From: Candidatus Berkelbacteria bacterium
Lineage (GTDB): Bacteria; Patescibacteriota; UBA1384; DTJR01
NCBI GenBank assembly: GCA_026397175.1
Contig: JAPLVK010000022.1
Span: 5,689-69,688, forward strand
Reading direction: 5' to 3'
DNA length: 64,000 bases
Shown: piece by piece, positions 1 through 64,000 of the stretch
How positions within the stretch are numbered: the stretch's first letter is position 1
How the letters are laid out: each line of letters starts with the position of its first letter
Notes under the pieces: generated by a model
Database searches by the model: none
Told to the model about the DNA's origin: nothing
What the model saw: only the letters and a program-made list of their open reading frames with translations
Made by a program: the position numbers and the translations under genes

Positions 1-334
1 CGCTTTTGCGACCACAGTGAAGAACTCCGATTATATTTTCCTTCTTACTAAAAAACATTACCGGGGCACAATCGGCAGAGCGAATTGACAAAGTTATATT
101 TTTGTCCGTAAACATCCCGTCAATATTTTTATGAAATCCGGACTTGGAAATAAAAGCAACTTTGTCCTTATGTACCTGTTGGCAAAATGTTATGGGCTTG
201 GGGATATTGTTTTTCTCAAAAAAGTCATTTTGGTTTTTTTTATTTTTTTCGTTATTTAAAGACATCGAGCCGTCTTTAATTTCGCTTGAAATTATCTTAA
301 CCGACTGAAAATTTGATAAAAATTTATACTTCAT
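1..334 (-). CDS. PgeF/YfiH-family (DUF152 laccase-domain) protein; C-terminal part lies beyond the window start
   Basis: Minus-strand translation gives ...QQVHKDKVAFISKSG...IDGMFTDKNITLSIRSADCAPVMFFSKKENIIGVLHCGRKS, matching the PgeF motifs QVHG and TADC-PV...HAGWRG. The ATG at 334 overlaps the comM stop (ATGA-type). Confidence 0.5.
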   Translation of the reverse strand, partial: MKYKFLSNFQSVKIISSEIKDGSMSLNNEKNKKNQNDFFEKNNIPKPITFCQQVHKDKVAFISKSGFHKNIDGMFTDKNITLSIRSADCAPVMFFSKKENIIGVLHCGRKS

Positions 335-1865
335 ATGGACTTTTATTTTGGGGACGATATTGGAGCGCTTCGGAAATGTGCGAGGGTTTAACCCTTGCAG
401 AGTCCTCTAGGTCGGCGATTGTTCGGGCAACTCTTTGGATTTTAAGAAATGATCTCATCGAAAGCCCTAATTTTTCGACCGCGTTTTCGAGCAGCAATTC
501 CGCTTCTTGCGAGAGTGGCATTATTTCGTTGATTTCTCTTTTTGATAAAGAGTTATTTAATTTTTTCTTTTTGAACTGACCAGATGATCTTGATTTTTGA
601 ATTTCACGGGCTCGAGTAACTCTTTTTCTAACTTCGGCGGATGACTCTTCTTTTTTGGCTGATTTGAGTTGTTTTAAAGGAATTTTCTCGACTGTTAAAC
701 AAAGATCAATTCGATCAAGAAGCGGGCCAGAAATTTTTTTGTTGTAAAGAATGATTTGGGATGATAAGCAAACACATTCATGATGATCGTCGCCGAGGTA
801 GCCGCAAGGACAGGGGTTTTTGGCCGCAACTAAAATAAAATCGGCGGGAAATTGAAGTGTTCCGTGAGCTCTTGAAATCGTAACGATTTTATCCTCGAGC
901 GGCTGACGCAACGACTCCAAAACAAAACGAGGAAATTCCGGAAATTCATCCAAAAATAAAACGCCTTTATGGGCAAGGGAAACCTCACCGGGCTTTGGAA
1001 AAGCGCCGCCGCCGATAATAGCGACCGCAGATGTGGTGTGATGGGGCGAGCGAAAAGGGCGCTCGGAAATAATCGGTTTTTCTTGAGATAAAAGACCGGC
1101 GACAGAATAAATTTTAGTCACCTCGAGCATTTCTTCCTCGTCTAAAAGCGGCAAAATCGAAACAATACTTTTTGAAAGAAGCGTCTTTCCTCCGCCTGGC
1201 GGGCCTTCGAGTAAAATATTGTGGCCGCCGGCGGCAGCGATTTCGAGCGCTCTCTTGGCTTGGGCAAGTCCTACGATATTTGAAAAATCGTAATCGTCAA
1301 AATCGTCGCGGGAGACAATTTTGACGCCTTTGGTTTTTTGATAGGGAATTGGATCGGAAATAATTTTTTGAACTAATTCGTGAAGATTTTTAACCGCCAA
1401 AATTTCGATACCCGACAATAAATTGGCCTCTCGTTGATTTGATTCGGGAATTACTAAAGCAAGCCCCTTTTCTTTAGCCAGAGTCGCCGCCTGAACAACC
1501 GCTCGAACCGGTTTTACCTCGCCACCAAGCGAGAGTTCGCCCATAAAAATAGCGTTTTTAATTTTTTTGGGATCAAACAAACCGGCGGCAACGAGAATTC
1601 CAATCGCGATTGGTAAATCGTAAACCGGGCCTTCTTTTTTAACATCAGCCGGGGCCAAATTTACAACGATCTTTTTTTGCGGAAAAGAAAACCCGGAATT
1701 TTTTAAGGCAAGGCGGACCCGTTCTTTTGATTCCTCGACCGCTTTGTCCGGCAAACCGACAATAGTTAAAGATGGGATTCCCGCACCAACATCAACCTCA
1801 ACTTCAACAATCTGTGCCTCGAGCCCTTGGGTTACAATCGAAAAAATTTTGGAGAGTTTTTCCAT
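324..1865 (-). CDS. comM: Mg-chelatase-like AAA+ ATPase ComM/YifB
   Basis: 513 aa with an N-terminal Lon-protease-like domain, Walker A LLEGPPGGGKTLLSKS and a C-terminal ChlI/YifB region. Confidence 0.8.
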   Translation of the reverse strand: MEKLSKIFSIVTQGLEAQIVEVEVDVGAGIPSLTIVGLPDKAVEESKERVRLALKNSGFSFPQKKIVVNLAPADVKKEGPVYDLPIAIGILVAAGLFDPKKIKNAIFMGELSLGGEVKPVRAVVQAATLAKEKGLALVIPESNQREANLLSGIEILAVKNLHELVQKIISDPIPYQKTKGVKIVSRDDFDDYDFSNIVGLAQAKRALEIAAAGGHNILLEGPPGGGKTLLSKSIVSILPLLDEEEMLEVTKIYSVAGLLSQEKPIISERPFRSPHHTTSAVAIIGGGAFPKPGEVSLAHKGVLFLDEFPEFPRFVLESLRQPLEDKIVTISRAHGTLQFPADFILVAAKNPCPCGYLGDDHHECVCLSSQIILYNKKISGPLLDRIDLCLTVEKIPLKQLKSAKKEESSAEVRKRVTRAREIQKSRSSGQFKKKKLNNSLSKREINEIMPLSQEAELLLENAVEKLGLSMRSFLKIQRVARTIADLEDSARVKPSHISEALQYRPQNKSPYEV

Positions 1866-2001
1866 TTGTGTTCATTATAGTAAAGAAGCCCTCGAAAGCA
1901 AATGGGCTATCGTCATTAAACCAAATTATTGAAAAATAAAAGAAAATAGGATACTCTCTTCTTGAGAAAGCTAGCATTCTTGACATACAGGAGACGCTGC
2001 A

Positions 2002-3636
2002 ATGATTAGGACGATTGTTGATTCGTCACGGGCGACCCTTGACGGAATCGCGGAGGAGATGGCTATCCGGCAGACAGACGAGTTGTTTATTCTCGCTCCG
2101 ATGGGTAGTCAGTTTGACCACAAGATTCTGCAAGCTATGGGTCGAATCGGTGTTTTTTGTTTGCCGTTTGACCCAAACTCTATCAGCGCAGAAGATGTAC
2201 AGCGACTCAATCCCAAGGGCATCATCATTTCGGGAGGACCGGTCTCGGTGCACGACAGCACCCGGCCGAAGTTCGACGAGAGAATCTTCGACCTTGGGAT
2301 CCCCGTTTTAGGTATCTGCCTCGGTTTTCAAATGTGGGCCCAGCATGTCGGCTGTGTCGTTTCGCCTGGGGCCAAACGGGAACTCGGCCCCCACACATTG
2401 GACATCAGGGATACTAATTCCCCGCTGTTTCAGTTCGAACAACCGAGAGAGCAGATCACTGTGATCCAGAGCCACGGCGATGCTATTCAGCCGATTTCGA
2501 GTATGAAACATCTGCTGTGGTGCGAAAACGCCCTGGCCTCCAGCAATGTCGGACATCTCTGGGGCGTTCAGTTTCACCCGGAAGTCAGTCATACCGACTG
2601 CGGTGACGAGATCTTCCGCAACTTCGCTTTCCAGATTTGCGATGCTACCAAGGTCTTTCGGGCCGGGGATGTTGCGCAGCAAGTAGTTGATGAAACACGG
2701 GAAGCAATCGGAACCAAAAGCAAGATCCTGCTTGCGCTTTCGGGCGGTTCGGATTCATCAACGGTTGCCTACATCCTCGGCAAGGCAGTTGACTATCAGC
2801 CCGGTCGAATTCGCGCCGTCTATATCAAAGGTGTGGATCGCCCGGAGGACGAGGAGCATGTACGAAAGTACTTTGGGAGTATCCCTTGGCTTGAGCTCGT
2901 TTTCGTTGATGCAACTACGGAGTTCCTAAGGGAACTCGAAGGAAAGACCACATGGAAGGATAAGCGCCTGGGGGTTCGTGTTGCCTACAAAGGAACCCTC
3001 GAACAGCAAATCGAGTTACTCCGTTCGGAGTGCTCCCTCCAAGTTGCTATCTACATTGCGCAGGGTACGCTCTACACCGACATTGTCGAGAGTGGCGGAG
3101 GACTTGCCTCCGGCGCCGTCAAGGCACGGATCAAACTTCATCACAATGTCGATCTCGGCTTCAGTGTGCCCGAGATCATGCCGCTATCAAGTCAAGTTAA
3201 GGACACGGGACGCAACATCGGTCGGGCTCTCGGAGTTCCCGAGGAACTGTTGACCCGGCATCCTTTCCCTGGCCCTGGACTCGTTGTCAGGATCGAGCCC
3301 GAAATCACCGAGCAAACCCTGCGCGATGCTCGCGTTATTGACGGGATCTTTATGGAAGAGCTCCGAAACTTTGGTCTTTACGACACCGTCTGGCAGGCCG
3401 GAACAGTGATCCTCAATTCGATTTCTACCGCAACCAAGGGCGACGACGCTGCCATCGGTTACTGTGTCGCCATCTGGGGCAAGGAATCGGTTGACGGCTT
3501 CACGGCGAGATGGTCTGATTTTACGCGGGAGTTCAAGGAGAGAGTGAGTACCCGCATCACCAATGAGGTCAGAGGTGCTGCCAGAGTACTCCATGACATC
3601 ACGAATAAGCCCCCCGGCACTATTGAGTGGGGCTAG
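2002..3636 (+). CDS. guaA: GMP synthase (glutamine-hydrolysing)
   Basis: GATase-I motif GICLGFQMWA, ATP-PPase motif LALSGGSDSS and a C-terminal ...KPPGTIEWG like GuaA. AGGAG lies 8 nt upstream of the ATG. The gene is visibly GC-richer than its neighbours. Confidence 0.85.
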   Translation: MIRTIVDSSRATLDGIAEEMAIRQTDELFILAPMGSQFDHKILQAMGRIGVFCLPFDPNSISAEDVQRLNPKGIIISGGPVSVHDSTRPKFDERIFDLGIPVLGICLGFQMWAQHVGCVVSPGAKRELGPHTLDIRDTNSPLFQFEQPREQITVIQSHGDAIQPISSMKHLLWCENALASSNVGHLWGVQFHPEVSHTDCGDEIFRNFAFQICDATKVFRAGDVAQQVVDETREAIGTKSKILLALSGGSDSSTVAYILGKAVDYQPGRIRAVYIKGVDRPEDEEHVRKYFGSIPWLELVFVDATTEFLRELEGKTTWKDKRLGVRVAYKGTLEQQIELLRSECSLQVAIYIAQGTLYTDIVESGGGLASGAVKARIKLHHNVDLGFSVPEIMPLSSQVKDTGRNIGRALGVPEELLTRHPFPGPGLVVRIEPEITEQTLRDARVIDGIFMEELRNFGLYDTVWQAGTVILNSISTATKGDDAAIGYCVAIWGKESVDGFTARWSDFTREFKERVSTRITNEVRGAARVLHDITNKPPGTIEWG

Positions 3637-3649
3637 TCCGTGCTTCTGG

Positions 3650-3702
3650 CCAGCCCCGAATTATCGCTTTTTGCGACAATTCGGGGCTGGCTTCTTTTTT
3701 TA
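3650..3702 (+). terminator. Rho-independent terminator of guaA
   Basis: Inverted repeat ccagccccgaatt...aattcggggctgg followed by cttcttttttt. Confidence 0.65.
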
Positions 3703-3723
3703 AGATGATTTTAGGAAGAAAAT

Positions 3724-4734
3724 ATGCTAAGATATTTTGAAATTATGGCAAGAAGAAAAATTATTTGTATCGTGGGGCCGACGGCGTCAGGGAAAACCGG
3801 ACTCGGGGTTTATTTGGCTAAAAAAGTCGGGGGAGAGATTGTTTCTGCCGACTCGCGACAGGTTTACAAAAAACTCGATATTGGATCTGGCAAGGACTTG
3901 GAAGAATATGGTGATATTAAATATCATTTAATTGATGTTGTGAAACCAGAAGAAAAATTTACGATGTTCGATTGGCTCGAGAAAGCAAGAATAATTATCG
4001 AGGATATTTTTGATAGGGGAAAAGTGCCGATTATAGTCGGAGGAACGGGGTTATATGTAAAAGCTCTAGTACAGGGCTTTTACATAACTCAAAAAGTAAA
4101 AATAAAAAAGTATAGCCACAATTCAAAACTTAAAAATTTTTCAAGGGAAGAATTAGACGAAAGATCATTGGGACAACTGCAAGAAATTGCGAAAAAATTG
4201 GGTTTAAATACAGAAAAATTGGACTTTCAAAACCCAAGACGGCTGATAAGGGCGATTGAGAGAAAACAAGAGGGGATAAAAATCACCAAGAAAAAGCCGG
4301 ATTTTGAGGCGTTGCAAATTGGGATTTCGACGCCGCGAGAAGATCTTTATGAAAAAATTGATAGGCGGGTGGAATCAAGGTTTAAAGATGGAATGTTGGA
4401 AGAAGTAAAAAGGTTAATTGATTCGGGGGTTAGCACAAAGTGGCTGCTTCAATTAGGTTTAGAATACAGAATAATAACGGAATATCTCCTCTGTCATCCC
4501 GCACTGGATGCGGGATCTAAAAGTATAGATTCCCGCTTTCGCGAGAATGACAACAAGAGTGGCAACAAGGATGGCGAGAATGACAAATTCGAAGAGATGA
4601 AACAAGAACTGAAGTGGAAAAGCCACGGTTATGCCAGAAGGCAGTTGACATGGTTGAGAAGATTTCCGGAGATTAAATGGGTTAAAGATAAGAAGGAAGC
4701 GGAAAAAATTGCTAAGGATTTTTTTAGAAAATAA
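3724..4734 (+). CDS. miaA: tRNA dimethylallyltransferase
   Basis: P-loop IICIVGPTASGKTGLGVYLAK...IVSADSRQVYKKLDIGSGK is typical of MiaA. Confidence 0.85.
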   Translation: MLRYFEIMARRKIICIVGPTASGKTGLGVYLAKKVGGEIVSADSRQVYKKLDIGSGKDLEEYGDIKYHLIDVVKPEEKFTMFDWLEKARIIIEDIFDRGKVPIIVGGTGLYVKALVQGFYITQKVKIKKYSHNSKLKNFSREELDERSLGQLQEIAKKLGLNTEKLDFQNPRRLIRAIERKQEGIKITKKKPDFEALQIGISTPREDLYEKIDRRVESRFKDGMLEEVKRLIDSGVSTKWLLQLGLEYRIITEYLLCHPALDAGSKSIDSRFRENDNKSGNKDGENDKFEEMKQELKWKSHGYARRQLTWLRRFPEIKWVKDKKEAEKIAKDFFRK

Positions 4735-4774
4735 AAGATTTTTTGTAGCCCTTCGGGCTACAGATACCGTTTGT

Positions 4775-4945
4775 TAAGGACAAGGGGGCCTACTTGCGAA
4801 GCGGCCCCCTATCCTTAACGATCCAACCCCTGCACGCTGTTTCAGGATCAAAAAATCAGCTTCTTCTTTCTGATAAACCTTCTCGACAAGTTTGCGAGTT
4901 TTCATCAGAAGCGAAAAAGCTGATTTTTCTTCCTGAAACGGGAAA
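4775..4945 (+). repeat. Structured intergenic repeat element, copy A
   Basis: Homologous to 35135-35300. It has a GGGGGCC-TACTTGCGAAGC-GGCCCCC hairpin, CCCTGCACGCT, internal hairpins and GAAGCGAAAA. Its arms tgtttcaggatcaaaaaatcagctt and aagctgatttttcttcctgaaacgg are inverted. Confidence 0.5.
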
Positions 4946-5018
4946 TTCAAATTCAATTGTCTAACTGTTTAATTACTTTTCTTGCATTTTTATTTTAAAA
5001 AGTGCTAGAATTAAATTA

Positions 5019-5585
5019 ATGAATAAAATACTTGCTGCACTAATTATTATTTTATCTCTGACTGTCCCATTTTCGTCTGTTTTGGCAGATGGAAAATTAA
5101 CGAATTTCCCGGTTGGATCGTGCAAAACAATAAACGGGGGAATGTGGCAGCAACTCTCCGATGGAACTTGGGCTGACCCAAACGATAAAATCAACACCTG
5201 TAAATTAGGTGGAGCGGGTGGGATTGGTAACCAAAACTACAATGCGTGGACTCAAGCGGGTTACACTCAAAACCAGCTTGGGAATATGACTTATCAGCAA
5301 TGGTTTAACATGTGTGTTTTGACTCAAAGTTTAGTGGCTAGGCCAGAATGCCAAAATTATAACGGCAGTAATTATTACGGAAATGGCGGTTATGGCGGAT
5401 ATAACAATAACAGTGGGTACAATAATGCTTTGTGGTATCCGGAAATGGGACGAGCCACGAACTCTTTCTTCTATTCGGACGATAATCTCGCAATAAGCGC
5501 GCAAATTCCGGCGGAAAACACAACTGTGAGCTCAATTTTAGCCGGTGTAGCCATGGGCTGGATGTTTAATCAGTGGACTAAATAA
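5019..5585 (+). CDS. Secreted Gly/Asn/Tyr-rich hypothetical protein
   Basis: N-terminal signal peptide MNKILAALIIILSLTVPFSSVLA followed by a low-complexity G/N/Y-rich mature part. Confidence 0.5.
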   Translation: MNKILAALIIILSLTVPFSSVLADGKLTNFPVGSCKTINGGMWQQLSDGTWADPNDKINTCKLGGAGGIGNQNYNAWTQAGYTQNQLGNMTYQQWFNMCVLTQSLVARPECQNYNGSNYYGNGGYGGYNNNSGYNNALWYPEMGRATNSFFYSDDNLAISAQIPAENTTVSSILAGVAMGWMFNQWTK

Positions 5586-5586
5586 A

Positions 5587-6429
5587 CTAGATCTTACTTT
5601 TTAAAATCGAAATGAGAGCGGTCCATTGATATTTATTGAGTTCTTCGGGGCGTTGATCTAAATTAAATCCGCATTTCTTAGCAATCCCCTCTGCTTCCTT
5701 CGGTAAAATTTTTAAATTGTTAAAAAGAGAATTTTTGATTTTTTTCCGTTTTGAAGAAAACGCCGACTTGATGATTTTCAAGGCGACTTTTGCCGGTACA
5801 CTTAATTGATTAATGTTGGAAATAACAATCACGGCCGAATCAACATGGGGTGGGGGATAAAACAGATTACGCGAAACATTGTGGAGCAATTTAGTTTCAC
5901 CGAATTGTTCGATAAAAACCGTTAGAATCCCCCGATTTGAATCGTTCGGTTTTGCTAAAATCCGATCGGCCACTTCTTTTTGAAGCATTAGAACCATTGT
6001 TTGGGGCAAGGTCTTTGAGACACTCAAAAGAGAAATTATTGATGCCGCCCCAATATTATACGGAAGGTTTGCGACAACTTTAAAAGGGGACTCAACAATC
6101 AGACCAGGGATTAGAAGCAAAGCGTCTTGGCAAATAATTTTTGTATTTTTGTTCTCGAATCGATTTAATAAATATTGATGAAGATCGCGGTCTTTTTCGA
6201 CCAAAACAATTTCTTTGGTTTTTGATTTGATAAGTTCTTGTGTCAAAACGCCAAGTCCCGGCCCAATTTCTAGAACAGAATCACTGGGGGACAGCAGTGC
6301 CGCTTCAACCATTTTTTTTGCGACGGTATCGGAAATTAAAAAATGTTGGCCTAACGACTTTTTGGCACCACCGTATAAGGAAATAAATTTTTTGATTTGA
6401 GAGAGTTTGGACGGATCAAAATCTTCCAT
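5587..6429 (-). CDS. ksgA: 16S rRNA (adenine1518/1519-N6)-dimethyltransferase RsmA/KsgA
   Basis: SLGQHFLISD...VLEIGPGLGVLTQ SAM motif. The ORF track extends to 6480, but the start is more likely Met-18 (MEDFDPS...), which also avoids overlap with the next gene. Confidence 0.8.
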   Translation of the reverse strand: MEDFDPSKLSQIKKFISLYGGAKKSLGQHFLISDTVAKKMVEAALLSPSDSVLEIGPGLGVLTQELIKSKTKEIVLVEKDRDLHQYLLNRFENKNTKIICQDALLLIPGLIVESPFKVVANLPYNIGAASIISLLSVSKTLPQTMVLMLQKEVADRILAKPNDSNRGILTVFIEQFGETKLLHNVSRNLFYPPPHVDSAVIVISNINQLSVPAKVALKIIKSAFSSKRKKIKNSLFNNLKILPKEAEGIAKKCGFNLDQRPEELNKYQWTALISILKSKI

Positions 6430-6431
6430 CT

Positions 6432-7388
6432 TTATTGTTTTAATTGCTCTACCAAAACCATCGCTCCCTTGCCAGTCCAATTATATCTTAGCTCATCCAA
6501 AACGCCATGGGATAAGTCCAGAACGACATCACCATCGTGATCGGCCGATCCCCAAGTACAGTCAACGGTTTTAATAATTTGCGCCCCATTTGCTTGATTC
6601 GTGATACGAAGGGTGGTTCCTTTTTTGTAGTTTGCGCTGATAACGGAACAATTTGAGGGATTATAAACCGTGGCGTAACCACGCTCCGAACTTAAAACAA
6701 TGACTTTGGTTCCGATCTTAATAATTTCGTCCTGCGGCTTATCAACAATTTCATTTTTTTGCAGCGTTTTTGAGACATCAATTCCGTCCTCGCGGCGAAC
6801 GAGGTAGAGGAGTCGTCTTTTTCCGGTTTTACCAATTTGCGAAGTTGTTTGTTTGCCTCGCTCTAGGGTCGGATCGTCAATTTTTTTTGTCTGATAGGGG
6901 AGTGTCTCAAAGTTCTCAATTTCAGCCAGAGAAACCCTTGTAATTTTAATTAAATTGTCTGCGGGCTCGGAGCCAAGCGCCGGAGAAACCATATCTTCTT
7001 TGGCTAATTGAATACTGGCTCCAGAGAGGATTTCCCCTACTCCCCTCTTAAAAGAATAAACGCCGTATGTTTTTTTGCCGTCTTGAATCGTATATTTTGG
7101 GGCTTTAAAAACCGCCTGGATGCCGCCGATGGCAAATTGTGGGTCCATAATAGTCACGATTTTTTGGGTTTGATCGAAAAAAATATTTTGCAAAATCCCC
7201 TCACCTGGCAGTTGATATTTGATTTCGGGCTCGACAATTTTTTCATCATTTTGAAAATTAGCCAGGGCGATTGCTCGGCCGATTATAAAATTTTTGTCCA
7301 TATTTTCACTTTGCGCATTACAAAAATTTGTGCCCCAAAATAGACCAAAGAAAACTAAAATTAATATTTTATAATTCAATGACTTCAA
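6432..7388 (-). CDS. Secreted G5-domain plus RlpA/3D-like (DPBB) cell-wall-binding protein
   Basis: Signal peptide, then a G5-like middle region. The C-terminus TTLRITNQANGAQIIKTVDCTWGSADHDGDVVLDLSHGVLDEL resembles the RlpA double-psi beta-barrel. Confidence 0.55.
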   Translation of the reverse strand: MKSLNYKILILVFFGLFWGTNFCNAQSENMDKNFIIGRAIALANFQNDEKIVEPEIKYQLPGEGILQNIFFDQTQKIVTIMDPQFAIGGIQAVFKAPKYTIQDGKKTYGVYSFKRGVGEILSGASIQLAKEDMVSPALGSEPADNLIKITRVSLAEIENFETLPYQTKKIDDPTLERGKQTTSQIGKTGKRRLLYLVRREDGIDVSKTLQKNEIVDKPQDEIIKIGTKVIVLSSERGYATVYNPSNCSVISANYKKGTTLRITNQANGAQIIKTVDCTWGSADHDGDVVLDLSHGVLDELRYNWTGKGAMVLVEQLKQ

Positions 7389-9240
7389 TTTGGTTCTCCG
7401 GTAATTCTTGCAAAAATCTAGATGGAATACAGGGCTGCAACTCGCCGTATAAAAATCTGGTTTTGGCGTGGGAAATATACAAGCGGTCCATAGCTCTGGT
7501 CATCCCAACATAAAACAATCGCCGCTCTTCTTCAAGCTCAAATTGATCTTCCATGGATTGAGAATGCGGAAAAAGTCCTTCCTCTAGCCCCGAAATAAAA
7601 ACGACGGGAAATTCCAAGCCCTTGGCGGCATGCACAGTCATTAGGGTCAGCGATTTTTCTTTTTCTTGCAATTCGTCAATATCGGAAATCAAAGCAACCG
7701 AGTCCAAAAATGTTGGTAAATTATTGTAAGCGCTTGCGGCATTTTTGAGCTCTTTTAAGTTTTCGAGCCGTGACTCCGATTCGATTGATCCATCACTTAG
7801 ATATTCTTCGTAGCCAGTGAGTTTTAAGACCTTATCTATAATTAAATCAGGTCGTTGATTTGAACTGGCAAAATCCTTGATCTTATCTAGCATGTTAGAA
7901 AATTCCTTGTACTTGGGAATTTCTTCTTTGGCTTTGTCTAGATCAATTGAAATTTTAGCCAAGGTCTTTTCGCCAATCCCCCGCGAAGGTGAGTTGACCG
8001 CACGAGAAAGCGCAATAAAATCGTTTGGATTTTGCAGAAGCATTAAATAAGCCAAAACATCTTTAATTTCCTTGCGAGCGTAAAATTTTAGTCCACCGAT
8101 TATGCGATACGGAACGCCGCGCGAGATTAACGATTCCTCAAATGCACGGGACTGCGCATTGGTGCGATACAAAACGACAAAGTCACAAAGTTCTTTTTTT
8201 TCTCCTTGAACGAGCGATTCGATCTCATCTAAAATAAACTCGACTTCTTCTTTTTTGGTAGGAGAATTCAAGACGATCACCGGCGCTCCCGCAACTTTCT
8301 CGGCCGTTAAATTTTTGTCAGATCGCATTTCGTTGTTTAAAATAACCGATTGAGCCGCTTTGATAATTGGCGGAGTCGAGCGATAATTCTTTTCTAAATA
8401 AATTACTTTTGCGTCAGGATAATCCTTTTTAAAGTCCAAAATATTTTGAAATTTTGCTCCGCGAAAAGAGTAGATTGATTGCCAGTCGTCCCCTATCGCG
8501 AAAATATTGCGATTTTTTTGCGCTAACAATTTTAGAAAAATATATTGCGCGTGGTTTGTGTCTTGATATTCGTCAACCAAAATATATTTAAATATATTTT
8601 GATAATTTTCTAAAATTTCAGGGTGTTTTTGAAATATCTCGACTGTTTTCATAATCAGATCGTCAAAATCCAGCGCGTCAGCTTTTTTTAAAATTTCTTC
8701 GTAGCGCAAATAGACCTTGGAGACAATTTTCTGGAAATGATCAAAGGCAAATGACTGGTATGCCTTGGCAGAAACCAACTCACCTTTGGCACCAGAAATA
8801 AATGAACGAATTGCTTTTGGGTTATATTTTTTTTCTTCGATTTCGAGATCCTTCATCGCCCTTTTAACTGCGCGCAGAGAATCGTCTGAATCGTAAATTG
8901 TAAAATTTTGCGAGTAGCCAAAAAGTTTGATTTCTCGGCGTAAAATTTTGACGCAAATGGAATGGAAAGTTCCAAGCCAAGGCAAGCGGGAGGGAAGCTT
9001 CCAGCTGTCAGCCGTCAGCAATTTACCGATTCGATCTGACATCTCACCCGCAGCTTTGTTGGTGAAAGTGACGGCTAGAATATTTTGGGGCGAGACCATT
9101 TTGCCGTACATCAAATAGGCGATGCGATGAGTCAAGGCCCTGGTTTTGCCGCTTCCGGCACCAGCAAGAATTAAAACAGGACCTTCGGTTTTTAAGACCG
9201 CTTCCTTCTGACTTTCGTTAAGTGAGCGCAAAACATCCAT
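7369..9240 (-). CDS. pcrA: ATP-dependent DNA helicase PcrA/UvrD
   Basis: LNESQKEAV...ILAGAGSGKTRALTHRIAYL (motif I) and downstream UvrD motifs. The ORF track starts at 9276, but Met-13 (MDVLRSLNE...) matches the canonical UvrD N-terminus. Confidence 0.85.
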   Translation of the reverse strand: MDVLRSLNESQKEAVLKTEGPVLILAGAGSGKTRALTHRIAYLMYGKMVSPQNILAVTFTNKAAGEMSDRIGKLLTADSWKLPSRLPWLGTFHSICVKILRREIKLFGYSQNFTIYDSDDSLRAVKRAMKDLEIEEKKYNPKAIRSFISGAKGELVSAKAYQSFAFDHFQKIVSKVYLRYEEILKKADALDFDDLIMKTVEIFQKHPEILENYQNIFKYILVDEYQDTNHAQYIFLKLLAQKNRNIFAIGDDWQSIYSFRGAKFQNILDFKKDYPDAKVIYLEKNYRSTPPIIKAAQSVILNNEMRSDKNLTAEKVAGAPVIVLNSPTKKEEVEFILDEIESLVQGEKKELCDFVVLYRTNAQSRAFEESLISRGVPYRIIGGLKFYARKEIKDVLAYLMLLQNPNDFIALSRAVNSPSRGIGEKTLAKISIDLDKAKEEIPKYKEFSNMLDKIKDFASSNQRPDLIIDKVLKLTGYEEYLSDGSIESESRLENLKELKNAASAYNNLPTFLDSVALISDIDELQEKEKSLTLMTVHAAKGLEFPVVFISGLEEGLFPHSQSMEDQFELEEERRLFYVGMTRAMDRLYISHAKTRFLYGELQPCIPSRFLQELPENQIEVIEL

Positions 9241-9339
9241 AAAAATAAGAGTAGCAAGTTTGGGGAGGGGATGCAATTTTAGAGGGACAAAAATTATTAT
9301 TTACAGAACTTACGCAACGAAGCCCAATTTTTTGTTGAT

Positions 9340-9419
9340 AACACACTAAAGTGTGGGCTACATTTCCCCTCGTAGGCCATGCTTTAGCATGATAATCAAC
9401 ACACTAAAGTGTGGACTAC
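9340..9419. promoter_or_regulatory. Two direct repeats, each containing the 14-bp palindrome CACACTAAAGTGTG, upstream of pcrA
   Basis: AACACACTAAAGTGTGG(G/A)CTAC occurs at 9340 and 9398; the palindromes are at 9342-9355 and 9400-9413, 58 bp apart and 100-180 bp upstream of the pcrA start. Confidence 0.4.
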
Positions 9420-9442
9420 GGCATTTTGCGTAAGCGCTGTTA

Positions 9443-9471
9443 TTGACTTTTTTGGGTGAAAGTGCTAATAT
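9443..9471 (+). promoter_or_regulatory. Sigma70-like promoter (TTGACT-17-TAATAT)
   Basis: ttgact + 17 nt + taatat, pointing into an ORF-free GC-rich segment. Confidence 0.45.
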
Positions 9472-9478
9472 CTGGGCA

Positions 9479-9912
9479 ATTCGAAGCGTGTTTTCGAAGG
9501 TGAGGCCGACTGGTTTGAGGTACGCTTTGGCTTGAGGATCGGTTAGGTCTGCTTTTTTTCGGCTTAACTTGAATCTCGCCTTGGCGAGTAGCCCAGTCGG
9601 GGTCAGCTTGGTTTGAAAGACCGTCTGCAGTCCCTGGTATCTAATGATCCAGCGGAGACGGTTTTGGTCGGCAGGAATAGCGGTCTGTTGAGGACTTCCT
9701 CCGGACCCCAAGTCCAACAAGCTGAAAAGTGACTGATTTTGAGTGGGCGCGCCAATCACCTTTTTGGTCATATAGACCTGGGTGGGCTCTGTCGCTTAAA
9801 GTCAGTGAGAACACGCAAGAAGCGATTCACATTTTTCTTGATTAGTTTCTTCAAAAGATGTGATCGCACCATGGGGGCGGCTCGGAAACGAGCCGCCCCT
9901 AAATCATTTTTC
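9479..9912 (+). ncRNA. Candidate structured non-coding RNA of unknown class (about 430 nt)
   Basis: Bounded by a plus-strand promoter and a GC hairpin with GAAA loop plus T-run (9874-9912). No plus-strand ORF with an RBS. Long-range complementarity (CCGACTGG...CCAGTCGG) and local hairpins (ttcgaa..ttcgaa, CTCGCC-tt-GGCGAG). GC-richer than the flanks. Confidence 0.3.
9874..9912 (+). terminator. GC-rich hairpin (GNRA loop) plus T-run
   Basis: ggggcggctcg-gaaa-cgagccgcccc followed by taaatcattttt. Confidence 0.5.
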
Positions 9913-9926
9913 AGGTTACAAATTTG

Positions 9927-9964
9927 CGCATTTTGTCCGATCGGACAAAATGCGCAAATCATAA
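9927..9964. repeat. 38-bp perfect palindrome, CGATCG-core family
   Basis: atttgcgcattttgtccgatcggacaaaatgcgcaaat. Confidence 0.6.
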
Positions 9965-10090
9965 TCTATCGACAAATATTAATCTCGCATTCGCGAAGGA
10001 TTCTTCCCCCGAACTAGATCCGAGATCAATGACTAAAATTGGAGTATGCAAAGATTAAACCCTTACAAAGAGAATCATTTTAATAATTAG

Positions 10091-10146
10091 ATCAATATCA
10101 TAAATATTGATATATTGCACTTTTAGTACGATCGTACTAAAAGTGC
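10091..10146. repeat. Two adjacent palindromes upstream of the 10298 gene, including a 30-bp CGATCG-core palindrome
   Basis: atcaatat-cataa-atattgat (10091-10111) and gcacttttagtacgatcgtactaaaagtgc (10117-10146). Confidence 0.6.
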
Positions 10147-10297
10147 ATAAGATCTAGGAGAGGATACATTAAAAAATGTTAATTTACGGAAATTTTAAAA
10201 TTTGATTTGAAACAAAAATTCTGTAGCTTGAAGTTGAAATTAAGAAGAGTAAGATATTAGATAATTAAGCAATCAACAAAGTCCTTTAGGAGGGATC

Positions 10298-12034
10298 ATG
10301 GATTTGGATAAAAAACATCACGATGCGCCGAGAGTTGTGAATATTGGAATTTGGTCTATGGCCGTTGTAGGGGCACTCGCGTTTGCAATTTCGTTGGGCG
10401 GATGGTTTTATTCGTCTGTTGAATCGCCGATTTCGGCAAGTACCTCGGCCGGGTCGGGCACATGTCCGTCTGATAAACAAATTGCGATTAATAACTATCC
10501 CGGGACCAGCAAAGAATACCATGCCCTTTTGAGCAATTCGCGCGATCAAAATTGGCGATGCTCGCTTGTCTGTAATACTTCCGGAAAATCACCCGATGAG
10601 TTTATCAAAGGGTTAACAATTGGTGGAAAACCAGTAATTATTTATAGCACAGGCGATGAATTTAAAAGTAAGGGCAGTAACATCGGTAAGGATGATTTTG
10701 ACCGAGTCGTTGTTAGCGGCGCAACAAAAGGAAAATGTGAAGGCGCGAAAACCGGATCGACAAACGGCGCAAGCATTGACTATGTAGACATAAAATATAA
10801 CGACAAAGCAGTTGAACCACTTTCGAAGAATGAAACAATAAAGGAACTTTCGCAGGCAGCCAACGCCGACACAAGCAGCAATGAGCTACCAGCACCGATT
10901 GATAATCCAGGATCATCGCCAAGCGGGACAGACAGCACGACGACACCTGGACAAAAAGATGGTGTTCCAAAAATAAAGATTGTGAAACCAGGAACGCTAG
11001 ATCCCGATGCTCCGTCGTATACAATCCAAATTTCTGGAATTGAAAAATATTCCGACAGTACAAGAAAACCCGGAGATATTAGTATAACTGCAGCATTAAG
11101 CGACACTGACAGTAAGAGTGCAAAATTTCGTAATTCTCCAATTTGCGCTAGTGCTATGACACAAGGACCGGATGGTCATTATAATATGGAGTTTACGGTT
11201 GACGGAATATGGTATAGAGCAAATAGGAGTGCAAAGATATATTATTATGCTCTCGAAGAAACGGATGGGGCTATCCCTGAACAAAATAAAAGAAAACGAT
11301 CTTCATCGGATTCACTAAATAATCCAAGATATGTCCATTATGACGGCTCCACAATCCAAATAAAATATAACGAGGAATCCCTTTATGGTGTACAAGGTAG
11401 CGAAAATCCTGTTTTAACTTCAGCACAAGAATTGCAACAACAATGGGAATCTTTCGCAAGTGCGACAAAGTTAAATAGTTCACAGATGAATCAATGCGGG
11501 GGCTTGTCTTCGGGACCAACGCAAACAACGCAGGAAGTAGCGCAACAAACAATGCAGCAGATTACAAATCGAAATGGAACAGTTACATTTAAAATTTCCG
11601 GAAAAGTGTGGTGGAATTTTGCCGGAGGGTTAGAAAGTAAAAAAGCGGTTATTTGCGCAGCAATGTGGAATACTACTGACCCAGACGATCCTAAAAAAAG
11701 AAGTAAGATACCAAGCGAAGAATTCCAAAAGGTCAAGGCAAATACCAATGGAACATTTAGTATTGATTTGCCTGTAGCCATAAGGAATCTAAGGGGGCTA
11801 AGCATTGTTGCATTTGATCCCGGAGGAATTTATAGACCAAAATATTATTATTTCGGTCAAACTGCACTTGCTATGAAAAGCTATGTTATAAATGCAGTTG
11901 ACTTAACCACAAATAATTCTGCGTATGATGTCCCCTTCAACATAGGAAATCAGCTAGATCTTCAACAGGGTTATGGTGATTCAAAAAGGTGGCGAAACGA
12001 GTTCTATTATGCAACTGGTCACTACTGCGAATAG
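10298..12034 (+). CDS. Membrane-anchored large surface protein (hypothetical)
   Basis: 578 aa with an N-terminal transmembrane helix and a Ser/Thr/Asn-rich extracytoplasmic region. GGAGGGA RBS. No recognisable catalytic motif. Confidence 0.55.
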   Translation: MDLDKKHHDAPRVVNIGIWSMAVVGALAFAISLGGWFYSSVESPISASTSAGSGTCPSDKQIAINNYPGTSKEYHALLSNSRDQNWRCSLVCNTSGKSPDEFIKGLTIGGKPVIIYSTGDEFKSKGSNIGKDDFDRVVVSGATKGKCEGAKTGSTNGASIDYVDIKYNDKAVEPLSKNETIKELSQAANADTSSNELPAPIDNPGSSPSGTDSTTTPGQKDGVPKIKIVKPGTLDPDAPSYTIQISGIEKYSDSTRKPGDISITAALSDTDSKSAKFRNSPICASAMTQGPDGHYNMEFTVDGIWYRANRSAKIYYYALEETDGAIPEQNKRKRSSSDSLNNPRYVHYDGSTIQIKYNEESLYGVQGSENPVLTSAQELQQQWESFASATKLNSSQMNQCGGLSSGPTQTTQEVAQQTMQQITNRNGTVTFKISGKVWWNFAGGLESKKAVICAAMWNTTDPDDPKKRSKIPSEEFQKVKANTNGTFSIDLPVAIRNLRGLSIVAFDPGGIYRPKYYYFGQTALAMKSYVINAVDLTTNNSAYDVPFNIGNQLDLQQGYGDSKRWRNEFYYATGHYCE

Positions 12035-12048
12035 AACACTTCGACTTG

Positions 12049-13833
12049 TTAGATTATCTTCTCGAGTTCGTCGTGTTCGATGGTTTCTTTTTTGAGCAAG
12101 AGCTCGGCTAATTTTTTGAGTTTAGTTTTGTCGTGAGTCAAAATATTCTTGGCTTTCTTCTCTGATTCCAGAATAACTTTTTCGACTTCGCTATCAATCA
12201 AAGCCGCCATTTTCTCCGAATGAACTTTATGCTCGCCTAATTCGCGACCCAAAAACACGAGCTCGTCGCGCTGGGCCACAACAACCGGCCCGATGGCCTC
12301 GCTCATACCATAAACCTGAACCATATCTTTGGCAATTTTTGTGGCGCGTTCCAGATCGTTTGAAGCGCCGGTGGTCAATTTATTAAAAATCATTTTTTCG
12401 GCAACGCGTCCGGCCAAAAGTTGGGCAATATCGTTTTCGAAGTCCTCTTGCGATCTCATATAACGGTCTTCGTTTGGCATACTCCAAGTGTAGCCAAGCG
12501 CCATACCTCGGGAAATAATCGAGACCTTTTGCAGCGATTCATCGAGTTTTAAGGCCTTACCGACAATAGCGTGGCCGGACTCGTGGTAAGCGGCAATTTT
12601 CTTTTCTTCATTTGACATAACCTTACTTCTTCGCTCGGGGCCGAGAGTTACCTTCTCGACGGACTCCATAAAATTGAGCTCTGTGATGGTTTTTTGACCT
12701 TTTCTGGCCGCTAAAATAGCCGCTTCATTGACAACATTTTTTAAATCGGCGCCGCTCATACCCACAGTGTTTGAGGCAACTCGGGAAATATCAACTGATT
12801 TTTCGACCGGTTTGTTGCGCATGTGAATCTGCAAAATTTCTACCCGTTCTTTTTTGTCGGGCAGCGATAAAACCACTCGGCGGTCAAATCTACCCGGACG
12901 AAGCAGCGCCGGATCTAAAACATCCGGGCGGTTGGTGGCGGCAAGTATAATCACCCTTGTGTCGGTCTCAAAGCCATCCATCTCTACCAAAATCTGGTTT
13001 AGGGTCTGCTCGCGCTCGTCGTGGCTTCCGCCTAACCCCGCGCCTCTCTGGCGGCCAATAGCATCAAGTTCATCAATAAAAATAACGCACGGGGCGTTTC
13101 GTTTGGCTTTGTTGAACATGTCTCGGACTCTGCTTGCGCCCACACCGACAAACATTTCTACAAATTCAGAGGCGGAAATAGAAAAAAACGGGACTCCAGC
13201 TTCACCAGCCACTGCCCTAGCCAAAAGTGTTTTTCCAACACCCGGCGCTCCAACCAGCAAAACACCTTTTGGAATCTCGGCCCCAATTAATTTAAATTTG
13301 CCCGGGCTTTTTAAAAACTCGACGACTTCCATCAGTTCTTCTTTTGGCTCTTTTAATCCGGCAACATCGTTAAAAGTCGTTTTATTTTTTAATCCGGCAA
13401 GTCGTGCGGTTGATTTACCAAAACTCATGGCCTTAACATTTGCACCTTGGGCTTGGCGAAGCATAAAGTAGATAAATCCGCCGATTAGCAAAAACGGCAA
13501 AATAACAGATAAAAATGTCGGCCAGAAAGCCCCGCTATCAGGATTTTTGACATTAATATCAACTTTGTCCGGTGTGATACCATATTTTACCAGTGAGATC
13601 CCCTGCTCCTTATAGGCCTTTAATTTTGTGCCGTCTTTGAGGGTGGCAAGAATTTCGTCGTTATTGAGATTGATTTTATCAATTGTGCCATCTTGGTAGT
13701 CCTTGGCAATTTCGGAAATAGAAACATCTTTCGGGGGTTTAGAAAAAAGCGGTCCGAAAAAATTATAAAGCGCACTCGCCAGAAGCAAGGAGATAATAAT
13801 TGTAACAATTGTTCTAATTTGATTTGGTTTCAT
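12049..13833 (-). CDS. ftsH: ATP-dependent zinc metalloprotease FtsH
   Basis: N-terminal transmembrane helices, AAA Walker [24 protein letters not shown], the SRH region and the zinc motif HESGHAIVG. Confidence 0.9.
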
Positions 13834-13871
13834 AAATCTAAAACAGATCCTGCAATATGAATTTTAAAATT

Positions 13872-13948
<77 letters not shown>

Positions 13949-14079
13949 TCATATTTAGAAGAATAGCAAATTTCCTCGAATTAGTCAATTTACAGATTAA
14001 CAAATTTTGCGAAATAGTAAAGAGCTCTTTACATTTATGGTTTTTTTTATAAAATAGAAATGTGTTAAAAGTATAAAGT

Positions 14080-14156
14080 GACAGTGTAGCTCAGATGGTT
14101 AGAGCGAGGGAATCATAACCCCTAGGTCGCTGGTTCGATTCCAGCCACTGTCACCA
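14080..14156 (+). tRNA. tRNA(CAU): elongator Met or Ile2 (lysidine) type
   Basis: GACAGTG-TA-GCTC...anticodon loop AUCAUAA...T-arm GGUCGCUGGUUCGAUUCCAGC (resembles ileX-type T-arm), with encoded CCA. Confidence 0.75.
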
Positions 14157-14232
14157 CACTTCGCCCTTCGGGCTTCGCGTGGCACAGCCACCTTCTTATT
14201 TCTGGGCTACGGGTGGCAAGCAGCCATTTTTT

Positions 14233-14643
14233 TTATAAAGTGTCGAGGGCGTGGTTGACGAGAGAGTCCGCTTCTTTGTTATCCTCTCGTCTGATATGAG
14301 AAAAATTTATCGTCCCGCCGTGTTCGGATAACTTCTGCTTAATATCTAAATAAATAACTTTTAAATTTTGATCCTTCACCTTGTATTGGCCATTTAGCTG
14401 GCGGCAAACTAATTCGGAATCCAAAAGAAAATCAATATTGGCTTCTTTTTCGTTCTCCAAAACCCACTCGAGGGCTTTTTCTATGGCCGTGTATTCTGCA
14501 ACATTATTAGTTTCGACTCCGATACACTCGCTTATTTTGTGGATAATCTTACCCGATTCAAAATCAACAATTACAATCCCGATTGCGCAAGGACCGGGAT
14601 TTCCTCTTGATCCCCCGTCTGTAAAAATTTTTAACTTCTTCAT
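14233..14643 (-). CDS. rnhA: Ribonuclease HI
   Basis: FTDGGSRGNPGPCAIGIV...NNVAEYTAIEKAL...REDNKEADSL catalytic DEDD signature. Confidence 0.85.
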   Translation of the reverse strand: MKKLKIFTDGGSRGNPGPCAIGIVIVDFESGKIIHKISECIGVETNNVAEYTAIEKALEWVLENEKEANIDFLLDSELVCRQLNGQYKVKDQNLKVIYLDIKQKLSEHGGTINFSHIRREDNKEADSLVNHALDTL

Positions 14644-15677
14644 GGAGTTGCAGTTGGGTTAATGTTTGGCATCTGGCAATTTTTGCCGCAGAAAACGCCG
14701 AAATCCGCAAGCCCGACATACGCGCCGGTTGACGCATCAATTTTAGCCTGTAATTTTCTTCGCGCTTCGCCGGCCTTGCCGACTGACTCAATAATAATTG
14801 TCCCGGGTTTGTCCAAAGTCGGAGGAATTATATCAGTTACATGTTTTGCGCTGATCTTGAAAAAGATATATTTAGGATTATCACCACTAATACCACTGAC
14901 CCCGTTGGCGCTTAATCGGCCAGCAGCAGTATGGGCATCGGAAATAATTTGCGCCGCTTGTGGCTTGATTTTGAGATGACATTCCGAAAGTGCTGTACAC
15001 TTATCCAGACCATTGATAGTCATTGCGTGCGAGCTTATAATATTATTTGTTTTTTCGTCCAAAAGTTGTTCTTCTCCGGTTTTACTTAAATCAACCAGTT
15101 GATAGTTGACCGCTGAAAAGACGACATCGGAATCAAAAAATTTATGATACAAGCCGTCTGTAACCGTAAAATAAAATGGTTTTGAAAAATAAATTGTTAA
15201 ATTATCGAGCGGCGTGCTGGAATTATTAATTAAATAGGATAAATCAATATCCAAGGTGTCGTCGCAAAGCAGCCGCAAGGCCTTTTGTGTAATTGCTTGC
15301 TTGGGGGCCTCTTGCCAATTATTAAAATTCCCGTCTTCGAGGTTATTCCCGACCGATAACGCCTCCATCTTGACCGAAAGATCGTAAGAAACTTTAGGTG
15401 AATCAACTGTTTTATTCGCAATCACTTGACTCGGAAGTGTTCTAAAAACAAGCGATTCCTTGCCTTGCGATCGAGCATATTTGTAGCGCAGAAGACCGTC
15501 TTCGATGCCGCTTAAAGCCGCGCGATAAGCCATCTGGCCTTCTCTGTCTTGGCCTGATTGCTTGGTCTGCTGCGAAATCATCAAAACCGCACCGGTCAAT
15601 AAAGCCGATAAGATAATACCCATGGCAATCGCGATAAGCAACGCGGATGATTTAAATTTTAATTTTGTTTTTTTCAT
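14640..15677 (-). CDS. Pilus-associated protein with PilX-like N-terminal hydrophobic segment
   Basis: N-terminal SSALLIAIAMGIILSALLTGAVLMIS. Last protein-coding gene of the pilus operon, 4-bp overlap with rnhA. Confidence 0.45.
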   Translation of the reverse strand: MKKTKLKFKSSALLIAIAMGIILSALLTGAVLMISQQTKQSGQDREGQMAYRAALSGIEDGLLRYKYARSQGKESLVFRTLPSQVIANKTVDSPKVSYDLSVKMEALSVGNNLEDGNFNNWQEAPKQAITQKALRLLCDDTLDIDLSYLINNSSTPLDNLTIYFSKPFYFTVTDGLYHKFFDSDVVFSAVNYQLVDLSKTGEEQLLDEKTNNIISSHAMTINGLDKCTALSECHLKIKPQAAQIISDAHTAAGRLSANGVSGISGDNPKYIFFKISAKHVTDIIPPTLDKPGTIIIESVGKAGEARRKLQAKIDASTGAYVGLADFGVFCGKNCQMPNINPTATP

Positions 15678-16459
15678 CAGATCGGCCTCAAATTATTAAC
15701 GGCACTGACAAAAACCCTGGTCATCGCTTTGTTTTGATCTTGGGTCGCTAATGAATTATAGAAAAGGTCTTTAAGAGCAACGGAGTAAATTTGCGTTCCG
15801 ATTTGTCCCGATGGTCCGCCACCGTAAGAGCCGTTACCGCGAATGGTAAAAAATTTTGTAACATTTTTGTAGGCATCGCTTGGTGGGGTCTTGGCAGGAT
15901 CTATTGCAGCGCAATCGTTTGAATGAATTTTTTGGGGCGGATTGGCCGGATCGTTTATGGCGTCGGTTAAAATTGTTGCTGCTACTCCGCCAACCAAATA
16001 AGTATCGTCAATCGTACCTTCGATATCTTTTGCCAAATACATTTCCTTTCTTAAAGAAAAATAACCGTATTGTCCCGTAGCATCCTTTTTCTTAAAAACC
16101 ATATTGACCCAAACCATATATTTTCCATTGTCCAAAGTGGTATTGTCTGATTTTTCAAATGTTGCAAAACCAACGGACTGGCTGATATTTTTATCAATGT
16201 TGATAAACGAATATTTTGGATCCGCAAAATCAATCGCCACAATTCTGGAAGTGCCGAAATTGGCAGATCGAACCATCAAGTTGATATAATTCTCGGTTTG
16301 TTTGGCACACTCATTGGTTTTGGAAATGTCGGTGGTGAGTTCATTTGATTTTTTAATCATGGCAAAAGAAGCCGTCGCCATCACAATAACCATCATAAAA
16401 ATAAACGACGCAACCAGAATCTCAATAAGTGTAAAGGCCTTTGTTTTCATCTTTCCCAA
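15677..16459 (-). CDS. Prepilin-type pseudopilin (minor pilin)
   Basis: KAFTLIEILVASFIFMMVIV class-III signal, with Phe+1 and Glu+5. Confidence 0.6.
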   Translation of the reverse strand: MGKMKTKAFTLIEILVASFIFMMVIVMATASFAMIKKSNELTTDISKTNECAKQTENYINLMVRSANFGTSRIVAIDFADPKYSFINIDKNISQSVGFATFEKSDNTTLDNGKYMVWVNMVFKKKDATGQYGYFSLRKEMYLAKDIEGTIDDTYLVGGVAATILTDAINDPANPPQKIHSNDCAAIDPAKTPPSDAYKNVTKFFTIRGNGSYGGGPSGQIGTQIYSVALKDLFYNSLATQDQNKAMTRVFVSAVNNLRPI

Positions 16460-17046
16460 TCCGTAAAAATTTGCACGAGTTTAAAGTGTCTGACACCGGT
16501 TGCTTCTTCCCATTTGACATCAATAGTTGCTTGGCGACATTTGGCTGGAGGAACTGTTTGAGTGTCGACTGAAATCGGGTTGGGACACACTTTTACAGCG
16601 ACATTAAAAGCAAAATAGCCGTCCGAAAATGACGGGTCGTCCAGTTCGTTTGATTTTATTGGGACATAATTATCGTCGGGGACTGTCGTTGCATCCAACC
16701 CCTTATAAATAAATCGGCTTAAAGGATATAGTGTAAAATCCGCTTTGTTGCAATCATTTGTTGTTTTGGTTTTATAAGTGTTTGTGTCGAAGCATCTGAT
16801 ATTGATAATGTTCGGGCTTGAGACCTTGTCGTCAAAGGAAACTCGGCCGGATGATTTTATTAAATTGATCGTTTCGAAAAGATTATTGGAAATGTGCTCG
16901 GCTTGGGTATAGGCGGAATCGGCCGAGGCGGTACGGCTGGTTGAGGAAGAAAGCGCAACCGCCGCCGTTAAAACCAAAATAACAATAATTGACGCAACAA
17001 TCGCTTCAGTTATGCCAAATGATTTTAACTTTTTACTGCGTAACAT
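16447..17046 (-). CDS. Prepilin-like pseudopilin
   Basis: N-terminal KSFGITEAIVASIIVILVL hydrophobic helix of the pilin type; operon context. Confidence 0.5.
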   Translation of the reverse strand: MLRSKKLKSFGITEAIVASIIVILVLTAAVALSSSTSRTASADSAYTQAEHISNNLFETINLIKSSGRVSFDDKVSSPNIINIRCFDTNTYKTKTTNDCNKADFTLYPLSRFIYKGLDATTVPDDNYVPIKSNELDDPSFSDGYFAFNVAVKVCPNPISVDTQTVPPAKCRQATIDVKWEEATGVRHFKLVQIFTDWER

Positions 17047-17515
17047 TTACACTCCCATTGGGTGAAATTGTAACGATATCTTTAATAGTGTTGTCCTTTT
17101 TGGATACGACTTGAAGAATAAGATTAGCAACATTTTGCGCCTTTCCGGACTGGGCGGAAAAAATAATTTTTGCCGCGCTCGGCGAAACGGTCGAAGAAGT
17201 TAAATTCAAGGAATCAATCGGATTGTTTTGGGGATCATCCATATTGTCGGAGCCACCAACATTTGTACTTTTAATGAGCCGTTTCAACTCCAAAACCCCG
17301 CTATCTCCCTTTGAAACATCAACTTTATATGCGGTTGCTTCGGGGCTGTCGGGATGATAGGCGTAATTTTGCGCCCTAACAATAAAAGACGAAACCAGCC
17401 CTGCTTCGCTGGCTACGGAATTTTTTTGGCTCGTGGCATGGCTAAATATTGGGATACTTACAACCAGAAGCAGCATCGCAATTGAAATTGCCACGATCAG
17501 CTCGATGAGGGTCAT
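17033..17515 (-). CDS. Prepilin-like pseudopilin
   Basis: Begins MTLIELIVAISIAMLLLV; the true start may lie upstream. Confidence 0.5.
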   Translation of the reverse strand: MTLIELIVAISIAMLLLVVSIPIFSHATSQKNSVASEAGLVSSFIVRAQNYAYHPDSPEATAYKVDVSKGDSGVLELKRLIKSTNVGGSDNMDDPQNNPIDSLNLTSSTVSPSAAKIIFSAQSGKAQNVANLILQVVSKKDNTIKDIVTISPNGSVNVTQ

Positions 17516-17557
17516 AGATTTTATCTTGATCGTTTTCTCCTTATTATTTGGCTATGC

Positions 17558-18034
17558 TTATTTGGCGACAAAATAACAGGCGGTGGGATTCTGGGTTTTG
17601 TAAAACTGAACGATTGGGGGCGAAGAAGCAGTAATATTACACGGGGCTGTCCCTTGCTCTGCTGTCTCCATTTTATCAACGATCACGGCTGCTTTTCTGC
17701 CATCACAACTAGAAACATAAGTGTAATGCACAGTGTTGTCTGCCGGATCCACAGGAAAAGGATTTAAATACTGGCTAAGTGCGGTGAGTATTTCTGTATC
17801 ATTAGCCACAACATAAGCTGTACAGGCACCTGCCCCAACGGGATAAGTGCGGGTATTGTTTAGATAATATTGATCGAGAGCGCTGGAGATAATGTTGGCG
17901 TCGCTGATGCGGCGATTGTCGCGGGAGCGTTTTCTGGCCGGACCAAGACCCAAGACAACCAGAGTCGCTAAAATTCCGATAATTACAATAACCACCATAA
18001 GTTCAACTAGAGTAAAAGCGCGAACTTTTTTCAT
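17558..18034 (-). CDS. Type IV pilin / GspG-like pseudopilin
   Basis: MKKVRAFTLVELMVVIVIIGILATLVV. The start was taken at Met-14 of the ORF-track ORF. Confidence 0.7.
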   Translation of the reverse strand: MKKVRAFTLVELMVVIVIIGILATLVVLGLGPARKRSRDNRRISDANIISSALDQYYLNNTRTYPVGAGACTAYVVANDTEILTALSQYLNPFPVDPADNTVHYTYVSSCDGRKAAVIVDKMETAEQGTAPCNITASSPPIVQFYKTQNPTACYFVAK

Positions 18035-18062
18035 ATCCCTCCTTTTCCGCCTAAGGCGGAAT

Positions 18063-18836
18063 TTATAAACCAAATATTTTTAAATATAAATTAATAATTT
18101 TTTCGCCCCAAAACAGACCGATCATTCCTCCGATTGCCAAAAATGGACCGAATGCGATTTGCGATTTCGACCTCTTTTGTGAACTAATAGACATTTTTAT
18201 TATACCAAATATCGCGCCCAACATAAAAGCGGAAAAAACGGAAACAACGGCGGCCGGAAAGCCCGATAAAATTGCTATCCAAGCGGCAAAAAAACTATCT
18301 CCCAGTCCCATCCATTTCTCGCGACTGATAAGATAAAGCAAAAAAGGAATAACGACTGCAGCCGAAATAGCGTAAAGTAAGGAAATCAAATGAGTCAGAC
18401 CGGTTGAGCGTAAAAAATACCAAATTAATGCCAAAATGATACCAACAATTAAAACCGGCAGTTCAACTTCTTGATTTTCGGCGTCAAGCCAACACGCAAC
18501 TAATAGCGCGGATAGCGACAAAAACAAGACGAACGAGGAAAATGATAGACCAAATTTAAGATAAACCGCCAAAGCCAAAATGGCCGAGATGATTTCGAAA
18601 ATCGGATATTGCCAGCTGATTTTTTTTGCACAATACCGACAACGGCCGCGCAAAAACAAAAAACTAAAAAGCGGGATTAAAACCCAAAACCCAAGTTTGT
18701 GATGGCACTTTGGGCATTGACTTCGGCCGATAATAATTGATTTGGGATCTTCAAGACGATTTTTGTCAACAGATAAAAATGAACCGAAAATTAACCCGAA
18801 GATTATAATAAATAATATTATAAGATTAATTGGCAT
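18063..18836 (-). CDS. pilD: Prepilin peptidase (A24 family)
   Basis: N-terminal zinc-finger-like CPKCHHKLGFW...CRYCAKKISWQYP plus polytopic membrane domains. Confidence 0.85.
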   Translation of the reverse strand: MPINLIILFIIIFGLIFGSFLSVDKNRLEDPKSIIIGRSQCPKCHHKLGFWVLIPLFSFLFLRGRCRYCAKKISWQYPIFEIISAILALAVYLKFGLSFSSFVLFLSLSALLVACWLDAENQEVELPVLIVGIILALIWYFLRSTGLTHLISLLYAISAAVVIPFLLYLISREKWMGLGDSFFAAWIAILSGFPAAVVSVFSAFMLGAIFGIIKMSISSQKRSKSQIAFGPFLAIGGMIGLFWGEKIINLYLKIFGL

Positions 18837-18865
18837 GATTTTATACGACAGATACAGTAACTGGT

Positions 18866-19360
18866 TTATAGACAGGCTGCGTTTGGGTCTTTTAAATTCG
18901 AGTCGTCAGTGTCAGTAGTTCCATAACACCCCGCTATTGCTGATTTGCCGGTAATACTAAAGCCACTTGTTGTAAGTTGTATCTTTATCGGGTTTCCCAA
19001 ACCATCAACAGGAGCAGCACTAAACGGCCCAGCTATTCCTTCAATTGCGGTCTTGCAAACACCGTCTACTGGAATTTTTGAAGTTCCACATTTTACCGCT
19101 GGAGTAAGTGCCGATAGATCTGCAGCATCAGAGTTGGTCATAACCAGCTGAAGTGCTGTTTTGACTTGACTAATGGCAGTTTTTGTTTTTGCATCTTTGG
19201 AGGTTTTGATAGCTTTTTGAAGTCCCAAAACCACCAAAGTCGCTAGGATACCAATGATAACCACAACCACCAAAAGCTCTACCAATGTAAACGCTTTCAG
19301 TTTTTTTCCGCCAGAGGCGCCTGCCTGTCGGTCAGACAGGGATTTCGCTACGCTCAACAT
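18866..19360 (-). CDS. Major type IV pilin
   Basis: KLKAFTLVELLVVVVIIGILATLVVLG plus a C-terminal Cys pair (disulfide loop). Confidence 0.75.
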   Translation of the reverse strand: MLSVAKSLSDRQAGASGGKKLKAFTLVELLVVVVIIGILATLVVLGLQKAIKTSKDAKTKTAISQVKTALQLVMTNSDAADLSALTPAVKCGTSKIPVDGVCKTAIEGIAGPFSAAPVDGLGNPIKIQLTTSGFSITGKSAIAGCYGTTDTDDSNLKDPNAACL

Positions 19361-19422
19361 AAACCCTCCTTATTTTTTATCTTTTAGTTAATTTTAAAGC
19401 AAAATTTATAACAATGCAAGAT

Positions 19423-20484
19423 CTATTTTATGGTACTTGAAATCTGGTACAACGGTACGATAATGGCAAAGACAATTGTCCCGACACCTCCTCCCACTAA
19501 AATTAATAAAATTGGTTCAAGCAAAGAAGTAATCATAGTAACATTGCGTGACGACTCTTCTTCGAAAAAATCAGAGAGTGAAGCCATAACTTCGTCTAGC
19601 TTACCGGTCTGCTCCCCTACTGCAATCATTTGCGAGACAATCGGCGGAAACTCCGTGGCCGCGGCCAAAGGCGCCGACATCGGCACACCGCGCTCGAGCT
19701 GATGGGAAACATTTTTTAAGATATTTTCGTAAACAATATTATCTAAAACCTCGCCCGAAAGCTGCACCGCCTGAATAATCGGCACGCCGGATTTGACCAA
19801 CATTCCAAATGTCTTGGTAAATCGCGCCATAAAAACATTGACATAAAACTCTTTGACGATCGGAGTGTGAATTACAAATTTCGAAGCCACCATTTTGCCG
19901 CTGTCGGTTTTTAAATAATATCTGACCCAAGCAATAATCCCGACAACAATAATAATTAACAAATACCAATAATTGATGACGAAGCCCGCCGTTCCCATCA
20001 AAATCCGAGTCGCCAAAGGCAAAGTTGTTCCGGACTCGGTAAAAACACTTTCGATTTTTGGCACAACCACCACCAAAAGAATAACCGCGGCAATCGCCAT
20101 CGCAAAAACGATAAAAAGAGGATAGGCGATTGCGCCTTTGATCGAGGACTCAAGCTTATATTCATTTTCTTGGCGATCCGACAATTCCTTTAAAACCTCA
20201 TCAAATTTACCCGAAATTTCGGCCGAAGAAATCGAAGCGATAAAAACCGCATCAAAGACATTTGGATAGTTCGACAGCGCGGATGAAAATTTTTCTCCTT
20301 CTTCGAGCCGTTTAATAATATCTTTTATGATTGAGGCAAAAAACTTGTTATCGGTTTGACGCATTAGAAGATCAAGGGCGCGAACTATCGGCAAACCTGC
20401 GGAAATAGTGGCGGAAAGCGCTCTGGTAAAAAGCACTTTTTCTTTGCCACGAACTCGATTTAGAAATTTTAAGTTTATATCCAT
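19423..20484 (-). CDS. pilC: Type IV pilus platform protein PilC (GspF family)
   Basis: Two GspF repeats with three transmembrane segments; position between pilB/pilT and the pilin gene. Confidence 0.85.
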   Translation of the reverse strand: MDINLKFLNRVRGKEKVLFTRALSATISAGLPIVRALDLLMRQTDNKFFASIIKDIIKRLEEGEKFSSALSNYPNVFDAVFIASISSAEISGKFDEVLKELSDRQENEYKLESSIKGAIAYPLFIVFAMAIAAVILLVVVVPKIESVFTESGTTLPLATRILMGTAGFVINYWYLLIIIVVGIIAWVRYYLKTDSGKMVASKFVIHTPIVKEFYVNVFMARFTKTFGMLVKSGVPIIQAVQLSGEVLDNIVYENILKNVSHQLERGVPMSAPLAAATEFPPIVSQMIAVGEQTGKLDEVMASLSDFFEEESSRNVTMITSLLEPILLILVGGGVGTIVFAIIVPLYQISSTIK

Positions 20485-20487
20485 AAC

Positions 20488-21549
20488 TTAAAATACCATC
20501 TGCTTAAATTGTTTTGGGTCGTCCGACCACTTTAAGGCCTCTTCGAGCGTAATCTCCCCACGGGAGACAAAATCGGCCAAGACCTTATCGAGCGTAATCA
20601 TACCTTCGGACGCGCTGGTTTGGATGGTTGACTGGATCTGATGAATTTTGTCTTCGCGAATTAGATTTCTGACTGCGGAGTTGGCTACCAAAATTTCACA
20701 GGCCAAAACCCTCCCCTTACCCGAGGCCTTCGGAATAAGTCGTTGCGAAATAACACCCGAAATAACATTTGAGAGCTGTTGGCGAACTTGGTCTTGTTGG
20801 GATTTAGGAAAAACATCAATAATTCTTTTCGGGGTCTGCGCCGCCGAATTTGTGTGAAGTGTAGTAAAAATCAAATGCCCCGTTTCGGCAATGGTCAAAA
20901 CCGCCTCAAATGTTTCGAGATCGCGCATTTCCCCGACAAAAACAACATCGGGATCTTCGCGAAGCGCACTTCGAAGCGCGCGGGTAAAACTTAGTGTATC
21001 GGTTCCGAATTCTCGCTGCGAGATAATGCTCTTTGAGTTTTTAAAAATATATTCAGTCGGATCTTCGATTGTAACAATATGCTTCATTTTGCTCTGATTA
21101 ATGTATTCGATCAGAGCGGCAATCGTGGTTGACTTACCGTGACCGGTCGGGCCGGTAATAATAAGAAGGCCCTGCTCTCGGTTTGCGAATTCCTGCATAA
21201 TTGGCGGCAAGCCCAGATCTTCAAATGACAAAATATCAGCCGGAATAAACCGATATGATCCGGCAACGGCGCCGCTTTCAAAATAAACATTCGCTCTAAC
21301 TCTTGCGCTTTCGAAGTTGAAAGAGAAATCAACTTCTTTTTCTACCTTTAACCGTTCAATATATTCCGGACGCAAAGTTAGCGAAATTAAGTCCTCTGAC
21401 TCTTTAGCGCTTAAAACCCCTCCGTCATGTTTACTCAATTTTCCGTCAATTCTAAAAACCGGTGCTTCATTCGCTAAAATATGGACATCGCTGGCCTTGA
21501 GCTCAACGGCCTTTTGAAAAATCTCTTTGAGTCGCGAAATATTTTCCAT
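20488..21549 (-). CDS. pilT: Twitching-motility retraction ATPase PilT
   Basis: Walker A ITGPTGHGKSTT, Asp box and His box of PilT/GspE ATPases; 353 aa. Confidence 0.85.
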   Translation of the reverse strand: MENISRLKEIFQKAVELKASDVHILANEAPVFRIDGKLSKHDGGVLSAKESEDLISLTLRPEYIERLKVEKEVDFSFNFESARVRANVYFESGAVAGSYRFIPADILSFEDLGLPPIMQEFANREQGLLIITGPTGHGKSTTIAALIEYINQSKMKHIVTIEDPTEYIFKNSKSIISQREFGTDTLSFTRALRSALREDPDVVFVGEMRDLETFEAVLTIAETGHLIFTTLHTNSAAQTPKRIIDVFPKSQQDQVRQQLSNVISGVISQRLIPKASGKGRVLACEILVANSAVRNLIREDKIHQIQSTIQTSASEGMITLDKVLADFVSRGEITLEEALKWSDDPKQFKQMVF

Positions 21550-23813
21550 TACCCTCCTTCACTTATTCCCTTTGAAACACCGCTAACCCTTAAAACCTCG
21601 TCAACGGTTGTTAAGCCCTTAATCGCTTTGATAAATCCATCTTGTCTCATAGTTATCATACCTTCTTTTGTCGCTTGTGAGAAGATTTCGTCTGACGATT
21701 TCTTGGCTAAGACAAGATTTTCGATAGCTGAAGACATTGTCAAAACCTCATAGATGCCAATTCTTCCCGAAAAACCATCCTTACAATCAGGACACCCCTT
21801 GCCCTTAAAAAATTTCATCGGGATATTAAGATTTAATTTTTCCAGTTCCTTTTTGACCGCAAATTGAACCGATTGAGGAACACTAATTTCCACTCTGCAT
21901 TTTTGACAAATTCTTCTGACTAGCCGCTGCCCCATAATGGCGTTGATGGCGGAAGTTAAAAGAAACGGCTCGACTCCCAAGTTGTAAAGTCGAGGCAAAG
22001 CGCCCGAAGCGTCGTTGGTGTGTAAAGTTGATAAAACCAAGTGTCCGGTTAGGGCGGCGTGAGTAACCAGCTCCGCCGTTTCGCTGTCTCTGATTTCGCC
22101 GACCATTATGATGTTCGGGTCTTGGCGCAAAACGCTGCGCAGTCCTTCGGCAAAACTAAAGCCGATTTGGGGTTTGACCTGAACTTGATTGATACCGGGA
22201 AGTTCGTACTCGACCGGATCCTCAAGCGTTATGATATTTACTTCGGGGCGGTTAAGCCGGCTCAAAATTGAATATAAAGTGGTCGTCTTGCCGGATCCGG
22301 TCGGACCCGTTGATAAAATCACACCGTATGGTTTGGCGATGGCCTCAATCACCCTGTCGTAGCCCAACCCGTCAATGCCCAGATCTTCCAGCTTATCCAT
22401 ATTATGCGTCTTTGATAAAAGCCGCATGACGATTTTTTCACCAAATACGGTTGGCAGCGTCGAGACCCTGATATCAACCACTTCCTTGCCAACTGAAACA
22501 TCAAATCGTCCGTCTTGCGGGACTCTTTGTTCGTCGAGTTTTAGCTTGGAAAGGATTTTGACGCGGGCGACAATACTGGAAATCAAATTGGCCGGAAGCA
22601 ATGAAACATCACTTAGTTCCCCGTCAATTCGATATCTGACTCTGACTGTTTTTTCGAACGGCTCGATATGAACATCGCTGGCGCGATCCCTTGTTGCCAG
22701 CATTAAAATTGCCGCCACAAGCTTGGGGATTTGATCTGAATTTGCGTATTGTTTTATGTCGTCTGTGTCAACTTTGTCTCTACCTAAAAAAGCAATTAGA
22801 TCAGGATTTTCGAGTTCTTTTTGCTGCTTTGTAGCTTCGGCTTGTTTTTTTTCTTCTTGCTTAGAGTCCTCGGATTGCGCTTCCTCGGGTTTTTCTTCCT
22901 CGCCAGCTAATGGGCTTTCTTTCTTAACTTCTTCGATATCTTCTTTTTGTTCGGTCTTGGGTTCTTCTTCTTTTTGGGTCTTATCCTCTTTTGTAGATAA
23001 CTCTACTTCTTTTTTCTTGTTGTGCAGATCTTCGTATTTTTTTAAGACCTGATTTATTTGCTCGCCAGAGACCTGGAATAAATTGAGTTTAATATTCCCT
23101 TTGCTTTGAACAAAATCAATAATTTCGGCAAGTTTGGGATCATTTGGGTTTTCCGAGGCAATATCGAATGTGCCGTCTTTATTTTGCTTAAAAATTATTG
23201 CCCTAAATTTTTCGGCTAAATCGTACGGCATTTTCCGCAAAATATCTTCGGGGATTTCAATTTTACTTAAATCAATAATTTCAATTTTGTTTTCCGGTTT
23301 GTCCGTTGGTTTATCTTCCGGTTTTTTTTCTTCTTCTTTTTTGCTCGGATTTAAAAGCTCATTAGCCAAGTCGCGAGAGGCCATAAACAGCTCTATTTGC
23401 AAGGAAAGTTTTTCCTCTAATTTTTCTATCGCCTGCTTGTTCAAATTTTTAAATTTCTCGGGCTCTAAAATTGCTACTTGAAGAACCCTGTTTTTTAAAT
23501 CGAGTGAAAACGGAACAAAACCAAATCTTAAGGACAGGGCTTTGTCAATTAGTTTTTGGGCCTCCGGATCAACTTCTTCAATTATAATATAAGGAATAGA
23601 CAAAAATTTGGCATAAATTTCCGTCAGTTTAATATTGGAATACATCTTCGAAGAATCAAGCGCTTCAAAGACCTCTTCGGGCGACTTATATTTTTCTTTG
23701 AGATGGGAAATATCACCTTGCAAAATTACGCCACTTTTAAAAAGAAGGTCGGCGAACTCGGCCACTTTATCGTTTGAGCTAACTTTGAATTGAGTTGCGC
23801 TTTGATCTTCCAC
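21549..23813 (-). CDS. pilB: Type IV pilus assembly ATPase PilB/GspE with Lys/Glu-rich insertion
   Basis: LSTGPTGSGKTTTLYS Walker A and a C-terminal tetra-Cys CxxC...CxxC. About 70 aa of K/E low-complexity linker. Confidence 0.85.
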   Translation of the reverse strand: MEDQSATQFKVSSNDKVAEFADLLFKSGVILQGDISHLKEKYKSPEEVFEALDSSKMYSNIKLTEIYAKFLSIPYIIIEEVDPEAQKLIDKALSLRFGFVPFSLDLKNRVLQVAILEPEKFKNLNKQAIEKLEEKLSLQIELFMASRDLANELLNPSKKEEEKKPEDKPTDKPENKIEIIDLSKIEIPEDILRKMPYDLAEKFRAIIFKQNKDGTFDIASENPNDPKLAEIIDFVQSKGNIKLNLFQVSGEQINQVLKKYEDLHNKKKEVELSTKEDKTQKEEEPKTEQKEDIEEVKKESPLAGEEEKPEEAQSEDSKQEEKKQAEATKQQKELENPDLIAFLGRDKVDTDDIKQYANSDQIPKLVAAILMLATRDRASDVHIEPFEKTVRVRYRIDGELSDVSLLPANLISSIVARVKILSKLKLDEQRVPQDGRFDVSVGKEVVDIRVSTLPTVFGEKIVMRLLSKTHNMDKLEDLGIDGLGYDRVIEAIAKPYGVILSTGPTGSGKTTTLYSILSRLNRPEVNIITLEDPVEYELPGINQVQVKPQIGFSFAEGLRSVLRQDPNIIMVGEIRDSETAELVTHAALTGHLVLSTLHTNDASGALPRLYNLGVEPFLLTSAINAIMGQRLVRRICQKCRVEISVPQSVQFAVKKELEKLNLNIPMKFFKGKGCPDCKDGFSGRIGIYEVLTMSSAIENLVLAKKSSDEIFSQATKEGMITMRQDGFIKAIKGLTTVDEVLRVSGVSKGISEGG

Positions 23814-23825
23814 AGCTATTATCCG

Positions 23826-24074
23826 CTATTTGTATCCATCAAACGGATTGGTTCTTCCTATTTGATCTCCAGTAACAACCAAAGGCAAATTTCCAAAGTT
23901 CTCAAGACCGGTCGTTTGTTTGCTAACATCTTTGAGGTCTTCGGAAGAGAGTACTTTTTGCGCCGGAGGTGGGCTCGGTTTTGTCGGACTTCCTAAATAA
24001 AATATGATACCGAGCAAGACCCCAAAAACAATTACCAGTCCCGCCGCAAAAGAAATAATTTTGTTATTGTCCAT
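23826..24074 (-). CDS. Small single-pass membrane protein (possibly PilP-like)
   Basis: MDNNKIISFAAGLVIVFGVLLGIIFYLGSP... followed by a Pro-rich segment. Operon position between pilO and pilB. Confidence 0.35.
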   Translation of the reverse strand: MDNNKIISFAAGLVIVFGVLLGIIFYLGSPTKPSPPPAQKVLSSEDLKDVSKQTTGLENFGNLPLVVTGDQIGRTNPFDGYK

Positions 24075-24681
24075 TGGTTGTCTCCGTTTGAGTTGCTGAT
24101 TGATCGGTTGCGGTCTGGGCCGCTGCTGCAGCTTTCGCCTTGGATTCATCAATAATATACGGGAGAGTCAGATTAAAGGTTGCGCTCAAATCACCGCTAT
24201 TTTCTGAATTTGAAATTGCATAGTCCTTAATTACAATCGGTCTTAGCCCTTTTTCCAAATTGTCAAAAAGAGCGAGGGTGCTGTCGAAATTTCCGAGTGT
24301 CGAAAAAGTAAGACCCAACGAAGAGCCCTTGGTAGAATCACTTTGCGCTATGGCGATAGAGGAGAGTTTAAGGCCCGCTTTGCCCGAAGCAGCTGAAATC
24401 TGAACCAGCGCATCCTCCGGATCGGGTTGATTGGGAATAGCCACTCCCAAAAGATCAAGGTCGCGTTTTGCCGCACTCATGGTTTGAATCGCTTTTTTGG
24501 TGGCAGCAACTTTGTTTTGGCCGGCTTCAAGCTCTTGTTTTTTGGCCTCAACATTGCTGGCGACGGTCTTAAGCTCTTGGACTTTTGGCACAATTACAAA
24601 AATCACGAGCAAGACACCAACCATAAGCGCAAAAACGCTCGAAAGAAGAATAATTTGTGATGGTTTTTTTTGTTGTTCCAT
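24064..24681 (-). CDS. PilO-like pilus assembly protein
   Basis: Transmembrane helix, then coiled coil, then a periplasmic domain; 205 aa. Confidence 0.55.
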   Translation of the reverse strand: MEQQKKPSQIILLSSVFALMVGVLLVIFVIVPKVQELKTVASNVEAKKQELEAGQNKVAATKKAIQTMSAAKRDLDLLGVAIPNQPDPEDALVQISAASGKAGLKLSSIAIAQSDSTKGSSLGLTFSTLGNFDSTLALFDNLEKGLRPIVIKDYAISNSENSGDLSATFNLTLPYIIDESKAKAAAAAQTATDQSATQTETTNGQ

Positions 24682-25322
24682 TATATTTGCCCCGTTGAAG
24701 TTGTTACGCTAGCGGCAGGAGTTACGGAAGTTGTGGGACTCGCAGAGGCCTTGGGTAGGATGGTTTTGTACAAATCCATATTGAGAGTAACCTCGAGAGC
24801 GAACTCCACCTTTTGGGTCTCGGCATTGATATTGACCGAAATCAACTTTACATCCGTTACCGATTTGGTTTGCCTAATAGCCACAACTGATTTGCTGACA
24901 CCCTCGAAACTATCACTATTGCCGGAAATTGAAATTTTGCCGTTATTAAAACTAAATGATGTCCATTGGGAATTTTTATATTGATTATCACGCAAGTCCT
25001 TAATCGCTTGCGCGTATTTTACCTTTTTTGAAACAGCCAAAGTGAGCGCGTCAATCTGGGCCAAAACCTGATCTGATTGTTTGCTTTCTTTCTCCATGGT
25101 CTTAAGAGGAGCGGTAACATCCGATGCAATTTGCTGATCAAGTGAGGTTATTTTGGCTTTCTTGGAAGAAATATTTGCTAAAACAAAAACCGTTCCGGCG
25201 ACAACCGCAACCGCAAGTCCAATGATAAAAAATGCCGTCATCTCCTCGGATTTCTTTTGTGGCGAAGCAGTTATATCATCTTTAACACTATCGAGCAGAC
25301 GATTTTGTTCTTCCGAGCTCAC
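24681..25322 (-). CDS. PilN-like pilus assembly protein
   Basis: Short cytoplasmic N-terminus, transmembrane helix, coiled coil and a periplasmic domain. Confidence 0.55.
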   Translation of the reverse strand: MSSEEQNRLLDSVKDDITASPQKKSEEMTAFFIIGLAVAVVAGTVFVLANISSKKAKITSLDQQIASDVTAPLKTMEKESKQSDQVLAQIDALTLAVSKKVKYAQAIKDLRDNQYKNSQWTSFSFNNGKISISGNSDSFEGVSKSVVAIRQTKSVTDVKLISVNINAETQKVEFALEVTLNMDLYKTILPKASASPTTSVTPAASVTTSTGQI

Positions 25323-25386
25323 TTCCCTCCTTTTTTTGCTCTAATTTAATTATACTTTTTAAAAAATCAAATGCAACAACAGCGCG

Positions 25387-28278
25387 TCAAGGATTGCCGA
25401 TTAATGTTTGCATCAATTGCTCGAAGCCCGGTAGGCGGGTGTTTAGGATTTTAGAATCGGTGTAAATTCTGACGGCATAGCCCTGCGTCCCTTTTATCCG
25501 AGAGTTGAATTCAACCTTGTCCGAAATAATTGAGCCATTAATTTCAATCGCTTTGCCGCCTTCTTCAAAAATGATCGTACCTCCGTCTGACTCTGTAGCG
25601 CTAACTGTCGCATCGGCTGTATTGGTTATGCCTTCCCTCGTAACGGTTACCATCGGATGATAGGTTCCTTTTGCATTGTATTGACAAGGATTGGCGGTGG
25701 TTGCGCTTTTGTAGTTAACGGATATCGTTTCTTGAGGCGTTGGGGGTGTTTGGTCGTCGCGGCAATTAAATACATAAGTGGCCGGACCTACTGCCGTGCT
25801 CTGTGTCATATCAATAGTTGCCGTTAATTTAACATTTCCCAACGGAGCACCACCGCTGCTTGGATTGGCCTTAAGCGAAACAACTAGGGTCGGCGGCTGG
25901 CTTGGCTGACTGACAACAGTAACACCGGTTTTGGCCTGCGACGGCGGTGACTTTGTGCTGGTAATAATGACTTTAGCCGTATAAGATCCGACGCTAGGAT
26001 ATTTGCAAAGTTTATCCGCAATCTTGGTGGACTCCGAAAGTTTTTCGAAACTCGCATCAGGATTTCCGATATTAGTGGAATCATCAGCACGATTACAGTA
26101 GAAATAATAACTAAAAACCTGTCCGGGAACGCTCTGCGTGGCCTTTGCGGTTAAGGAAACATCGTTTAGCGGCACGACGCCGGAATCTGGATCGGCTGAT
26201 AATGATATCGAACTTACAATGACAGATTTTTCGGCCTGTGCAGTTTTTCCACTCTGGCTACTTGCAATCACCTTTATCTTTCCTGTATTTAAAAATGTAC
26301 AGACATTATTTGCTTGATCGGTCTTTGTAGATATATTTTCGTGTTTTACACTTTGCTTATCATTACAATAATAAGTGTATGTGTACGGCCCGGTTTCCGT
26401 GCTAGAAACCGTCGCCTTAGCCCAAGGCGTCACCGGCCCATAGGCAATGTCATATTGAGCGGCAAGGGCGACAGACAGGGATGCTACTTGTGTATAATTG
26501 ACTTTTAGCGACTTAAGCTCGGGAGAAAGATATTGCGAGCCGTTTAGATTAATTTTGAGATATAGATCGCTGCTTTCGGGAACCTGACTGATGTCTGTTG
26601 TCCCTTGGTTCGCGTCAGCGATCGGCTGATTGGAGTAGTTGATAGTGACCGACGAGTCGGTGTTATATTTGGATTTGGTGATTGTGCTACCCTGCGATGA
26701 CCAGAAAACACTTGCATCCCTATATATGTCATTTGAAATGTCGCTTGATACGGCATTATATCCTCCGGGGAAAGCGGTCGGATTATCGATCGAACTGCCA
26801 CTGCTGTCCCACTTTATTATGCAGTTGTATGATGGCATCGTATCTATCCCGACCCACCTTCCAAGTCGCATTGATGTCCATATATTTCCATTATTATCAA
26901 AATCGGCAATCGAATTATTCAGTCCATAAGCAGCGTCAGAATCTTCATTTATAGTGTAGCAATTACGCAAATTTGAATGATCGTACGATCTTGATTCAAC
27001 CAGCTGAATCGATCCCAACACAGGGTTTTCAGTATCATTTGCTGTGAGTTGAGTCCAAAGTATAGCGCCTTGAGAGCCTGATGCAATCAATCTGTTCTGG
27101 TCATCAACAAGATATGTTCCATCTAAAATATTATGTGGATCGCTTAATGTGAAAAATTTTCTTTCGTGTGTTTTGTAGCTTATCCTAACAACATTGTTCT
27201 GTTTGTAGCTACTTGATCCGATCCATATATTATTGTATTTGTCTCGGACGATATCTGACGCGATGATTCCACTTAGCTGGTAGTTATCGATCGGATCATA
27301 ATCGACGGTATCAAGATTATTAATTTTTATCCTTGCGACATTAGTGTGAGAATCGGGACTGATTACTCCATTCACGATCGTGACATTATATCTCAAAATA
27401 TATAAATTATCACAGTCCATGTCGTCAAAAACCATCTTAGAATGTCCGAGAAAGCTATTGTTTTCGGTAGGCAAAGCGATTATTTTAATAACATTTAATG
27501 ATCCGGAGCCGTCAAAACTATCGCCCTCTATTATATAAAGCAAGTCGCTTTCGGTTATCCACAACCTATTCAGTTTATCGACTACTATTCTTGAACCGGC
27601 ATCGGTTTGTAATCCGGAGGGAAGGGGTTTGGTAACTACGCTGTCTGTGTCCGGCACGACATGTGAGATAGTATTGTCAAATGTTGTATGGCGAGGGTCA
27701 AATGACGGCCCACCGCCCGATTGATTTTGCGCTGCTGTCTCCGGATCCATATTTAAAACCCAATAATCATTTTTGATACCCTTTGCCCCATTCCACGCGA
27801 GATCCCCCACTTGCCATTTATTTTGTTTTGATCCGTCAAGATTAAACTCGAACAAACCCGTGTCTATAACCCTATAATTATTGTAATTGACAGTATTGGC
27901 CACGGACTCTTGCCCAAGACCCCATATTTTATCCTGTTCACTATGATCGGGTTCGAGTTTGTCAACATCAGCCGAGGTCCATTTGACTGTTTTGCCGGCA
28001 GAATATTTATAGTTTAATGAACCGGTTGAATTGTAATCGACACCATTATCGGTTTTGGTAAGCATCGTAGAATCGCGTGGGTCGTTAAAATCAACATTTT
28101 GCTTTGTCCAATTGGCATTGTCATCTAATCCCGAAGAAGAAATGAGTGTTTTGCTTTCGATCAGCGAATCCGCATTCACACTTTTAGGATTTGCAGAAAC
28201 CGCAAAACTCGAAACAAGCAATGCTATTAAGGCAAATTGTATGAATACCGGTTTATTTGATCTCATCATTTGCATCAA
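25387..28278 (-). CDS. Large secreted adhesin-like protein (beta-propeller-like region plus PKD/Ig-like repeats)
   Basis: Signal peptide. Central repeats of the form ...NNIWIGS.../...NRLWITE... and C-terminal repeated modules with a conserved Y.F.C.../...Y..V pattern. Embedded in the pilus operon. Confidence 0.45.
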   Translation of the reverse strand: MMQMMRSNKPVFIQFALIALLVSSFAVSANPKSVNADSLIESKTLISSSGLDDNANWTKQNVDFNDPRDSTMLTKTDNGVDYNSTGSLNYKYSAGKTVKWTSADVDKLEPDHSEQDKIWGLGQESVANTVNYNNYRVIDTGLFEFNLDGSKQNKWQVGDLAWNGAKGIKNDYWVLNMDPETAAQNQSGGGPSFDPRHTTFDNTISHVVPDTDSVVTKPLPSGLQTDAGSRIVVDKLNRLWITESDLLYIIEGDSFDGSGSLNVIKIIALPTENNSFLGHSKMVFDDMDCDNLYILRYNVTIVNGVISPDSHTNVARIKINNLDTVDYDPIDNYQLSGIIASDIVRDKYNNIWIGSSSYKQNNVVRISYKTHERKFFTLSDPHNILDGTYLVDDQNRLIASGSQGAILWTQLTANDTENPVLGSIQLVESRSYDHSNLRNCYTINEDSDAAYGLNNSIADFDNNGNIWTSMRLGRWVGIDTMPSYNCIIKWDSSGSSIDNPTAFPGGYNAVSSDISNDIYRDASVFWSSQGSTITKSKYNTDSSVTINYSNQPIADANQGTTDISQVPESSDLYLKINLNGSQYLSPELKSLKVNYTQVASLSVALAAQYDIAYGPVTPWAKATVSSTETGPYTYTYYCNDKQSVKHENISTKTDQANNVCTFLNTGKIKVIASSQSGKTAQAEKSVIVSSISLSADPDSGVVPLNDVSLTAKATQSVPGQVFSYYFYCNRADDSTNIGNPDASFEKLSESTKIADKLCKYPSVGSYTAKVIITSTKSPPSQAKTGVTVVSQPSQPPTLVVSLKANPSSGGAPLGNVKLTATIDMTQSTAVGPATYVFNCRDDQTPPTPQETISVNYKSATTANPCQYNAKGTYHPMVTVTREGITNTADATVSATESDGGTIIFEEGGKAIEINGSIISDKVEFNSRIKGTQGYAVRIYTDSKILNTRLPGFEQLMQTLIGNP

Positions 28279-29030
28279 ATTTTTTCCTTCGATAAATCTA
28301 TTATCATTTCCCCGTTATACGGGATAAAAATATGCAACAAATTGCACCTGCTGACATCAACATCTAGCATCGCTTTTTTGTTGTCTTCGGATTTCATTGA
28401 TTGAGTAATTGTGCCGCATTTGTCTCCCTTATCATTCAAGAAATAGCCAAAATATTTGAGGTTCTGTACTTTGCGATTCGAACTCACGGTAATTTCGTAA
28501 TAAGGAATCTTGTTCATGTCGGTCAGAGCGGGGCTGACGGGCGAAGGACTAACGGTAGGCGCTGGTGTTGCACTTCCGGCAGGAACTTTTATTTGAGTTG
28601 ACTGCGGTGTCAAATCGATCGTCTTTTTCTCGATTTTATCGACTTTGAATTCGCCTTTTTCGAATTTCGCATTTTCTCCTACTGTTGCGTTCTTTGTAGC
28701 AGGAACCGGCAAGATGTTCGAAAATGTCTCGCAGAAGCGCGGATCTATTTCTGCAATATTATTGATCTTATATTTTCCGCCTTCTTTCTTTAGTTCAAAA
28801 ACAGCGATGTCTTCAACGGTTTTCTCGCCTTTTTCGTCAAACTGCGGAACCTGCATTTCAACTTTATAATTTAAAATGCCTTTGGATAATAAGTTATAAT
28901 CAATTGTTTTTGATTTTGTATTTGATTGTTTTGCAACTTTTTTATAGTTTTCCGTAAAGTATGAATCAAAGTCCGGCGAAATTGACGAAGAATCAATTTT
29001 TTCCCTGAGCTGCAAGACATTTTCAACCAA
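28275..29030 (-). CDS. Hypothetical protein, possibly the body of an interrupted secreted protein
   Basis: TTG-start ORF. It is in frame with an upstream 23-codon signal-peptide ORF (29067-29138) across a single TAA at the head of an A16 run. Confidence 0.4.
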   Translation of the reverse strand: MVENVLQLREKIDSSSISPDFDSYFTENYKKVAKQSNTKSKTIDYNLLSKGILNYKVEMQVPQFDEKGEKTVEDIAVFELKKEGGKYKINNIAEIDPRFCETFSNILPVPATKNATVGENAKFEKGEFKVDKIEKKTIDLTPQSTQIKVPAGSATPAPTVSPSPVSPALTDMNKIPYYEITVSSNRKVQNLKYFGYFLNDKGDKCGTITQSMKSEDNKKAMLDVDVSRCNLLHIFIPYNGEMIIDLSKEKI

Positions 29031-29052
29031 TAATTTTGTGCTTTTTAATTGA

Positions 29053-29068
29053 TTTTTTTTTTTTTTTT
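29053..29068. repeat. T16 (plus strand) / A16 homopolymer tract
   Basis: gatttttttttttttttttaa; 16 consecutive T. Confidence 0.8.
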
Positions 29069-29137
29069 AAAATTTTGCACCTGCAAAGATAATGGTTGCA
29101 GCAATTGCCAAAACAAAAATAAGTAATATCTTTTTCA

Positions 29138-30622
29138 TTACTTTCCCGGGGCAAAGACGATGCCGTTAAACTTTGTGCAAGTTGGGGTAAATTTGACTTT
29201 TCCGCCATTGATGACAATTAAACCGAGATAATCGTTGTCAGTAAAACCCGTGTCCGTGGTTAAAATATTGACAATCCCGTTCGATTTTCCGTTAAAATCA
29301 ACAATTACCGTGCCCTTGCCGTAAATCGGACCATTAATATTGATTGTTTCATTATCTCCCGTAGCTTTATAATACCACACCCGTCCATTCGGCCAGAAGC
29401 TCGACTTTATGTTTTCGTGGATTTTACAATTTGCGTTATCTAAATATAAAGCACCCTTCAGCTGGCCGGTTGCAGTTATATTGCAGGTATTATCCGGCAA
29501 CACACCACTTGCATTTGGCATAAATCGTTGAATATTATCATACATAGTTTTGTTTTTGTCCTTGTTGCTATCATCCCAATAAATCACCGAATTTTTGTCG
29601 AACTGATAATTATAAAGCGCGGTAGCAGCATTGAGCTTATTGTTCGGGTCATACGCACCTTGTGTGGTGGCTTGGGACCTGGAGCCAAAATCAAGGGCAG
29701 TCGAAGATGTATTTCCCCCGCTAAATAAGTTGCCGAAAAGATAAAAAGCGGGAGAATACATAAGGTAAGAAGGATCGTAGGCCAAAACATCTGAACCGGA
29801 GCTTGTCGAAATTTTTACCGGAAGCGAAAGCATGGTTCCGCCTCGACTTTTTTGGCCTAGTCCTCGCTGAAAAAGATACGAAATGCCACGGCCTAAAGTG
29901 CTGTTATCTGTCGCGCTGGCGTTTACTTTGCCGGAAAATATGCCGTTTAGATTAAGCAATTTGTCGTCGTTTTGAAATTCTAGGGCTTTAGTAGTATCGA
30001 GCGCGCCATCCTTGGAATTAATCCACGGCACGCCCTTGACCATTAAATAACTATTAGCCGTTCCCAGGGCCTGATTTTCGTCGTTTGAGTCCAGAACTAT
30101 TGTTCTCGCGCTCACAAGTCGGTTTTGTTCGGAAAAATCATAAAGCAATTTAAACTTATAGCAATAGTATGTGTCACCTTGTGCAATTTCTTGGTTATTC
30201 CAATCAACATATCCATCCGCGTTTGGAGTTACAACTTGGTCAACAAGACGATCAGCATCCGAAAGTTTACAATCATCCTTACGCGAAGGGTTGGAGCCGA
30301 AGTTATCATAAACTGGCAAAAAATCCCTGATTTTGGCATTTACGCTTGCTGCATTGTTTGAAGTTACTTTGATCCGCGCGACTACCGTATCGCCTGTTTC
30401 AAAAGTTGAGGTCTCGTTGCCATTTAGGAAAAATTTCTTTTCAACCAAAACAGAAGTGGTACGATTGGAAAGTATTTTTTTGATTATAGATATTATCGGC
30501 CCCGCAGGAGGCATAGCAAAAGCCCGACTTGAAGTTACAAGTAACGCGCAAAAAATAAGCAAAATAAAAAAAACATTTTTTGTCTTAAACTTACTTAAAA
30601 AAAAATTCTTTACTTTCGCCAT
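29138..30622 (-). CDS. Secreted hypothetical protein
   Basis: The start was taken at MAKVKNFF... with signal peptide ...FILLIFCALLVTSSRAFA. The ORF-track N-terminal extension overlaps the upstream gene. Stop and next ATG overlap as TAATG. Confidence 0.45.
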   Translation of the reverse strand: MAKVKNFFLSKFKTKNVFFILLIFCALLVTSSRAFAMPPAGPIISIIKKILSNRTTSVLVEKKFFLNGNETSTFETGDTVVARIKVTSNNAASVNAKIRDFLPVYDNFGSNPSRKDDCKLSDADRLVDQVVTPNADGYVDWNNQEIAQGDTYYCYKFKLLYDFSEQNRLVSARTIVLDSNDENQALGTANSYLMVKGVPWINSKDGALDTTKALEFQNDDKLLNLNGIFSGKVNASATDNSTLGRGISYLFQRGLGQKSRGGTMLSLPVKISTSSGSDVLAYDPSYLMYSPAFYLFGNLFSGGNTSSTALDFGSRSQATTQGAYDPNNKLNAATALYNYQFDKNSVIYWDDSNKDKNKTMYDNIQRFMPNASGVLPDNTCNITATGQLKGALYLDNANCKIHENIKSSFWPNGRVWYYKATGDNETININGPIYGKGTVIVDFNGKSNGIVNILTTDTGFTDNDYLGLIVINGGKVKFTPTCTKFNGIVFAPGK

Positions 30623-30644
30623 CTTTTGTCTAATTTCCCTGTAT

Positions 30645-30923
30645 TCATTTTCCCGCTGCTGGATTGAAGCCGGTCTCAAAGTGATAATCGTTTTGCCCAT
30701 GCAGAATTGCCGAGGCCTGCGCGCGGGCGCGAACGGACTGGATGCTAGATGGAGGTAACTTGCCTGCAATTCGATAAAATGCTTTTGCTTTCTTATAACG
30801 CTCGACATAAACTGCGATCTTATTTTGAGGCAAAAACAATTTTACCGCGACCAAACCAACCACCACTCCCAGCACCAAACCCAATAACAATGTATAAATT
30901 TTTATTTTCTTCTTGTGTCTCAT
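30645..30923 (-). CDS. Small membrane protein
   Basis: Transmembrane helix YTLLLGLVLGVVVGLVAV; operon context. Confidence 0.35.
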   Translation of the reverse strand: MRHKKKIKIYTLLLGLVLGVVVGLVAVKLFLPQNKIAVYVERYKKAKAFYRIAGKLPPSSIQSVRARAQASAILHGQNDYHFETGFNPAAGK

Positions 30924-30930
30924 GTCTCAT

Positions 30931-31377
30931 TTAATGCACAATGCCGTCTACATGCCATTTGGTAACAGTAGCATTTTCCGCTGGGTTTACCCGACAATTT
31001 TCTGGCAAACCGTTAACAAACACAACGCCATCCCTACCGTAGCTGGTTATATAATCAGTCGTTCCGCCATTCTGCTCTTCGATGTTTTGGGCTGAAGAAA
31101 TTCTACCAAAAGTACCTGCGACACGCGGACCGGTGAAGTCAATCCAACCGCCAGGTTGTGCACAACGAGATACACCTAAAACTTCCGTTGCCGTCCAATC
31201 CTCGGCAAAACATCCGGTACCTCCGGCCGCATCCGAACATGTACCAACATCTGTCGCTTTGGCTTCTTTTGCCCCTTTATTTCCTTTTGAGATGCCGACT
31301 CCGGTCCAGACCACGGCAGCTATTATTGCAAGAACTGCCCCAATACCGATTCCAACATAAAAACTTTTTTTCTTCAC
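30931..31377 (-). CDS. Membrane-anchored hypothetical protein
   Basis: N-terminal transmembrane helix plus a Cys-containing extracellular domain. Confidence 0.4.
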   Translation of the reverse strand: MKKKSFYVGIGIGAVLAIIAAVVWTGVGISKGNKGAKEAKATDVGTCSDAAGGTGCFAEDWTATEVLGVSRCAQPGGWIDFTGPRVAGTFGRISSAQNIEEQNGGTTDYITSYGRDGVVFVNGLPENCRVNPAENATVTKWHVDGIVH

Positions 31378-31443
31378 TCTCTCCTCCTTTTTTCCGCAAC
31401 CAGCGGAATTAATTTATAATTTATGCATACACATCTTAATGAT

Positions 31444-31923
31444 CTATGGCGTCAGATTAAAAGAATAAGTAAAGGTATTTTTGCCTTTCTTGAGCTCAAT
31501 ATTCGAACCCTCCTTATTACCAACTATAGTAATTTTACCATCGGGTACAGTAAAACCCGTAATCGGTCTTGGTTCTCCGTCAGCTGGTTTAAAAGTAATT
31601 AAACCACTATCATTCAGCGCAGTAGCGGGAACAATATCTTCAATTGTGTAATCCTTTCTGGAACTACTTGGTTCATAAACCGTCAACTCAACATTTACTC
31701 TCTCCCCCGCCTCAAAAGTGGCATTTTCCTGGGTGCCTTTTAAGATTCGTTTGGTAACCAAAAGTGATCCGCTCGAAGAAGCCCCCTCTGGCAATGCCCT
31801 GGCTCTTTTTATCGGCCCTTTGCTGTAGAAGTTAAAAAAGACGCTGGCGCCAATAAAAACAATCAGTAAATACACAAAGTACTGACCGAAAAATGCCGGA
31901 AAATACCTTAATCGTTCTTTCAT
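31444..31923 (-). CDS. Membrane-anchored hypothetical protein
   Basis: N-terminal transmembrane helix, then a beta-rich domain. Confidence 0.4.
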   Translation of the reverse strand: MKERLRYFPAFFGQYFVYLLIVFIGASVFFNFYSKGPIKRARALPEGASSSGSLLVTKRILKGTQENATFEAGERVNVELTVYEPSSSRKDYTIEDIVPATALNDSGLITFKPADGEPRPITGFTVPDGKITIVGNKEGSNIELKKGKNTFTYSFNLTP

Positions 31924-31988
31924 TCCCCTCCGGAGATAAAGTTTATCTTATTTAACAATACCAAAAAATTTCAAAAATCAAAGTATTT

Positions 31989-32432
31989 TTATTCTTCCTG
32001 CTCGATTCCCCTAACAAAATCATACCATTTCTGCGGGTTTGATTTATGGATTTGAATTGAAGGATTTTGGTTGACCGGCGCAAAAACATCGGGAATCGTT
32101 TCTGCCGAGGGTTCTACTTTAACAGAAACAACCTTCTCGCCAGGCATTTTGAATCCAAGTTTTTTTCGCGCCTCAAGTTCCTGAAAAGCCCCGGTCTGAT
32201 AATACGCAATCAGTGTTTCTAGCCGCGCTTTATCCTGATTTACCTGTTTTAAATCATTTTTTAAAGAATGAATTTTCTGATTGGTTTGATAATTTATTGA
32301 AATCGCTTGGTAAAGAAGAAAAATTGCGTAGGCAATAACCAATAAAATTATAATGGATAGATAATTAAAGCCCGGTTTCCCCGCTGTGTCATTATTTGAT
32401 TCAGAATTAATTTGAGAATTATCCACGAACAA
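31989..32432 (-). CDS. FtsB/DivIC-like septum-formation-initiator family protein
   Basis: Transmembrane helix plus coiled coil, then QELEARKKLGFKMPGEKVV (the FtsB C-terminal signature). Confidence 0.5.
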   Translation of the reverse strand: MFVDNSQINSESNNDTAGKPGFNYLSIIILLVIAYAIFLLYQAISINYQTNQKIHSLKNDLKQVNQDKARLETLIAYYQTGAFQELEARKKLGFKMPGEKVVSVKVEPSAETIPDVFAPVNQNPSIQIHKSNPQKWYDFVRGIEQEE

Positions 32433-32460
32433 ATTATACCAAAATTAGCGCAGGTTAAAT

Positions 32461-34221
32461 CTACCAACGGGTTTCGCGTTTTGGAGAGTCGTCTTTTTCA
32501 GCTATTTTTGACAATTCGTCATTTGTCTTAGGACTTTTATCTTTAATATTTTTTTCAAGAACAGAAAAGGAATTTTCTTTAGGCAGATCGTCCCCTAAAC
32601 GGCTACTTCCCTTAGTCGAGTTTGAAGCCACAACCCACTCATAGCCATAGTAGCCGGCAGCCGCTAGCGCGCTGGCAAGAGCAACCATAGCCAAAATCAA
32701 TATCCAAACACTCCAATTGACGCCCAAATCCCTTGTGTCAGAAGATGAAGAAATCTGCCCTACTTTGGCGACTTCCTCCGGTTTTGGCTGTGCTGGCTGC
32801 GTTGGAGATGCCTGGATGTCTCGATAAATAATTTGTGGCTTAACATCTTGCGTTTGTTCGACATCGCTTGACTGTTGTTCGGTAACTACCGCTATTTTCG
32901 GCAGTGATTTTTGAGAAATTTCAAATGATGAAAGTTGAATTTTACTTACATTCAAGGCCTTATCGGTTACGGTCAAATAAACTACATGGCTTCCAATCGG
33001 CAGATTGGTCGAATCAATCTCCAGCCGCCAACTCCCTGTCCCATCCGCCGTAGTATTAAAAACAAGCGGATCAGAGAAAATCTCCAATTTAACATTGGCG
33101 TACGGTTCGGTTTCTCCGCTAAAAACAAGGGTTGTCCCTTGCTCAATTTTCCCAGACGGACTTTGCGTTACGCCCGCTTGAGGAGCAGTTGTGTCAACAG
33201 AAAAATTGATAATTTCGGAGGTCTTATTTAGCGCCAGGTCTGTTGCCGATAGCGTGAGAATGTGATCGCCATCAGCCAAATTTATTAAGTTAACAACAGT
33301 TGGGTCAAGGTTTGTGCCGTCAAGATTTATAACGACCGGACTTAAATCGGCAACGCTGTATGTTAAGGGAATCGTACTTTGATTATAGGCAAAGTCGTTT
33401 TGGGGCGAGGTAACGCTCACTTGCGGAGAGTTAGCATCAATTTGAAAATCAATAGGAATTTCTTTTTGATTGTAAATTTGGCAGTTATCTGCAAAATCAC
33501 ATATATCTACATTTTCAACGGTAATTTTAGCCGCCGCATCCAAGTCGCCTTCTTGGATAATATAATTCGATTGATAAAATATGTTTTTACCTGATCCTAT
33601 CTTATAGAAAGTTAATGCACGATCGTACAAATTGGCATTGATGGACTTAATATCTGTCGAGATTACAGCGGGCATGAAAATAATATTGACACTATCTCCA
33701 ACACCAAGGACTATTTTATTCTTAAGGGCAAGTGGTTTCTCTGCGCTAAAAGTTCCGGTTGGAGTAGCAAAGTCGGCGATAAAACTTAACGGAGCGGCAA
33801 GAATATTTTGGTATTCAGCGTCCTTCGTGGCTCTCGCTTTAATGTAAATTTTGTGTGAAACATTGTTGTCGGATACACCGTAGTCGAGCAGCGATTTTAA
33901 ATCAGCTAAACTGCTTGTTTTGGAGGAAAAATAATAGTCGGTTGTATTATCATAAATCCTTTCGTCAAAAGGCAAAGCCGTATTATCCAAAAAAGCCGCG
34001 ATATCATAGGGCTTTAGTTCGTCTGCTAGATTTAGATAAACCCTGAATCCGGTGTTTGATAAGTTTAAATAACCTTCCGGCGTTAATGATTTATTGGGCA
34101 AGGAAACAAATTGAGCCGTAGTAACACCTTCCGCTGCTTTGGCTTCAGATGGTTTTATTAAAAAACTAAAGGAGGAAAATATAATCGAAACCACAAGGAT
34201 AAGATTGAGAAGTTTTTTCAT
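32461..34221 (-). CDS. Large secreted Ig-like-domain surface protein with C-terminal transmembrane anchor
   Basis: Start taken at MKKLLNLILVVSIIF (signal peptide). Repeated beta-sandwich-like modules and a C-terminal WSVWILILAMVALASALAAAG helix. Confidence 0.45.
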   Translation of the reverse strand: MKKLLNLILVVSIIFSSFSFLIKPSEAKAAEGVTTAQFVSLPNKSLTPEGYLNLSNTGFRVYLNLADELKPYDIAAFLDNTALPFDERIYDNTTDYYFSSKTSSLADLKSLLDYGVSDNNVSHKIYIKARATKDAEYQNILAAPLSFIADFATPTGTFSAEKPLALKNKIVLGVGDSVNIIFMPAVISTDIKSINANLYDRALTFYKIGSGKNIFYQSNYIIQEGDLDAAAKITVENVDICDFADNCQIYNQKEIPIDFQIDANSPQVSVTSPQNDFAYNQSTIPLTYSVADLSPVVINLDGTNLDPTVVNLINLADGDHILTLSATDLALNKTSEIINFSVDTTAPQAGVTQSPSGKIEQGTTLVFSGETEPYANVKLEIFSDPLVFNTTADGTGSWRLEIDSTNLPIGSHVVYLTVTDKALNVSKIQLSSFEISQKSLPKIAVVTEQQSSDVEQTQDVKPQIIYRDIQASPTQPAQPKPEEVAKVGQISSSSDTRDLGVNWSVWILILAMVALASALAAAGYYGYEWVVASNSTKGSSRLGDDLPKENSFSVLEKNIKDKSPKTNDELSKIAEKDDSPKRETRW

Positions 34222-34374
34222 AAAATTGTTCTTGTTATTTGGGTTGGGGGCCAAAAAAAGCCCCGCATAAAATCACCTTTTGATTTGCGAGGCCATAGCT
34301 TGTATGCCATAGCTTTATCTTTTCGACTGTAGCAAAGAAAAATAGGTTGTCAAGAGTTCTTGGGCGATATAACA

Positions 34375-34405
34375 AAAGTCCCGGTCAATCACCGGGGCTT
34401 TTGTT
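34375..34405 (-). terminator. Terminator downstream of the CAP-domain gene
   Basis: aaaagtcccggt-caatc-accggggctttt flanked by T/A runs. Confidence 0.5.
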
Positions 34406-34479
34406 ATAAATTATCGGATATTTTTTGAGACCCTTCATCGAACCCTCCTTGTTATGTATTGATAAAATTTTGCTATATT

Positions 34480-34980
34480 TTATTCTTTACCAAACATTTG
34501 GACGAATACATTGGTACTCCTTCCTTCGAAATTACCTGTTAATTCGGCAAATCCAAAATCAGAGTAATTTTTTGAGGCAATGTTAGCTAAATGAGAAGGG
34601 CTGTTTAACCAAGCATCGAATGTTTGCTCTTGGGAATCAAAGTCAACACCCAAATTTTCTCCGGCAAATCTATAAGAGTAGTCCTCGGATAAAATAAAAT
34701 CCCAGGCCTTCTTGCCATCGGGCGAAGTATGATCAAAATATTGTTTATTTAAAATATCCTGCGCTTTATCGTCAGCGGCTTTAGCTAATTTATCGTTCCA
34801 CTTTAACTGGGATAAATGATTTTGAGTTCTATAATTATTGACTAAATTTAAAGAAATTTGATCGGAAGGGACAAGAGTGGAAGCAGAGGTCTTATCGGAG
34901 TTAATAATAATTAGACCGGATCCAAAAATTATAAAGGTGAAGACAGATGCGATGAGTACTGGTTTAAATATTTTTTTCAT
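34480..34980 (-). CDS. Secreted CAP/SCP (YkwD-like) domain protein
   Basis: Signal peptide, then YFDHTSPDG...GENLG...WLNSPSHLANI, the CAP motifs. Confidence 0.75.
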   Translation of the reverse strand: MKKIFKPVLIASVFTFIIFGSGLIIINSDKTSASTLVPSDQISLNLVNNYRTQNHLSQLKWNDKLAKAADDKAQDILNKQYFDHTSPDGKKAWDFILSEDYSYRFAGENLGVDFDSQEQTFDAWLNSPSHLANIASKNYSDFGFAELTGNFEGRSTNVFVQMFGKE

Positions 34981-35134
34981 TTTCCTCCTTGAGTCAACTC
35001 ACGATCGTATATTAACTATAAATAGTATAACATGTTATATAGGATATGTCAAGCTAGCACTGTATACCTTATTTTGTTCAATAAATTTTAGTAGCAAGCT
35101 TGCAGCTTGCAGGATTAATATTAAAACCAAAGGG

Positions 35135-35300
35135 GCTTCTTGCGAGGCAGCCCCTACGGTTTTAATGATTCCCTACCCTGCACGCTCAAAAGCATGATTT
35201 TCTTTCTGTGGAATATCCTTCCGGAATTCATCCTTGGGCAGGTTTGCCAAGGTATTCAGTTCCGGCTTTCCACGAAGCGAAAATCATCTTTTGTTAAAGG
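35135..35300 (+). repeat. Structured intergenic repeat element, copy B
   Basis: AGGGGCT-TCTTGCGAGGC-AGCCCCT hairpin, TTAATGATTCC, CCCTGCACGCT, internal hairpin ccttgggcaggtttgccaagg and GAAGCGAAAA; collinear with copy A. Confidence 0.5.
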
Positions 35301-35380
35301 AAAGGAATATTTTTTAAAAAAATCGCGTTTCGGTTTGCGAAGCGAACACGATATACCTGCCTACCGGCAGGCAGGCGCGA

Positions 35381-35455
35381 TGGTCGGCCCGGCAGGGTTC
35401 GAACCTGCGACATTTCGCTTATAAGACGAATGCTCTACCCCTGAGCTACGGGCCG
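35381..35455 (-). tRNA. tRNA-Ile(UAU)
   Basis: The reverse complement gives CGGCCCG-UA-GCUC-AGGGGUA-GAGC-A-UUCGU-CUUAUAA-GCGAA-AUGUC-GCAGG-UUCGAAC-CCUGC-CGGGCCG-A-CCA. The 7-bp acceptor is fully paired; the anticodon is UAU. Confidence 0.7.
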
Positions 35456-35563
35456 AAATAATGGGTTCGTAAAAGACGATTTTATTTTACCCCAATACCC
35501 CCTTGCTTTTCAAGTTTTTCGTTTGTATCATTAATATGTTGGAAAAAAAATTATCAAAATAAC

Positions 35564-36997
35564 TTGGTAACAAAAAAGGCCTTGGTTGACCATATTACCA
35601 GAAAAAGTTATGGATATTATTTCATAACTGTTTTTATGGTTTGTCTCATAATTTTAGCCCTGGCTTACGGATCATTTTTGTACTTTGGTCTAAACAAATC
35701 CCTGCCACGACTGCAACTATTTTCAGAAAATGTCGGATATAAAACAGAAGCGGAATTATCTAAAATAATTAATTCGATCAGTGAAAAACAACAGAACAAA
35801 ATTGTTCAAATTGAATTTGAGGGAGATCTTAAAGTCAAGAATTTTTCCGAACTCGGTATCTCTGTTGATAAAACCAAAACGGTTGACAAAGTCATGAAAT
35901 ATGGAAAAACAAAAAATATTTTTCCGAATTTTTCTTATTTTAAAAATACCCTGATTAACCCCGTTGATGTTAGTCCAAAAATATTATGGAAAATGGATGC
36001 CCAGAAGAATTTTTCTGATTTGTTTCAAGATAAAAAAACGGACTCAAAAAACCCTTCTTTAAATTTGGATGGAAATGAAATAAAGGTTGAGCCGGAACAA
36101 GAGGGATACGCTCCGGATTATGGCAAGATGATGAAAGAAGTGGAGAAATGTTTTATTTCTTCTTGTAAGGACAAGATTGTCGCCTCAAAGGTCTCAATAA
36201 AACCGAATGTTACCAAGGGCGATATCGAGCACTATATCCCCCAAATTTCCGACTTCATCGGCATTAAGTTCGTTTTTAAGACGGACTATAAAAATATCTA
36301 CCCGACAAAAGCCGATTTGCTTGGTTTGGTTGATATTGAGCGAACCGTTTTAAGCCAAAATGTTTCTTTTTCGGACCAGGCAATCTCCGACTATCTCGAT
36401 TCGGTTTCGTCAAAAATCAACACGAAGGGCTCTAAAAAAATAATTTCATCGGTTGATAATACGGTTATTTCTGAAGGAAAAGAAGCGCAAGAACTTGATA
36501 TTACAAAAAGCAAGGAAAGTGTAAAGAAGGCGCTTGAAAACCAAACAAGAACTATTGAATTGGCAGTCGTAACAAAGCCAATCGAGGAGGAAACATTTAC
36601 ACCCGGGAATAATCCCGGTAAATACCCCGGTAAATATATAGAAGTTAACCTTTCTGAACAGACCTTGTATCTGTTTGACGGTTCAACTCCTCAAGGAACT
36701 TTTAAGGTTTCAACCGGCAAATGGTCAATGCCTACCCCCGAAGGAGAATATTCGATTAACAACAAAGACCCGAGGGCCTATTCGCGAGAATACAATCTTT
36801 ATATGCCCTATTGGATGTCGTTCATCGGATCGCAATATGGCATCCACGAGCTCCCGGAATGGCCAGATGGGACAAAAGAGGGAGAGGGGCATCTAGGAAC
36901 ACCCGTTTCGCATGGTTGTATCCGTTTAGGTAGAGGTGCAGCCGAACAGGTTTATAATTGGGCTGATATTGGAACTACGGTTTTTATACACAGATAA
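35564..36997 (+). CDS. L,D-transpeptidase (YkuD) domain protein with N-terminal membrane anchor
   Basis: The C-terminus ...GTPVSHGCIRLGRGAAEQVYNW carries the catalytic His/Cys pair. TTG start as given in the ORF track; the start is uncertain. Confidence 0.75.
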   Translation: MVTKKALVDHITRKSYGYYFITVFMVCLIILALAYGSFLYFGLNKSLPRLQLFSENVGYKTEAELSKIINSISEKQQNKIVQIEFEGDLKVKNFSELGISVDKTKTVDKVMKYGKTKNIFPNFSYFKNTLINPVDVSPKILWKMDAQKNFSDLFQDKKTDSKNPSLNLDGNEIKVEPEQEGYAPDYGKMMKEVEKCFISSCKDKIVASKVSIKPNVTKGDIEHYIPQISDFIGIKFVFKTDYKNIYPTKADLLGLVDIERTVLSQNVSFSDQAISDYLDSVSSKINTKGSKKIISSVDNTVISEGKEAQELDITKSKESVKKALENQTRTIELAVVTKPIEEETFTPGNNPGKYPGKYIEVNLSEQTLYLFDGSTPQGTFKVSTGKWSMPTPEGEYSINNKDPRAYSREYNLYMPYWMSFIGSQYGIHELPEWPDGTKEGEGHLGTPVSHGCIRLGRGAAEQVYNWADIGTTVFIHR

Positions 36998-37062
36998 AAG
37001 CTAGTTTAAAGGTTAAAGTTAAAGAAAATTCTTTTGCAATCCTGAAACGGGGAAATACAAAT

Positions 37063-37809
37063 TTACTTTTTGGGGTCGGTTAGTTTAGTACTTGTTGGTT
37101 TGTGAGGTGTTGCTTTGATTGGGATTTTTTTGGACTTTTTTTCCTCTACCTTGGGCAATTTGATTTCAAGAATTCCATTTTCCATCTTGGCATCGGCACG
37201 ATCTGCATTCACATAATTTGGAAGTCCGATAATTCTTGAGAATGAACCAAAAGAACTCTCGAGATGGTAATAGTTCTCTTTTTTAATTTCCTCTTTGAGT
37301 TTTCTTTCCCCTCTTATAATTATCTTGTCGTTTTCAACCTCGAGCTCAATATCTTTTTCTTCGACACCGGGAAGATCGGCTTCGATAATGAGTTCTTTGT
37401 CTGTTTCGCGGATGCCAATCGTAGGATGAAAAACCACGGGATTTTTACTCATTAATGATGGTTCCTCGAAAAACCTATCCACTGTCTCCCTAAGAGACAT
37501 TATCTCCCTTAAAGGAGACCACGGAAGAAGATCTCTGTTCATAATATTCTCCTTTTTATTTTCTATTGAATTTTGTTCGTCGATATTTTCATCGTTGTTT
37601 TGTCTAAAAATAAATTCAACCGGCATACCAAATAATTCCGAAACCCTCAAGGCCAGAGCAACCGAAGGGACACATTTGCCCGATTCCAGTGAAATGATGG
37701 ATTGTCTTGAAATGCCAAGACGATCCGCCATTTCGCCTTGGGTGATTTCGGCAATTTCGCGGTATTTTTTAAGATGTGAGGCCAGTTCTTTTTTAACAAC
37801 CATAAGCAA
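37063..37809 (-). CDS. XRE-family HTH fused to an Hsp20/alpha-crystallin domain
   Basis: N-terminus EITQGEMADRLGISRQSIISLESGK (Cro/C1 HTH). C-terminus ...ELIIEADLPGVEEKDIELEVENDKIIIRGERK...GILEIKLPK (sHSP ACD). Confidence 0.7.
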   Translation of the reverse strand: MLMVVKKELASHLKKYREIAEITQGEMADRLGISRQSIISLESGKCVPSVALALRVSELFGMPVEFIFRQNNDENIDEQNSIENKKENIMNRDLLPWSPLREIMSLRETVDRFFEEPSLMSKNPVVFHPTIGIRETDKELIIEADLPGVEEKDIELEVENDKIIIRGERKLKEEIKKENYYHLESSFGSFSRIIGLPNYVNADRADAKMENGILEIKLPKVEEKKSKKIPIKATPHKPTSTKLTDPKK

Positions 37810-37851
37810 ATTGTAAAGTACACTTTACAATTTGTCAAGAGAGATCTCGTG

Positions 37852-40149
37852 CTAAGATATAACCGATGAATTCGGTGTTAGAGGTCTGGGCGGTAAATTG
37901 TTAGGTATTGGAGTCGAAGCAACATGCTCATGACCAATTTGTCTCAACTGAAGCGTAACTTGTCCCAAATCAGAGACCTTGTTAATTGTAAAGAGAGCTG
38001 AACGAGTACCTTGGTATCCGGCCTTTGAAGCATCAAAACGATACTGCCCGGGGCTTAAATTGATAGTGAATCTCCCATCGTCTCCAGTTACTAAAGTTGA
38101 TTTAATTTTCCCCGTAGCATCAAGAACACGAATCATAACAAGACCAAGAGGATTATTTTTCTCATCACGAGCTAAACCGTATGTCCTCTTTTTAAAAAGA
38201 TATAAAATTTCAACTGTCCATAAAATGACATAAAGACCAGCGATTGCAAAATCATACCATTTACCATACGAATAAACCGCGTAGCCGGCCAAAAGAGTAC
38301 CCACTATCATAATAGGAAACCGAATATTGTCAAAGACCTTTTTAGTTATTCTCAAAGCAGTTACCATCGTAAGATCGAGGGCTGCGGCCCGGCTTTGATC
38401 GAGTGGGATATTAATATGAATTGGGGCTTTGTCTGTTTGAGCAGAGGTATTAATTTCGACAACACCTCCCTTGTAAATATCGGCATACCGACCATCGGTA
38501 CTCCCTATAACAATATGTGTCGGGAAGGAATAACCGAGTTTTGATGCGGTAATTGTATATCGGCCTGGCGGGATAAGGAAGCCAAAACTTCCCTCTTCGT
38601 TTGAAGTTTGCGTTTCGCGAAGTCGAGAATCAACTTCAGAGAATATCCTCAAAGTTGCTTTAGCAATCGGTTTTTTATTGATGGCGTCATAGATAATTCC
38701 CCAGGCCGGTTTTTCTTTGGGCCACGCCGGAGGAGCAAAAAGTGAAAATAGCCAGGCAAGAATTCGAATCAAAGCAGGAATTGCAGAGATTGCAGAGATA
38801 ATTGATGAGGCGGCAATTGCGAAAACAGAACCCAAAACCAAAAGAAGATTTGTTGTGTTGGTTTGTCCTTCGTCGCCTAAAAATCCACCTATACCACCAG
38901 AGCCCCTGATTTTAAATCTATCGGAGTCGCATCTTGAAACCGTCTTACCATCTTGCTCCATCCCGAGAACTCTGATTTTAGCTTTTGAGCTTGCTTTGCT
39001 GGGTGTAAAATCATTTACACCAGAGTTGTCAGCGCCCAGGATAATTGGCTCGGGATATGTATCGCCATTATCATAAGACAAAAATATGCTAACTGTCTTG
39101 ATTGGAGGGATTTGCGTAGAGTTCCTGTCAATCCAGAGAACCTGATAAAGGGTACCGATATCCCATGTGTCAGAGTCCTTGGGTGAAATGATATCCATGA
39201 AACAATCTAAAAGAGGAGTTTGGGTTGGACTGGGTGGTGGACAAATATTTGGCGCAGTGCACAAACAACTTGGATCGGTACAGTTACAATCCGGACCAGT
39301 ACAGCCACACTTACCACCCACACATTTACATTCTTCGCCCTCACAAGGACAACTATTATCCGTACAACACTGATTGCCGTTACAAGGAGTACCGGTTGGA
39401 ACGGCAGTTGGACTTGGGCAGTTGGAACCCGTACAGATTGGAGTAGTCGTTGGACTTGGGCAGTAAACTCCAATACAAGGAGTACCGGTTGGTGTAGCAG
39501 TCGGGGTTGGACAGTTAGGACCAGTACAGGAGGTTGGTTCGGTGGTGGGTTGTGAGGTTGGAGCTGATGTAGGAGCGGAGGTTGGGGCGGAAGTCGGGCC
39601 GGATGTTGCAGTTGTGGTGGCGGTGGCTGTATTGGTCGCAGTCGCCGTTGTTGTTGCGGTAGGCGTGGCCGTAGCAGTTGCAGTCCCGGTGGCAGTGGCC
39701 GTAGTGGTCGCAGTCGCGGTAGCAGTTACAGTCCCGGTATCAGTCGCCGTAGCTGTTGGTCCTCCGGTAGTATAAACGAAATTTGCTTCATCGGAATAAT
39801 CACTCCAGACCAAATGCTGGTCTTCATATCTTACTTTCCAGTAATATGTTATTCCTTCAGAAAAAGTTGCTGCGGGAATTGTGATTGTCGTTAAATTAAC
39901 GGCGTCTGTCCCAGAATCAAAAACAGTCGTGGTAGAATTGCGCACCACCCATTGAGAGGCCACATGAGTATCTTCTGCGTCAGAATCGGAAAAAGCCGAG
40001 CCGGTCAAAGTAACATCACCGACCGCGGCAATTGTCTTTTGTTGCATCACAAAAACAGAAAAAGCCAACAGTAAAAATAGGACAACACTAAAATATTTCC
40101 CGAAGACCGATCTAGTTCGTCCCCTTCTTTTACTCATCATTAATATCAT
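37852..40149 (-). CDS. Large surface protein: FN3-like, Thr/Ala repeat, Cys-rich module, membrane segments, CarboxypepD_reg-like domains
   Basis: Signal peptide. (TA/TG)n repeats encoded by 39540-39780. The Cys-rich segment is CTGPNCP...CEGEECKCVGGKCGCTGPDC. C-terminal region GIIYDAINKKPIAKATLRIF...GRYTITASKLGY. Confidence 0.45.
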   Translation of the reverse strand: MILMMSKRRGRTRSVFGKYFSVVLFLLLAFSVFVMQQKTIAAVGDVTLTGSAFSDSDAEDTHVASQWVVRNSTTTVFDSGTDAVNLTTITIPAATFSEGITYYWKVRYEDQHLVWSDYSDEANFVYTTGGPTATATDTGTVTATATATTTATATGTATATATPTATTTATATNTATATTTATSGPTSAPTSAPTSAPTSQPTTEPTSCTGPNCPTPTATPTGTPCIGVYCPSPTTTPICTGSNCPSPTAVPTGTPCNGNQCCTDNSCPCEGEECKCVGGKCGCTGPDCNCTDPSCLCTAPNICPPPSPTQTPLLDCFMDIISPKDSDTWDIGTLYQVLWIDRNSTQIPPIKTVSIFLSYDNGDTYPEPIILGADNSGVNDFTPSKASSKAKIRVLGMEQDGKTVSRCDSDRFKIRGSGGIGGFLGDEGQTNTTNLLLVLGSVFAIAASSIISAISAIPALIRILAWLFSLFAPPAWPKEKPAWGIIYDAINKKPIAKATLRIFSEVDSRLRETQTSNEEGSFGFLIPPGRYTITASKLGYSFPTHIVIGSTDGRYADIYKGGVVEINTSAQTDKAPIHINIPLDQSRAAALDLTMVTALRITKKVFDNIRFPIMIVGTLLAGYAVYSYGKWYDFAIAGLYVILWTVEILYLFKKRTYGLARDEKNNPLGLVMIRVLDATGKIKSTLVTGDDGRFTINLSPGQYRFDASKAGYQGTRSALFTINKVSDLGQVTLQLRQIGHEHVASTPIPNNLPPRPLTPNSSVIS
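39540..39780. repeat. Degenerate tandem repeat encoding Thr-Ala low-complexity tract
   Basis: gtggc(g/c)gt(a/g)gc.. periodic units; locally GC-rich. Confidence 0.6.
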
Positions 40150-40361
40150 ATCATTTATTTTTTAAATTCAATAGTTTGCTCTTGCAAATGACAATAAAAC
40201 CTCTAACATAAAATGTGTTCGCGTTAGATAAATAGTAAGTTTAACAAGCAAATAATGCCCCACACTATGTCTTACTGCAAAACGGATTACATCCTGTTAT
40301 TGCAGTGCGACAAGTGAGGGGCTTTCGGGTCAGCAGTAACTGACTCGAAGCGGAGGAAAAA

Positions 40362-41609
40362 ATGGCATATGAAGAGATAAGAAAGTTGATCGAGAAAACA
40401 GGAAAAGATCTTGGACTAAAAGAAAGTATTATTGAAGAAATTTCCGAGCCCAAGAGGGTTGTTGATGTTTATTTTCCGGTTCAAATGGACTCCAAAGATA
40501 TAAAGATCTTTCACGGCATAAGAGTTCAGCACAACAATGCGCGGGGCCCATTTAAAGGCGGTATCAGATATCATCATGAAGTGAATATGGAAGAGGTTAA
40601 GATTTTGGCAGCTCTTATGAGTTTGAAGACGGCTGTTATTGATATCCCGTTTGGCGGAGGAAAAGGCGGTGTTGCAGTTGATGTTAAAGACCTTTCAAAA
40701 AATGAATTGAAGCGACTAACGCAGGGTTTTGCAAAAGCAATTTATGATGTAATTGGGGAGCAGAAAGATGTCCCCGCTCCTGACATCAACACAAATCCTG
40801 AAATTATGAAATGGTTTCTGGAAGAATATGAAAAAATAATCGGTAAAAAAGAGCCCGGGGTTATTACGGGCAAAGCGCTTAAAGACGGCGGGATCAAAGT
40901 CAGAGATGAGGCAACGGGCTTAGGCGGCGCAGCGGTAGTCCAAGAAATTGCAAAAATTTTGAAGAAAAAGCCCGAGCAAATAACGGTGGCCATACAGGGC
41001 TTTGGAAATGTGGGATCTCATCTTGCCCATCATTTACAACATATGGGTTTTAAGGTGATTGCGATCGCCGATATTGACGGCGGTTTTATGCATGAGGATG
41101 GACTGGACTACCACAAGACATATAAGGCCATAAAAAGTGGGCGAAAAATTATTGATCAGTGTTTTTGTCAAGTTCATGGAAAATCAAATGATTGTTGCGT
41201 AATTTCAGCCAAAGATGTTTTGGAAAGAAAATGCGACATTTTGATTCCGGCGGCAATCGGGGAACAAATAACTACCAAGAACGCCAAAAATATCAAAGCC
41301 AAAATTATAGTTGAACTCGCCAATCATCCGATCAAAGACGAGGCGGAGCAAGTCCTGAAGAAAAACAATATCTTGATCGTGCCGGACATTCTAGCCAATG
41401 CCGGAGGTGTTTTGGCCAGTTATTTTGAATGGAGGGAAAATGTTGAGGGAGTCAAAATGAGCTACGACGAGGCCAAAGAAAAGCTGATTGATAAAATGCG
41501 TTTGGCTACCCGCAAAGTTCTTGCTTTATCAAAATTGAAAAAAATCTCAATGCGCGAAGCTGCGTATCAAATTGCCATATCTCGAATTGCCCTGAAGCTC
41601 AAAAAATAA
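40362..41609 (+). CDS. gdhA: Glutamate dehydrogenase (Glu/Leu/Phe/Val DH family)
   Basis: KGGIRYHHEVNMEEVKILAALMSLKTAVIDIPFGGGKGGV and an NAD(P) Rossmann GFGNVGS. GGAGGAAAAAATG RBS. Confidence 0.8.
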   Translation: MAYEEIRKLIEKTGKDLGLKESIIEEISEPKRVVDVYFPVQMDSKDIKIFHGIRVQHNNARGPFKGGIRYHHEVNMEEVKILAALMSLKTAVIDIPFGGGKGGVAVDVKDLSKNELKRLTQGFAKAIYDVIGEQKDVPAPDINTNPEIMKWFLEEYEKIIGKKEPGVITGKALKDGGIKVRDEATGLGGAAVVQEIAKILKKKPEQITVAIQGFGNVGSHLAHHLQHMGFKVIAIADIDGGFMHEDGLDYHKTYKAIKSGRKIIDQCFCQVHGKSNDCCVISAKDVLERKCDILIPAAIGEQITTKNAKNIKAKIIVELANHPIKDEAEQVLKKNNILIVPDILANAGGVLASYFEWRENVEGVKMSYDEAKEKLIDKMRLATRKVLALSKLKKISMREAAYQIAISRIALKLKK

Positions 41610-41637
41610 GCTATAATAAGAGTTAATAAGGAGGGTA

Positions 41638-42927
41638 GTGCGTTTTTTTCTGGCTAGGTTTAAAAATCTAGAAGGATTGAAGCCAAAATTAGCCAACCCG
41701 CATCTGTTTAATTTTGGGTTTCTTTTGATGATTATGGGGCCGGGAATTATAACGGGTGTTATTGACAGCGATAGCGGCTCTATCGCTACTTATTCATCCG
41801 TTGGCGCTTCATATGGTTATGCCTTACTTTGGGTTATCGTTCTGACAACAATTCCCCTTGCGATTATCCAAGAAATGACCACAAGAATGGGGGCAGTAAC
41901 CGGTCGCGGACTCGCTTCTTTAATTCGCGAAAACTTCGGGATTAGAATAACTTTTTATAGCTTAATTGCACTGGTTCTGGTAAATATTGCAAACATCGTT
42001 GCCGACTTTGCGGGAATCGCAGCCGGCGGAGAAATATTTGGAATTTCCAGATTCATTTTGCTTCCAACGGCAGTGATCGTAATTTTGTATTTGGTTTTGG
42101 CAAAAAATTATAGGAAAATTGAAAAAATATTGCTGATTTTTTGTCTTTTTTACATTGCTTATATTGTGGCCGGAATATTGGCACATCCCAATTGGACTCA
42201 AGCGCTTCATGGAGTCATTTTACCATCAATTAACCTTAAGGATTCAATTGTCATAACCGCAGTCCTTGCTTTAATTGGCACAACGATTGCGCCTTGGATG
42301 CCGTTTTATCAGCAGTCCGCGGTCGCAGAAAAAAAGATTGCACTTTCGAACTATAAATATGAGCGCATTGATACTTATACCGGATCAGTCATGACGCAGG
42401 CCATCGCCTTTTTTATCGTTTTAGCAACCGCCGCGACACTTTTTAAAAATGGTATTGTGGTAAATTCGGCTTCCGATGCGGCTAACGCCCTGGTTCCTTT
42501 AGTCGGAAAATTTGCTGGAGCTTTATTTGCGCTTGGAATTATAAATGCAGGGTTTACAGCTGCAATCGTTTTGCCGACATCAACCGCATATTCTTTAGCT
42601 GAAGGATTTGGCTGGAATTCAGGAATGAACAAAAAATTCAAAGAGGCACCACGATTTTATGCAATTTTAATCGGAACAGTGATCGTTAGCGCTATTACTG
42701 TTTTATTTCTAAAAGTTAATCTGATAAAAATAATGATTTTTTCCCAAGCCATCAACGGATTTTTGCTTCCGGTCATTTTGATTTTAATGTTAACGATTGC
42801 CAATAATAAAAAAATTATGGGAAAACATGTAAATACAAGAGTGCAAAATATCATTGGCATCTTAACGATATGCGCGCTCGTGCTGCTTACAATATCTTTA
42901 ATTTACTTTGCAATATTTGGAAAATAA
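41638..42927 (+). CDS. mntH: NRAMP-family divalent metal transporter
   Basis: MGPGIITGVIDSDSGSIATYS...AIIQEMTTRMGAVTGRGLA with 11-12 transmembrane segments. Confidence 0.8.
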   Translation: MRFFLARFKNLEGLKPKLANPHLFNFGFLLMIMGPGIITGVIDSDSGSIATYSSVGASYGYALLWVIVLTTIPLAIIQEMTTRMGAVTGRGLASLIRENFGIRITFYSLIALVLVNIANIVADFAGIAAGGEIFGISRFILLPTAVIVILYLVLAKNYRKIEKILLIFCLFYIAYIVAGILAHPNWTQALHGVILPSINLKDSIVITAVLALIGTTIAPWMPFYQQSAVAEKKIALSNYKYERIDTYTGSVMTQAIAFFIVLATAATLFKNGIVVNSASDAANALVPLVGKFAGALFALGIINAGFTAAIVLPTSTAYSLAEGFGWNSGMNKKFKEAPRFYAILIGTVIVSAITVLFLKVNLIKIMIFSQAINGFLLPVILILMLTIANNKKIMGKHVNTRVQNIIGILTICALVLLTISLIYFAIFGK

Positions 42928-42939
42928 AAAGGGGTTAAA

Positions 42940-43638
42940 ATGAGATTTACCGAAAACATCGTTGGGATGAAAGTCATGTCGAATAAGAAGGAATTGATCG
43001 GAACAATTTCTGATCTTGTGATCTCCATACAAAGTAAATATCCGATCGTGCATGCGGTTGCTATCAAATTTAAAGAAATTCAATATATCGACAAAACACT
43101 TCTTATTGAACCCGCAAAAAATATCAAGTTGATTGTTCCTTGGGAGGAAATTAACTTTAAGGATAAACGGCTGTATTTAAAATCGGATGAAGCAGACCTA
43201 CAGGCGCAATATCTGACCGATGACGAAATATTAGTCGGTAAAAATGTTATTGATAGCATTATTACAAACGCCAAGGGAAATTCAATCGGACGAGTTAACG
43301 ATGCGGTGATCTTTGAGAGAAACGGAAAATTTGAACTTTTTGGGCTTGGAGTTGGAATTATCGGGATTGTCGCAAAACTCGGCCTCGAGATTCCTCTTGA
43401 GGTTATTGATAAGGGTTTTGGCAGAAGTTTTGCCGAAACAGTTATTGATTGGAAATATGTCAAGAAATATCATCCAAACAAAAATGAAATTGTTCTTTCG
43501 GTTGGAGAAGAATTAAAAGCAGAAAAAACAATTAATTGGAGTGAATCCAAAAAAATTGACCAAAAACAAGAACCAAAAACCCCAATCATTTTAATCCCAT
43601 GGGTTCAAATAGAAAAAATATTTAAAAAGAGAAAGTAA
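42940..43638 (+). CDS. Tandem PRC-barrel-like domain protein
   Basis: Two modules of ...VGMKVMSNKKELIGTISDLVI / LVGKNVIDSIITNAKGNSIGRVNDAVIFE. 12 bp downstream of the NRAMP gene. Confidence 0.45.
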   Translation: MRFTENIVGMKVMSNKKELIGTISDLVISIQSKYPIVHAVAIKFKEIQYIDKTLLIEPAKNIKLIVPWEEINFKDKRLYLKSDEADLQAQYLTDDEILVGKNVIDSIITNAKGNSIGRVNDAVIFERNGKFELFGLGVGIIGIVAKLGLEIPLEVIDKGFGRSFAETVIDWKYVKKYHPNKNEIVLSVGEELKAEKTINWSESKKIDQKQEPKTPIILIPWVQIEKIFKKRK

Positions 43639-43649
43639 AACGACTAAAT

Positions 43650-43817
43650 TTATGAGTGCTTTTGTGAGTTTGATATTGCGAAAGAAATAACGCCAAGAAC
43701 AATTTCGGCAATCGCAATCCACTGCACTTCGTTTGCCCAAGTCCAGTTTGGAATCAAACCGGCAATTCCCCTAATTATAATAACTACTGCCAGAATACTT
43801 AAGGTCGTCTTAACCAT
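43650..43817 (-). CDS. Small (55 aa) membrane protein, DUF378-like
   Basis: Not in the ORF track (under 60 aa). MVKTTLSILAVVIIIRGIAGLIPNWTWANEVQWIAIAEIVLGVISFAISNSQKHS. Confidence 0.3.
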   Translation of the reverse strand: MVKTTLSILAVVIIIRGIAGLIPNWTWANEVQWIAIAEIVLGVISFAISNSQKHS

Positions 43818-43832
43818 TTTGCCTCCTATTTT

Positions 43833-44429
43833 TTATTTGAGTTTAAACGATTTTATAGTATCCGCCAACTCTTTGTCTGTAAAGCCCTGCAAATCGGATG
43901 GCGGTTCATTCCATGTTTTATAAGAAAAGACATAATCGCTATTGCTGGTGATTTTCACCGATTTTTCGTTATCGGAAAGCGCATTAAAAACCGATGATTT
44001 ATAGACAAAAATAGATATGGGTGTTGCGATTTTATTCTCGTATTTTGTGTCGGTAGTCGCCAGATTAAAATCAATCTTCACTTCGAACGATCCGTTCGTA
44101 AGGTTTTCGACTAATTTATAATTTTTCCAAATATCCGAAAATGATATCTCGAAACCGTATTTTGAATTTGTGTACTTTGGCCAGATAGCCGCGACTTGGG
44201 TGGCCGATGACACGCCACTTGATTCAATCGATGAAGAGTTGGAGACGGTCTGGGACGCTGTAGCTGGAGAATTGTTTGTATCTTTTTTAATTTTTTTGGC
44301 ATAGAACAGCGAGCCAACAGCAATAATAATGGCTAGAATAAGCAATATCAGTGCAATACGATTTTTTGTTTTCATTTTCCCCTTCTTTTTAACTATATTA
44401 CCACATATTTGTAAAATGGCCCCACCCAA
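43833..44429 (-). CDS. Membrane-anchored Ser-rich hypothetical protein
   Basis: Transmembrane helix RIALILLILAIIIAVGSLFY plus a Ser-rich linker. Confidence 0.4.
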   Translation of the reverse strand: MGGAILQICGNIVKKKGKMKTKNRIALILLILAIIIAVGSLFYAKKIKKDTNNSPATASQTVSNSSSIESSGVSSATQVAAIWPKYTNSKYGFEISFSDIWKNYKLVENLTNGSFEVKIDFNLATTDTKYENKIATPISIFVYKSSVFNALSDNEKSVKITSNSDYVFSYKTWNEPPSDLQGFTDKELADTIKSFKLK

Positions 44430-44456
44430 AGCAGGACCACTCTACAAATTGAAGCT

Positions 44457-44819
44457 TTACATCCCCTTGTATTCCCATTTGATACTATCTGACGATTTTG
44501 TCTGATATTTATCGGCGGCAACACTAGGTTGAGCACCGTTAACCGAATACAACCAGAAGTCCTTATCGGTTGACTTCAGGTCGTCTATGCTATTTACCAT
44601 AACTCCAAGAGAACTATCTTGGGACTCAACCTGATGATTTGCTTTGAGAATATCGAAGGCCGTTTTCCCCTCTTCGCCTTGATACTCAATCGTTTTTTGC
44701 TCTATAGCAACAGCCGTTGGGTTTGTTGCGGCCTTTTTGTTGAAAGCGCAACCCGTTAATAACCCACCAAAAACAAGAACTGATACAAAGACAATTAATA
44801 CATTTTTCTTAAAATTCAT
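44457..44819 (-). CDS. Lipoprotein with DUF4430-like domain
   Basis: Lipobox LLTGC, then ...FWLYSVNGAQPSVAADKYQTKSSDSIKWEY. Confidence 0.5.
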   Translation of the reverse strand: MNFKKNVLIVFVSVLVFGGLLTGCAFNKKAATNPTAVAIEQKTIEYQGEEGKTAFDILKANHQVESQDSSLGVMVNSIDDLKSTDKDFWLYSVNGAQPSVAADKYQTKSSDSIKWEYKGM

Positions 44820-45144
44820 GATACTCCTCTGCTAATTATATTTTACCGAGATCTTTTCCGACAAGACAAATTTAATTTTTATGAGTAAGGCATTTTTCCT
44901 CCTCGGGATAAAGAACATGTTGGTTTTCCGACTTTACGGTAGCGGGACTGTGACGGTATTAAACCGCGCTTGCCCAAACATGTTGATTAGTTTGTATTTA
45001 CTACTTAAACAACAATAATCATAATTGTCAAACAGAGATCCTAACTCAAAGTTATACAGATTACAAAATGTTACATAACTTTTAATTAACTTACTTAACT
45101 TTGTTCGGGTACCTAATAAAACTTATATATTTTTGTTCTCTCAC

Positions 45145-45190
45145 TCATCCACAGGGTAAATTCTGGCCTGTGGAAAAGATGTGGATATAA
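45145..45190. promoter_or_regulatory. Cluster of three DnaA-box-like 9-mers (8/9 matches to TTATCCACA)
   Basis: TCATCCACA (fwd), TTTTCCACA (rev of tgtggaaaa) and ATATCCACA (rev of tgtggatat) within 45 bp, inside a 480-bp AT-rich spacer. Confidence 0.25.
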
Positions 45191-45252
45191 TTGTAAATTA
45201 AAAAATATAAAGTTATATAGGACTTTGCTTTTTTATAAAATCCGCTCAAAAT

Positions 45253-45292
45253 AAAATCTGCCCCGCTTACGCAAGGCAGATTTTATTTTTTT
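45253..45292 (-). terminator. Hairpin terminator downstream of the RRM gene (also reads as a plus-strand terminator)
   Basis: aaaatctgcc-ccgcttacgcaa-ggcagatttt plus a T-run. Confidence 0.55.
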
Positions 45293-45304
45293 GTCTAGTT
45301 TGGC

Positions 45305-45613
45305 TTAGCGATACGATCTATCGAAGTTACCGCCGCGGTCAGACCTTTTTTCTTGAGGTCTAGCTACGCTGACCGTCAGGGGTCTACCTTCAATTTCCTT
45401 ACCATTCATCGCCTCAATGGCCTTGTTGGCCATTTCTTCGCTTTCAACAGTGACAAAACCAAATCCCTTTGATCTGCCTGTGTTGAATTTGTCGGTGATG
45501 ACTTTCGCCTCGACAACAGTTACGCCTTCAACCTCTTTGAAGAGGGCTTCGAGCGCAGCATCGTCGACCGTGTAAGGAAGATTGCCCACATAGAGCTTAT
45601 TTTTATCTTCCAT
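45305..45613 (-). CDS. RRM-type RNA-binding protein
   Basis: RNP-2 LYVGNL and RNP-1 KGFGFVTV; C-terminal RGG-like tail. Confidence 0.8.
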   Translation of the reverse strand: MEDKNKLYVGNLPYTVDDAALEALFKEVEGVTVVEAKVITDKFNTGRSKGFGFVTVESEEMANKAIEAMNGKEIEGRPLTVSVARPQEKRSDRGGNFDRSYR

Positions 45614-45755
45614 CTATCTAATTCCTTAAACACATTAACTTTCGACCTAATTTCAATTTTTTACAATCGAGTTCATAAATTCAAAACTTATCAACACGAT
45701 TAAATAATTGTACCCCAAATCACTAAAAATGTCAATATCAACAAAAAATCTGGGC

Positions 45756-46283
45756 CTAAATTACCTTTGCAAGTATAAATACATCATGCGTCTTGCCCTT
45801 CTTTATGACATCTTTTTTTAAAATTCCTTCACATAAAAAACCATTTTTCTCCAAGACATGGCGAGAAGTCGGGTTTTGGATAAAAACCTTGGCCTCAACT
45901 CTTTGTAATTTCAATTTTTTAAACCCAAAATCCACAACCAGCTGGATTACTTTACTCATTATGCCCTGATTCCAGAAATCACGGGATAACCAATAGCCCA
46001 CCTCTGCTTTATGACCAGGTACTACTTGGCTCAATCCGATTGAACCTATAACTTGGGACTCTTTATCAATTGCAAACGAGTAGACCTGTCTTTTAGGATC
46101 TTTTTCTTCCTTCGCCTTTGTGTCAATCCACTTTTTTGCATCGCTAATCGTATATGGATAAGGAACTCGTGACATATTCTTCGAAATTTCTGGGTTGTTT
46201 AGGTTTTTCGCCAAAGAAAGAACATCCTCTTTTCGAAAAGGTCTTAAGATAAAATGTTCTGATTTTATTACAGGTGTTTTCAT
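45756..46283 (-). CDS. GNAT N-acetyltransferase (RimJ/RimL-like)
   Basis: 175 aa with acetyl-CoA-binding motif A around VIGSIGL...GYWLSRDFWNQGIMSKV. Confidence 0.75.
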   Translation of the reverse strand: MKTPVIKSEHFILRPFRKEDVLSLAKNLNNPEISKNMSRVPYPYTISDAKKWIDTKAKEEKDPKRQVYSFAIDKESQVIGSIGLSQVVPGHKAEVGYWLSRDFWNQGIMSKVIQLVVDFGFKKLKLQRVEAKVFIQNPTSRHVLEKNGFLCEGILKKDVIKKGKTHDVFILAKVI

Positions 46284-46288
46284 ATCCT

Positions 46289-47383
46289 CTATTCTTCCGA
46301 TAATTTAAATCTAAAAATTGAGATTGCTAGACAAACTAAAATCCATATCGAAACAATGACAATATTGACGGGATTGGCAAATGGCGAAGTACCATCGTTT
46401 GTAACCGCACGAAGCATTCTTAAAAGCGGGGCTAGGGGCAGATATTGTACAATCGAGTAAAGCCATTTCGGCAAAGTGTCAATCGGGAAGAAAACGCCAG
46501 CTAAAAACATCATTGGAATAGTAATGGCAGTTGCCATGCCTTGAGCCGCATCGGTGGTTTTTGAAAAACTTGAAACCACAAACCCCATAAGCTGAAAAAG
46601 CAAACCCCCGATTAAGGCGAGACCAAAAACTACAAAAATATTCCCGTAAATATGAACATCGAAAACATATTTCCCGATTATTACGATCGTTCCCACTTGA
46701 AACAAGTTAAGAATCAATCTAGACAATACCTCTGCCACGACGAAAATATAAGAAGGAAGCGGCGTGGTGGTGATTCTTTTTAAGATTTTGTCTTCTCGAT
46801 ATTTACTCATGCCGACAGCAATCCCTATAACCGAAGAGTTCATGAGCGCCAGCCCTAGAATTCCGGCGAAAACAAAGTCGAAATAAGTCAATGTTTTGTT
46901 TGATGTCTTTTCTTCAGAAATCTGAAAGATCGGCTTAGCGTTTTGAATCTGATAATTAGCTTGAGTCAAAAATTGGTTAACAAAACTGGAAATCACGGAG
47001 CTTGTTTGGGCATTAGCTTGGTCGGAAATAATGGTGATTGTTTTTGGTGCTTCTGGTGTGAGTAACCCAAAATTATTCGGTATGTAAACTATCGCAGCAA
47101 TTTTACTTTTTGCAATTTCGTCTTTAGCTACATTTACATCTTTTTCTTTTTGGATTTTAAAAATAGTGGCGTTTTGCAATGTACTGGAGAGATCTGTAGA
47201 AAGTTGAGTGTTTGAGTCATTAATTAACGCAACGGTCCCAACTGATGTGTTTTTGCCGAAGAATAACCCAAAAATAAAAGTAAATATAAGTGGAAACATA
47301 AAGGCCCAAAACAGCGCTTGCCTGTTTCTCGCCATCATCTTTAAATCAGCAATAAATAATTTTCTAAACATCTTACTCCGCAA
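46289..47383 (-). CDS. ABC-2 type transporter permease
   Basis: Six transmembrane segments; overlaps the ATPase gene by 11 bp. Confidence 0.75.
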   Translation of the reverse strand: MRSKMFRKLFIADLKMMARNRQALFWAFMFPLIFTFIFGLFFGKNTSVGTVALINDSNTQLSTDLSSTLQNATIFKIQKEKDVNVAKDEIAKSKIAAIVYIPNNFGLLTPEAPKTITIISDQANAQTSSVISSFVNQFLTQANYQIQNAKPIFQISEEKTSNKTLTYFDFVFAGILGLALMNSSVIGIAVGMSKYREDKILKRITTTPLPSYIFVVAEVLSRLILNLFQVGTIVIIGKYVFDVHIYGNIFVVFGLALIGGLLFQLMGFVVSSFSKTTDAAQGMATAITIPMMFLAGVFFPIDTLPKWLYSIVQYLPLAPLLRMLRAVTNDGTSPFANPVNIVIVSIWILVCLAISIFRFKLSEE

Positions 47384-48290
47384 TTGTTTTTCCGGTTAAC
47401 TCTATAAATACATCCTCTAGCGTGGCTCGACCAACCGTTAATAGTTCCGGATTGAATTTTTGAACAAGATTCACGACCGTATTTAGATCTTTTTGATTTT
47501 TAAGGCGCAAGTCGAACTGATTTTCTTTGCCAAAAGTGTTCTGAACCCTGGCGCAACACTTAACAATTTTAGCAAATATTTTTTTATCAATCTTGCTGGC
47601 CACAAAATTAACCGAAAACGGTTCTTTTACATTCTCTATTAATTTATGCGTTTCTCCCATCGCCAAAATTTTTCCTTTGTCCATAATCGCAATTCGATCA
47701 CATAGTAACTCCGCCTCTTCCATATAATGCGTAGTCAGAACAACTGTTTTGCCTTTGCTTTTAATCTGCGATACAAGACCCCAAAGATTTCTTCGTGCAA
47801 TCGGGTCAAGTCCGGTTGTCGGTTCGTCCAAAAATACAATTTCGGGATCATTAACTAAACTCGCGACAATCGAAAACCTCTGCCGTTGACCCCCGGAAAG
47901 CTTGCCTACAAACTGTTTTTTCTTTTCGGAAAGATCGACCATATTTAACAAATCGTCGGGATTGACCGATTTTTTGTAAAAAGAGCAAAAAAGATTTAAT
48001 ATTTCACTTAATGTTAGAAAATGAAAATAGGCAGACGACTGGAGCTGTACGCCAATTTTTTCTTTAATCGCGTTTACACTTTTTTCAACATGATGACCCA
48101 AGACCACGATACTGCCAGATGTGCCCTTCCTTAAGCCCTCGATAATCTCAAGTGTTGTGGTTTTGCCCGCACCGTTTTCGCCTAAAAGCCCGAAAACCTC
48201 GCCCTTTTTTACTTCAAATGAAATATCATTGACAGCATTAAGTGTCCCGTATTTTTTGACTAAGTTTTTGACTTCAATGACATTTTTCAT
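47373..48290 (-). CDS. ABC transporter ATP-binding protein
   Basis: Walker A GLLGENGAGKTTT, signature LSGGQRQR, Walker B VFLDEPT. Confidence 0.85.
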   Translation of the reverse strand: MKNVIEVKNLVKKYGTLNAVNDISFEVKKGEVFGLLGENGAGKTTTLEIIEGLRKGTSGSIVVLGHHVEKSVNAIKEKIGVQLQSSAYFHFLTLSEILNLFCSFYKKSVNPDDLLNMVDLSEKKKQFVGKLSGGQRQRFSIVASLVNDPEIVFLDEPTTGLDPIARRNLWGLVSQIKSKGKTVVLTTHYMEEAELLCDRIAIMDKGKILAMGETHKLIENVKEPFSVNFVASKIDKKIFAKIVKCCARVQNTFGKENQFDLRLKNQKDLNTVVNLVQKFNPELLTVGRATLEDVFIELTGKTIAE

Positions 48291-48365
48291 AACTTAAATT
48301 AGTATACCAGATTTATTATTATTTTCAATGATTTACATAGTATAAAATAAGTTTATCATTATAAT

Positions 48366-49418
48366 ATGGGTGATTTTTCAACTTATTTATCATTATTTTT
48401 ATTCCTGTTTGCGGGATTGATTATTTGGATTGCCGGAATTGAACTCGCCAAGACAACAGACACGCTTGATTCCCGGTTTAAACTCGGGGACGCACTGGGT
48501 GGATTAATACTGTTGGGAATCGCGACGACTTTGCCAGAGATTGCAATTTTAATTGCGGCATCTTTATCGGGACAATACACAATTATATTGGGAAATTTAA
48601 TCGGCGGAATTTCTGTTCAGACCCTGGCCATTGTTATTTTTGATTTCACGCTCAAAGGGAAAAGACCGCTTTCGTATTTGGCCGGTTCTAAAATTCTTTG
48701 TTTTGAGGCGATTTTTGTCATCTTTATGACACTCGTGAGTATATTTGGAATGCGCTTGCCGAGAAATTTGAATTTTCACTATTTTAGTCCAATATCAGTA
48801 ATCTTAATTGTTGCCTGGGTTGGCGGACTTTACCTTCTGAACCGCGCCAGAAAACGCTCCGAGTTATATCAAGCGGAAAAAGATGCGCAGCCGGGAAGAA
48901 TGCACCACGAAAGACGCTCACAAGAAAATCATGTTTTTTATGCCAAGAAAAAAACGAGCTATGTAATTTGGATTTTTGCGCTTGCGTCGCTTGCGACACT
49001 GATTGCCGGTGTTATGTTAGAAAAAACCGGCTCATCGGTTGCGAATCATTTTGGAATCGGAGCGGGGTTATTTGCCGGAACCATCATGGCGCTCGTTACG
49101 GCTTTGCCGGAAATCAGCACGGGAATTGAATCAATTTTAATCAAAGATAACCAACTGGCGATTTCTGATATTTTCGGCGGAAACTCTTTAATGCCGGCTC
49201 TTTTTATAGTTGCCGATCTTATATCAAAAAAACCAATTTTGCCAATATCGCAAAAATCAGATATTGTTTTTGCAGTTCTTGGCGTAGCGCTAACTTTGGT
49301 TTATGCAATTTCTCTAGTCGTTAAACCCAAAAAACGATATTTCCGCCTCGGCGCCGACTCGATCGTCGTAATTATAATTTACGCCATAGGGCTATTTGTT
49401 TTGAGCAGGATCGGCTAA
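48366..49418 (+). CDS. CaCA-family sodium/calcium exchanger-like membrane protein
   Basis: Two alpha-repeat regions, GDALGGLILLGIATTLPEIAI and GLFAGTIMALVTALPEISTGI. Confidence 0.7.
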   Translation: MGDFSTYLSLFLFLFAGLIIWIAGIELAKTTDTLDSRFKLGDALGGLILLGIATTLPEIAILIAASLSGQYTIILGNLIGGISVQTLAIVIFDFTLKGKRPLSYLAGSKILCFEAIFVIFMTLVSIFGMRLPRNLNFHYFSPISVILIVAWVGGLYLLNRARKRSELYQAEKDAQPGRMHHERRSQENHVFYAKKKTSYVIWIFALASLATLIAGVMLEKTGSSVANHFGIGAGLFAGTIMALVTALPEISTGIESILIKDNQLAISDIFGGNSLMPALFIVADLISKKPILPISQKSDIVFAVLGVALTLVYAISLVVKPKKRYFRLGADSIVVIIIYAIGLFVLSRIG

Positions 49419-49488
49419 AAGTTGATCACCACTATGACACCTCGTAGGTGTCATTTAAGAGGTCGGGTTTTTATTTGTGCCAATTTTA

Positions 49489-51435
49489 TCAAATGCCCAG
49501 ATCATATTCGTCATTTTCCCAGTACATTATTACGCCATAATTACCGCTCTCGGGATCATCTTCCATGTAATTTTCTTTTATTCGCGCAATTTTAAGTCCT
49601 CGTCCGGTGTAGAATCTGATGTCGGGATCGGCCAAATTATCCCCATCTTTTTGATTTACAAATTGCTCTATTGTCAGGCTCGGGTTATCATCTTTGGCTT
49701 TTTTGAAACCAGGTACCCTCGATCCGAGAAACAGATATTTCAAGTTCTTCTGTTTTACCAATTCTTTCTGTGCTTCGATTAAGGCTACCCCTATTCTGTT
49801 ACCTTTATATTGCGCTCTAACGCCTAGCGATACAACATAAAGTGAGTTGCCGTCTTTGTTATGTCCGCCCGTAATAGTTCCGTCCTCTGAATGTACAGGA
49901 CTAATGAACCCGTTATTCGTAATTTTCTCCCAGGATTCTACATCATCTGTTGGCTCAAAATTTGAAATTTCGGAAGTGCTGACTCCTGCAATAATTCCGA
50001 ACTCATAACCCAAAAAGAATCCTTCAGGAAAAACTTTCATTCGAGATTCAAATTTTTCTCTTGGCGCTCGAACTTCTTCGGGCCATGCCTCCTCCTCTGT
50101 TCGCATGACGCCTTCGAGTTGTTCGTTCGTTATAACCTCGTCTTTTGTGTTGATTGTTTCAATGCAAATTTGCTTCAGCTGCTGTAGCCAGTCTTTATAA
50201 CAATGACACTCCTTGTTTGTTGGGTCATTTTCCCAGCTTAAAAGCTCGTTATAGTCTCGCAAGAATGATTGCTGGTCCATATCGTGATTAAAGCTACTTA
50301 AAATTTCAATAACTTTTTCATTGCAATATTTACTGCCGGTGTCTGGATTCCCCCCTGTTACAATTGAGATTCCCTCTCCGCTCAAACCGACATGTAGACC
50401 CAAATAATCAAATACATTACTCTCGCCGTCTAAGATTCTGCCACAGAGTTGTTTGATCGTTTCTGCAATACTCCAGTACATCGGTGCTTTGTAGCTTCTG
50501 AACATATGAAGCAGTGAGTCTCTATATGTTCTCGTTGGTCCGAGAGAAACATGAGGTTTTAATTCGGGTTTCAAGTTAAGATCTTTTGATATTTGGGCTA
50601 CTTGTACCGCTGATTCAATAGCCGATTTTATCGCGAAGTTTTCGCTCATTAGTCCTGGCTTAAGCAGGATGTAGAAAAATGATCTGACATTTCTTTTGGC
50701 AAGATCATCTATTATTCCGCGCAGAGCCTCTTCGCTTATGCTTTTTCTTAATTGTTCTCCAATAATCTGGTCGGTGGTTTCAAGTCCGAAGGCAATCTCG
50801 AGTCGTCTTGTACCGCCATCGCTATTTAGCCACGCAAGAACTTCATCGACCTTATCTTGCGATTGAACAATGTCAGCAAATTTTGCTTCGACAGTCAGGA
50901 CAATATTTTTGGGTGAATTTTCTCTCACAACATCAATTATTCTTTTCCTTCCGTCAGCAGAAATCTCTTCGTCGCTAAAAAATGAGCCCGAGTTAAAAAT
51001 TTCGATAATATCAATATGCTCACTCTCGAATTGAAATGAGGGACGCACTGTATTCATAGCATCTACCATCTGCTGCTCATACTGTTCTGGTGTAACGGGG
51101 TTTCCTCCAGTTGAGTAATTTTCGCTAAATACGCAAAATGCACAATTTGGGTATTCGTTAGATTCTGCGTGTGAACGACGCTTGGAACAACCGGGTGATT
51201 TTAATAAAATCGATGCTCGTCTGGCGGGTTGTCCATCGAGTGTTGTTAGGCCCCCAGTGTCAACGAAAAATGGTTTCGACACCTCTCGGGCATACATTTC
51301 AGGATTTTCTCTCGCATCTCTGGCAAGTTTAGCCGCGTCGCCCTTGTGTTCATAAACCTGCGCTATCTTTTCAGGAGCCCGAAAATCGATCCCTACATCT
51401 CCATACTCATTTTGACTTTCGACATCTGAACCCAT
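49489..51435 (-). CDS. Elp3-like radical-SAM plus GNAT (KAT) domain protein
   Basis: C-x14-C-x2-C (CSKRR...PNCAFCVF) then NYSTGGNP. IEIFNSGSFFSDEEI parallels the Elp3 'IELIIMGGTFPARDIE' motif, and ...FFYILLKPGLMSE parallels 'HLMPGMPG'. The C-terminus YKGNRIGVALIEAQK...FYTGRGLKIARIKENYMED is a GNAT motif A like the Elp3 KAT tail. Confidence 0.5.
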   Translation of the reverse strand: MGSDVESQNEYGDVGIDFRAPEKIAQVYEHKGDAAKLARDARENPEMYAREVSKPFFVDTGGLTTLDGQPARRASILLKSPGCSKRRSHAESNEYPNCAFCVFSENYSTGGNPVTPEQYEQQMVDAMNTVRPSFQFESEHIDIIEIFNSGSFFSDEEISADGRKRIIDVVRENSPKNIVLTVEAKFADIVQSQDKVDEVLAWLNSDGGTRRLEIAFGLETTDQIIGEQLRKSISEEALRGIIDDLAKRNVRSFFYILLKPGLMSENFAIKSAIESAVQVAQISKDLNLKPELKPHVSLGPTRTYRDSLLHMFRSYKAPMYWSIAETIKQLCGRILDGESNVFDYLGLHVGLSGEGISIVTGGNPDTGSKYCNEKVIEILSSFNHDMDQQSFLRDYNELLSWENDPTNKECHCYKDWLQQLKQICIETINTKDEVITNEQLEGVMRTEEEAWPEEVRAPREKFESRMKVFPEGFFLGYEFGIIAGVSTSEISNFEPTDDVESWEKITNNGFISPVHSEDGTITGGHNKDGNSLYVVSLGVRAQYKGNRIGVALIEAQKELVKQKNLKYLFLGSRVPGFKKAKDDNPSLTIEQFVNQKDGDNLADPDIRFYTGRGLKIARIKENYMEDDPESGNYGVIMYWENDEYDLGI

Positions 51436-51447
51436 TTTTCTGCTCCG

Positions 51448-52290
51448 TTATCTTTCCTTAATCATTTGTTTACCTCTAATCCTTGGCGAAAAGTTTTTGC
51501 CGGTAACTACGCTTTTCCCAGTTTTGTTTTCGAGGGCTTTTCTTGCGTCTTTCGCAATTTTACCACCTTTTTTGGCTGGAATCTTATTTTCTTCCAATCC
51601 TTTTGTTTTGTCTGTCTCGGCGATTCGTCTTGTTGAAAGTTCGGCAAGCGCGGTGAAGATCAATTCTTCTTCGCTCATATGATCTCGCAGATTTTGCGTT
51701 TTTAAGCCCTTCAAATTCTTGTGATCTTTGACGGATAAATCGCTCCATTCTTTGTGAATAATATTCGTCAATATTGCAAATTCTTCGCCCTCTTTTACTT
51801 CGTGATCAGCCCAATAATCAGTCAATTTGTTTCTGGTCTCATGCCCAGTCATCCGTTGCTGAATCCACTTTTGGCTTCGGCCCATTTTCTGCCAATAACT
51901 CCTTGATCTATCTAGTGCTTTTTCCGGATCTGCCATTTCTTGTATTCTCTCGTAACCAGTTTTCGCTAGCCACAATTTAAATGGCTCGGCTTTTTTACTC
52001 GGGACTGACTGAATGATTCTAAATATTTGTTCTGTACTGCCTGCCAAAGTTTTTCTTTTTTTCCCTGTCTCTGTGACCATTTCTACCTGGGGACAATTTG
52101 TCCCTATGTAATGCCCGACCTCGAAGTCCCTTTTGCGAAGCTTTTTGAGATAGTCGGTTGGATTTATACTATCGGTAAGTGCTGCGATAATATCAATTAC
52201 CGAAAAATACCATGTTTCGGTTTTTTCGTCATAATACCGACGAATTTTGAAGCTTTCGAAAATAGCTAATGAATTTTGTTTAATTTTCAT
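51448..52290 (-). CDS. DinD-like (DNA-damage-inducible protein D family) protein
   Basis: ...HETRNKLTDYWADHEV...NLRDHMSEEELIFTALAE resembles the E. coli DinD conserved core. Confidence 0.6.
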   Translation of the reverse strand: MKIKQNSLAIFESFKIRRYYDEKTETWYFSVIDIIAALTDSINPTDYLKKLRKRDFEVGHYIGTNCPQVEMVTETGKKRKTLAGSTEQIFRIIQSVPSKKAEPFKLWLAKTGYERIQEMADPEKALDRSRSYWQKMGRSQKWIQQRMTGHETRNKLTDYWADHEVKEGEEFAILTNIIHKEWSDLSVKDHKNLKGLKTQNLRDHMSEEELIFTALAELSTRRIAETDKTKGLEENKIPAKKGGKIAKDARKALENKTGKSVVTGKNFSPRIRGKQMIKER

Positions 52291-52294
52291 ATTT

Positions 52295-53245
52295 TCAATT
52301 CTTCAATTTTTTTAAATTAAATTTTGTGATTTCTTTGCGCACGATTTTTTCCATTTCTTTGTGTGATATTTTACCTTTACTCGATAATATTTCCAATTTA
52401 TTTGCCTTAAGCATATTGTCAAGATAAGAATCCCAGTCCTTCATATACATAACATTTTGGCGCTCAATCTGAAATTCAGCATAAGAAAGAAATTGCTCAA
52501 CCAGTAAATAAAGTTGGCGAAGCTCTGTTTCAAGCATATAATTTTTGGCGATCTCTGCTTCTTGTCTCGTTACGGAAACTTTTTTGTAATTGGTCATACC
52601 AAGATTTTCTTTTCTGCTGTCAATCCGATTAACAACTAATTCGGCGGCAGTTTTGCCTGTTATGGCATGGTGAAATTTATTCTGCATAGCAGCATAAAAC
52701 TTTTTTGTATAATCGGCTTTAGTATCATAGTCCGCACTGGTTGAAAAAATATCTTTGACTTTTTCGTATAAATTTCTTTCCGAAGCGCGAATCTTTCGGA
52801 CGCGCTCCAGCATCTCACCAAAATATCCTCGTTTGTAGCCGCCGTTTGCTAGCCGCTCATCGTCCATAACAAATCCTTTGACAATATATTCTCGCAGGGT
52901 CTTTGTCGCCCAAATACGGAATTGCGTACCCCGAAAAGATTTTACCCGATAGCCAACGGAAATAATTACATCGAGATTATATTGCTCGATTTCACGAATT
53001 ATTTCCCTTGGTCCCTCTTTTTGAACTATCCGGAATTTCCGGACAGTTGGAACCCTACTTAGTTCTCCTTCACTAAAAATATTTTTAATGTGTTCGTTTA
53101 CAGTTTTAACATCTTTCTCGAATAGTTCAGCCATCTGTTTCTGGGATAACCAAACTGTCTCGCCGGTCATCCGAACTTCAATTTGAGTTGAACCGTCTTC
53201 AGTTTTATAAATAATGACTTGGTTTTTCTTGCTAGATTCTTTCAT
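52295..53245 (-). CDS. RhuM-family protein
   Basis: VRKFRIVQKEGPREIIREIEQYNLDVIISVGYRVKSFRGTQFRIWATKTLREYIVKGFVMDDERLANGG is a close match to the RhuM signature. Confidence 0.75.
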   Translation of the reverse strand: MKESSKKNQVIIYKTEDGSTQIEVRMTGETVWLSQKQMAELFEKDVKTVNEHIKNIFSEGELSRVPTVRKFRIVQKEGPREIIREIEQYNLDVIISVGYRVKSFRGTQFRIWATKTLREYIVKGFVMDDERLANGGYKRGYFGEMLERVRKIRASERNLYEKVKDIFSTSADYDTKADYTKKFYAAMQNKFHHAITGKTAAELVVNRIDSRKENLGMTNYKKVSVTRQEAEIAKNYMLETELRQLYLLVEQFLSYAEFQIERQNVMYMKDWDSYLDNMLKANKLEILSSKGKISHKEMEKIVRKEITKFNLKKLKN

Positions 53246-53404
53246 TTACACTCTCTCTGCGCGCCATCCGTGATTTTAATGTAAGATGGATGATTTTTAT
53301 TATAAAAATTCCTTATCGCCCGTCTGCAAAAGCTTTGCTTTAGCTAATGCGGGCAGGCTAATTATTAGGGTAAAAGCGTAGCATCCCCCTCCCAAAAACT
53401 GCCA

Positions 53405-53737
53405 TCAAGTTCCCTTTCTTGCTAAATAATTAAATGCATAAAAATAATTTTGCCATGATTTGTCGGTGGATTGATATTGGTTTTCGAAAAACCAATCGGC
53501 TAAAACCTCGCGCATTCGGCAGAGTTCACGCAATTGTTTTTTATTTTTCGGATCGAGCCGTGTTATGTCAATCAGCTCCAAAGCGCGCTCGAAAGCAAGC
53601 TGCGAATATTCTAAATCATTTTTATTTTTCCAGATAATCGTTCGCTCCACTTCACTGCCGATATTGGCCATTTGCTCGGCTAACGATTTAGAAAACCATT
53701 TTTTTTCTGTTAAGTCCTTATGATAAAAAAGATTCAT
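53405..53737 (-). CDS. Hypothetical helical protein (partner of a DUF protein)
   Basis: 110 aa; start overlaps the stop of the upstream gene (ATGA). Confidence 0.35.
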   Translation of the reverse strand: MNLFYHKDLTEKKWFSKSLAEQMANIGSEVERTIIWKNKNDLEYSQLAFERALELIDITRLDPKNKKQLRELCRMREVLADWFFENQYQSTDKSWQNYFYAFNYLARKGT

Positions 53738-54075
53738 TTTTGAACTATTTTGTTAACAACTATAATTATCTTTTCGCGAATTTTTGGATCGTCAACCGAT
53801 CTTGTTCGATTGCCTTGTGAGGGGCGCAAGTTAACCATCGAATCAAATTCGATAAATTCCTCGCCGGTTTTTTCGGGATACAAATTTATTCCCCAAAGAT
53901 TTTGTTGTTTCGAACCATTTTGAAGCAGTAATTCTTCTTCGTCACTATGCATTCCCGCGTCAACAGCCATAACCTCTTTCTCAATATCAACAACCGCCTT
54001 AATCAAAGTGCCAAACATATCCTCGGCCATCTTTTTTAATTCGCTAAGTGATATATTATCTTCAATTATTTTCAT
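53734..54075 (-). CDS. Conserved small protein of unknown function
   Basis: MKIIEDNISLSELKKMAEDMFGTLIKAVVDIEKEVMAVDAGMHSDEEELLLQNGSKQQNLWGINLYPEK... Confidence 0.4.
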   Translation of the reverse strand: MKIIEDNISLSELKKMAEDMFGTLIKAVVDIEKEVMAVDAGMHSDEEELLLQNGSKQQNLWGINLYPEKTGEEFIEFDSMVNLRPSQGNRTRSVDDPKIREKIIIVVNKIVQK

Positions 54076-54189
54076 AAATTAATATTTACCTCACCTTAAG
54101 CTTCCCATAAATCAAGAAAAAAATAAAGTCCAAGCATCGGTTCTAATTTTGCAACTTTAAAAATTCACTCATTTTCCCTTTCTCCCCTG

Positions 54190-54217
54190 CACTTTTGAGA
54201 CGATCGTCTCAAAAGTG
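54190..54217. repeat. 28-bp perfect palindrome (CGATCG-core family), left bracket of the PaaX-like gene
   Basis: cacttttgagacgatcgtctcaaaagtg. Confidence 0.7.
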
Positions 54218-54262
54218 TATGCCTCAAACCTGTATTTACTTGCTAGTTTTTATAATATGAGA

Positions 54263-54841
54263 TTAAAGATCGAATTTATTTTTAAGATATTCTTCACAAT
54301 CAATCTTGGAAAGTTCTCCGTAATTAACAAATTTTTCAACTTCAAAGACCGAACTAATAAAAGATATCTCATCCTCGCACTTATAGGGGCAAACCCAAAC
54401 ACTTTTTTGCAATTTGACAAAACCGATTTCTATCAATTTACTTCTCAAAATATTTCTAGCAAATCGGAGTTTTTCGGGAATATCAAAAAATACTATTCTC
54501 CATTTGCCATCCCATTTATGTTTATTAATCGAAATAGCATCAATGTCATAATCCACTAACCTTACCTTACCTTTTTGTGTAATTTTAATAATTGTTTTGC
54601 CTTTTCGATAGGTAATCTGAACAAATCGGTCCTTAATTATTTTCTCGAGTGATTTATCAACTGCTTCATCGCCGTGTTTCTTGCGCAGCTTGTTCAGTTT
54701 GGGAATAAATTTTGAAAGCCCATAAGGAGAAGTCAAGGCAACACCGATTACCAAACCAATCAGCACCACTTCCAATACCAATTTTGCTACCTCAACGAAA
54801 ACTTCTTTTTCATATTTGGTAAGCCGAACCTTTGAACTCAT
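54263..54841 (-). CDS. PaaX-C/Cas2-fold domain protein with N-terminal transmembrane helix
   Basis: WDGKWRIVFFDIPEKLRFARNILRSKLIEIGFVKLQKSVWVCPY resembles the PaaX C-terminal (Cas2/VapD-like) domain. ATG at Met-13 of the ORF-track ORF; the track's GTG start would sit inside the palindrome. Confidence 0.5.
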   Translation of the reverse strand: MSSKVRLTKYEKEVFVEVAKLVLEVVLIGLVIGVALTSPYGLSKFIPKLNKLRKKHGDEAVDKSLEKIIKDRFVQITYRKGKTIIKITQKGKVRLVDYDIDAISINKHKWDGKWRIVFFDIPEKLRFARNILRSKLIEIGFVKLQKSVWVCPYKCEDEISFISSVFEVEKFVNYGELSKIDCEEYLKNKFDL

Positions 54842-54872
54842 ATACTTAACATTATCACTAATTTGAATCCTC

Positions 54873-54906
54873 TGCACTTTTGAGACGATCGTCTCAAAAG
54901 TGCAGG
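54873..54906. repeat. 34-bp perfect palindrome (extends to about 40 bp imperfect), right bracket of the PaaX-like gene
   Basis: ctgcacttttgagacgatcgtctcaaaagtgcag. Confidence 0.7.
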
Positions 54907-55232
54907 CAGAGGGTGTATCTTTATTACGCTGAATCTCGGAAAAATAAATTTAGAGAACTGATTTTTGATAACCCCGAGCCAAAGGATTCCCCTTGGGGAA
55001 GAGGACCCTTGGGGCATTTTTATGGTTCGCTCCGCCGGCTGGCGGATTTAGGATGAAAAAAAATTTATCCTATGATTCGTTGATAATATTTTTCGCCCAT
55101 TCGACTCGCTTCGCTCGTTCAGGATGAAAGTTGTCTTTATAATACCGATTTCTGGTAGCAACTTTCGCCCTTCGACAAGCTCCCTCCTTCGCTAAAGCTA
55201 CGGAAGGGCAAGCAGAGTGAATCTTGCTCGTG

Positions 55233-56954
55233 TTATATCACTTCTTTTTGGTAGCAAGATTCACAGTAAACTTTTTCCGGTCTTTCGGGTGCATAGGTGG
55301 TTTCGAATTCGTTGGGGCAGTGGCCAGAATGATCGTGGCCAGGCAGATCGCACATGCATTGGCGGTGATACAAAACCCGCGGATTGCGCAGTTTAAATAA
55401 TTCTTTGTATCTCACCTCGGAATGTTTAGTTGGCACGGGAATTCTCTGTCTTATATAAAACGCCAACTCTTGCGGCATGATTTTGAACGGTTTTCCCGAC
55501 TTTTCACATTTCAAAACTCCCGCCAGCAATTTTTTAACTTCTTCGTCTGAATTTATGTAATCATCAATTGAATCTTTTGGCTCGTAGGCTTCGCCTTTAT
55601 AATCAGGATTGTATTCTTTGTCCTGCCACTTGCCGCCAATTTTCTCGGCTTCTGCCTTGGTTTTGGGATGATAAATATTAGCCATTGTTTCGTTGTAACC
55701 AAACAAAGACATTTTCATCGGGCAAAACTCTCCCCACTCGCCGTCTTTTTGCATTCGCTCAATTATTTTTGGCACCAATTTATCATATTCTTCCTTGGTA
55801 TACTGTTTATTCAAAATACAATGCTGCTTGTGATTAATCCCGATACAGCCAAAACAATTTGAGCAGTAATCAATAAAGTTACAATACAAATTACTGTCTC
55901 CGTAGGCGGTCCAGACACTAAAACGGTTTTTGTAACCAGCGTTGCTTGTCCCGTCGTAACAGAGTTCCGCTTCGGTAATATAATCGAGGTCGCGGCAATC
56001 CTTGCTATCAGCATCAATATTGGTGATCCTGACACAATTTTGGCTTTTATAGGCGTTAAAACACTTTTTGCAGTCTTTACATTCAATTAAATAATCACCT
56101 GTGCAGTTTTCTGTTTTGACATTGTTGTTTTCTTTGTGAATCGCCTTGAGCATGCCTTCGCCGGATCTCTTTTTGTATTCTTCGACCACCGATCTTCTGC
56201 CAAAATCAATTTCCTTTAATTTCTTTTTGTATTCTTCTTCGGAGTACTCTTTGTTTTCAATGCAATATTGCTTATTGTGTAAACCCGCACAAAGCAAAAC
56301 ATTGTTGCACCCTCGGCAGTCGTAAGAAAAATAAGATTCGGAGCAATTCTCACAATGCTCTAAATACATTGAATTATGGCAATGATCGCAGTCAAAACAA
56401 TGGTAGCAATATTCACAATTTCTAATATCAAAACAATCAATGCAGTCCTTAGTATAAAAAGTTTCGGTGCAGTAATAGCATCTTTCCGCATAGCCAGCAT
56501 TAAAACAAAGATACGAATCCTTCGTCTGCCAAGTTTGATTGCAAAAATTACTGTTCTCAACGATGGTAGTATTGTTGGCCTGACGCGGAACGGCTAGTAA
56601 AAGTTCATTAAACTGCTCAAAAAATGACTGGTTGAAATCGAATTCACGGCCGAAGCTCATTGGATCCCAGTCGTCGGATCTCCAGACAGAATTTTTATAA
56701 ACCTTGTAGGGCTTGTCCGGAGAATAAACCGAGACAATTTCCTCGCCTGTTTTATCACATTTTCTTTTATAAAGTGAGCGCTCGTTTCTCCAGCAGAGTC
56801 GCCTGATTTGTCGGCAGGTGTAGCAAAGTTTTGGGGCATCAATTTTATAAACCCGCCCATTCAAAACCGGACTAATTTTTTCCAGAAACGCCAAATCATC
56901 ATCGCTAACGACAAATTCTTGTCCACATTGTTTGCAAGTTTTATTTTCTGCCAT
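55233..56954 (-). CDS. Cys-rich repeat protein with duplicated terminal zinc-ribbon-like domains
   Basis: N-terminus CKQCGQEF...ELAFLEKISP...CYTCRQIRRLCWRNERSLYKRKCDKTG...VY. The C-terminus repeats this pattern (KCEKSGKPFKI...ELAFYIRQRIPVP...CESCY). The middle has more than 12 C-x2-C units about 12-13 aa apart. Confidence 0.45.
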   Translation of the reverse strand: MAENKTCKQCGQEFVVSDDDLAFLEKISPVLNGRVYKIDAPKLCYTCRQIRRLCWRNERSLYKRKCDKTGEEIVSVYSPDKPYKVYKNSVWRSDDWDPMSFGREFDFNQSFFEQFNELLLAVPRQANNTTIVENSNFCNQTWQTKDSYLCFNAGYAERCYYCTETFYTKDCIDCFDIRNCEYCYHCFDCDHCHNSMYLEHCENCSESYFSYDCRGCNNVLLCAGLHNKQYCIENKEYSEEEYKKKLKEIDFGRRSVVEEYKKRSGEGMLKAIHKENNNVKTENCTGDYLIECKDCKKCFNAYKSQNCVRITNIDADSKDCRDLDYITEAELCYDGTSNAGYKNRFSVWTAYGDSNLYCNFIDYCSNCFGCIGINHKQHCILNKQYTKEEYDKLVPKIIERMQKDGEWGEFCPMKMSLFGYNETMANIYHPKTKAEAEKIGGKWQDKEYNPDYKGEAYEPKDSIDDYINSDEEVKKLLAGVLKCEKSGKPFKIMPQELAFYIRQRIPVPTKHSEVRYKELFKLRNPRVLYHRQCMCDLPGHDHSGHCPNEFETTYAPERPEKVYCESCYQKEVI

Positions 56955-57508
56955 TATATTCTTTTATACTCTTTTTCTAATCCAAGTTTTTTTACCCATT
57001 CGTTTATATAATCGTTATCCACTTTCGAAATCTCTAAAATTGATTTAATATCATCCGCGTGTCGGCTGGAATTGTCTTTTTGCATCCACTGAAGTTTGGA
57101 AATTATTAAATCCTCCGGGGAAATAAATCTAACTTCGCGGCCAATATCTTTTTTAATTGATCTTCTTAGTCGCAGTTTATCATAATCTTTGTTATAGACA
57201 ATCCAAAAATCAATTTTCATTCCGATATTTGGTTCTATAATATTGAACTCACCATTATTTTTTAGAGCATCTCTCATTTGAAGAGGATCTATATACGCAT
57301 CTGGAAATTCACTTTTTAATTTGCCGGCGAGCTGATCGATATTTTTTTCTTCGAGATGAATAACTAAATCAATATCTGCTGTAAACCGAGGTTTTCCCCA
57401 AACAGATACTGCAAAACCTCCGCTAACAAAAAAATCGATTCTTAAATTATTTAAGATTTCTGCGATTTTATTTAAGAGGTCTGTTGGGGTTTTGGGTTGT
57501 TTTTGCAT
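56954..57508 (-). CDS. Minimal nucleotidyltransferase (Pol-beta-like NTase fold) protein
   Basis: GGFAVSVWGKPRFTADIDLVIH matches the hG[GS]x9-13Dh[DE]h motif. Its stop overlaps the next ATG as TAATG. Confidence 0.6.
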   Translation of the reverse strand: MQKQPKTPTDLLNKIAEILNNLRIDFFVSGGFAVSVWGKPRFTADIDLVIHLEEKNIDQLAGKLKSEFPDAYIDPLQMRDALKNNGEFNIIEPNIGMKIDFWIVYNKDYDKLRLRRSIKKDIGREVRFISPEDLIISKLQWMQKDNSSRHADDIKSILEISKVDNDYINEWVKKLGLEKEYKRI

Positions 57509-57645
57509 TTGAAAAATTTGGGGTTAACTTTTTTTGCGTACGCAAAAAAACCGTTTAGCATTTCGAGTTTTTCAGTAGCCGTTTTTCCCTTGATTACCGA
57601 CATATAAAATTTATCGGCTTTAGAGGTTGCGCTTTTTTTCTTCAT
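57472..57645 (-). CDS. Small basic protein overlapping the NTase start
   Basis: MKKKSATSKADKFYMSVIKGKTATEKLEMLNGFFAYAKKVNPKFFKCKNNPKPQQTS; 37-bp overlap with the NTase start. Confidence 0.3.
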   Translation of the reverse strand: MKKKSATSKADKFYMSVIKGKTATEKLEMLNGFFAYAKKVNPKFFKCKNNPKPQQTS

Positions 57646-57754
57646 ATTGTTTAAAGTTTCCCACAAACCACTTGAAAAATAAAGCATAACCAAACTCCAC
57701 CCGCCGGGTGGAGTTTTAAGGGTTTTGATTGATCTGTTTAAAATTTAAATTTAT

Positions 57755-58840
57755 TTATAGCACACTTTTAATAATCTCCAGGGCTTTTTTGAGCTTGATC
57801 TTATCTGATATCAAACTAATTCTGAAATAATCTTTTCGAGAAGAAAAAATACTTCCGGGCATCACAAGCACGCCTTTTTTCGCTAGTTCGGCAACGAATA
57901 TTTTCTCTTCTGATGGGCATTTTATAAAAAAATAAAAACCGCCGTCAGGAATCACAAATTTGAAATTACCACCTAGCTCTTTTATTACCATATCTCGATT
58001 TTTCTTATATATCTTTGAAGCTTTTTGGGAAATATCAAGGTTATCCACAAATAATTCTTGAATAAAATCCGCGACACAGACCTGCTCTAGAAACAAAAGT
58101 TTATTGGCGGCTTCGATCACTTCGACCGGCCCGCACAAGTAGCCGATTCTCAATCCGGTTGCGGCGTGGGATTTAGAAAAACTGTTGACAACAATGGTTT
58201 TATAGTAAAACTCTGCCGGGCTTAAGAATTTATTGTCATAATCGAAATCCTTATATACCTCGTCGGAGATTATAAACAAATCATGTTTCTTGGCTAGCTT
58301 GACGACCTCAAGCAAAAATTCTTTGGTATAAATCCGGCCGGTAGGGTTGCTTGGGGAATTGAGTAAGATTGCTTTGGTCTTTGTTGAGATTTTTTTGCTG
58401 ATTTGTGATAACTCGGGAATGAATGTTGGAAAGGTTGGGATGACCTTCGGTTTAGCCCCAACAATTTTGGCAAGCTCAATGTACGGAGGAAAATAGGGCT
58501 CAAAAATAATAATCTCGTCATCACGATCAAAAAGCGTTTGATAAGCAAGAAACAAAGAATACGAACTGCCAGTAGTGATTAGAATATTATCTTTGGTGTA
58601 TTGAGTTTTGTTCTGATTGTTGATGTGATCCGCGATTTGTTCTCGAAGTATAGTGTTTCCTTTGGAAGATGAGTATTTAAATCGAGAATTTGAACAGTTG
58701 AGAAGTTTTTGTTTAACCTTTTTGTGCACATCAAAATCGGGTTCCCCGATCGTAAGGTTAATCAAATCGTTTGATTGGGATTTGAAATAACCTTCGAGGT
58801 TAGGCAGGATGATCCTATTAATTGTTTTTGACAGTTTCAT
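57755..58840 (-). CDS. Class I/II pyridoxal-phosphate aminotransferase
   Basis: NLTIGEPDF, ...SFSKSHAATGLRIGY (PLP lysine). Start taken at Met-19 (MKLSKTIN...). Confidence 0.8.
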   Translation of the reverse strand: MKLSKTINRIILPNLEGYFKSQSNDLINLTIGEPDFDVHKKVKQKLLNCSNSRFKYSSSKGNTILREQIADHINNQNKTQYTKDNILITTGSSYSLFLAYQTLFDRDDEIIIFEPYFPPYIELAKIVGAKPKVIPTFPTFIPELSQISKKISTKTKAILLNSPSNPTGRIYTKEFLLEVVKLAKKHDLFIISDEVYKDFDYDNKFLSPAEFYYKTIVVNSFSKSHAATGLRIGYLCGPVEVIEAANKLLFLEQVCVADFIQELFVDNLDISQKASKIYKKNRDMVIKELGGNFKFVIPDGGFYFFIKCPSEEKIFVAELAKKGVLVMPGSIFSSRKDYFRISLISDKIKLKKALEIIKSVL

Positions 58841-59913
58841 TGGATTTGTTTTGCTTCGCTTTCTCAACTTTCTCTTTAGCAATTTGGTAAGCAATCATCA
58901 TCGGAGGAACATTTTTTTCTTTCGATAGCGCAAATACCTGCTTCAAAAGGCCCGGAATTAAGTCGGTTTTCTTGAGCGCATTATTGACATCTTCGCCTCT
59001 CACTTCGCACATACCATGGCAAACTCCTCCTGCATTGATTACAAAGTCAGGAGCATGAAGGATGCCCTTTGCGTACAAAATCCGGCTGTGTTTTACTTCG
59101 TCCTTTAGCTGATTATTCGCTCCACCAGCGATTATTTTGCAATTTAACTCATCAATCGAATCATCATTAATTATTTCTCCGATTGCATTGGGAGAGAAGA
59201 TATCACATTTTACTTTGTGAATTTCTTTTGGATCAACTATCTCAACACTATATTCTTTTTCGTATTTTTTGGTCAGCGCTTCATCAAGATCAGAACCGTA
59301 AATCTTAACATTATGCGAAGAAAGCAGCTCAACAAGCGTCCCACCAACATATCCGAGCCCTTGCACTGCTATAGTTAAGCCGTCAAGATTCTCGTTATTG
59401 AGAAATTCTTTTGCGCATTCCTTAATCCCTTTATAAACGCCGTGTCCGGTTGTTACGCCCGAGCATCCTTTGGAGTTAAAGATGTACTTCGTTTTTTCGC
59501 GAATGATTTTGGCGTCATCGAGGCTAAGTCCCATATCAACTCCGGTTAGAAATGCTCCGCCCAAGGATTCTATGAAATTGCCGATTGCATGCAAAAATTC
59601 TTTGCTTTTTGGTTTACTGGGATCACCGATCACTACCGCTTTTGATCCGCCAAAGGGCTCGTTTATAATTGCATTTTTATATGTCATAGCATAAGAAAGA
59701 CGCAGCGCTTCTTCGATCGCCTTGGCTTCCGAAACATCCACCATTCTGGTTCCGCCCGTGCTTGGCCCCAGTGTGGTATCATGAATCGCTACAACCATTT
59801 TTAATCCGGTCTCCTGGTTGTACCCGAAAATGATTTTCTCGTGCTCGTTGGTTTCCATAATGTCGAAGACATTTGTCTTGATGTCTGGTTCGATATAGGT
59901 GAGTTTTTTCATG
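58818..59913 (-). CDS. Leucine/phenylalanine dehydrogenase-like (Glu/Leu/Phe/Val DH family)
   Basis: VAIHDTTLGPSTGGTRM... and a Rossmann GLGYVGG. Start taken at MKKLTYIE, preceded by GGAGGAA at a 5-nt spacing; the ORF-track N-terminal extension is unsupported. Confidence 0.8.
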
Positions 59914-59932
59914 AATTCCTCCATAAGTTTAT

Positions 59933-60117
59933 TTAATAAAAAAATCTTTCGCTTAAAAGGACGAAAGATTTCTTCCGTGGTGCCACCTTTTTTGCCTGCT
60001 GTTGCAGGCCCCTTAGACACTCCGGTATTACCCGACATGTCTTAGCTCGATTACGGGAGCTCCCGGCGTTGGCTACTATTAGTTCACCAAGCGTCTCGCA
60101 GGCCCATTCTCCTGGTC
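59933..60117 (-). promoter_or_regulatory. Roughly 185-nt 5' leader with terminator/anti-terminator features; possible T-box-like attenuator
   Basis: Minus-strand ...GGGGCCUGCAACAGCAGGC-AAAAAAGGUGGCACCACGGAAG-AAAUCUUUCG-uccuuuuaag-CGAAAGAUUU-UUUUUAUU, then the SD. GGUGGCACCACGG is close to the T-box consensus AGGGUGGNACCGCG. Confidence 0.35.
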
Positions 60118-60125
60118 ATCAACTT

Positions 60126-60154
60126 TCTTAAATTTAATATACAACTAAATATTT
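60126..60154 (-). promoter_or_regulatory. Sigma70-like promoter TTGACA-17-TATATT (minus strand)
   Basis: Reverse complement of tgtcaa (60149-60154) and aatata (60126-60131), with a 17-nt spacer. Confidence 0.55.
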
Positions 60155-60224
60155 ATTTTGTCAAATAAATAAACAAACATGGCGCCGTCAGAGACGGCGC
60201 CATGGGACGATGCACAAGCAATCG

Positions 60225-61196
60225 CTAGATGATCGCGCGAATTGCTTCGAGCGTTGAGAGTTGCTCGTCGGGGATGACATTGCCGAACACATTGTTCAGC
60301 ACTGTTACCACCCCAGTCGGAGCAACTCCATTGCGGGAGATACAGTAGAGGAAACCCTTCGGGAAGGTCTTCACTTGGACGAAATATTCGGTCGGCGGGA
60401 AAACCATCCCAACCAAACGGTTCAGACCAACCTGGTCAAACCAGTTGGAGAGGAAAAAACCTCCTTGATCTTTACGAACACCGACGACCTGCAGACCAAT
60501 GATGTCTGGCCTCTGGACTAGTTGTCTTGCGGTGCAAGATATCAGTTCTAACTTGAACTCCTCCAGCGCGACCGAATCCAAGTCCGCGCTAAGTTCCATG
60601 CCGGTCTCGATTCGGGAGATCTCCTGGCCGTTGAAAGTCAGGTAGTCGAACCAGAAGTTGTCGCCAAGAATCTCGCGGTTGGCAATGTACTCGTCGAACC
60701 CAGCATTCGGGTAGCCGTGATCAGGGTTCGGGAGGAAGAAGGCCTTAACATCATACACACCCATAATCAGAGTGCGATTGGCGGGTGGAACACCGCCGGC
60801 GATATCGAGGATCGCTCCGGGATGGTAGCTGATATCAGCGCCACATTCCTGACACTTGGCCAGAGTATGGCTCTTGGCCGTTGCGAGCAGATTCGGCGAC
60901 AGGTCGTTGAAGAAAACATTGACCAATCCTCTGTTCGGCGGCTTGCAGGGATCACATCCGGAGCAGATGGCCTGCTTAAAGATCATCAGCGGATCTCGGC
61001 AACCAACCGCTCCACCAAATGTTACAACATTCGAGATACCAGGGATTCTCCTGCAAATCTCGATTACAGCGTCCATCTCACCTGCGTTGTCGACCGTCAT
61101 GTCGGCGGTCTCGTAGATATCAAACTGCCGATCCCAAAACTTGAGTTGGCCCGCCCTATCAAGGGCGGGCTTTCGCCAGGAACACGGGTTTGCCAT
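60225..61196 (-). CDS. Hypothetical GC-rich protein with Cys cluster (possible class-I methyltransferase-like fold)
   Basis: ...VVTFGGAVGCRDPLMI... is Gly-rich and SAM-loop-like; CSGCDPCKPP...CQECGAD. Start at MANPCSW; the ORF-track start abuts the tRNA. Function not recognised. Confidence 0.4.
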   Translation of the reverse strand: MANPCSWRKPALDRAGQLKFWDRQFDIYETADMTVDNAGEMDAVIEICRRIPGISNVVTFGGAVGCRDPLMIFKQAICSGCDPCKPPNRGLVNVFFNDLSPNLLATAKSHTLAKCQECGADISYHPGAILDIAGGVPPANRTLIMGVYDVKAFFLPNPDHGYPNAGFDEYIANREILGDNFWFDYLTFNGQEISRIETGMELSADLDSVALEEFKLELISCTARQLVQRPDIIGLQVVGVRKDQGGFFLSNWFDQVGLNRLVGMVFPPTEYFVQVKTFPKGFLYCISRNGVAPTGVVTVLNNVFGNVIPDEQLSTLEAIRAII

Positions 61197-61227
61197 AGTG
61201 AACGCCTCCTTGGATTGGTGGAACATT

Positions 61228-61303
61228 TGGCACGCCGGCGGGGACTTGAACCCCGAACCTTCGGTTTTGGAGACCGCTACTCTGCCAATTGAGCTACCGG
61301 CGT
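61228..61303 (-). tRNA. tRNA-Trp(CCA), copy 1
   Basis: ACGCCGG-UA-GCUC-AAUUGGCA-GAGU-A-GCGGU-CUCCAAA-ACCGA-AGGUU-CGGGG-UUCAAGU-CCCCG-CCGGCGU-G-CCA; discriminator G73. Confidence 0.8.
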
Positions 61304-61309
61304 GTTTTC

Positions 61310-61777
61310 CTACGCTGATAAGTCACTGATGATTGGGTCAGCGACAAGTAGCAGGTCAGAGAACTTAATCTTCAAGCTCGATGTCCTTTGTCCGAGGCCG
61401 CAGTAAACGGTTTCGGAATCTATCGAAGAGTCGAATGCGGTTACGAGTTGAAGCCCAAACGGCGGGATTGCTCCGATTTCCACATTCAGACGGTCTTGTA
61501 CCTCTTGGGTCGTGGCCAGATCAACCTGGGATCTCGATAGTCCGAAAGCTTTTGCTGCTTTGGATCGTGAGATTCGTTTGTCGCCTGGCAATACAGCTAA
61601 CAGCAAATTGCCGGATCGCTTGTCCTTGAGAATGATGGCCTTAACCATCTGGACATATTCTATGCCCAGCACTCGAAAAACATCATCCGTTGTTATGACC
61701 GCTTCGTGATCAATAACCTCAAACGGCAGGTTACGGTCAGTGAGGATTGCTATCAGTTTGTTTTTCATGATGATCAC
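61310..61777 (-). CDS. YbaK/ProX-family aminoacyl-tRNA deacylase-like protein
   Basis: 155 aa. ...VKAIILKDKRSGNLLLAVLPGDKRISRSKAAKAFGL...EIGAIPPFGL is typical of the YbaK/ProX trans-editing fold. Confidence 0.65.
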   Translation of the reverse strand: MIIMKNKLIAILTDRNLPFEVIDHEAVITTDDVFRVLGIEYVQMVKAIILKDKRSGNLLLAVLPGDKRISRSKAAKAFGLSRSQVDLATTQEVQDRLNVEIGAIPPFGLQLVTAFDSSIDSETVYCGLGQRTSSLKIKFSDLLLVADPIISDLSA

Positions 61778-61786
61778 AGGTTAAAA

Positions 61787-61862
61787 TTGGCACGCCGGCG
61801 GGGACTTGAACCCCGAACCTTCGGTTTTGGAGACCGCTACTCTGCCAATTGAGCTACCGGCG
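61787..61862 (-). tRNA. tRNA-Trp(CCA), copy 2
   Basis: Identical to copy 1 except for acceptor position 1 (G1·U72 rather than A1-U72). Confidence 0.8.
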
Positions 61863-61873
61863 CGCAATTCTAC

Positions 61874-62872
61874 CTAGAACCGTATCAGTCCGACTTTGGT
61901 CCGGACTTCCTCGAGTGTTTCTGTGGCACTTTCGCGCGCCGTGATTCCTCCTTGGTGCAGAACATCGCGCACGAGGTTCTTTTGTCGCGCGAGTACTTGT
62001 CGCCTTTCTTGCATCGGTGCCAGCATGCTAATGACCGCGCTAGCAAAGCAGTCCTTGCACTCAACACAGCCAATTTGGGCATTCTCACAAACCGGTATGA
62101 TGTCTTGGGCGGCTTTATCGGCTCCCAAGACATGCTCCTGTAGTACATAGAGATTACACTCCCAGGGATGTCCCGAGTCGGTGCGTCTCTCACGCTTGGG
62201 GTCTGTGAGGGCATTGCGGCACTTCTGTCTGATAATCTCCTCTGAATCAGTCAGGGCGATTGTCGCACCCGAGGACTTACTCATCTTGCCTTCGCCCCCT
62301 AAGCTCGGGACACGGATGTCCTTGCCGGAAAGCTTCTTGGGGATGGGAAAGGTCAAACCGAATTTGGCGTTGAAGCTCCGGGCCAGATCGCGAGCTATCT
62401 CGAGATGAGGCAGTTGATCTTCACCGACAGGAACGACATTGGCCTTCTGGATGAGAATATCGGCCGCCATAAGTATCGGGTAGGTCAGAAGACCCGTGTT
62501 GATGTTGTCCGGTTGAGACGCCGCTTTTTCCTTGTAGGTAGGGCAACGCTCGAGCACAGAAACCATCATGAGGTTGGACAAAATCCAACTCAATTCAGGG
62601 ATCTGCGGGACAGACGACTGGGCGAAGATGACCGCCTTTTCCGGATCAAGTCCAGCAGCAAGATAGTCCAGTACAAGTTCTCCAAGGTTGTCGCGTAGCT
62701 CGGCCGGGTTAGTTAGCGTCGTCAACGAATGCCAATCAGCCACAAAGAAGTGGCAGTTGTATTCGTCTTGCATCTGGACGAAGTTTCGGATTGCGCCCAG
62801 ATAGTTCCCGAGATGCACATTGCCGGTGGCGCGGATACCCGACACCACAATTGGTTTCAAACTGGTCTCCAT
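61874..62872 (-). CDS. trpS: Tryptophanyl-tRNA synthetase with C-x22-C-x6-C-x2-C motif
   Basis: GNVHLGNYLGAIRNF (HIGH-type) and KMSKS. The insert CNLYVLQEHVLGADKAAQDIIPVCENAQIGCVECKDC has the same Cys spacing as the [4Fe-4S]-binding TrpRS of Thermotoga. Confidence 0.9.
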   Translation of the reverse strand: METSLKPIVVSGIRATGNVHLGNYLGAIRNFVQMQDEYNCHFFVADWHSLTTLTNPAELRDNLGELVLDYLAAGLDPEKAVIFAQSSVPQIPELSWILSNLMMVSVLERCPTYKEKAASQPDNINTGLLTYPILMAADILIQKANVVPVGEDQLPHLEIARDLARSFNAKFGLTFPIPKKLSGKDIRVPSLGGEGKMSKSSGATIALTDSEEIIRQKCRNALTDPKRERRTDSGHPWECNLYVLQEHVLGADKAAQDIIPVCENAQIGCVECKDCFASAVISMLAPMQERRQVLARQKNLVRDVLHQGGITARESATETLEEVRTKVGLIRF

Positions 62873-62925
62873 TTAGATTCTCCATTCTATCAAAAATGCA
62901 TCGCGTTAGACACGATCTTGTACTC

Positions 62926-62952
62926 TTTATAACAGATAAATTAATATTGTCA
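62926..62952 (-). promoter_or_regulatory. Sigma70-like promoter upstream of trpS (TTGACA-15/16-TTATAA)
   Basis: Minus-strand gagtgTTGACAatattaatttatctgTTATAAagag, then GGAG 7 nt before the ATG. Confidence 0.45.
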
Positions 62953-63069
62953 ACACTCCTGTTAATTTAGTTTTAACTTAAACTATTCAGGATCTATTGC
63001 TCGAAAAAACCTGTTTATTCTCATCTGGCTAATGAGATAATAGTACTTCTTCACAAAAGTTACATGGCC

Positions 63070-64000
63070 CTACAAGATTGGTGCCGAGAAGTTTTCGTCT
63101 TTGAGTTTGTCGAGGACTTCCAGCTCTTTAGATTTTTCGCGTGAAATTTCCCGCTCGGCCTCGGCTTTATTGATACAATAATTCGCGCGCGAGTTTGCGA
63201 CAATTTGTTCTTTAAATGAAGTTGTAACTTCGGGAACGGTCAGTGTTTTGGCGGAGAAGGCCTCTTTGACCTCTTCGTCAATTGAAAGTTTGAGATAAAT
63301 TTCGCGAACACCCAAATTTGTAATATCAATGGCTTTAAATCGCGGCTCAAATTCTTGCTCCAAAAGCGCGGCATCCTCCGGCCCGATTCTAAAGGAGATG
63401 ATCGAGCCGACATTTCCAAAAACCGTTTTGCGAATAACTTCTGAAAGCTGCGAAACATATTGATGAGACATGGTCAGCGATAATTTATATTTCCTTGATT
63501 CTGACAAGATGTTTGAAAATGATTCGGTGGCAAAGTTTTGAAACTCATCAACATTAAGATAAAACGGCACGCGTTGATTTTCAGCAACATCGGCGCGAGC
63601 GAGCGCGGTTTGATAAATTCTGGTGATCAACATCGCGCCCAAAAGAGAAACATTTTCTTCGCCCAAAATCCCCTTCGGCAATTTAACCAGAAGGATCTTT
63701 TTGTTATCCATAATATCTTTGAGCACAACTTTATTTTCTTCTTGACCGACAATATTTCGAATCAGAGCGTTTGAAACAAACTGGCCGATTTTATTTAAAA
63801 TCGGCATAATCGCTTCGGAGTCAAACTTTTCCGACCAGCCGGCAAATTCGTTGGTCCAGAAATTTTTAACAACTTGATCTTCGATCGTTTTGATAATTTC
63901 TTGACGATATTCTCGGTCGGTTAAAATAAGCAAAATTGACATAACCGAGGCCTTGGGCGCGTCAAGCAAAGCCAAAAGCGTCATTCTTAAAACATGCTCG
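63070..64000 (-). CDS. C-terminal part of a HerA/TraG/VirD4-like (DUF87/AAA-like) ATPase; N-terminus beyond the window
   Basis: ...VPFYLNVDEFQNFATESF... resembles the Walker-B/DEFHxL region of DUF87/coupling-protein ATPases. The ORF is still open at 64000. Confidence 0.35.
   Translation of the reverse strand, partial: EHVLRMTLLALLDAPKASVMSILLILTDREYRQEIIKTIEDQVVKNFWTNEFAGWSEKFDSEAIMPILNKIGQFVSNALIRNIVGQEENKVVLKDIMDNKKILLVKLPKGILGEENVSLLGAMLITRIYQTALARADVAENQRVPFYLNVDEFQNFATESFSNILSESRKYKLSLTMSHQYVSQLSEVIRKTVFGNVGSIISFRIGPEDAALLEQEFEPRFKAIDITNLGVREIYLKLSIDEEVKEAFSAKTLTVPEVTTSFKEQIVANSRANYCINKAEAEREISREKSKELEVLDKLKDENFSAPIL

Follow-up and report, generated by a model that had tools for sequence, protein, structure and literature searches.

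Two intergenic repeats in a Candidatus Berkelbacteria genome belong to an uncatalogued family of modular, structured, multi-copy elements

What are the two similar stretches of about 200 bases that lie between genes in the 64,000-nt stretch of Candidatus Berkelbacteria DNA analysed here (the window)? A first-pass annotation had described them as two collinear copies of a structured repeat, and all the sequence blocks it named were present where it placed them. Pairwise comparison of copy A (approximately 4745 to 4943) with copy B (approximately 35094 to 35305) gave an identity of 67% overall, 73% in a conserved module, and 61% in a long hairpin. The two sites had been located correctly, but the element reaches slightly further than proposed, to small hairpins at 4745 to 4761 in copy A and 35094 to 35110 in copy B. 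Pattern scans and a covariance model identified both stretches as true members of one multi-copy family of folded elements, each combining a long hairpin (about 100 nt) with the invariant CCCTGCACGCT and with a GC hairpin whose 12-nt loop is conserved.

The covariance model R1, built from relatives on the conserved 75-nt module, matched copy A with 72.2 bits (E = 1.1e-16) and copy B with 76.4 bits (E = 1e-17) in a cmsearch of the window. It found no further copy there, the next real match scoring below 10 bits, and the resemblance of A and B is therefore not due to chance. The sequence CCCTGCACGCT occurs at 4828 to 4838 and 35176 to 35186, and these are its sole two matches in the window even with one mismatch. 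Similarly, CTTGCGARGCNGCCCC was found only at copies A and B, with 0.16 chance matches expected at up to two mismatches, and GAAGCGAAAA was found in both. In a shuffling test, z scores were −9.7 (A) and −4.7 (B) on the minus strand and −8.8 (A) and −5.0 (B) on the plus strand, and none of 200 shuffles folded as well.

The motifs had originally been written on the plus strand, but the structured strand is more likely the minus strand of the window, judging from two asymmetries. In minus-strand orientation, 24 G-U pairs were counted versus 11 A-C pairs, and the module is more stable in 68 and less stable in 5 of the 74 elements compared, although this asymmetry in folding energy could partly stem from G-richness rather than from selection. 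Read on this strand, the element starts with a variable long hairpin, which falls into several conserved subfamilies (A and B represent two of them), followed in many lineages by a small hairpin and then by the invariant AGCGUGCRGGG. Next come a G-rich segment, predicted to pair back to upstream sequence (as in 55 of 67 single-sequence folds), and a two-tier hairpin, whose outer stem covaries freely and whose inner stem (GGGGCY/RGCCCC) and 12-nt loop (GCYUCGCAANUA) are almost invariant. The last part, a small GC hairpin between A-runs, has the appearance of an intrinsic terminator directed towards the element when the opposite strand is read. The element is modular, combining a conserved 3' module with an interchangeable 5' domain.

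In copy A, the features of which are given on the minus strand, the 5' domain is a long imperfect hairpin of the A type (4839 to 4939), as defined by its fold and by a subfamily alignment, with the closing stem GUUUCAGGA/UCCUGAAAC, the conserved internal loop UUUUCGCUUC/GAAAGAAGAA, and the tip CUCG-CAAACUUGU-CGAG. The 3' module (4767 to 4840), supported by the R1 match and by hairpin covariation, contains the core AGCGUGCAGGG, which is the reverse complement of 4828 to 4838, an outer stem (4774 to 4780 with 4812 to 4818), an inner stem (4784 to 4790 with 4803 to 4809), and the 12-nt loop GCUUCGCAAGUA (4791 to 4802); on the window strand, this GC hairpin reads GGGGGCC, TACTTGCGAAGC, GGCCCCC. 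The small flanking hairpin GTAGCCC-TTC-GGGCTAC (4745 to 4761), recognized by sequence reading and also seen in relatives, corresponds to the small GC hairpin and A-run that follow the module in most family members, and a run of six T residues (4739 to 4744) precedes it on the plus strand.

Copy B, likewise on the minus strand, has as its 5' domain a long four-helix hairpin of the B type (35187 to 35293; fold and subfamily alignment), with the conserved internal loop ACUGAAUACC/GGAUGAAU and the tip CCUUGG-CAAACCUGC-CCAAGG. The minimum free energy fold predicts a long-range helix in which CCUUUCCU (35298 to 35305), the 5' strand, would pair with AGGGUAGG, the G-rich segment immediately following the core, and enclose the long hairpin; an analogous predicted pairing, CUCCCAACC/GGUUGGGGG, was read by eye in the Helicobacter copies. 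The 3' module (35114 to 35188; R1 match and fold) comprises the core (reverse complement of 35176 to 35186), an outer stem (35121 to 35128 with 35158 to 35165), an inner stem (35132 to 35137 with 35149 to 35154, GGGGCT pairing with AGCCCC on the window strand), and the loop GCCUCGCAAGA. On the minus strand, this inner GC hairpin is followed by UUUGGUUUU and resembles an intrinsic terminator. The flanking hairpin GCAAGC-UGCAA-GCUUGC (35094 to 35110; sequence reading) is followed by an A-rich tail, and the terminator scan listed its plus-strand version as terminator-like. The internal hairpins that first drew attention read exactly as claimed on the window strand, with CTCG (4882 to 4885) and CGAG (4895 to 4898) around the loop at 4886 to 4894 in copy A, and CCTTGG (35232 to 35237) and CCAAGG (35247 to 35252) around the loop at 35238 to 35246 in copy B. 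However, each is merely the tip of the hairpin of about 100 nt.

These tips, different in sequence and still paired, had been taken as the mark of a selected structure, a proposal that depended on covariation being supported. Indeed, we found compensatory changes in the module and in both long-hairpin subfamilies. Of the 16 pairs of the module hairpin, 11 have changed on both sides, and 88.5% of the cells are paired, compared to 65 to 68% when the partner is slid by one column. Changes of this kind affect 16 of the 31 predicted pairs of the B-type long hairpin (6 sequences) and 14 of the 41 predicted pairs of the A-type one (subfamily alignment), all counts being made irrespective of phylogeny. 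Judging from these alignments, the helices of the family are maintained by compensatory change. The family furthermore behaves in RNA-like ways: it tolerates expansion segments, namely inserts of 60 to 110 nt that separate the inner stem from the core or from the outer stem (L085, L127, L134, and L136), and one 5' subfamily has tandem G.A pairs, read by eye. Truncated copies also occur (L081 and L034).

That A and B might be the only copies, with none in relatives, had also been considered. Pattern scans instead recovered about 100 further copies in other genomes, from Saccharimonadales, Berkelbacteria, other Patescibacteria, and two Helicobacter MAGs. The genome scan gave about 40 real matches, which included the WS2 bin ADurb.Bin280 besides these groups, and the metagenome scan with a hairpin-only pattern gave 60 loci, nearly all of which have the core upstream too. 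R1 matched 51 times in the genome-scan set and 79 times in the metagenome-scan set, and the plasmid and viral collections contained no match to the element. The Rfam comparison that the first-pass annotation had suggested gave no family match for either copy: at gathering thresholds, Rfam 15 returned just 5 tRNAs and an AdoCbl-II riboswitch from the window, a permissive scan of A and B gave only generic long-hairpin matches to plant miRNA precursors, well short of the threshold (41.9 versus 83 bits), and the same scan of 12 family loci gave nothing at an E value of 1 or below. We found no literature on these elements. The family of A and B is new and uncatalogued; its members are structured, modular elements, roughly 170 to 250 nt in length, that lie between genes in multiple copies.

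Comparison of copies within genomes showed that the family amplifies to near-identical copies. The bin MWBO01, one small genome, carries at least 12 copies that are 90 to 98% identical, and its contigs end in or break at the element. Six A-type copies in this bin are 94% identical, whereas identity falls to 54% in a control stretch 90 to 190 nt upstream on the 5' side; some of these copies also share repeated parts of their nearer flanks. The long hairpin of copy A is 81% identical to six copies of the WS2 bin, where the stretch that follows the module is also a repeat. At their junction, recA and recX are separated by 9 nt in L122 and by about 200 nt, holding a terminator and a whole element, in L087, but because recA is only 79% identical between the two genomes, the comparison cannot tell insertion from deletion. 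No module was found near miaA in five Berkelbacteria relatives. The presence of the family in Patescibacteria and in Helicobacter implies horizontal transfer.

The copies are intergenic, and their orientation to neighbouring genes is random (62 same versus 74 opposite, gene direction serving as a proxy for replication direction). The argument that A and B, being oppositely oriented to their flanking genes, are not a simple cis-regulatory leader hence extends to the whole family. Within 2.5 kb of each copy, at about 90 loci, there was no transposase, reverse transcriptase, nuclease, or other recurrent ORF; clustering of 761 neighbouring ORFs yielded housekeeping families only, and no same-strand upstream ORF recurred. 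The element has no fixed gene partner. Paired copies are mostly head-to-head (at least 11 divergent versus 2 convergent and 1 tandem pairs), with 13 to 700 nt between head-to-head partners and just 13 to 16 nt between the modules in L017 and L076. Only these head-to-head doublets have inverted modules at their ends; single units, including A and B, have unlike ends, with the long hairpin and the module at opposite sides, and no classical terminal inverted repeats. Neither the outer ends of 11 doublets nor the WS2 copies showed target-site duplications, although short ones may have been missed because the element ends are not defined to the base, and no consistent flanking target was observed. 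We rejected membership in the DDE-derived MITEs, given that single units show no terminal inverted repeats and that the doublets and WS2 copies show no such duplications.

As for signals of transcription, the only promoter candidate is a weak one, a WAATAR hexamer that members of one subfamily have 3 to 4 nt upstream; no sigma-70-like site was found on the minus strand at either window copy. The proposed RNA has an apparent intrinsic terminator in low-GC lineages only, the GC-rich ones having no U-tract after the module, and the terminator scan of the window found none on the minus strand at copy A or copy B. Genes converging on the element end at a median of 76 nt from the hairpin.

We favor the reading, with a probability of roughly one half, that the family is a non-autonomous, amplifying element in which selection keeps the fold of a single strand, probably as RNA. 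The units would be mobile but non-autonomous, and selection would act on how one strand folds, most probably once transcribed. A protein encoded at another site in the genome, whether an enzyme that copies or moves the element or an RNA-binding partner, may dock at the invariant core and loop, and terminator-like hairpins on either side would protect the core against transcription entering from neighbouring genes. The closest working analogy would be the ORF-less copies of RNA-bearing IS200/IS605-type elements (HEARO/omega-RNA-like elements and PATEs). Like HEARO, the IscB-TnpB omega-RNAs, and PATEs, the family consists of structured units, 150 to 300 nt in those systems, present in many copies per genome, often without an ORF, and across unrelated phyla, with a strand-specific hairpin near one end. 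TnpB right-end RNAs are most strongly conserved in their 3' part and variable upstream, as is our element. However, it does not match the HEARO or IS605-orfB families of Rfam even in permissive mode, and no TnpA, TnpB, or IscB was found within 2.5 kb of any copy. It also lacks the unique guide-like flank of omega-RNAs (the repeated sequence after the WS2-bin modules being an example) and, by the gene-direction proxy, an orientation bias. A lagging-strand-dependent mechanism of the IS200/IS605 type would predict such a bias, and its apparent absence relative to neighbouring genes may count against that mechanism. The lack of an autonomous copy, transposase, reverse transcriptase, or nuclease at about 90 loci speaks against the favored reading too, as do the missing terminal inverted repeats and target-site duplications, the weak promoter signal, and the restriction of apparent terminators to low-GC lineages. 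Actual membership in the IS200/IS605 PATEs or TnpB/IscB omega-RNAs is not supported, since no relative with tnpA, tnpB, or iscB lies within 2.5 kb at these loci. A core that hardly varies between deep lineages would be as compatible with a host-beneficial RNA as with a selfish element.

It is a more doubtful proposition that the family represents a new class of RNA-based mobile element, or a mobile RNA gene, native to Patescibacteria and with a universal docking core for a conserved protein. The docking core would then be AGCGUGCRGGG plus the GCYUCGCAANUA loop on the transcript of the non-autonomous unit, and candidate partners would be a nuclease using the RNA as scaffold or guide, or a reverse transcriptase or recombinase copying it. 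If so, the interchangeable 5' domains could give the subfamilies different specificities. A SINE-like retroposon, for which we know of no bacterial precedent, would likewise be compatible with the random orientation and with the A-rich tail after a 3' hairpin.

Several observations could be accommodated, as a real if minority possibility, by ordinary chromosomal genes for trans-acting small RNAs with a protein-binding 3' scaffold and a variable 5' domain, spread by duplication rather than transposition. Deep conservation, covariation, expansion segments, and strand asymmetry would be expected, the excess of head-to-head pairs would reflect divergent genes with a common promoter region, the WAATAR hexamer resembles a −10 box, the flanking terminators would insulate the transcription unit, and random orientation is what independent genes would show. 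However, the number and near identity of the MWBO01 copies and the contig breaks at them are unusual for small-RNA families, the occurrence in Patescibacteria and Helicobacter requires horizontal transfer, and modules 13 to 16 nt apart leave no space for promoters or 5' domains; the truncated copies and the GC-rich lineages without a clear terminator fit poorly as well. We regard as unlikely a mobile repeat that acts at the DNA level alone, like REP/REPIN or MITE/PATE, in which a transcript is irrelevant and the hairpin with its nearby single-stranded motif is the site of an HUH-type (RAYT or IS200/IS605 TnpA) or other transposase. Multiple intergenic, ORF-less copies, REPIN-like inverted doublets, and the filled and empty states of the recA-recX junction are in line with it, the conserved loop and top stem above a freely covarying lower stem with a conserved 5' motif follow the logic of HUH substrates, and one-strand G-T wobbles would equally fit single-stranded DNA. 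Nevertheless, a covarying multi-helix 5' domain of about 100 nt with conserved internal loops exceeds the needs of end recognition, as do the predicted long-range helix and the expansion segments; REPs vary by species with their RAYT, whereas this core is identical across classes. The lack of strand bias relative to genes, of a transposase at about 90 loci, of target-site duplications or a consistent flanking target, and of matches in plasmid and viral collections also argues against it.

Very improbable, in our view, is a host-domesticated intergenic terminator or insulator cassette, or an mRNA-stabilizing element as proposed for REP and Correia. A small GC hairpin with an opposite-strand U-run does abut the module (L070, L046, L088, L123, and L087), an A-tract and a U-tract flank the long hairpin as in a bidirectional terminator, in low-GC members including copy B a U-run comes after the inner GC hairpin on the minus strand, and converging genes end close by. 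Yet terminators need neither an invariant 11-nt motif, nor an invariant 12-nt loop, nor a conserved 5' domain of about 100 nt with four helices and conserved internal loops; neither window copy has a minus-strand terminator in the scan, and the outer stem takes the place of the U-tract in GC-rich lineages. The data contradict a cis-regulatory leader or riboswitch, as well as a small-protein or type I toxin gene whose untranslated region is structured. The series of long hairpin, small hairpin, conserved single strand, and terminator-like hairpin recalls T-box-like leaders, but the copies lie in random orientation and at random distances to downstream genes, their neighbours are housekeeping genes unrelated to one another, and no Rfam family matches. 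On the other strand, the Helicobacter copy L007 adjoins a Shine-Dalgarno sequence and a hydrophobic ORF of 45 to 78 aa, which is absent or interrupted in L026, L035, and L053; inspection found no such ORF beside CPR copies, and we rejected a type I toxin-antitoxin locus. The 60-aa ORF that lies over copy A on the minus strand has no conserved counterpart in copy B or in the hand-translated WS2 copies, and indels in the family alignments are not multiples of three.

Other repeat classes share single traits with the element. REPs are palindromes of 20 to 40 nt with a 5' GTAG-type tetranucleotide, are species-specific, and flank a RAYT gene. Similar to REPs and REPINs, our elements are intergenic, multi-copy, imperfect hairpins with a conserved single-stranded motif by the stem and frequent inverted doublets, but the unit is 5 to 10 times longer and multi-domain, the core is common to classes and even phyla, and the doublets are head-to-head with up to 700 nt between partners. 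We rejected membership in REP/REPIN-RAYT systems on the basis of the 170- to 250-nt unit, the core common to classes and phyla, and the absence of a Y1 transposase among the neighbours within 2.5 kb of each copy; a RAYT may lie further away. A group IIC intron, a type that inserts after terminators and has ribozyme domains including domain V, was rejected as well, the unit measuring about 200 nt versus at least 400 nt, with no group II Rfam match and with a structure that favors the strand opposite the adjoining terminator rather than the same strand. ERIC, Correia/NEMIS, BOX, and RUP are likewise dispersed intergenic sequences of 100 to 250 nt with stable folds and no ORF; BOX is modular too, and Correia may carry terminator or promoter activity. 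However, the distribution of those repeats does not go beyond a genus or family, and deep covariation is scarce in them, whereas our element spans a superphylum with compensatory evolution and expansion segments, and the recognizable terminal inverted repeats and target-site duplications of Correia and RUP were not seen here. Of the initial proposal of a noncoding RNA or MITE family, the structured repeat family stands, and the evidence suggests an element with properties of both kinds: many similar copies per genome with unrelated flanks and no conserved ORF, as in dispersed repeats, and helices kept by compensatory changes with one-strand asymmetry, as in structured noncoding RNAs.

The blocks on which the first-pass annotation had based a two-copy structured repeat were all found in both stretches, copy A (about 4745-4943) and the collinear copy B (about 35094-35305), at the positions it gave. 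Also when one mismatch is tolerated, the only window sites of the block CCCTGCACGCT are 4828-4838 and 35176-35186, while CTTGCGARGCNGCCCC is found only at 4793 and 35139, against a chance expectation of 0.16 (up to two mismatches). The internal hairpins described for the two copies are present (4882-4898 and 35232-35252), but they proved to be merely the tips of longer hairpins, which span 4839-4939 in copy A and 35187-35293 in copy B. Compared with dinucleotide shuffles, both copies folded far more stably on both strands (z of -4.7 to -9.7), and not one shuffle in 200 reached their stability. Overall, the two copies share 67% identity, with 73% in the module made of hairpin and core and 61% in the long hairpin. 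The flanking genes agreed with those previously named: MiaA, upstream of copy A, matches a Candidatus Berkelbacteria MAG protein at 100%, and copy B adjoins tRNA-Ile(UAU) and the CAP-domain gene. An L,D-transpeptidase gene also lies around copy B.

The finding is real and statistically solid, and it is larger than what was visible at first pass: the suspected multi-copy family is borne out by copies in many other genomes. A pattern that combined the hairpin loop with the core, run over one genome per species, returned 77 stretches, about 40 of which were real copies as judged by a low-GC contig and the whole architecture, the remainder being chance matches in high-GC genomes. The sources were the candidate division WS2 bin ADurb.Bin280 (MWBO01; at least 12 copies, many at contig ends), several Saccharimonadales, Berkelbacteria, other Patescibacteria, bin DTUPAT3, and two Helicobacter MAGs. 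Metagenome contigs, scanned with the 24-nt hairpin top alone, yielded 60 loci, nearly all of which carried AGCGTGCRGGG at the expected distance. R1, a covariance model of the conserved 75-nt 3' module, scored the window copies at 72 and 76 bits, detected no third copy in the window, and gave 51 and 79 hits on two sets of fetched loci, diverged and truncated copies included. The density in the sampled contigs was about one copy per 30 to 100 kb, which extrapolates (this is not a count) to some 10 to 30 copies per genome. An Rfam comparison, proposed at first pass, was run on the window, both copies and 12 family loci, and neither gathering nor permissive scans matched any family. A full-text literature search, with the motif sequences included as queries, found no paper on these elements. 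The family is new and combines its properties in an unusual way. Three scans of viral contigs gave no real match (the single one, L143, lies within a coding region of a high-GC phage and was rejected), nor did blastn against plasmids, so that a phage or plasmid origin was rejected.

Described throughout on the window's minus strand, the module consists of the AGCGUGCRGGG core, about 8 G-rich bases, an outer stem of 7 to 10 bp, a small internal loop, the inner stem GGGGCY/RGCCCC and the loop GCYUCGCAANUA. Across 25 diverse copies, 28 columns are invariant, and the outer stem is fully replaced between lineages (UUAAGGA, AAAACC, GAUAGAACC, GCGAGGG, AAGGGGGA and others). Pairing was kept in 88.5% of cells, with both sides changed in 11 of 16 pairs, and fell to 65 to 68% when the 3' partner was slid by one column as a control, which is in good agreement with the earlier claim of compensatory changes in a selected structure. 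In MFE folds of both window copies, and in 55 of 67 family members, the G-rich bases that follow the core are paired with upstream sequence; in Helicobacter, the partners of this putative long-range helix appear by eye to covary (CUCCCAACC with GGUUGGGGG). The module is followed by a small GC hairpin flanked by A-runs (4745-4761 and 35094-35110 in the window), which on the opposite strand reads as a hairpin plus U-run, that is, a terminator directed at the element.

Inserts of 60 to 110 nt with hairpins of their own separate the module's inner stem from its core or outer stem in L085 (860-891), L127, L134, L136 and L102/L110/L116, all loci fetched from other genomes or metagenomes; they resemble the expansion segments that structured RNAs carry. 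A terminator hairpin with the loop GCUUCGCAAAC (35326-35352, minus strand), which closely follows tRNA-Ile(UAU) (35381-35455), shares the 9-mer GCYUCGCAA with the element's invariant loop, 130 nt further on. This 9-mer occurs five times in the window, always on the minus strand, and the tRNA hairpin may represent either a degenerate module or a recognition motif common to both. The Helicobacter MAG contigs L007, L026, L035 and L053 harbor a second short repeat (CGCTCGCAATGAC / GTCATTGCGAGCG), with many occurrences within about 600 nt of the element, which has UCGCAA in common with the loop.

The long hairpin upstream of the module forms distinct subfamilies, each kept across genomes. The A-type is also found in the WS2 bin, whose copies are 81% identical to copy A, and in L120, L111 and L115, and 14 of the 41 predicted pairs in its alignment show compensatory changes. 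The B-type (L083, L089, L095, L099, L100 and L133) comprises four helices, with the internal loop ACUGCAUACC / GGAUAAAU conserved, and 16 of the 31 pairs predicted from an alignment of six sequences are compensatory. A third type, the S-type, is common in GC-richer Saccharimonadales-like contigs; its hairpin is closed by A5...U5 and by eye contains apparent tandem G.A pairs (CGAG opposite CGAG), and a small covarying hairpin lies between it and the core. Because alignment problems left the full-length S-type consensus fold poor, several S-type helices were drawn by eye only. Two subfamilies coexist in the WS2 bin and likewise in the window, and the subfamilies are therefore old while amplification within genomes is recent.

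The copies are intergenic, and their neighbors are unrelated housekeeping genes (recA, recX, uvrA, prfB, dnaK, ftsK and others). Their orientation is random, both to the upstream neighbor (29 same, 40 opposite) and to the downstream one (33 same, 34 opposite). This rules out a leader or 3'-UTR role, as had been argued at first pass against a cis-regulatory leader, and together with the housekeeping neighbors it contradicts a riboswitch; with neighboring gene direction as a proxy for replication, it also shows none of the strand bias expected for lagging-strand-dependent transposition. Six A-type copies of the WS2 bin are 90 to 98% identical, whereas a control stretch 90 to 190 nt upstream of them is only 54% identical. 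In L122, recA and recX lie 9 nt apart, whereas in the related L087 (recA 79% identical) they are separated by about 200 nt comprising a terminator and a complete element, antisense to recA; elements also lie between recA and recX in the Saccharibacteria contig L065/L113. No copy was found near miaA in five Berkelbacteria relatives (about 60% MiaA identity), but gene order is not conserved there, and the locus was rejected as a clean empty site.

Head-to-head pairs, with 5' domains adjoining and modules outward, are frequent: within 1 kb, at least 11 pairs were divergent versus 2 convergent and 1 tandem, with a spacing of 13 to about 700 nt. No target-site duplications were seen at the doublet ends. 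The head-to-head loci are L083, L098, L113/L065, L114, L128, L131, L133, L088, L017, L076 and L019; the two 5' domains belong to different subfamilies in L083 and L098, and the diverged left member of L113/L065 was assigned to no subfamily. When 761 ORFs lying up to 2.5 kb from copies were compared all against all, only housekeeping clusters emerged and no recurrent transposase-like family, and Pfam gave nothing relevant for transposase-sized window ORFs or the ORF enclosed by the L088 pair, so that a linked protein was rejected. Linkage to tRNAs was likewise dismissed, since a tRNA lies within 600 nt in only 4 to 5 of 89 loci. Tandem 7- to 8-nt repeats (4 to 10 copies) occur 150 to 270 nt upstream of the element in L006, L008, L023, L048, L074 (WS2 bin), L086 and L111, with units that vary between loci (e.g., GTATAAC, AATTAAG and TAGCTGT, the last x10). 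They are common in WS2-bin intergenic DNA generally and, being confined to this bin and a few loci, were not retained as a family feature.

Read on the minus strand, the module helix contains 24 G-U versus 11 A-C pairs (A-C being G-U on the other strand), and module stability favors this reading in 68 and disfavors it in 5 of the 74 elements compared, an asymmetry to which G-richness may add. The long hairpin showed no such bias (37 versus 37). The sequences thus favor the minus strand as the structured one, short of proof, and the asymmetry does not separate RNA from single-stranded DNA.

The data call for two things together. One is a fold that has long been under selection and shows traits characteristic of RNA (multi-helix domain, long-range helix, expansion segments, invariant loop, single-stranded motif); the other is a repeat that amplifies, crosses phyla and, at one junction, is either there or missing as a block. 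A family of stable multi-copy sRNA genes would fit the divergent pairs and a -10-like hexamer seen in one subfamily, and a DNA-only REP/REPIN-like repeat or a terminator or insulator cassette are further rivals. Taken together, the RNA-like selected fold and the phylum-crossing amplification favor a non-autonomous mobile element, whose selected feature would be its single-strand fold. This fold probably acts as a transcript, and its invariant core and loop would dock a putative protein encoded elsewhere. The closest working analogy is to ORF-less copies of the HEARO/omega-RNA type or derived from IS200/IS605; unlike these, the family has no Rfam match, adjacent nuclease or transposase, or orientation bias relative to neighboring genes, and membership is therefore not supported. 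A type I toxin gene was rejected, since the hydrophobic ORF with a good Shine-Dalgarno beside L007 is absent from other Helicobacter copies, as was a coding reading, since neither copy B nor the WS2 copies share the 60-aa ORF that covers copy A on the minus strand.

Patescibacteria genomes are tiny, at about 1 Mb, and contain hardly any non-coding DNA; to our knowledge, almost nothing is known of their non-coding RNAs and mobile elements. Here, a folded element of about 200 nt has a core identical across long-diverged classes and is also present in Helicobacter. An element of this density, core conservation and range would be either selfish DNA that spreads very successfully in an unusual, structure-dependent manner or an RNA in many copies whose partner in the cell is a basic one. 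Each alternative would open a way to a protein-nucleic acid system in a sizable and little-understood section of bacterial diversity, and the covariance model and subfamily alignments allow this to be tested directly.

Elsewhere in the window, an AdoCbl-II (cobalamin) riboswitch aptamer was detected at 44914-44984 (minus strand; 40.3 bits versus a gathering score of 36.5). Two tRNA-Trp(CCA) genes (61228-61303 and 61788-61863, minus strand) are spaced 560 nt apart and lie in an 87-nt repeat with 94% identity; a 155-aa ORF stands between the two, and the gene for a class-I Trp/Tyr tRNA synthetase (61874-62872) adjoins the pair. A palindrome of 34 to 40 nt (CTGCACTTTTGAGACGATCGTCTCAAAAGTGCAG-like, family D5) is present in three copies (10111-10150, 54183-54222 and 54868-54907, the last one perfect) and may be an operator or else a further family of small repeats. 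Finally, a 765-aa ORF (37852-40149, minus strand) contains, at 39381-39748, coding repeats with 12- and 18-nt periodicity (D1, D2), comprising a 72-nt register repeated six times plus a 42- to 51-nt repeat, which suggests a low-complexity repeat protein.

Follow-up and report, generated by a model that had tools for sequence, protein, structure and literature searches.

A candidate transcription unit for a structured non-coding RNA in lineage-specific DNA of a Candidatus Berkelbacteria bacterium

Introduction

Several long bacterial RNAs can be recognized by hallmarks of sequence, fold or gene context. RNase P RNA of the bacterial types A and B is marked by a P4 helix with conserved GGAAAGUCC and ACAGAA..CGGCUUA strands, tmRNA by a tRNA-like domain formed from its 5′ and 3′ ends together with a tag reading frame, and SRP RNA by a helix 8 that has symmetric and asymmetric loops and is capped by a conserved GNAR tetraloop. 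Cis-regulatory leaders have a known aptamer or leader fold right upstream of an open reading frame (ORF), with a terminator/antiterminator switch. The RNA classes HEARO, GOLLD, ROOL and OLE were defined through conservation and covariation across many genomes, and the IscB/TnpB omega RNA is revealed by an Rfam HEARO match and/or by adjacent iscB, isrB or tnpB genes or IS200/IS605 ends. Diversity-generating retroelements (DGRs) combine a reverse transcriptase gene with a template repeat that matches a variable repeat in a nearby gene, while MITEs are identified by terminal inverted repeats, a target-site duplication and multiple copies. Bacteria of the Candidate Phyla Radiation (CPR) have tiny genomes, and to our knowledge almost nothing is known of their non-coding RNAs (ncRNAs) beyond the universal ones; our literature search on ncRNAs in CPR bacteria or Berkelbacteria found no papers.

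Here we describe a candidate unit on the plus strand of a CPR bacterium, Candidatus Berkelbacteria, at positions 9443 to 9912 of a 64-kb stretch of DNA (hereafter the window; G+C 41%). With RNase P RNA and tmRNA the unit shares the length class of 350–430 nt, a multi-helix core and the absence of an ORF. Like the universal stable RNAs it has its own strong promoter, which is similar to that of tRNA-Met in the window, and its 5′ and 3′ ends are likewise predicted to be joined by a closing helix. However, the conserved P4, CR-I and CR-V sequences and the tRNA-like domain are missing from it by inspection, and it is missing from ten related genomes, as a housekeeping RNA would not be. The unit also resembles HEARO/IscB omega RNA, GOLLD, ROOL and OLE in being several hundred nucleotides long, richly structured by prediction and G+C-richer than its host, and in apparently residing in acquired DNA outside the core genome. 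In contrast to these classes, which occur in many genomes, it is known from a single strain, it has no Rfam match, and no IscB, TnpB, phage or partner gene is adjacent to it. A further comparison is offered by REP/BIME-like or MITE-like clusters, since the 1-kb spacer that holds the unit is likewise full of hairpin-forming sequences on both strands and, as in REP/BIME-like clusters, includes a palindrome family with members at other sites of the window and also in a relative. Unlike REP, BIME or MITE elements, the unit is single-copy in the window and is made of mutually unrelated hairpins; its predicted fold is better on the plus than on the minus strand, it is equipped with a putative promoter and terminator, and it lacks significant terminal inverted repeats.

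Results

Promoter, terminator and composition of the unit

A preliminary description of this DNA had proposed that a GC-rich, ORF-free segment extends from a near-consensus promoter to a terminator and may encode a structured ncRNA. All of the elements that it named, namely the promoter, the terminator, a long-range complementarity and an antisense ORF, were found in place. The elements that delimit the unit are as follows:

Positions 9443 to 9471, plus strand: sigma-70-type promoter with a TG extended −10 element (TTGACT at 9443–9448, 17-nt spacer, TAATAT at 9466–9471)
Positions 9478 to 9912, plus strand: predicted non-coding transcript of about 431–435 nt
Positions 9872 to 9911, plus strand: intrinsic-terminator-like hairpin with 13 pairs (10 of them G-C) over 9872–9901 and a GAAA loop, followed by AAAUCAUUUUU
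Positions 9358 to 9771, minus strand: antisense ORF of 137 aa, annotated as hypothetical protein NTZ65_04260 and judged spurious

The promoter, TTGACT-17-TAATAT, was as described and in addition carries the TG extended −10 element; transcription is predicted to start at about position 9478. Matches of 9/12 alone are at chance level (2 found in the region versus 2.6 expected in shuffles), and 177 of them are present in the whole window. On the other hand, the subclass defined by TTGAC., a spacer of 16 or 17 nt and a TG-extended −10 element is represented by only four sites when both strands of the 64 kb are counted; besides the present one, these are located upstream of tRNA-Met (13988, minus strand; TTGACT-17-TATTCT) and of two genes. 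Because copies precede tRNA-Met and two genes, promoters of this subclass appear to be a type that this organism uses, stable RNA included.

At the other end of the unit, the terminator-like hairpin contains a perfect G+C stem of 11 bp at 9874–9899 that is capped by the GAAA loop. The 64-kb window has only five G+C-rich perfect hairpins, and this one, with a folding energy of −28.8 kcal/mol (z = −7.4), is stronger than the other four. The T-run (9907–9911) starts approximately 7 nt past the perfect G+C stem, or 5 nt past the 13-pair stem, and judged by its layout this displacement is sub-optimal for a putative intrinsic terminator. The unit, with a G+C content of 0.50 versus 0.41 for the window, is richer in G+C than its flanks, as had been noted before, but it is not an outlier since this value falls within the range of 0.32–0.54 spanned by real genes.

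Inside the unit, the longest plus-strand ORF with an ATG start has 15 codons, in line with the limit given previously, while ORFs with TTG or GTG starts reach 38–39 codons and an ATG at 9871 opens a frame of 48 codons that passes through the terminator. As regards ribosome-binding sites, a 22-codon ORF with a TTG start (9664–9732) is preceded by a Shine-Dalgarno (SD)-like GGAG 6 nt upstream and is the sole plus-strand ORF with such a site. Judged by these frames there is no credible plus-strand ORF between the promoter and the terminator. The sequence features support the view that the segment would behave as a stand-alone promoter-to-terminator unit, the own strand of which lacks coding capacity, and it is a plausible candidate for an orphan ncRNA transcription unit, found in one strain.

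The unit lies in lineage-specific DNA

Relatives of the neighbouring PcrA helicase with 64–70% identity were traced to their contigs, which represent ten distinct genomes (L001/L005, L003, L007 and L016–L022). The gene order RNase H, FtsH, divergent membrane-protein gene, PcrA, G5-domain protein and KsgA is kept in these ten relatives. In the window, the helicase encoded by the upstream neighbour of the unit is UvrD/PcrA, and the membrane-protein gene encodes 578 aa without a Pfam match; an alignment showed that the N-terminal anchor of the membrane protein is conserved in all relatives, the length ranging from 56 to 578 aa. What differs is the length of the DNA that separates the two divergent genes, pcrA and the membrane-protein gene: this spacer measures 57–156 bp in nine relatives, 452 bp in L016 and 1,021 bp here, so that the DNA in which the unit is embedded, about 0.9 kb, is specific to this lineage. 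The features of this DNA outside the unit are the following:

Positions 9306 to 10224, no strand assigned: lineage-specific extra DNA of about 0.9 kb in the divergent pcrA/membrane-protein spacer, holding the unit and the palindromes, with inferred boundaries
Positions 9340 to 9419, no strand assigned: 22-nt direct repeat AACACACTAAAGTGTGGrCTAC in two copies (9340–9361 and 9398–9419), each with a CACAC-TAAA-GTGTG hairpin
Positions 9922 to 9959, no strand assigned: perfect palindrome of 38 bp with a CGATCG centre, 10 nt past the T-run, a member of the palindrome family
Positions 10113 to 10150, no strand assigned: a further member of this palindrome family, located 5′ of the membrane-protein gene

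Further members of the family to which the palindrome at 9922–9959 belongs are found at other places in the window and in a relative, and the 452-bp spacer of L016 contains tandem repeats plus a palindrome. No similarity to the extra DNA was detected with blastn or nhmmer in the loci of eleven PcrA relatives and one membrane-protein homologue, and homologues of the segment are absent from the syntenic site in the ten related genomes. Since the unit is missing there, we regard it, on this comparative evidence, as a probable acquired accessory element, not a housekeeping or core RNA.

Promoters with 8/12 matches are found at both edges of the spacer (9276–9305, minus strand; 10228–10255, plus strand) and are likely to be the surviving ancestral promoters. 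The inferred boundaries carry an inverted repeat of 10 bp (9302–9311 and 10216–10225), which does not exceed chance expectation (p ~0.29). A blastn search with word size 7 revealed no second copy of positions 9277–10297 in the 64-kb window, where the 430-nt unit is thus single-copy.

Searches beyond the syntenic site were equally negative. Blastn found no homologues of the segment in phages and plasmids, and three exact 18-mers gave two chance matches in IMG/VR, neither of which extends. In collection scans that relied on exact, ungapped matching of seeds, peptide seeds from the antisense frame had no relative in GTDB genomes, IMG/VR or JGI metagenomes, and pseudo-peptide seeds from the plus frames found nothing in JGI metagenomes and IMG/VR; a scan of the GTDB genomes with the neighbouring PcrA helicase returned no locus. 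Six-frame translations of positions 9300–10000 matched nothing in Pfam and NCBIfam, and PHROGs gave no match either. The preliminary description had suggested a degraded foreign gene as an alternative. The foreign half of this suggestion is supported, as the unit lies in lineage-specific extra DNA of about 0.9 kb, but the degraded gene has no positive support since the six frames match nothing in Pfam or NCBIfam.

A Candidatus Berkelbacteria metagenome-assembled genome encodes, on a contig of 126 kb, two hypothetical proteins (NTZ65_04260 and NTZ65_04265) that are identical to the antisense ORF and its neighbour. Ten Logan contigs carry the ORF, and the six same-strain contigs that were compared, which stem from different sequencing runs, are 100% identical to the window and therefore add no variation. 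Five of these six break at 9951–9952, inside the 38-bp palindrome, and L012 starts at 9800.

Predicted folding of the transcript

The plus strand of positions 9478–9912 has a predicted folding energy of −185.3 kcal/mol (z = −8.0 relative to dinucleotide shuffles), as compared to −141.1 kcal/mol (z = −4.9) for the minus strand. The minimum-energy fold comprises 148 base pairs with a mean pair probability of 0.86, and about 68% of the bases are paired. As a control we folded 147 non-overlapping windows of 435 nt per strand from the 64-kb window, for which the mean z-scores were −0.67 on the plus strand (sd 1.6) and −0.79 on the minus strand (sd 1.9). On each strand the most extreme value (z = −10.6 and −10.3) belongs to the control window that overlaps the unit, a window that also includes the 38-bp palindrome. 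The folding of the unit is thus strand-asymmetric and above background. The predicted elements of the fold are:

Positions 9486 to 9816, plus strand: closed core domain (single-sequence prediction), in which a 10-bp helix of GCGUGUUUUC (9486–9495) with GAGAACACGC (9807–9816) encloses four hairpins
Positions 9497 to 9609, plus strand: long, interrupted hairpin H1, which holds the CCGACUGG/CCAGUCGG helix (z = −2.1)
Positions 9617 to 9665, plus strand: hairpin H2 (z = −4.4)
Positions 9668 to 9725, plus strand: hairpin H3 with a GAGG-ACUU-CCUC tip (z = −1.6, not significant)
Positions 9732 to 9806, plus strand: hairpin H4 with a basal helix of 15 bp (z = −5.1, versus −2.4 on the minus strand)
Positions 9822 to 9867, plus strand: A+U-rich hairpin H5, directly 5′ of the terminator (z = −3.9)

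The main contributions to the z-score come from the terminator (−7.4), H4 (−5.1), H2 (−4.4) and H5 (−3.9). Much of the z-score of the full unit is owed to the terminator and H5. When these two 3′ hairpins are excluded, the remaining core of 331 nt has a plus-strand z-score of −4.1 (minus strand, −2.4) and ranks in approximately the top 2–3% of windows. The predicted fold of the core domain is thus moderately unusual, which is suggestive and not decisive. The long-range complementarity between about 9510 and about 9605 that had been noted previously (CCGACTGG with CCAGTCGG) is present and is paired in the minimum-energy fold. Single helices of 8–10 bp are nevertheless expected by chance, our estimate being about one exact 8-mer pair per 435 nt, and since the individual helices are of such a length the case for structure rests on the total energy and the strand asymmetry. 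Furthermore, some of the hairpins may be DNA-level elements because palindromes abound on both strands throughout the 1-kb spacer. The proposal of a structured ncRNA is supported in part, with regard to the unit itself and to folding above background, but it is weakened by a core that reaches a z-score of only −4.1, by the lack of the segment in the ten relatives and by the absence of homologues, and hence of conservation and covariation, from every collection searched.

Comparison with known RNA families

The whole window was scanned with cmscan against Rfam 15 at gathering thresholds, and a region of 1.1 kb as well as the exact unit were scanned at E ≤ 10, on both strands. There was no match at gathering thresholds on either strand, and E ≤ 10 yielded only chance hairpin matches. 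Since Rfam 15 has no match on either strand, the unit is not an RNase P RNA, tmRNA, SRP RNA, 6S RNA or riboswitch, and the view that no class can be assigned, which was initially based on inspection by eye, is borne out by these scans and by ARAGORN, which found no tmRNA.

RNase P RNA is rejected on the basis of the Rfam result for both strands, as had been concluded before. The sole line of this type (RNaseP-T) has 17.6 bits against a gathering threshold of 60 and covers the terminator hairpin alone; by eye, all that could be found of the RNase P motifs was CGGCUUA (7 nt) on the plus strand and, on the minus strand, GGAGGAAGUCC. The exclusion of tmRNA also holds, because ARAGORN found none in the window and Rfam none. 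A frame ending in ...RYALA* at 9535, seen by eye, lies about 30–57 nt from the 5′ end and is accompanied by neither a T-arm nor an acceptor stem. The weak resemblance to SRP RNA that had been noticed on the reverse strand did not hold up: it is the complement of the H3 tip, the minus-strand GGUCCGGAGGAAG folds otherwise, into a GAGG-AAGU-CCUC hairpin, and there is no SRP RNA match on either strand at E ≤ 10, so that this class was rejected as well.

A riboswitch, T-box or ribosomal leader was rejected because of the lack of an Rfam cis-regulatory match, the distance of 385 nt from the terminator to the ORF, which seems to have retained a promoter of its own, and the absence of a leader in the relatives. 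An IscB/TnpB omega RNA (HEARO) was rejected since it has no Rfam match and none of the associated genes is evident within the flanking 5 kb, where domain scans covered only a few genes (the 578-aa gene, the upstream helicase and the RNase H neighbourhood). A DGR template RNA was rejected since blastn did not find the segment repeated anywhere in the window, the 578-aa gene included; the only RVT_3 match nearby corresponds to the conserved RNase H gene (14233–14643). A MITE or other non-autonomous mobile element was rejected on account of the chance-level inverted repeat, the absence of a target-site duplication by eye, the single copy in 64 kb and the lack of copies in the searched collections. 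A CsrB-like sponge was rejected because only 6 GGA motifs were counted by eye where about 8 are expected. Target prediction with RNAduplex against 54 gene starts returned long-loop duplexes that are unrealistic, and these were discarded.

Alternative readings of the segment

According to the GenBank annotation, the segment harbours a genuine orphan protein gene on its minus strand. The annotated hypothetical protein NTZ65_04260 does have 137 open codons behind an ATG start on the same strand as pcrA, and its missing SD sequence is not decisive, given that such a sequence is recognizable in just one third of the genes here. However, this protein matched only itself, both among 5.8 billion proteins in a word-indexed search and among 1.84 billion representatives in a full phmmer search; it has no match in Pfam, PHROG or PDB, consistent with the earlier remark that no domain is recognizable, and no tblastn relative in GTDB genomes, JGI metagenomes or IMG/VR, nor any in plasmids. 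Protein homology with synteny, which the preliminary description had named as an argument against an ncRNA, was searched for with a negative outcome; in L016 an ORF of 143 aa occupies the corresponding position upstream of pcrA, but it is unrelated and overlies the tandem repeats. The codon score of the ORF (−0.088) is at the level of shadow ORFs (−0.10) and under the 5th percentile (−0.058) of real-gene windows (mean +0.12), its coding-strand GC skew of −0.13 is below that of all 54 genes of the window, Asp and Glu make up 4.3% of its residues versus 11.7% in real genes, and AlphaFold2 in single-sequence mode predicted no fold (pLDDT 36.5). In addition, no promoter with at least 8/12 matches is present in the 190 nt upstream of it, and its last 40 codons (9358–9477), the C-terminal quarter of the protein, fall outside the predicted plus-strand transcript, on its 5′ side, where they coincide with the promoter of that strand and the two hairpin repeats. 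We conclude that the 137-aa ORF is almost certainly spurious and that an orphan protein gene is a very improbable explanation. That the transcript is instead an mRNA for a small protein, encoded by the 22-codon ORF, is hardly credible: this ORF stands alone among the plus-strand ORFs in having an SD-like site, but its start codon is TTG, the SD sequence and the start are buried within the H2 stem of the predicted fold, and the peptide has no hydrophobic or other recognizable character.

Two further readings dispute the independence or the function of the unit. It could serve the 578-aa membrane-protein gene (10298–12034, plus strand) as an extended structured 5′ leader or attenuator, the gene then being controlled by regulated read-through of the terminator. 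The terminator is indeed located upstream of this gene on the same strand, read-through is conceivable because the U-tract is imperfect, and no plus-strand promoter with at least 9/12 matches separates the two. Yet the start codon is 385 nt away from the terminator, with two large palindromes in between, about 42 nt upstream of the ATG there is an 8/12 promoter (TTGAAG-16-TAAGAT), the ten relatives manage with their short spacers and without such a leader, no riboswitch, T-box or leader family is matched, and a convincing antiterminator alternative was not seen by eye, all of which makes a leader unlikely. More serious, though in our opinion still somewhat doubtful, is the explanation that the insertion of about 0.9 kb is decaying acquired DNA, the remains of a gene or a small mobile element, in which promoter- and terminator-like sites are leftovers or chance occurrences and any transcript is functionless. 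The absence of the segment from the same site in ten relatives and of homologues from every searched collection would fit this explanation, as would the G+C content of 0.50 versus 0.41, the abundance of 9/12 promoter matches in an A+T-rich genome and a core fold that is just moderately unusual. It is contradicted by the lack of protein similarity in six frames (Pfam, NCBIfam, PHROGs), by terminal inverted repeats that do not exceed chance and by the single copy in the window; moreover, a rare strong promoter, the strongest hairpin, the right orientation and spacing, and the strand asymmetry are jointly unlikely as leftovers.

Discussion

The reading that we prefer, and to which we assign about an even chance, is that of an independent transcription unit whose product is a heavily base-paired ncRNA of about 430 nt; the unit would be specific to this lineage of Candidatus Berkelbacteria and would have been acquired together with a small stretch of foreign DNA. 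RNA polymerase would initiate near position 9478, and the transcript would form a four-hairpin core (9486–9816), held together by the 10-bp helix between its 5′ and 3′ sides, with H5 following it. Release would take place at the terminator, at about 9908–9912, the same hairpin then protecting the 3′ end. As approximately two thirds of the bases are predicted to be paired and no long single-stranded seed is evident, we infer that the RNA may act as a folded protein-binding or structural RNA rather than as a base-pairing small RNA.

The unit appears to belong to no described family and would thus be a new, unclassified candidate among bacterial ncRNA genes. Whether it also represents a new class of structured RNA, with a closed core of four hairpins and two 3′ hairpins, that is carried on acquired DNA in a CPR bacterium, is transcribed from a promoter of the stable-RNA type and has a function tied to the acquired element or to the episymbiotic lifestyle of the bacterium that hosts it, is a more tentative proposition that we consider possible and not probable. 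If the preferred reading is true, the unit would be one of few lineage-specific RNA genes proposed for the CPR, an accessory gene with a tRNA-type promoter, and the annotation of NTZ65_04260 as a hypothetical protein would be corrected. Its importance would be limited, without a core function, as it is confined to one strain. With regard to a possible control of the promoter, the second copy of the 22-nt direct repeat ends 24 bp upstream of the −35 hexamer, and the two repeats may possibly constitute an operator.

Repeats and palindromes in the pcrA spacer

The interval from the pcrA start to the promoter of the candidate RNA carries a 22-nt direct repeat (AACACACTAAAGTGTGGrCTAC; copies at 9340-9361 and 9398-9419 in the window), and each copy encloses a CACAC-N4-GTGTG palindrome. 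The two copies look like a pair of operators. No further copy was detected within the 64-kb window, and inspection by eye of the syntenic spacer in the related contig L007, the sole relative spacer read for such sites, revealed none.

A second family consists of palindromes of 34-38 bp that are centred on CGATCG and have arms of the form TTGC(A/G)C..TTTT..ACGA|TCGT..AAAA..GYGCAA. We found four copies in the window and one in L016, a related contig with 67% PcrA identity.

CGATCG-centred palindromes in the window and in L016
9922-9959, pcrA/membrane-protein gene spacer
10113-10150, same spacer
54186-54221, flanking the gene at 54263-54877 (-)
54872-54905, flanking the same gene
L016 3721-3758, syntenic spacer

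The gene flanked by two of these copies encodes a protein that matches PF20803, the PaaX central Cas2-like domain, with E = 4.9e-22. The palindromes could be operators of this PaaX-like regulator, or they could be REP-like elements.

The copy at 9922-9959 also marks a position at which assemblies of the same strain stop. Five of the six Logan contigs shown, which are independent assemblies from a separate sequencing run each, terminate at 9951-9952, inside this palindrome (L012, one of the six, begins at 9800). Therefore, the perfect 38-bp palindrome appears to break short-read assemblies.

The L016 spacer additionally contains, at 3790-3900, a tandem array of 9-nt ATTTGACC-like units. A 143-aa ORF called upstream of pcrA in this contig overlies the array and was dismissed as spurious.

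A variable membrane-anchored protein divergent from pcrA

The gene at 10298-12034 (+), which is divergent from pcrA, encodes a membrane-anchored protein with orthologues in the related contigs L001, L007 and L016-L022. The N-terminal anchor, HH[DE]APR...W..A...PISAS, is conserved across these orthologues, and the size of the protein ranges from 56 to 578 aa across related Berkelbacteria. No Pfam domain was recognised in the protein, and a search of 5.8 billion proteins gave a single further match, a distant one (34% identity over 30% of the length). We conclude that this is a hypervariable surface-protein locus.

RNA look-alikes and other RNA elements in the window

One frame at 9506-9535 (+) terminates in ...RPTGLRYALA-stop, which recalls the ends of tmRNA tags (YALAA). 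A tmRNA tag was rejected here, as the frame lies too near the 5' end, a tRNA-like domain is absent, and both ARAGORN and Rfam were negative; the YALA ending is regarded as a coincidence. On the minus strand, the segment 45241-45675 reached a folding z-score of -6.2 and coincides with a 102-aa ORF (45305-45613) that by eye has the look of an RRM-type RNA-binding protein (LYVGNL...KGFGFV). Given this overlap, the segment is probably a gene and not a second RNA candidate.

An AdoCbl-II (cobalamin) riboswitch was identified at 44914-44984 (-), scoring 40.3 bits against a gathering score of 36.5. Downstream of it are encoded a DUF4430 protein (44457-44819) and a second protein, of 198 aa, that gave no Pfam hit. 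The riboswitch would serve as a cobalamin sensor in a genome of the Candidate Phyla Radiation. The window further holds several tRNA genes, and a 155-aa ORF is flanked by the two tRNA-Trp(CCA) copies.

tRNA genes
13872-13948 (-) and 14080-14156 (+), divergent tRNA-Met pair between RNase H and FtsH
35381-35455 (-), tRNA-Ile, anticodon UAU
61228-61303 and 61788-61863 (-), two tRNA-Trp(CCA) genes, 560 nt apart

Follow-up and report, generated by a model that had tools for sequence, protein, structure and literature searches.

In E. coli and Pseudomonas, the paa operon is repressed by PaaX, which responds to phenylacetyl-CoA. In the immunity region of phage lambda (OR - cI-rexA-rexB - OL), a repressor gene lies between operators, the upstream one overlapping its own promoter, and bound dimers can loop the intervening DNA. 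Cas2 dimers touch duplex DNA in Cas1-Cas2 complexes. At its own Px promoter, PaaX acts as a repressor that sterically hinders RNA polymerase, and its site, TGATTC-N27-GAATCA, is a widely spaced inverted repeat with a 39-bp span (PMC9493321). RAYT genes are single-copy, vertically inherited and flanked by cognate extragenic palindromes (REPs); palindrome classes differ between paralogs, and solo copies are intergenic, often at gene 3' ends (PMC2817692, PMC3116915). Here we analyze a 64-kb stretch of DNA (the window, meaning the whole stretch) from Candidatus Berkelbacteria, an ultra-small bacterium of the CPR (Patescibacteria), in which two perfect palindromes bracket the gene for a small PaaX-like protein, mini-PaaX, a layout that is repeated in hundreds of relatives and of which we found no published description. 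The best reading of this gene and its palindromes, to which we assign a probability of roughly 0.55, is an autoregulating dimeric DNA-binding protein with its cognate sites.

Four perfect palindromes and a mini-PaaX gene

The features discussed below are as follows.

9922-9959: solo palindrome P1, perfect, 19-nt arms, ATTTGCGCATTTTGTCCGATCGGACAAAATGCGCAAAT; ATTTGCGCATTTTGTC-CGATCG-GACAAAATGCGCAAAT
10116-10147: solo palindrome P2, perfect, 16-nt arms; TGCACTTTTAGTA-CGATCG-TACTAAAAGTGCA
10298-12034, plus strand: gene for a surface/secreted-type protein, 578 aa; candidate target of P2 and P1
54190-54217: putative downstream cognate palindrome P3, perfect, 14-nt arms, 45 nt past the stop codon; CACTTTTGAGA-CGATCG-TCTCAAAAGTG
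54263-54841, minus strand: mini-PaaX gene, 192 aa, between P3 and P4
54851-54856, minus strand: putative -10 box GATAAT, read from the sequence, 9 nt before the ATG of the mini-PaaX gene
54872-54905: putative upstream cognate palindrome P4, perfect, 17-nt arms; CTGCACTTTTGAGA-CGATCG-TCTCAAAAGTGCAG

All four palindromes are perfectly symmetric about a central CGATCG, as an earlier note on this DNA had described, and the window holds five perfect palindromes with arms of at least 12 nt compared with none in 20 shuffles (arms of at least 10 nt: six, versus a shuffle mean of 0.05). The coordinates given in that note stand for P3 and are replaced by those above for P1 (9927-9964) and P4 (54873-54906), while P2 extends one base pair further at both ends than the note had it. 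CGATCG as a hexamer shows no enrichment in the window (21 matches versus 16 expected), ruling out a HIP1-like iterated motif, and a window-wide search with the degenerate pattern TTTTN(2-4)[AC]CGATCG[TG]N(2-4)AAAA gave no further convincing match. With at most one mismatch, TGCACTTT-N16-AAAGTGCA matches only P2, P3 and P4 in the window. P3 is identical to the P4 core and to both copies at a related locus, L004, and P2 has the outer half-sites and core of P3 and P4, with an inner 4 nt that differ yet remain symmetric. Unlike P2-P4, P1 has a TGCGC clamp, which fits the palindromes of a second paralog subfamily (L010, L007, L001); compared by eye, it matches the L010 half-site at 17 of 20 positions. 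P1-P4 share a TTTT-stem-AAAA layout, and the stability of the hairpins is very high (z-scores -6.7 to -8.7).

The mini-PaaX protein has the same sequence as NTZ65_04500, an NCBI protein of a Candidatus Berkelbacteria MAG; it comprises a winged helix and a Cas2-like domain and lacks the PaaX C-terminal domain. It matches Pfam PF20803 (PaaX_M, E = 7e-22) and, weakly, CRISPR_Cas2, and its N-terminal half matches winged-helix DNA binders. A PaaX-type domain had been recognized in this gene before; what was then called a C-terminal domain is the central, Cas2-like domain of PaaX. The AF2 model (pLDDT 82.7) has PaaX 8a39 as its best Foldseek match (probability 1.0, E = 7e-4), followed by the PaaX-family structure 3l09, by 3kfw (Rv0674, deposited as uncharacterized) and by Cas2 structures, and hhalign against E. 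coli PaaX returned a probability of 87% (E = 4e-6). All 80 family members have the Cas2 signature without exception, its Asp (catalytic in Cas2) and its QxS motif included; it reads FFDIP...QKSVW in mini-PaaX, and E. coli PaaX has lost it (LLLSEGL...APSLMA). The invariant Asp hints at an enzymatic role for the family, which has several paralogs per genome and is restricted to CPR among the 80 loci sampled. Within one genome, paralogs share only 59% identity and carry different palindromes.

Recurrence of the palindromes in CPR relatives

Strong palindromes occur within 250 bp of the gene in 37 of 80 homologous CPR loci, at a density of 1.26 per kb versus 0.074 per kb elsewhere (17-fold enrichment). 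They lie upstream in 24 loci, downstream in 26 and on both sides in 13, and most remaining loci have weaker core-containing motifs common to both sides. Each palindrome is 28-44 bp long and two flanking copies are about 610-815 bp apart; where both copies are strong (13 loci), they share sequence out to 16-22 nt from the dyad, or 32-44 bp in total. Relative to the stop codon, downstream copies fall between -5 and +66 nt; the single outlier, at +105, is L037, where several palindromes also form an array upstream of one gene. Because the upstream copy persists beside divergent upstream neighbors (7 of 22) and the downstream copy beside convergent ones (8 of 23), the palindrome, judged from gene order, belongs to the mini-PaaX gene and not to its neighbors. 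Across these loci the center generalizes to a C-G-closed tetraloop that is not always palindromic (GACC, TATC, TATT). Where copies are asymmetric, the two flanking ones read by eye as mostly direct rather than inverted repeats. Variants at L014, L032 and L065 combine an A-tract, a stem and a T-tract, resembling bidirectional terminators.

Conservation and co-variation

The module at L004 is orthologous, lying in the same position between the same neighboring gene families. The two modules share 76.8% identity over 732 bp and all four of their palindrome copies are 100% identical, with nucleotide homology ending at the outer edges of the flanking palindromes. One solo palindrome and 14 adjoining nt are likewise fully conserved beside the end of a gene that was recognized as cyclophilin-like by eye rather than by a scan and that has, by our reading, diverged by ~25%. 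These comparisons suggest that the palindromes are under purifying selection. The two copies of a locus remain similar but vary from lineage to lineage, and symmetric double changes set them apart from each other, a pattern of concerted change. Furthermore, core type tracks protein relatedness, the nearest neighbor sharing the core in 24 of 43 cases versus 23% by chance; a recognition helix with SLEK accompanies the TGCAC clamp and one with SLNK the G(Y)CGC clamp, in only two and three sequences, respectively. Imperfect copies retain the core and the outer arms, whereas their inner spacer is no longer symmetric, and their mismatches have no G.T bias (downstream copies: 8 G.T, 5 A.C and 20 other). 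This inner-spacer asymmetry and the lack of G.T bias favor half-sites in duplex DNA over an RNA stem.

Promoter geometry and solo copies

A promoter scan found no full -35/-10 promoter at the mini-PaaX gene. The -10-like GATAAT lies 15 nt from the end of P4, placing P4 at about -28 to -61 relative to the inferred transcription start, and its position implies a leaderless or near-leaderless mRNA. The distribution of -10-like hexamers over 79 homologous loci has its maximum 5-9 nt upstream of the ATG (34 versus ~7 expected), and a Shine-Dalgarno-like motif is absent in 73 of these loci. Upstream palindromes in the family abut the -10 box, ending 0-35 nt before a TATAAT-like hexamer and centered at about -35 to -54. 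With a leaderless promoter between palindrome and ATG, the upstream copy would fall outside the gene's own transcript.

P1, P2 and the 10298 gene, whose 578-aa product has no Pfam match, are inside a 2.8-kb lineage-specific insert (9277-12048) between FtsH and UvrD, which are adjacent with no intervening palindrome in three related contigs. That mini-PaaX controls the 10298 gene, as previously proposed, is plausible from the half-sites and core that P2 shares with P3 and P4; against it stand the ~150 nt between P2 and the gene, a normal ribosome-binding site (Shine-Dalgarno), and the TGCGC clamp of P1. In a metagenome scan, the family gene adjoined the palindrome in only ~10 of 80 contigs bearing this palindrome class. 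Solo copies flank unrelated housekeeping genes (DHFR, EF-G, TrmD, GrpE, RpoC and S7, among others), and about a dozen lie, by our reading, between convergent gene ends.

A proposed model for mini-PaaX autoregulation

We propose that P1-P4 are cognate double-stranded DNA sites of a CPR-wide mini-PaaX family. A dimer would contact each outer arm (TGCAC...GTGCA, ~22 bp apart) through one winged helix, with the Cas2-like domains serving as the dimerization unit over the conserved C-NNNN-G dyad. P4 would overlap the -35 region of the gene's own leaderless promoter, so that the protein would control its own synthesis, as PaaX does. P3, just past the stop codon, could take part in looping as a partner operator or insulate the gene as a roadblock. 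Solo copies would be further sites, P2 for mini-PaaX and P1 for its paralog NTZ65_01810, and could place the neighboring accessory surface-protein gene under the same control. The anatomy of the module, its conservation, where the sites lie and the homology to PaaX are shown here; that the palindromes are bound, in which direction regulation runs, that the DNA loops and what the Cas2-like domain does are inferred. The earlier note's proposal of operators and autoregulation gains support from PaaX homology, the precedent of PaaX self-repression and the palindromes abutting -10 boxes.

Several observations weigh against this operator model. A family gene adjoins the palindrome in only ~10 of the 80 palindrome contigs, solo copies between convergent gene ends have no promoter there to regulate, and the geometry of P2 at the 10298 gene is unlike that of the family's own promoter. 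Symmetry is perfect even in the varying inner 4 nt and extends to copy-specific outer extensions, with arms up to 29 nt, which a dimeric transcription factor would not require. The Cas2 Asp, lost in E. coli PaaX, is invariant in the family, and the function of a stop-codon-linked downstream operator is only putative. A pure operator model would account neither for the convergent solo copies, the perfect symmetry at variable positions and the invariant Asp, nor for the stop-codon link; of these, the solo copies, the Asp and the stop-codon link had not been anticipated in the earlier note.

These features bear on an unlikely alternative, a REP/RAYT-like system with a Cas2 fold. Here the protein would be a structure- and sequence-specific nuclease or nickase acting on hairpin or cruciform palindromes, dispersing or maintaining them genome-wide, with these substrates on both sides of the gene that encodes it, as REPs flank RAYT genes. 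A single, vertically inherited gene with cognate palindromes on either side and paralog-specific palindrome classes fits such a system, as do solo intergenic copies near unrelated genes (often at 3' ends or between convergent genes), intrastrand complementarity that is perfect at positions varying between copies, a C-G-closed tetraloop whether palindromic or not, and the invariant Asp and QxS motif. However, copies are few (4 in 64 kb, 0.074 per kb in flanking DNA, versus >100 per genome for REPs), neither insertion polymorphism nor identical dispersed copies are in evidence, and by Pfam and Foldseek the protein is not a HUH transposase. Imperfect copies lose loop-proximal pairing and retain the outer arms, flanking copies are mostly direct where asymmetry reveals orientation, and the upstream copy keeps a fixed relation to the -10 box.

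It is improbable that the palindromes act at the RNA level, as transcribed 3'- or 5'-end hairpins serving as terminators, stabilizers or processing sites and perhaps recognized by a winged helix with a Cas2-type ribonuclease. Ribonucleases are known among Cas2 and VapD proteins, hairpin stability is very high, stop codons are close to downstream and solo copies, and three loci have the terminator-like variants. Nevertheless, the TTTT-stem-AAAA layout of P1-P4 is the reverse of an intrinsic terminator and a terminator scan flags none of them; the upstream copy would not be part of the gene's own transcript, mismatches lack a G.U-compatible bias, and an Rfam search matched no family.

Very improbable is a small excisable or mobile cassette, for which the earlier note had offered the palindromes as termini and which would make the flanking copies recombination or attachment sites or transposon ends and the solo ones footprints of gene loss: near-identical flanking repeats, homology stopping at their outer edges, solo copies with P1/P2 in a lineage-specific insert, and the L037 array speak for it, but the module keeps its position between the same neighbor families at only 77% DNA identity, the 59% identity and different palindromes of within-genome paralogs imply no recent transposition, the flanking copies are mostly direct, and we saw no recombinase or transposase among five genes scanned on either side, no target-site duplications and no identical multi-copy units.

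Comparison with known systems

The mini-PaaX module resembles several described systems in part. With Cas2 of CRISPR adaptation it shares the ferredoxin-like fold, the beta1-Asp and the QxSV motif, whereas mini-PaaX carries an additional, fused winged helix and has as its repeats a pair of gene-flanking palindromes, and a scan of genes next to the module revealed no cas1. As in REP/RAYT systems (REPINs), the gene is flanked by its own palindromes, with paralog-specific classes and scattered solo copies; unlike them, the fold is PaaX/Cas2 rather than HUH Y1 transposase, copies number tens per genome at most rather than hundreds, flanking copies are mostly direct, and the upstream copy is fixed at the gene's promoter. 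The lambda immunity region likewise has sites on both sides of the gene, the upstream one overlapping its own promoter, but it uses three imperfect 17-bp operators per side and a 2.4-kb loop, compared with one perfect palindrome per side, the two about 610-815 bp apart, and a putative loop here.

Mini-PaaX differs from PaaX in its size (192 versus 316 aa), lacking the C-terminal effector-binding domain, and in retaining the Cas2 signature. The genes scanned beside its module are not paa genes, the family is confined to CPR in our sample with multiple paralogs, and its sites combine perfect symmetry with a conserved core at the dyad, one of them lying past the stop codon as a second site. In both proteins, however, a winged helix precedes a Cas2-like middle domain (PF20803, Foldseek, hhalign), the site geometry is similar (TGCAC-N22-GTGCA here, TGATTC-N27-GAATCA in E. 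coli), and palindrome span and promoter overlap are comparable.

Palindromes of the window

The four CGATCG-centred palindromes reported in the earlier note are real and all perfect, with two positions corrected: P1 had been placed 5 nt too high and P4 was 1 nt off. P3 and P4 bracket a small gene, and P1 and P2 stand as solo copies within a lineage-specific insert.

Palindromes and associated features in the window
9922-9959: P1, perfect palindrome, 19-nt arms, CGATCG centre
10116-10147: P2, perfect palindrome, 16-nt arms, CGATCG centre
54190-54217: P3, perfect palindrome, 14-nt arms, CGATCG centre
54872-54905: P4, perfect palindrome, 17-nt arms, CGATCG centre
54263-54841, minus strand: mini-PaaX gene, 192 aa, between P3 and P4
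9277-12048: lineage-specific insert of 2.8 kb separating FtsH and UvrD

Five palindromes with arms of at least 12 nt occur in the window, compared with none in 20 shuffles of it. The CGATCG hexamer is not over-represented (21 occurrences against 16.2 expected, a count reached in 14 of 100 shuffles), indicating that the signal is the long symmetry rather than an iterated short motif, and HIP1-type iteration (GCGATCGC) was ruled out on the same ground. P2, P3, and P4 alone have in common the half-site TGCACTTT...AAAGTGCA. Single-strand folding of P1-P4 gives z-scores of -6.7 to -8.7; a terminator scan flagged none of the four, while flagging the nearby classical hairpins at 9872-9901 and 54991-55014. 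Relative to a Rho-independent terminator, P1-P4 carry a T-run 5' of the inner stem and an A-run 3'. An Rfam search at the palindromes returned no credible family, and short Logan contigs that extend the source genome past the window carry no palindromes.

A PaaX-like protein without the effector domain

The protein encoded between P3 and P4 has the same sequence as NTZ65_04500, from a Candidatus Berkelbacteria MAG (CPR/Patescibacteria), and contains PF20803, the central Cas2-like domain of PaaX (E = 7.3e-22, 77.7 bits, cutoff 24), together with a weak match to the CRISPR_Cas2 Pfam family. In an AF2 model (pLDDT 82.7), helices 39-45, 48-56, and 58-70 and a beta-hairpin wing (residues 74-87) form a winged helix-turn-helix, after which comes a ferredoxin-like domain. 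Foldseek ranked E. coli PaaX (8a39) first and the PaaX-family structure 3l09 second, with 3kfw (Rv0674, deposited as uncharacterized) lower; the alignment to PaaX covers just 150 columns of the 305-residue chain. Cas2 structures match the C-terminal half with probabilities of 0.84-0.99, and weak PDB matches include F-93, AspA, TubR, and MarR. Comparison with E. coli K-12 PaaX by hhalign (probability 87%, over the wing and Cas2-like domain) aligns residues 55-95 with the PaaX recognition helix and wing. Pfam found no C-terminal domain match, and the chain stops at residue 192, just past the Cas2-like domain. Because the PaaX C-terminal effector domain is missing, we refer to the protein as mini-PaaX.

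The Cas2 signature is kept in mini-PaaX (IVFFDIP...LQKSVWV, compared with IVFFDLP...QQKSVYS in Cas2 6jhz), whereas PaaX reads LLLSEGL...LAPSLMA at these positions. Residues F119, D120, Q145, S147, W110, and P152 are invariant in 80/80 family members. The hydrophobic N-terminal helix (residues 9-28) was considered as a transmembrane anchor and rejected, as the AF2 model packs it in a soluble domain; judged by the N-terminal consensus of PaaX, it corresponds to the first helix, also hydrophobic, of that protein's winged-helix domain.

Bracketing palindromes are a property of the family

A scan of one genome per species yielded at least 584 relatives, from which 80 loci were kept; 78 of these are labelled CPR, Patescibacteria, or unclassified bacterium, and the other two Nanoarchaeota and Gammaproteobacteria. 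PF20803 was present in 91/91 homologs. The family comprises 1,393 clusters (50% identity, E <= 1e-30), with nearly all members listed falling between 180 and 240 aa.

Among the 80 loci, a strong palindrome lies upstream of the gene in 24, downstream in 26, and on both sides in 13. Their density is 1.26 per kb up to 250 bp from the gene, compared with 0.074 per kb in the remaining flanking DNA (1.15 Mb), and their arms are as long as 29 nt. Most loci without strong palindromes still have common core-containing motifs on both sides. Across family loci the palindrome centre generalises to C-NNNN-G, with both palindromic (GATC, ATAT, TATA, GGCC, AATT, CATG) and non-palindromic (GACC/GGTC, TATC/GATA, TATT) variants. 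In L004-L006, which carry the 78%-identical ortholog, TGCACTTTTGAGACGATCGTCTCAAAAGTGCA stands on either side of the gene; in L007, with a 62%-identical relative, TGTCGCTTTTCATACGATCGTATGAAAAGCGACA is the upstream copy and TTTGTCGCTTTTCCTACGATCGTAGGAAAAGCGACAAA the downstream one. NTZ65_01810, a paralog in the same genome (L001-L003), has CGATCG palindromes of its own. To be bracketed by cognate palindromes is a property of the family. This family-wide arrangement, a leaderless mini-PaaX gene between two palindromes plus the solo copies, appears to be undescribed in the literature searched, where we found no description of the mini-PaaX family or its palindromes.

Three Logan contigs start exactly within the upstream palindrome of NTZ65_01810, and short-read and Logan contigs often have an end in a palindrome of this kind or no more than about 100 nt from one (position 1 of L001-L003; ends of L138, L140, L160, L161, and L168). 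Since perfect palindromes break short-read de Bruijn assemblies, these modules are probably under-sampled in metagenome assemblies.

The genes scanned beside mini-PaaX encode a Cys-rich 573-aa protein, DUF5674, RhuM, and AbiEii, and the neighbours in homologous loci are varied housekeeping genes. The Cys-rich ~573-aa family has no Pfam match; one copy adjoins the module in the window (55233-56954, minus strand), and the related genome (L004, 6351-14774) has four to five tandem paralogs, one split into two ORFs. A further perfect palindrome, TTTTTTTGCGTACGCAAAAAAA (57529-57550), has C-GTAC-G at its core, between T and A tracts. The minus-strand gene at 56954-57508, for an AbiEii-like nucleotidyltransferase toxin, starts 21 nt downstream of this palindrome, which may be either the operator of that gene or a site of a related kind.

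Placement with respect to promoters and gene ends

Hexamers resembling a -10 box are most frequent 5-9 nt before the ATG in the 79 loci compared (34 against ~7 expected), and a Shine-Dalgarno-like motif is absent in 73, indicating that family mRNAs are leaderless or nearly so. Between the upstream palindrome and this -10 box lie 0-35 nt, which places the palindrome's centre at about -35 to -54; TATAAT directly follows it in L052, and in L011 its end completes a TGaTATAAT extended -10. In the window, GATAAT (54856-54851) lies 15 nt past the end of P4 and 9 nt from the ATG, and no -35 consensus is present. The position of P4 is consistent with a putative operator overlapping the gene's own promoter. 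With one exception among the loci, the downstream copy sits between -5 and +66 nt relative to the stop codon; its distance from the next start codon is 27 to 545 nt.

Neither copy is explained by the neighbouring gene: the upstream palindrome is not a mere terminator of the preceding gene, being present at 7/22 loci with a divergent neighbour, nor is the downstream palindrome a mere operator of the next gene, being present at 8/23 loci with a convergent one. Both copies belong to the family gene.

In 2.07 Mb of CPR loci, a DnaA-box-like nonamer, TTATCCACA, was found 52 times where ~16 were expected. It directly follows palindromes in four places, and its positions include L023 (10551 and 14745), L032 (10572), and L044 (10393), as well as L057, L085, and L086. 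It immediately precedes a TTGAC-type -35-like element in L023 (14745), L057, L085, and L086, which suggests a promoter-associated motif in CPR.

The two copies drift together

The modules of the window and of L004 occupy orthologous positions, with a gene of the Cys-rich ~573-aa family upstream and a homologous 110/122-aa gene downstream, the window having an additional DUF5674 gene. The modules are 76.8% identical over 732 bp, and the alignment stops at the outer edges of the palindromes, whose four copies are 100% identical. More generally, likeness between the two copies of a locus extends 16-22 nt to each side of the dyad, which amounts to 32-44 bp, and is lost beyond; where they differ, they do so by symmetric double substitutions (L007, L011, L052, L053). 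That the copies stay alike while drifting together points to a shared recognising factor, for which the enclosed protein is the obvious candidate. The nearest protein neighbour has the same core type in 24/43 cases, against 23% by chance, and this tracking is partly simple linkage. A recognition helix with SLEK accompanies a TGCAC clamp and one with SLNK a G(Y)CGC clamp, in just 2 and 3 sequences, respectively.

Imperfect family palindromes keep their outer arms and core and lose symmetry in the inner spacer. Mismatches in downstream palindromes comprise 8 G.T, 5 A.C, and 20 others, with no G.T bias. Together, these features fit recognition of half-sites in duplex DNA better than an RNA or DNA stem.

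Solo copies and the insert between FtsH and UvrD

The pattern CACTTTT-N4-CGATCG-N4-AAAAGTG was found in 109 metagenomic stretches, against ~1 estimated by chance. N4 is symmetric in 47 of the 81 sites listed, where chance would give 1 in 256. The longest arms have 27 nt, and no two copies have the same outer extensions, although these too are symmetric. A family gene lies beside the site in only ~10 of 80 contigs, the other sites being intergenic and beside unrelated housekeeping genes. By our own reading, ~12 solo sites lie between convergent, 6 between divergent, and 13 between tandem genes, and one solo copy, with 14 nt next to it, is fully conserved after a gene end (cyclophilin-like, as read by eye) that has diverged ~25% in DNA. 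Some loci have extra cognate copies a few kb from the module: in L023 and L072 these enclose genes for large surface proteins, and in L037 they make up an array.

Three related Berkelbacteria contigs (L198-L200) have FtsH next to UvrD, with 68-280 bp and no palindrome between them. In the window, the insert at 9277-12048 separates them and contains a doubtful 137-aa ORF, a plus-strand terminator (9872-9901), P1, P2, and a 578-aa gene at 10298 whose product is of secreted or surface type. The earlier note had suggested that this gene could belong to the regulon. P2 makes that plausible through the half-sites it has in common with P3 and P4, but the geometry is unlike that of the autoregulatory site. 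P1 has the TGCGC clamp typical of a second paralog subfamily; because P2 and P1 match different paralogs, this accessory gene may be controlled by both mini-PaaX paralogs. Its 578-aa product was considered as a paralog of the 573-aa protein adjoining the module, a kinship that would have tied the two sites together, and BLASTP found no similarity.

The terminator at 9872-9901, a strong intrinsic one of classical form (13-bp G+C-rich stem and T-run), has no plus-strand gene upstream and is antisense to ORF 9358-9771, which suggests either that this ORF is spurious or that the plus strand has a transcript missing from the annotation. Two copies of a direct repeat, CCACACTTTAGTGTGTT, lie near 9340-9415, and a 24-bp perfect AT-rich palindrome, CAAAATATATTTAAATATATTTTG, lies within the UvrD/PcrA coding sequence (8578-8601).

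Elsewhere in the window are two divergent tRNA-Met genes (13872-14156), an AdoCbl-II (cobalamin) riboswitch aptamer (44914-44984, minus strand; 40.3 bits, above the Rfam gathering threshold), and two tRNA-Trp(CCA) genes 560 bp apart around a 155-aa ORF (61228-61863, minus strand). G+C is 0.52 at the tRNA-Trp(CCA) stretch against ~0.40 for the window, and a second G+C-rich stretch spans 2001-4000.

Discussion

CPR/Patescibacteria account for a large part of bacterial diversity and have very small genomes; to our knowledge, almost none of their regulators have been experimentally characterised. The mini-PaaX family is uniform in size, has several paralogs per genome, and offers for many members a candidate cognate site of 30-44 bp readable straight from sequence. 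A family this large would constitute a ready-made, testable protein-DNA recognition code, a model of leaderless, -10-only promoters for CPR organisms, and a possible source of orthogonal repressor-operator pairs. If the Cas2 signature is catalytic, mini-PaaX would also be a Cas2-fold family tied to genomic palindromes outside CRISPR; we know of no earlier example.

Autoregulation, as proposed in the earlier note, is the best-supported reading of the gene-flanking copies, favoured by PaaX homology, promoter position, and geometry, and we put at roughly 0.55 the probability that these palindromes are operators of the enclosed mini-PaaX. PaaX combines a winged helix with a dimerisation motif and a C-terminal domain, and acts at its own promoter, Px, as a repressor that obstructs RNA polymerase; its site, TGATTC-N27-GAATCA, is a 39-bp inverted repeat with widely separated half-sites (PMC9493321). 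TGCAC-N22-GTGCA, with a common span of 32-44 bp, matches this geometry, and mini-PaaX has both the winged helix and the PF20803 Cas2-like domain. It differs from PaaX in lacking the C-terminal helical domain that binds the effector phenylacetyl-CoA, and no paa or styrene catabolic genes were found among the scanned neighbours of the module.

An operator model leaves unaccounted for the solo copies, the perfect symmetry even where copies vary, and the invariance of the Cas2 Asp. In these respects, and in having a gene flanked by cognate extragenic palindromes, the system resembles REP/RAYT (REPIN) systems (PMC2817692, PMC3116915), likewise in its copies beside housekeeping genes and a few kb away. 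Against this likeness stands a seemingly low copy number: four palindromes in the 64-kb window and 0.074 per kb in the 1.15 Mb of flanking DNA suggest at most tens per genome, whereas REP palindromes typically exceed 100. The protein is not a HUH Y1 (IS200/IS605-like) transposase, Pfam and fold searches giving PaaX/Cas2 and no Y1_Tnp; the upstream copy is fixed to the promoter, and no mobility was found. Flanking copies are also mostly direct rather than inverted, as those of a REP/RAYT system would be: by our own reading of asymmetric copies, the only ones from which orientation can be read, they are direct in L012, L018, L044, L049, L061, and L081, whereas L054 and L072 have inverted ones. 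We regard it as improbable that mini-PaaX proteins are active Cas2-type nucleases, targeted by the winged helix, that cut or nick cruciform or hairpin palindromes at C-NNNN-G and thereby create, homogenise, or disperse them. The earlier note's other suggestion, termini of a mobile unit, finds no support, as the unit is single in the window, orthologous in position in L004, and only 59% identical between paralogs; of the marks of a MITE or IS, near-identical copies and target-site duplications were not seen, and the genes scanned beside the module include no transposase.

The likeness to Cas2 lies in the fold and the beta1 Asp, D120 being present in 80/80 mini-PaaX members; cas1 was found neither among the genes scanned beside the module nor in the gene tables of homologous loci. 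Should mini-PaaX nonetheless cut its palindromes, it would represent a REP/RAYT-like domesticated system built on a Cas2 fold and a free-living relative of the CRISPR adaptation protein that recognises palindromic repeats, and it would have implications for the recruitment of Cas2 to repeat arrays.
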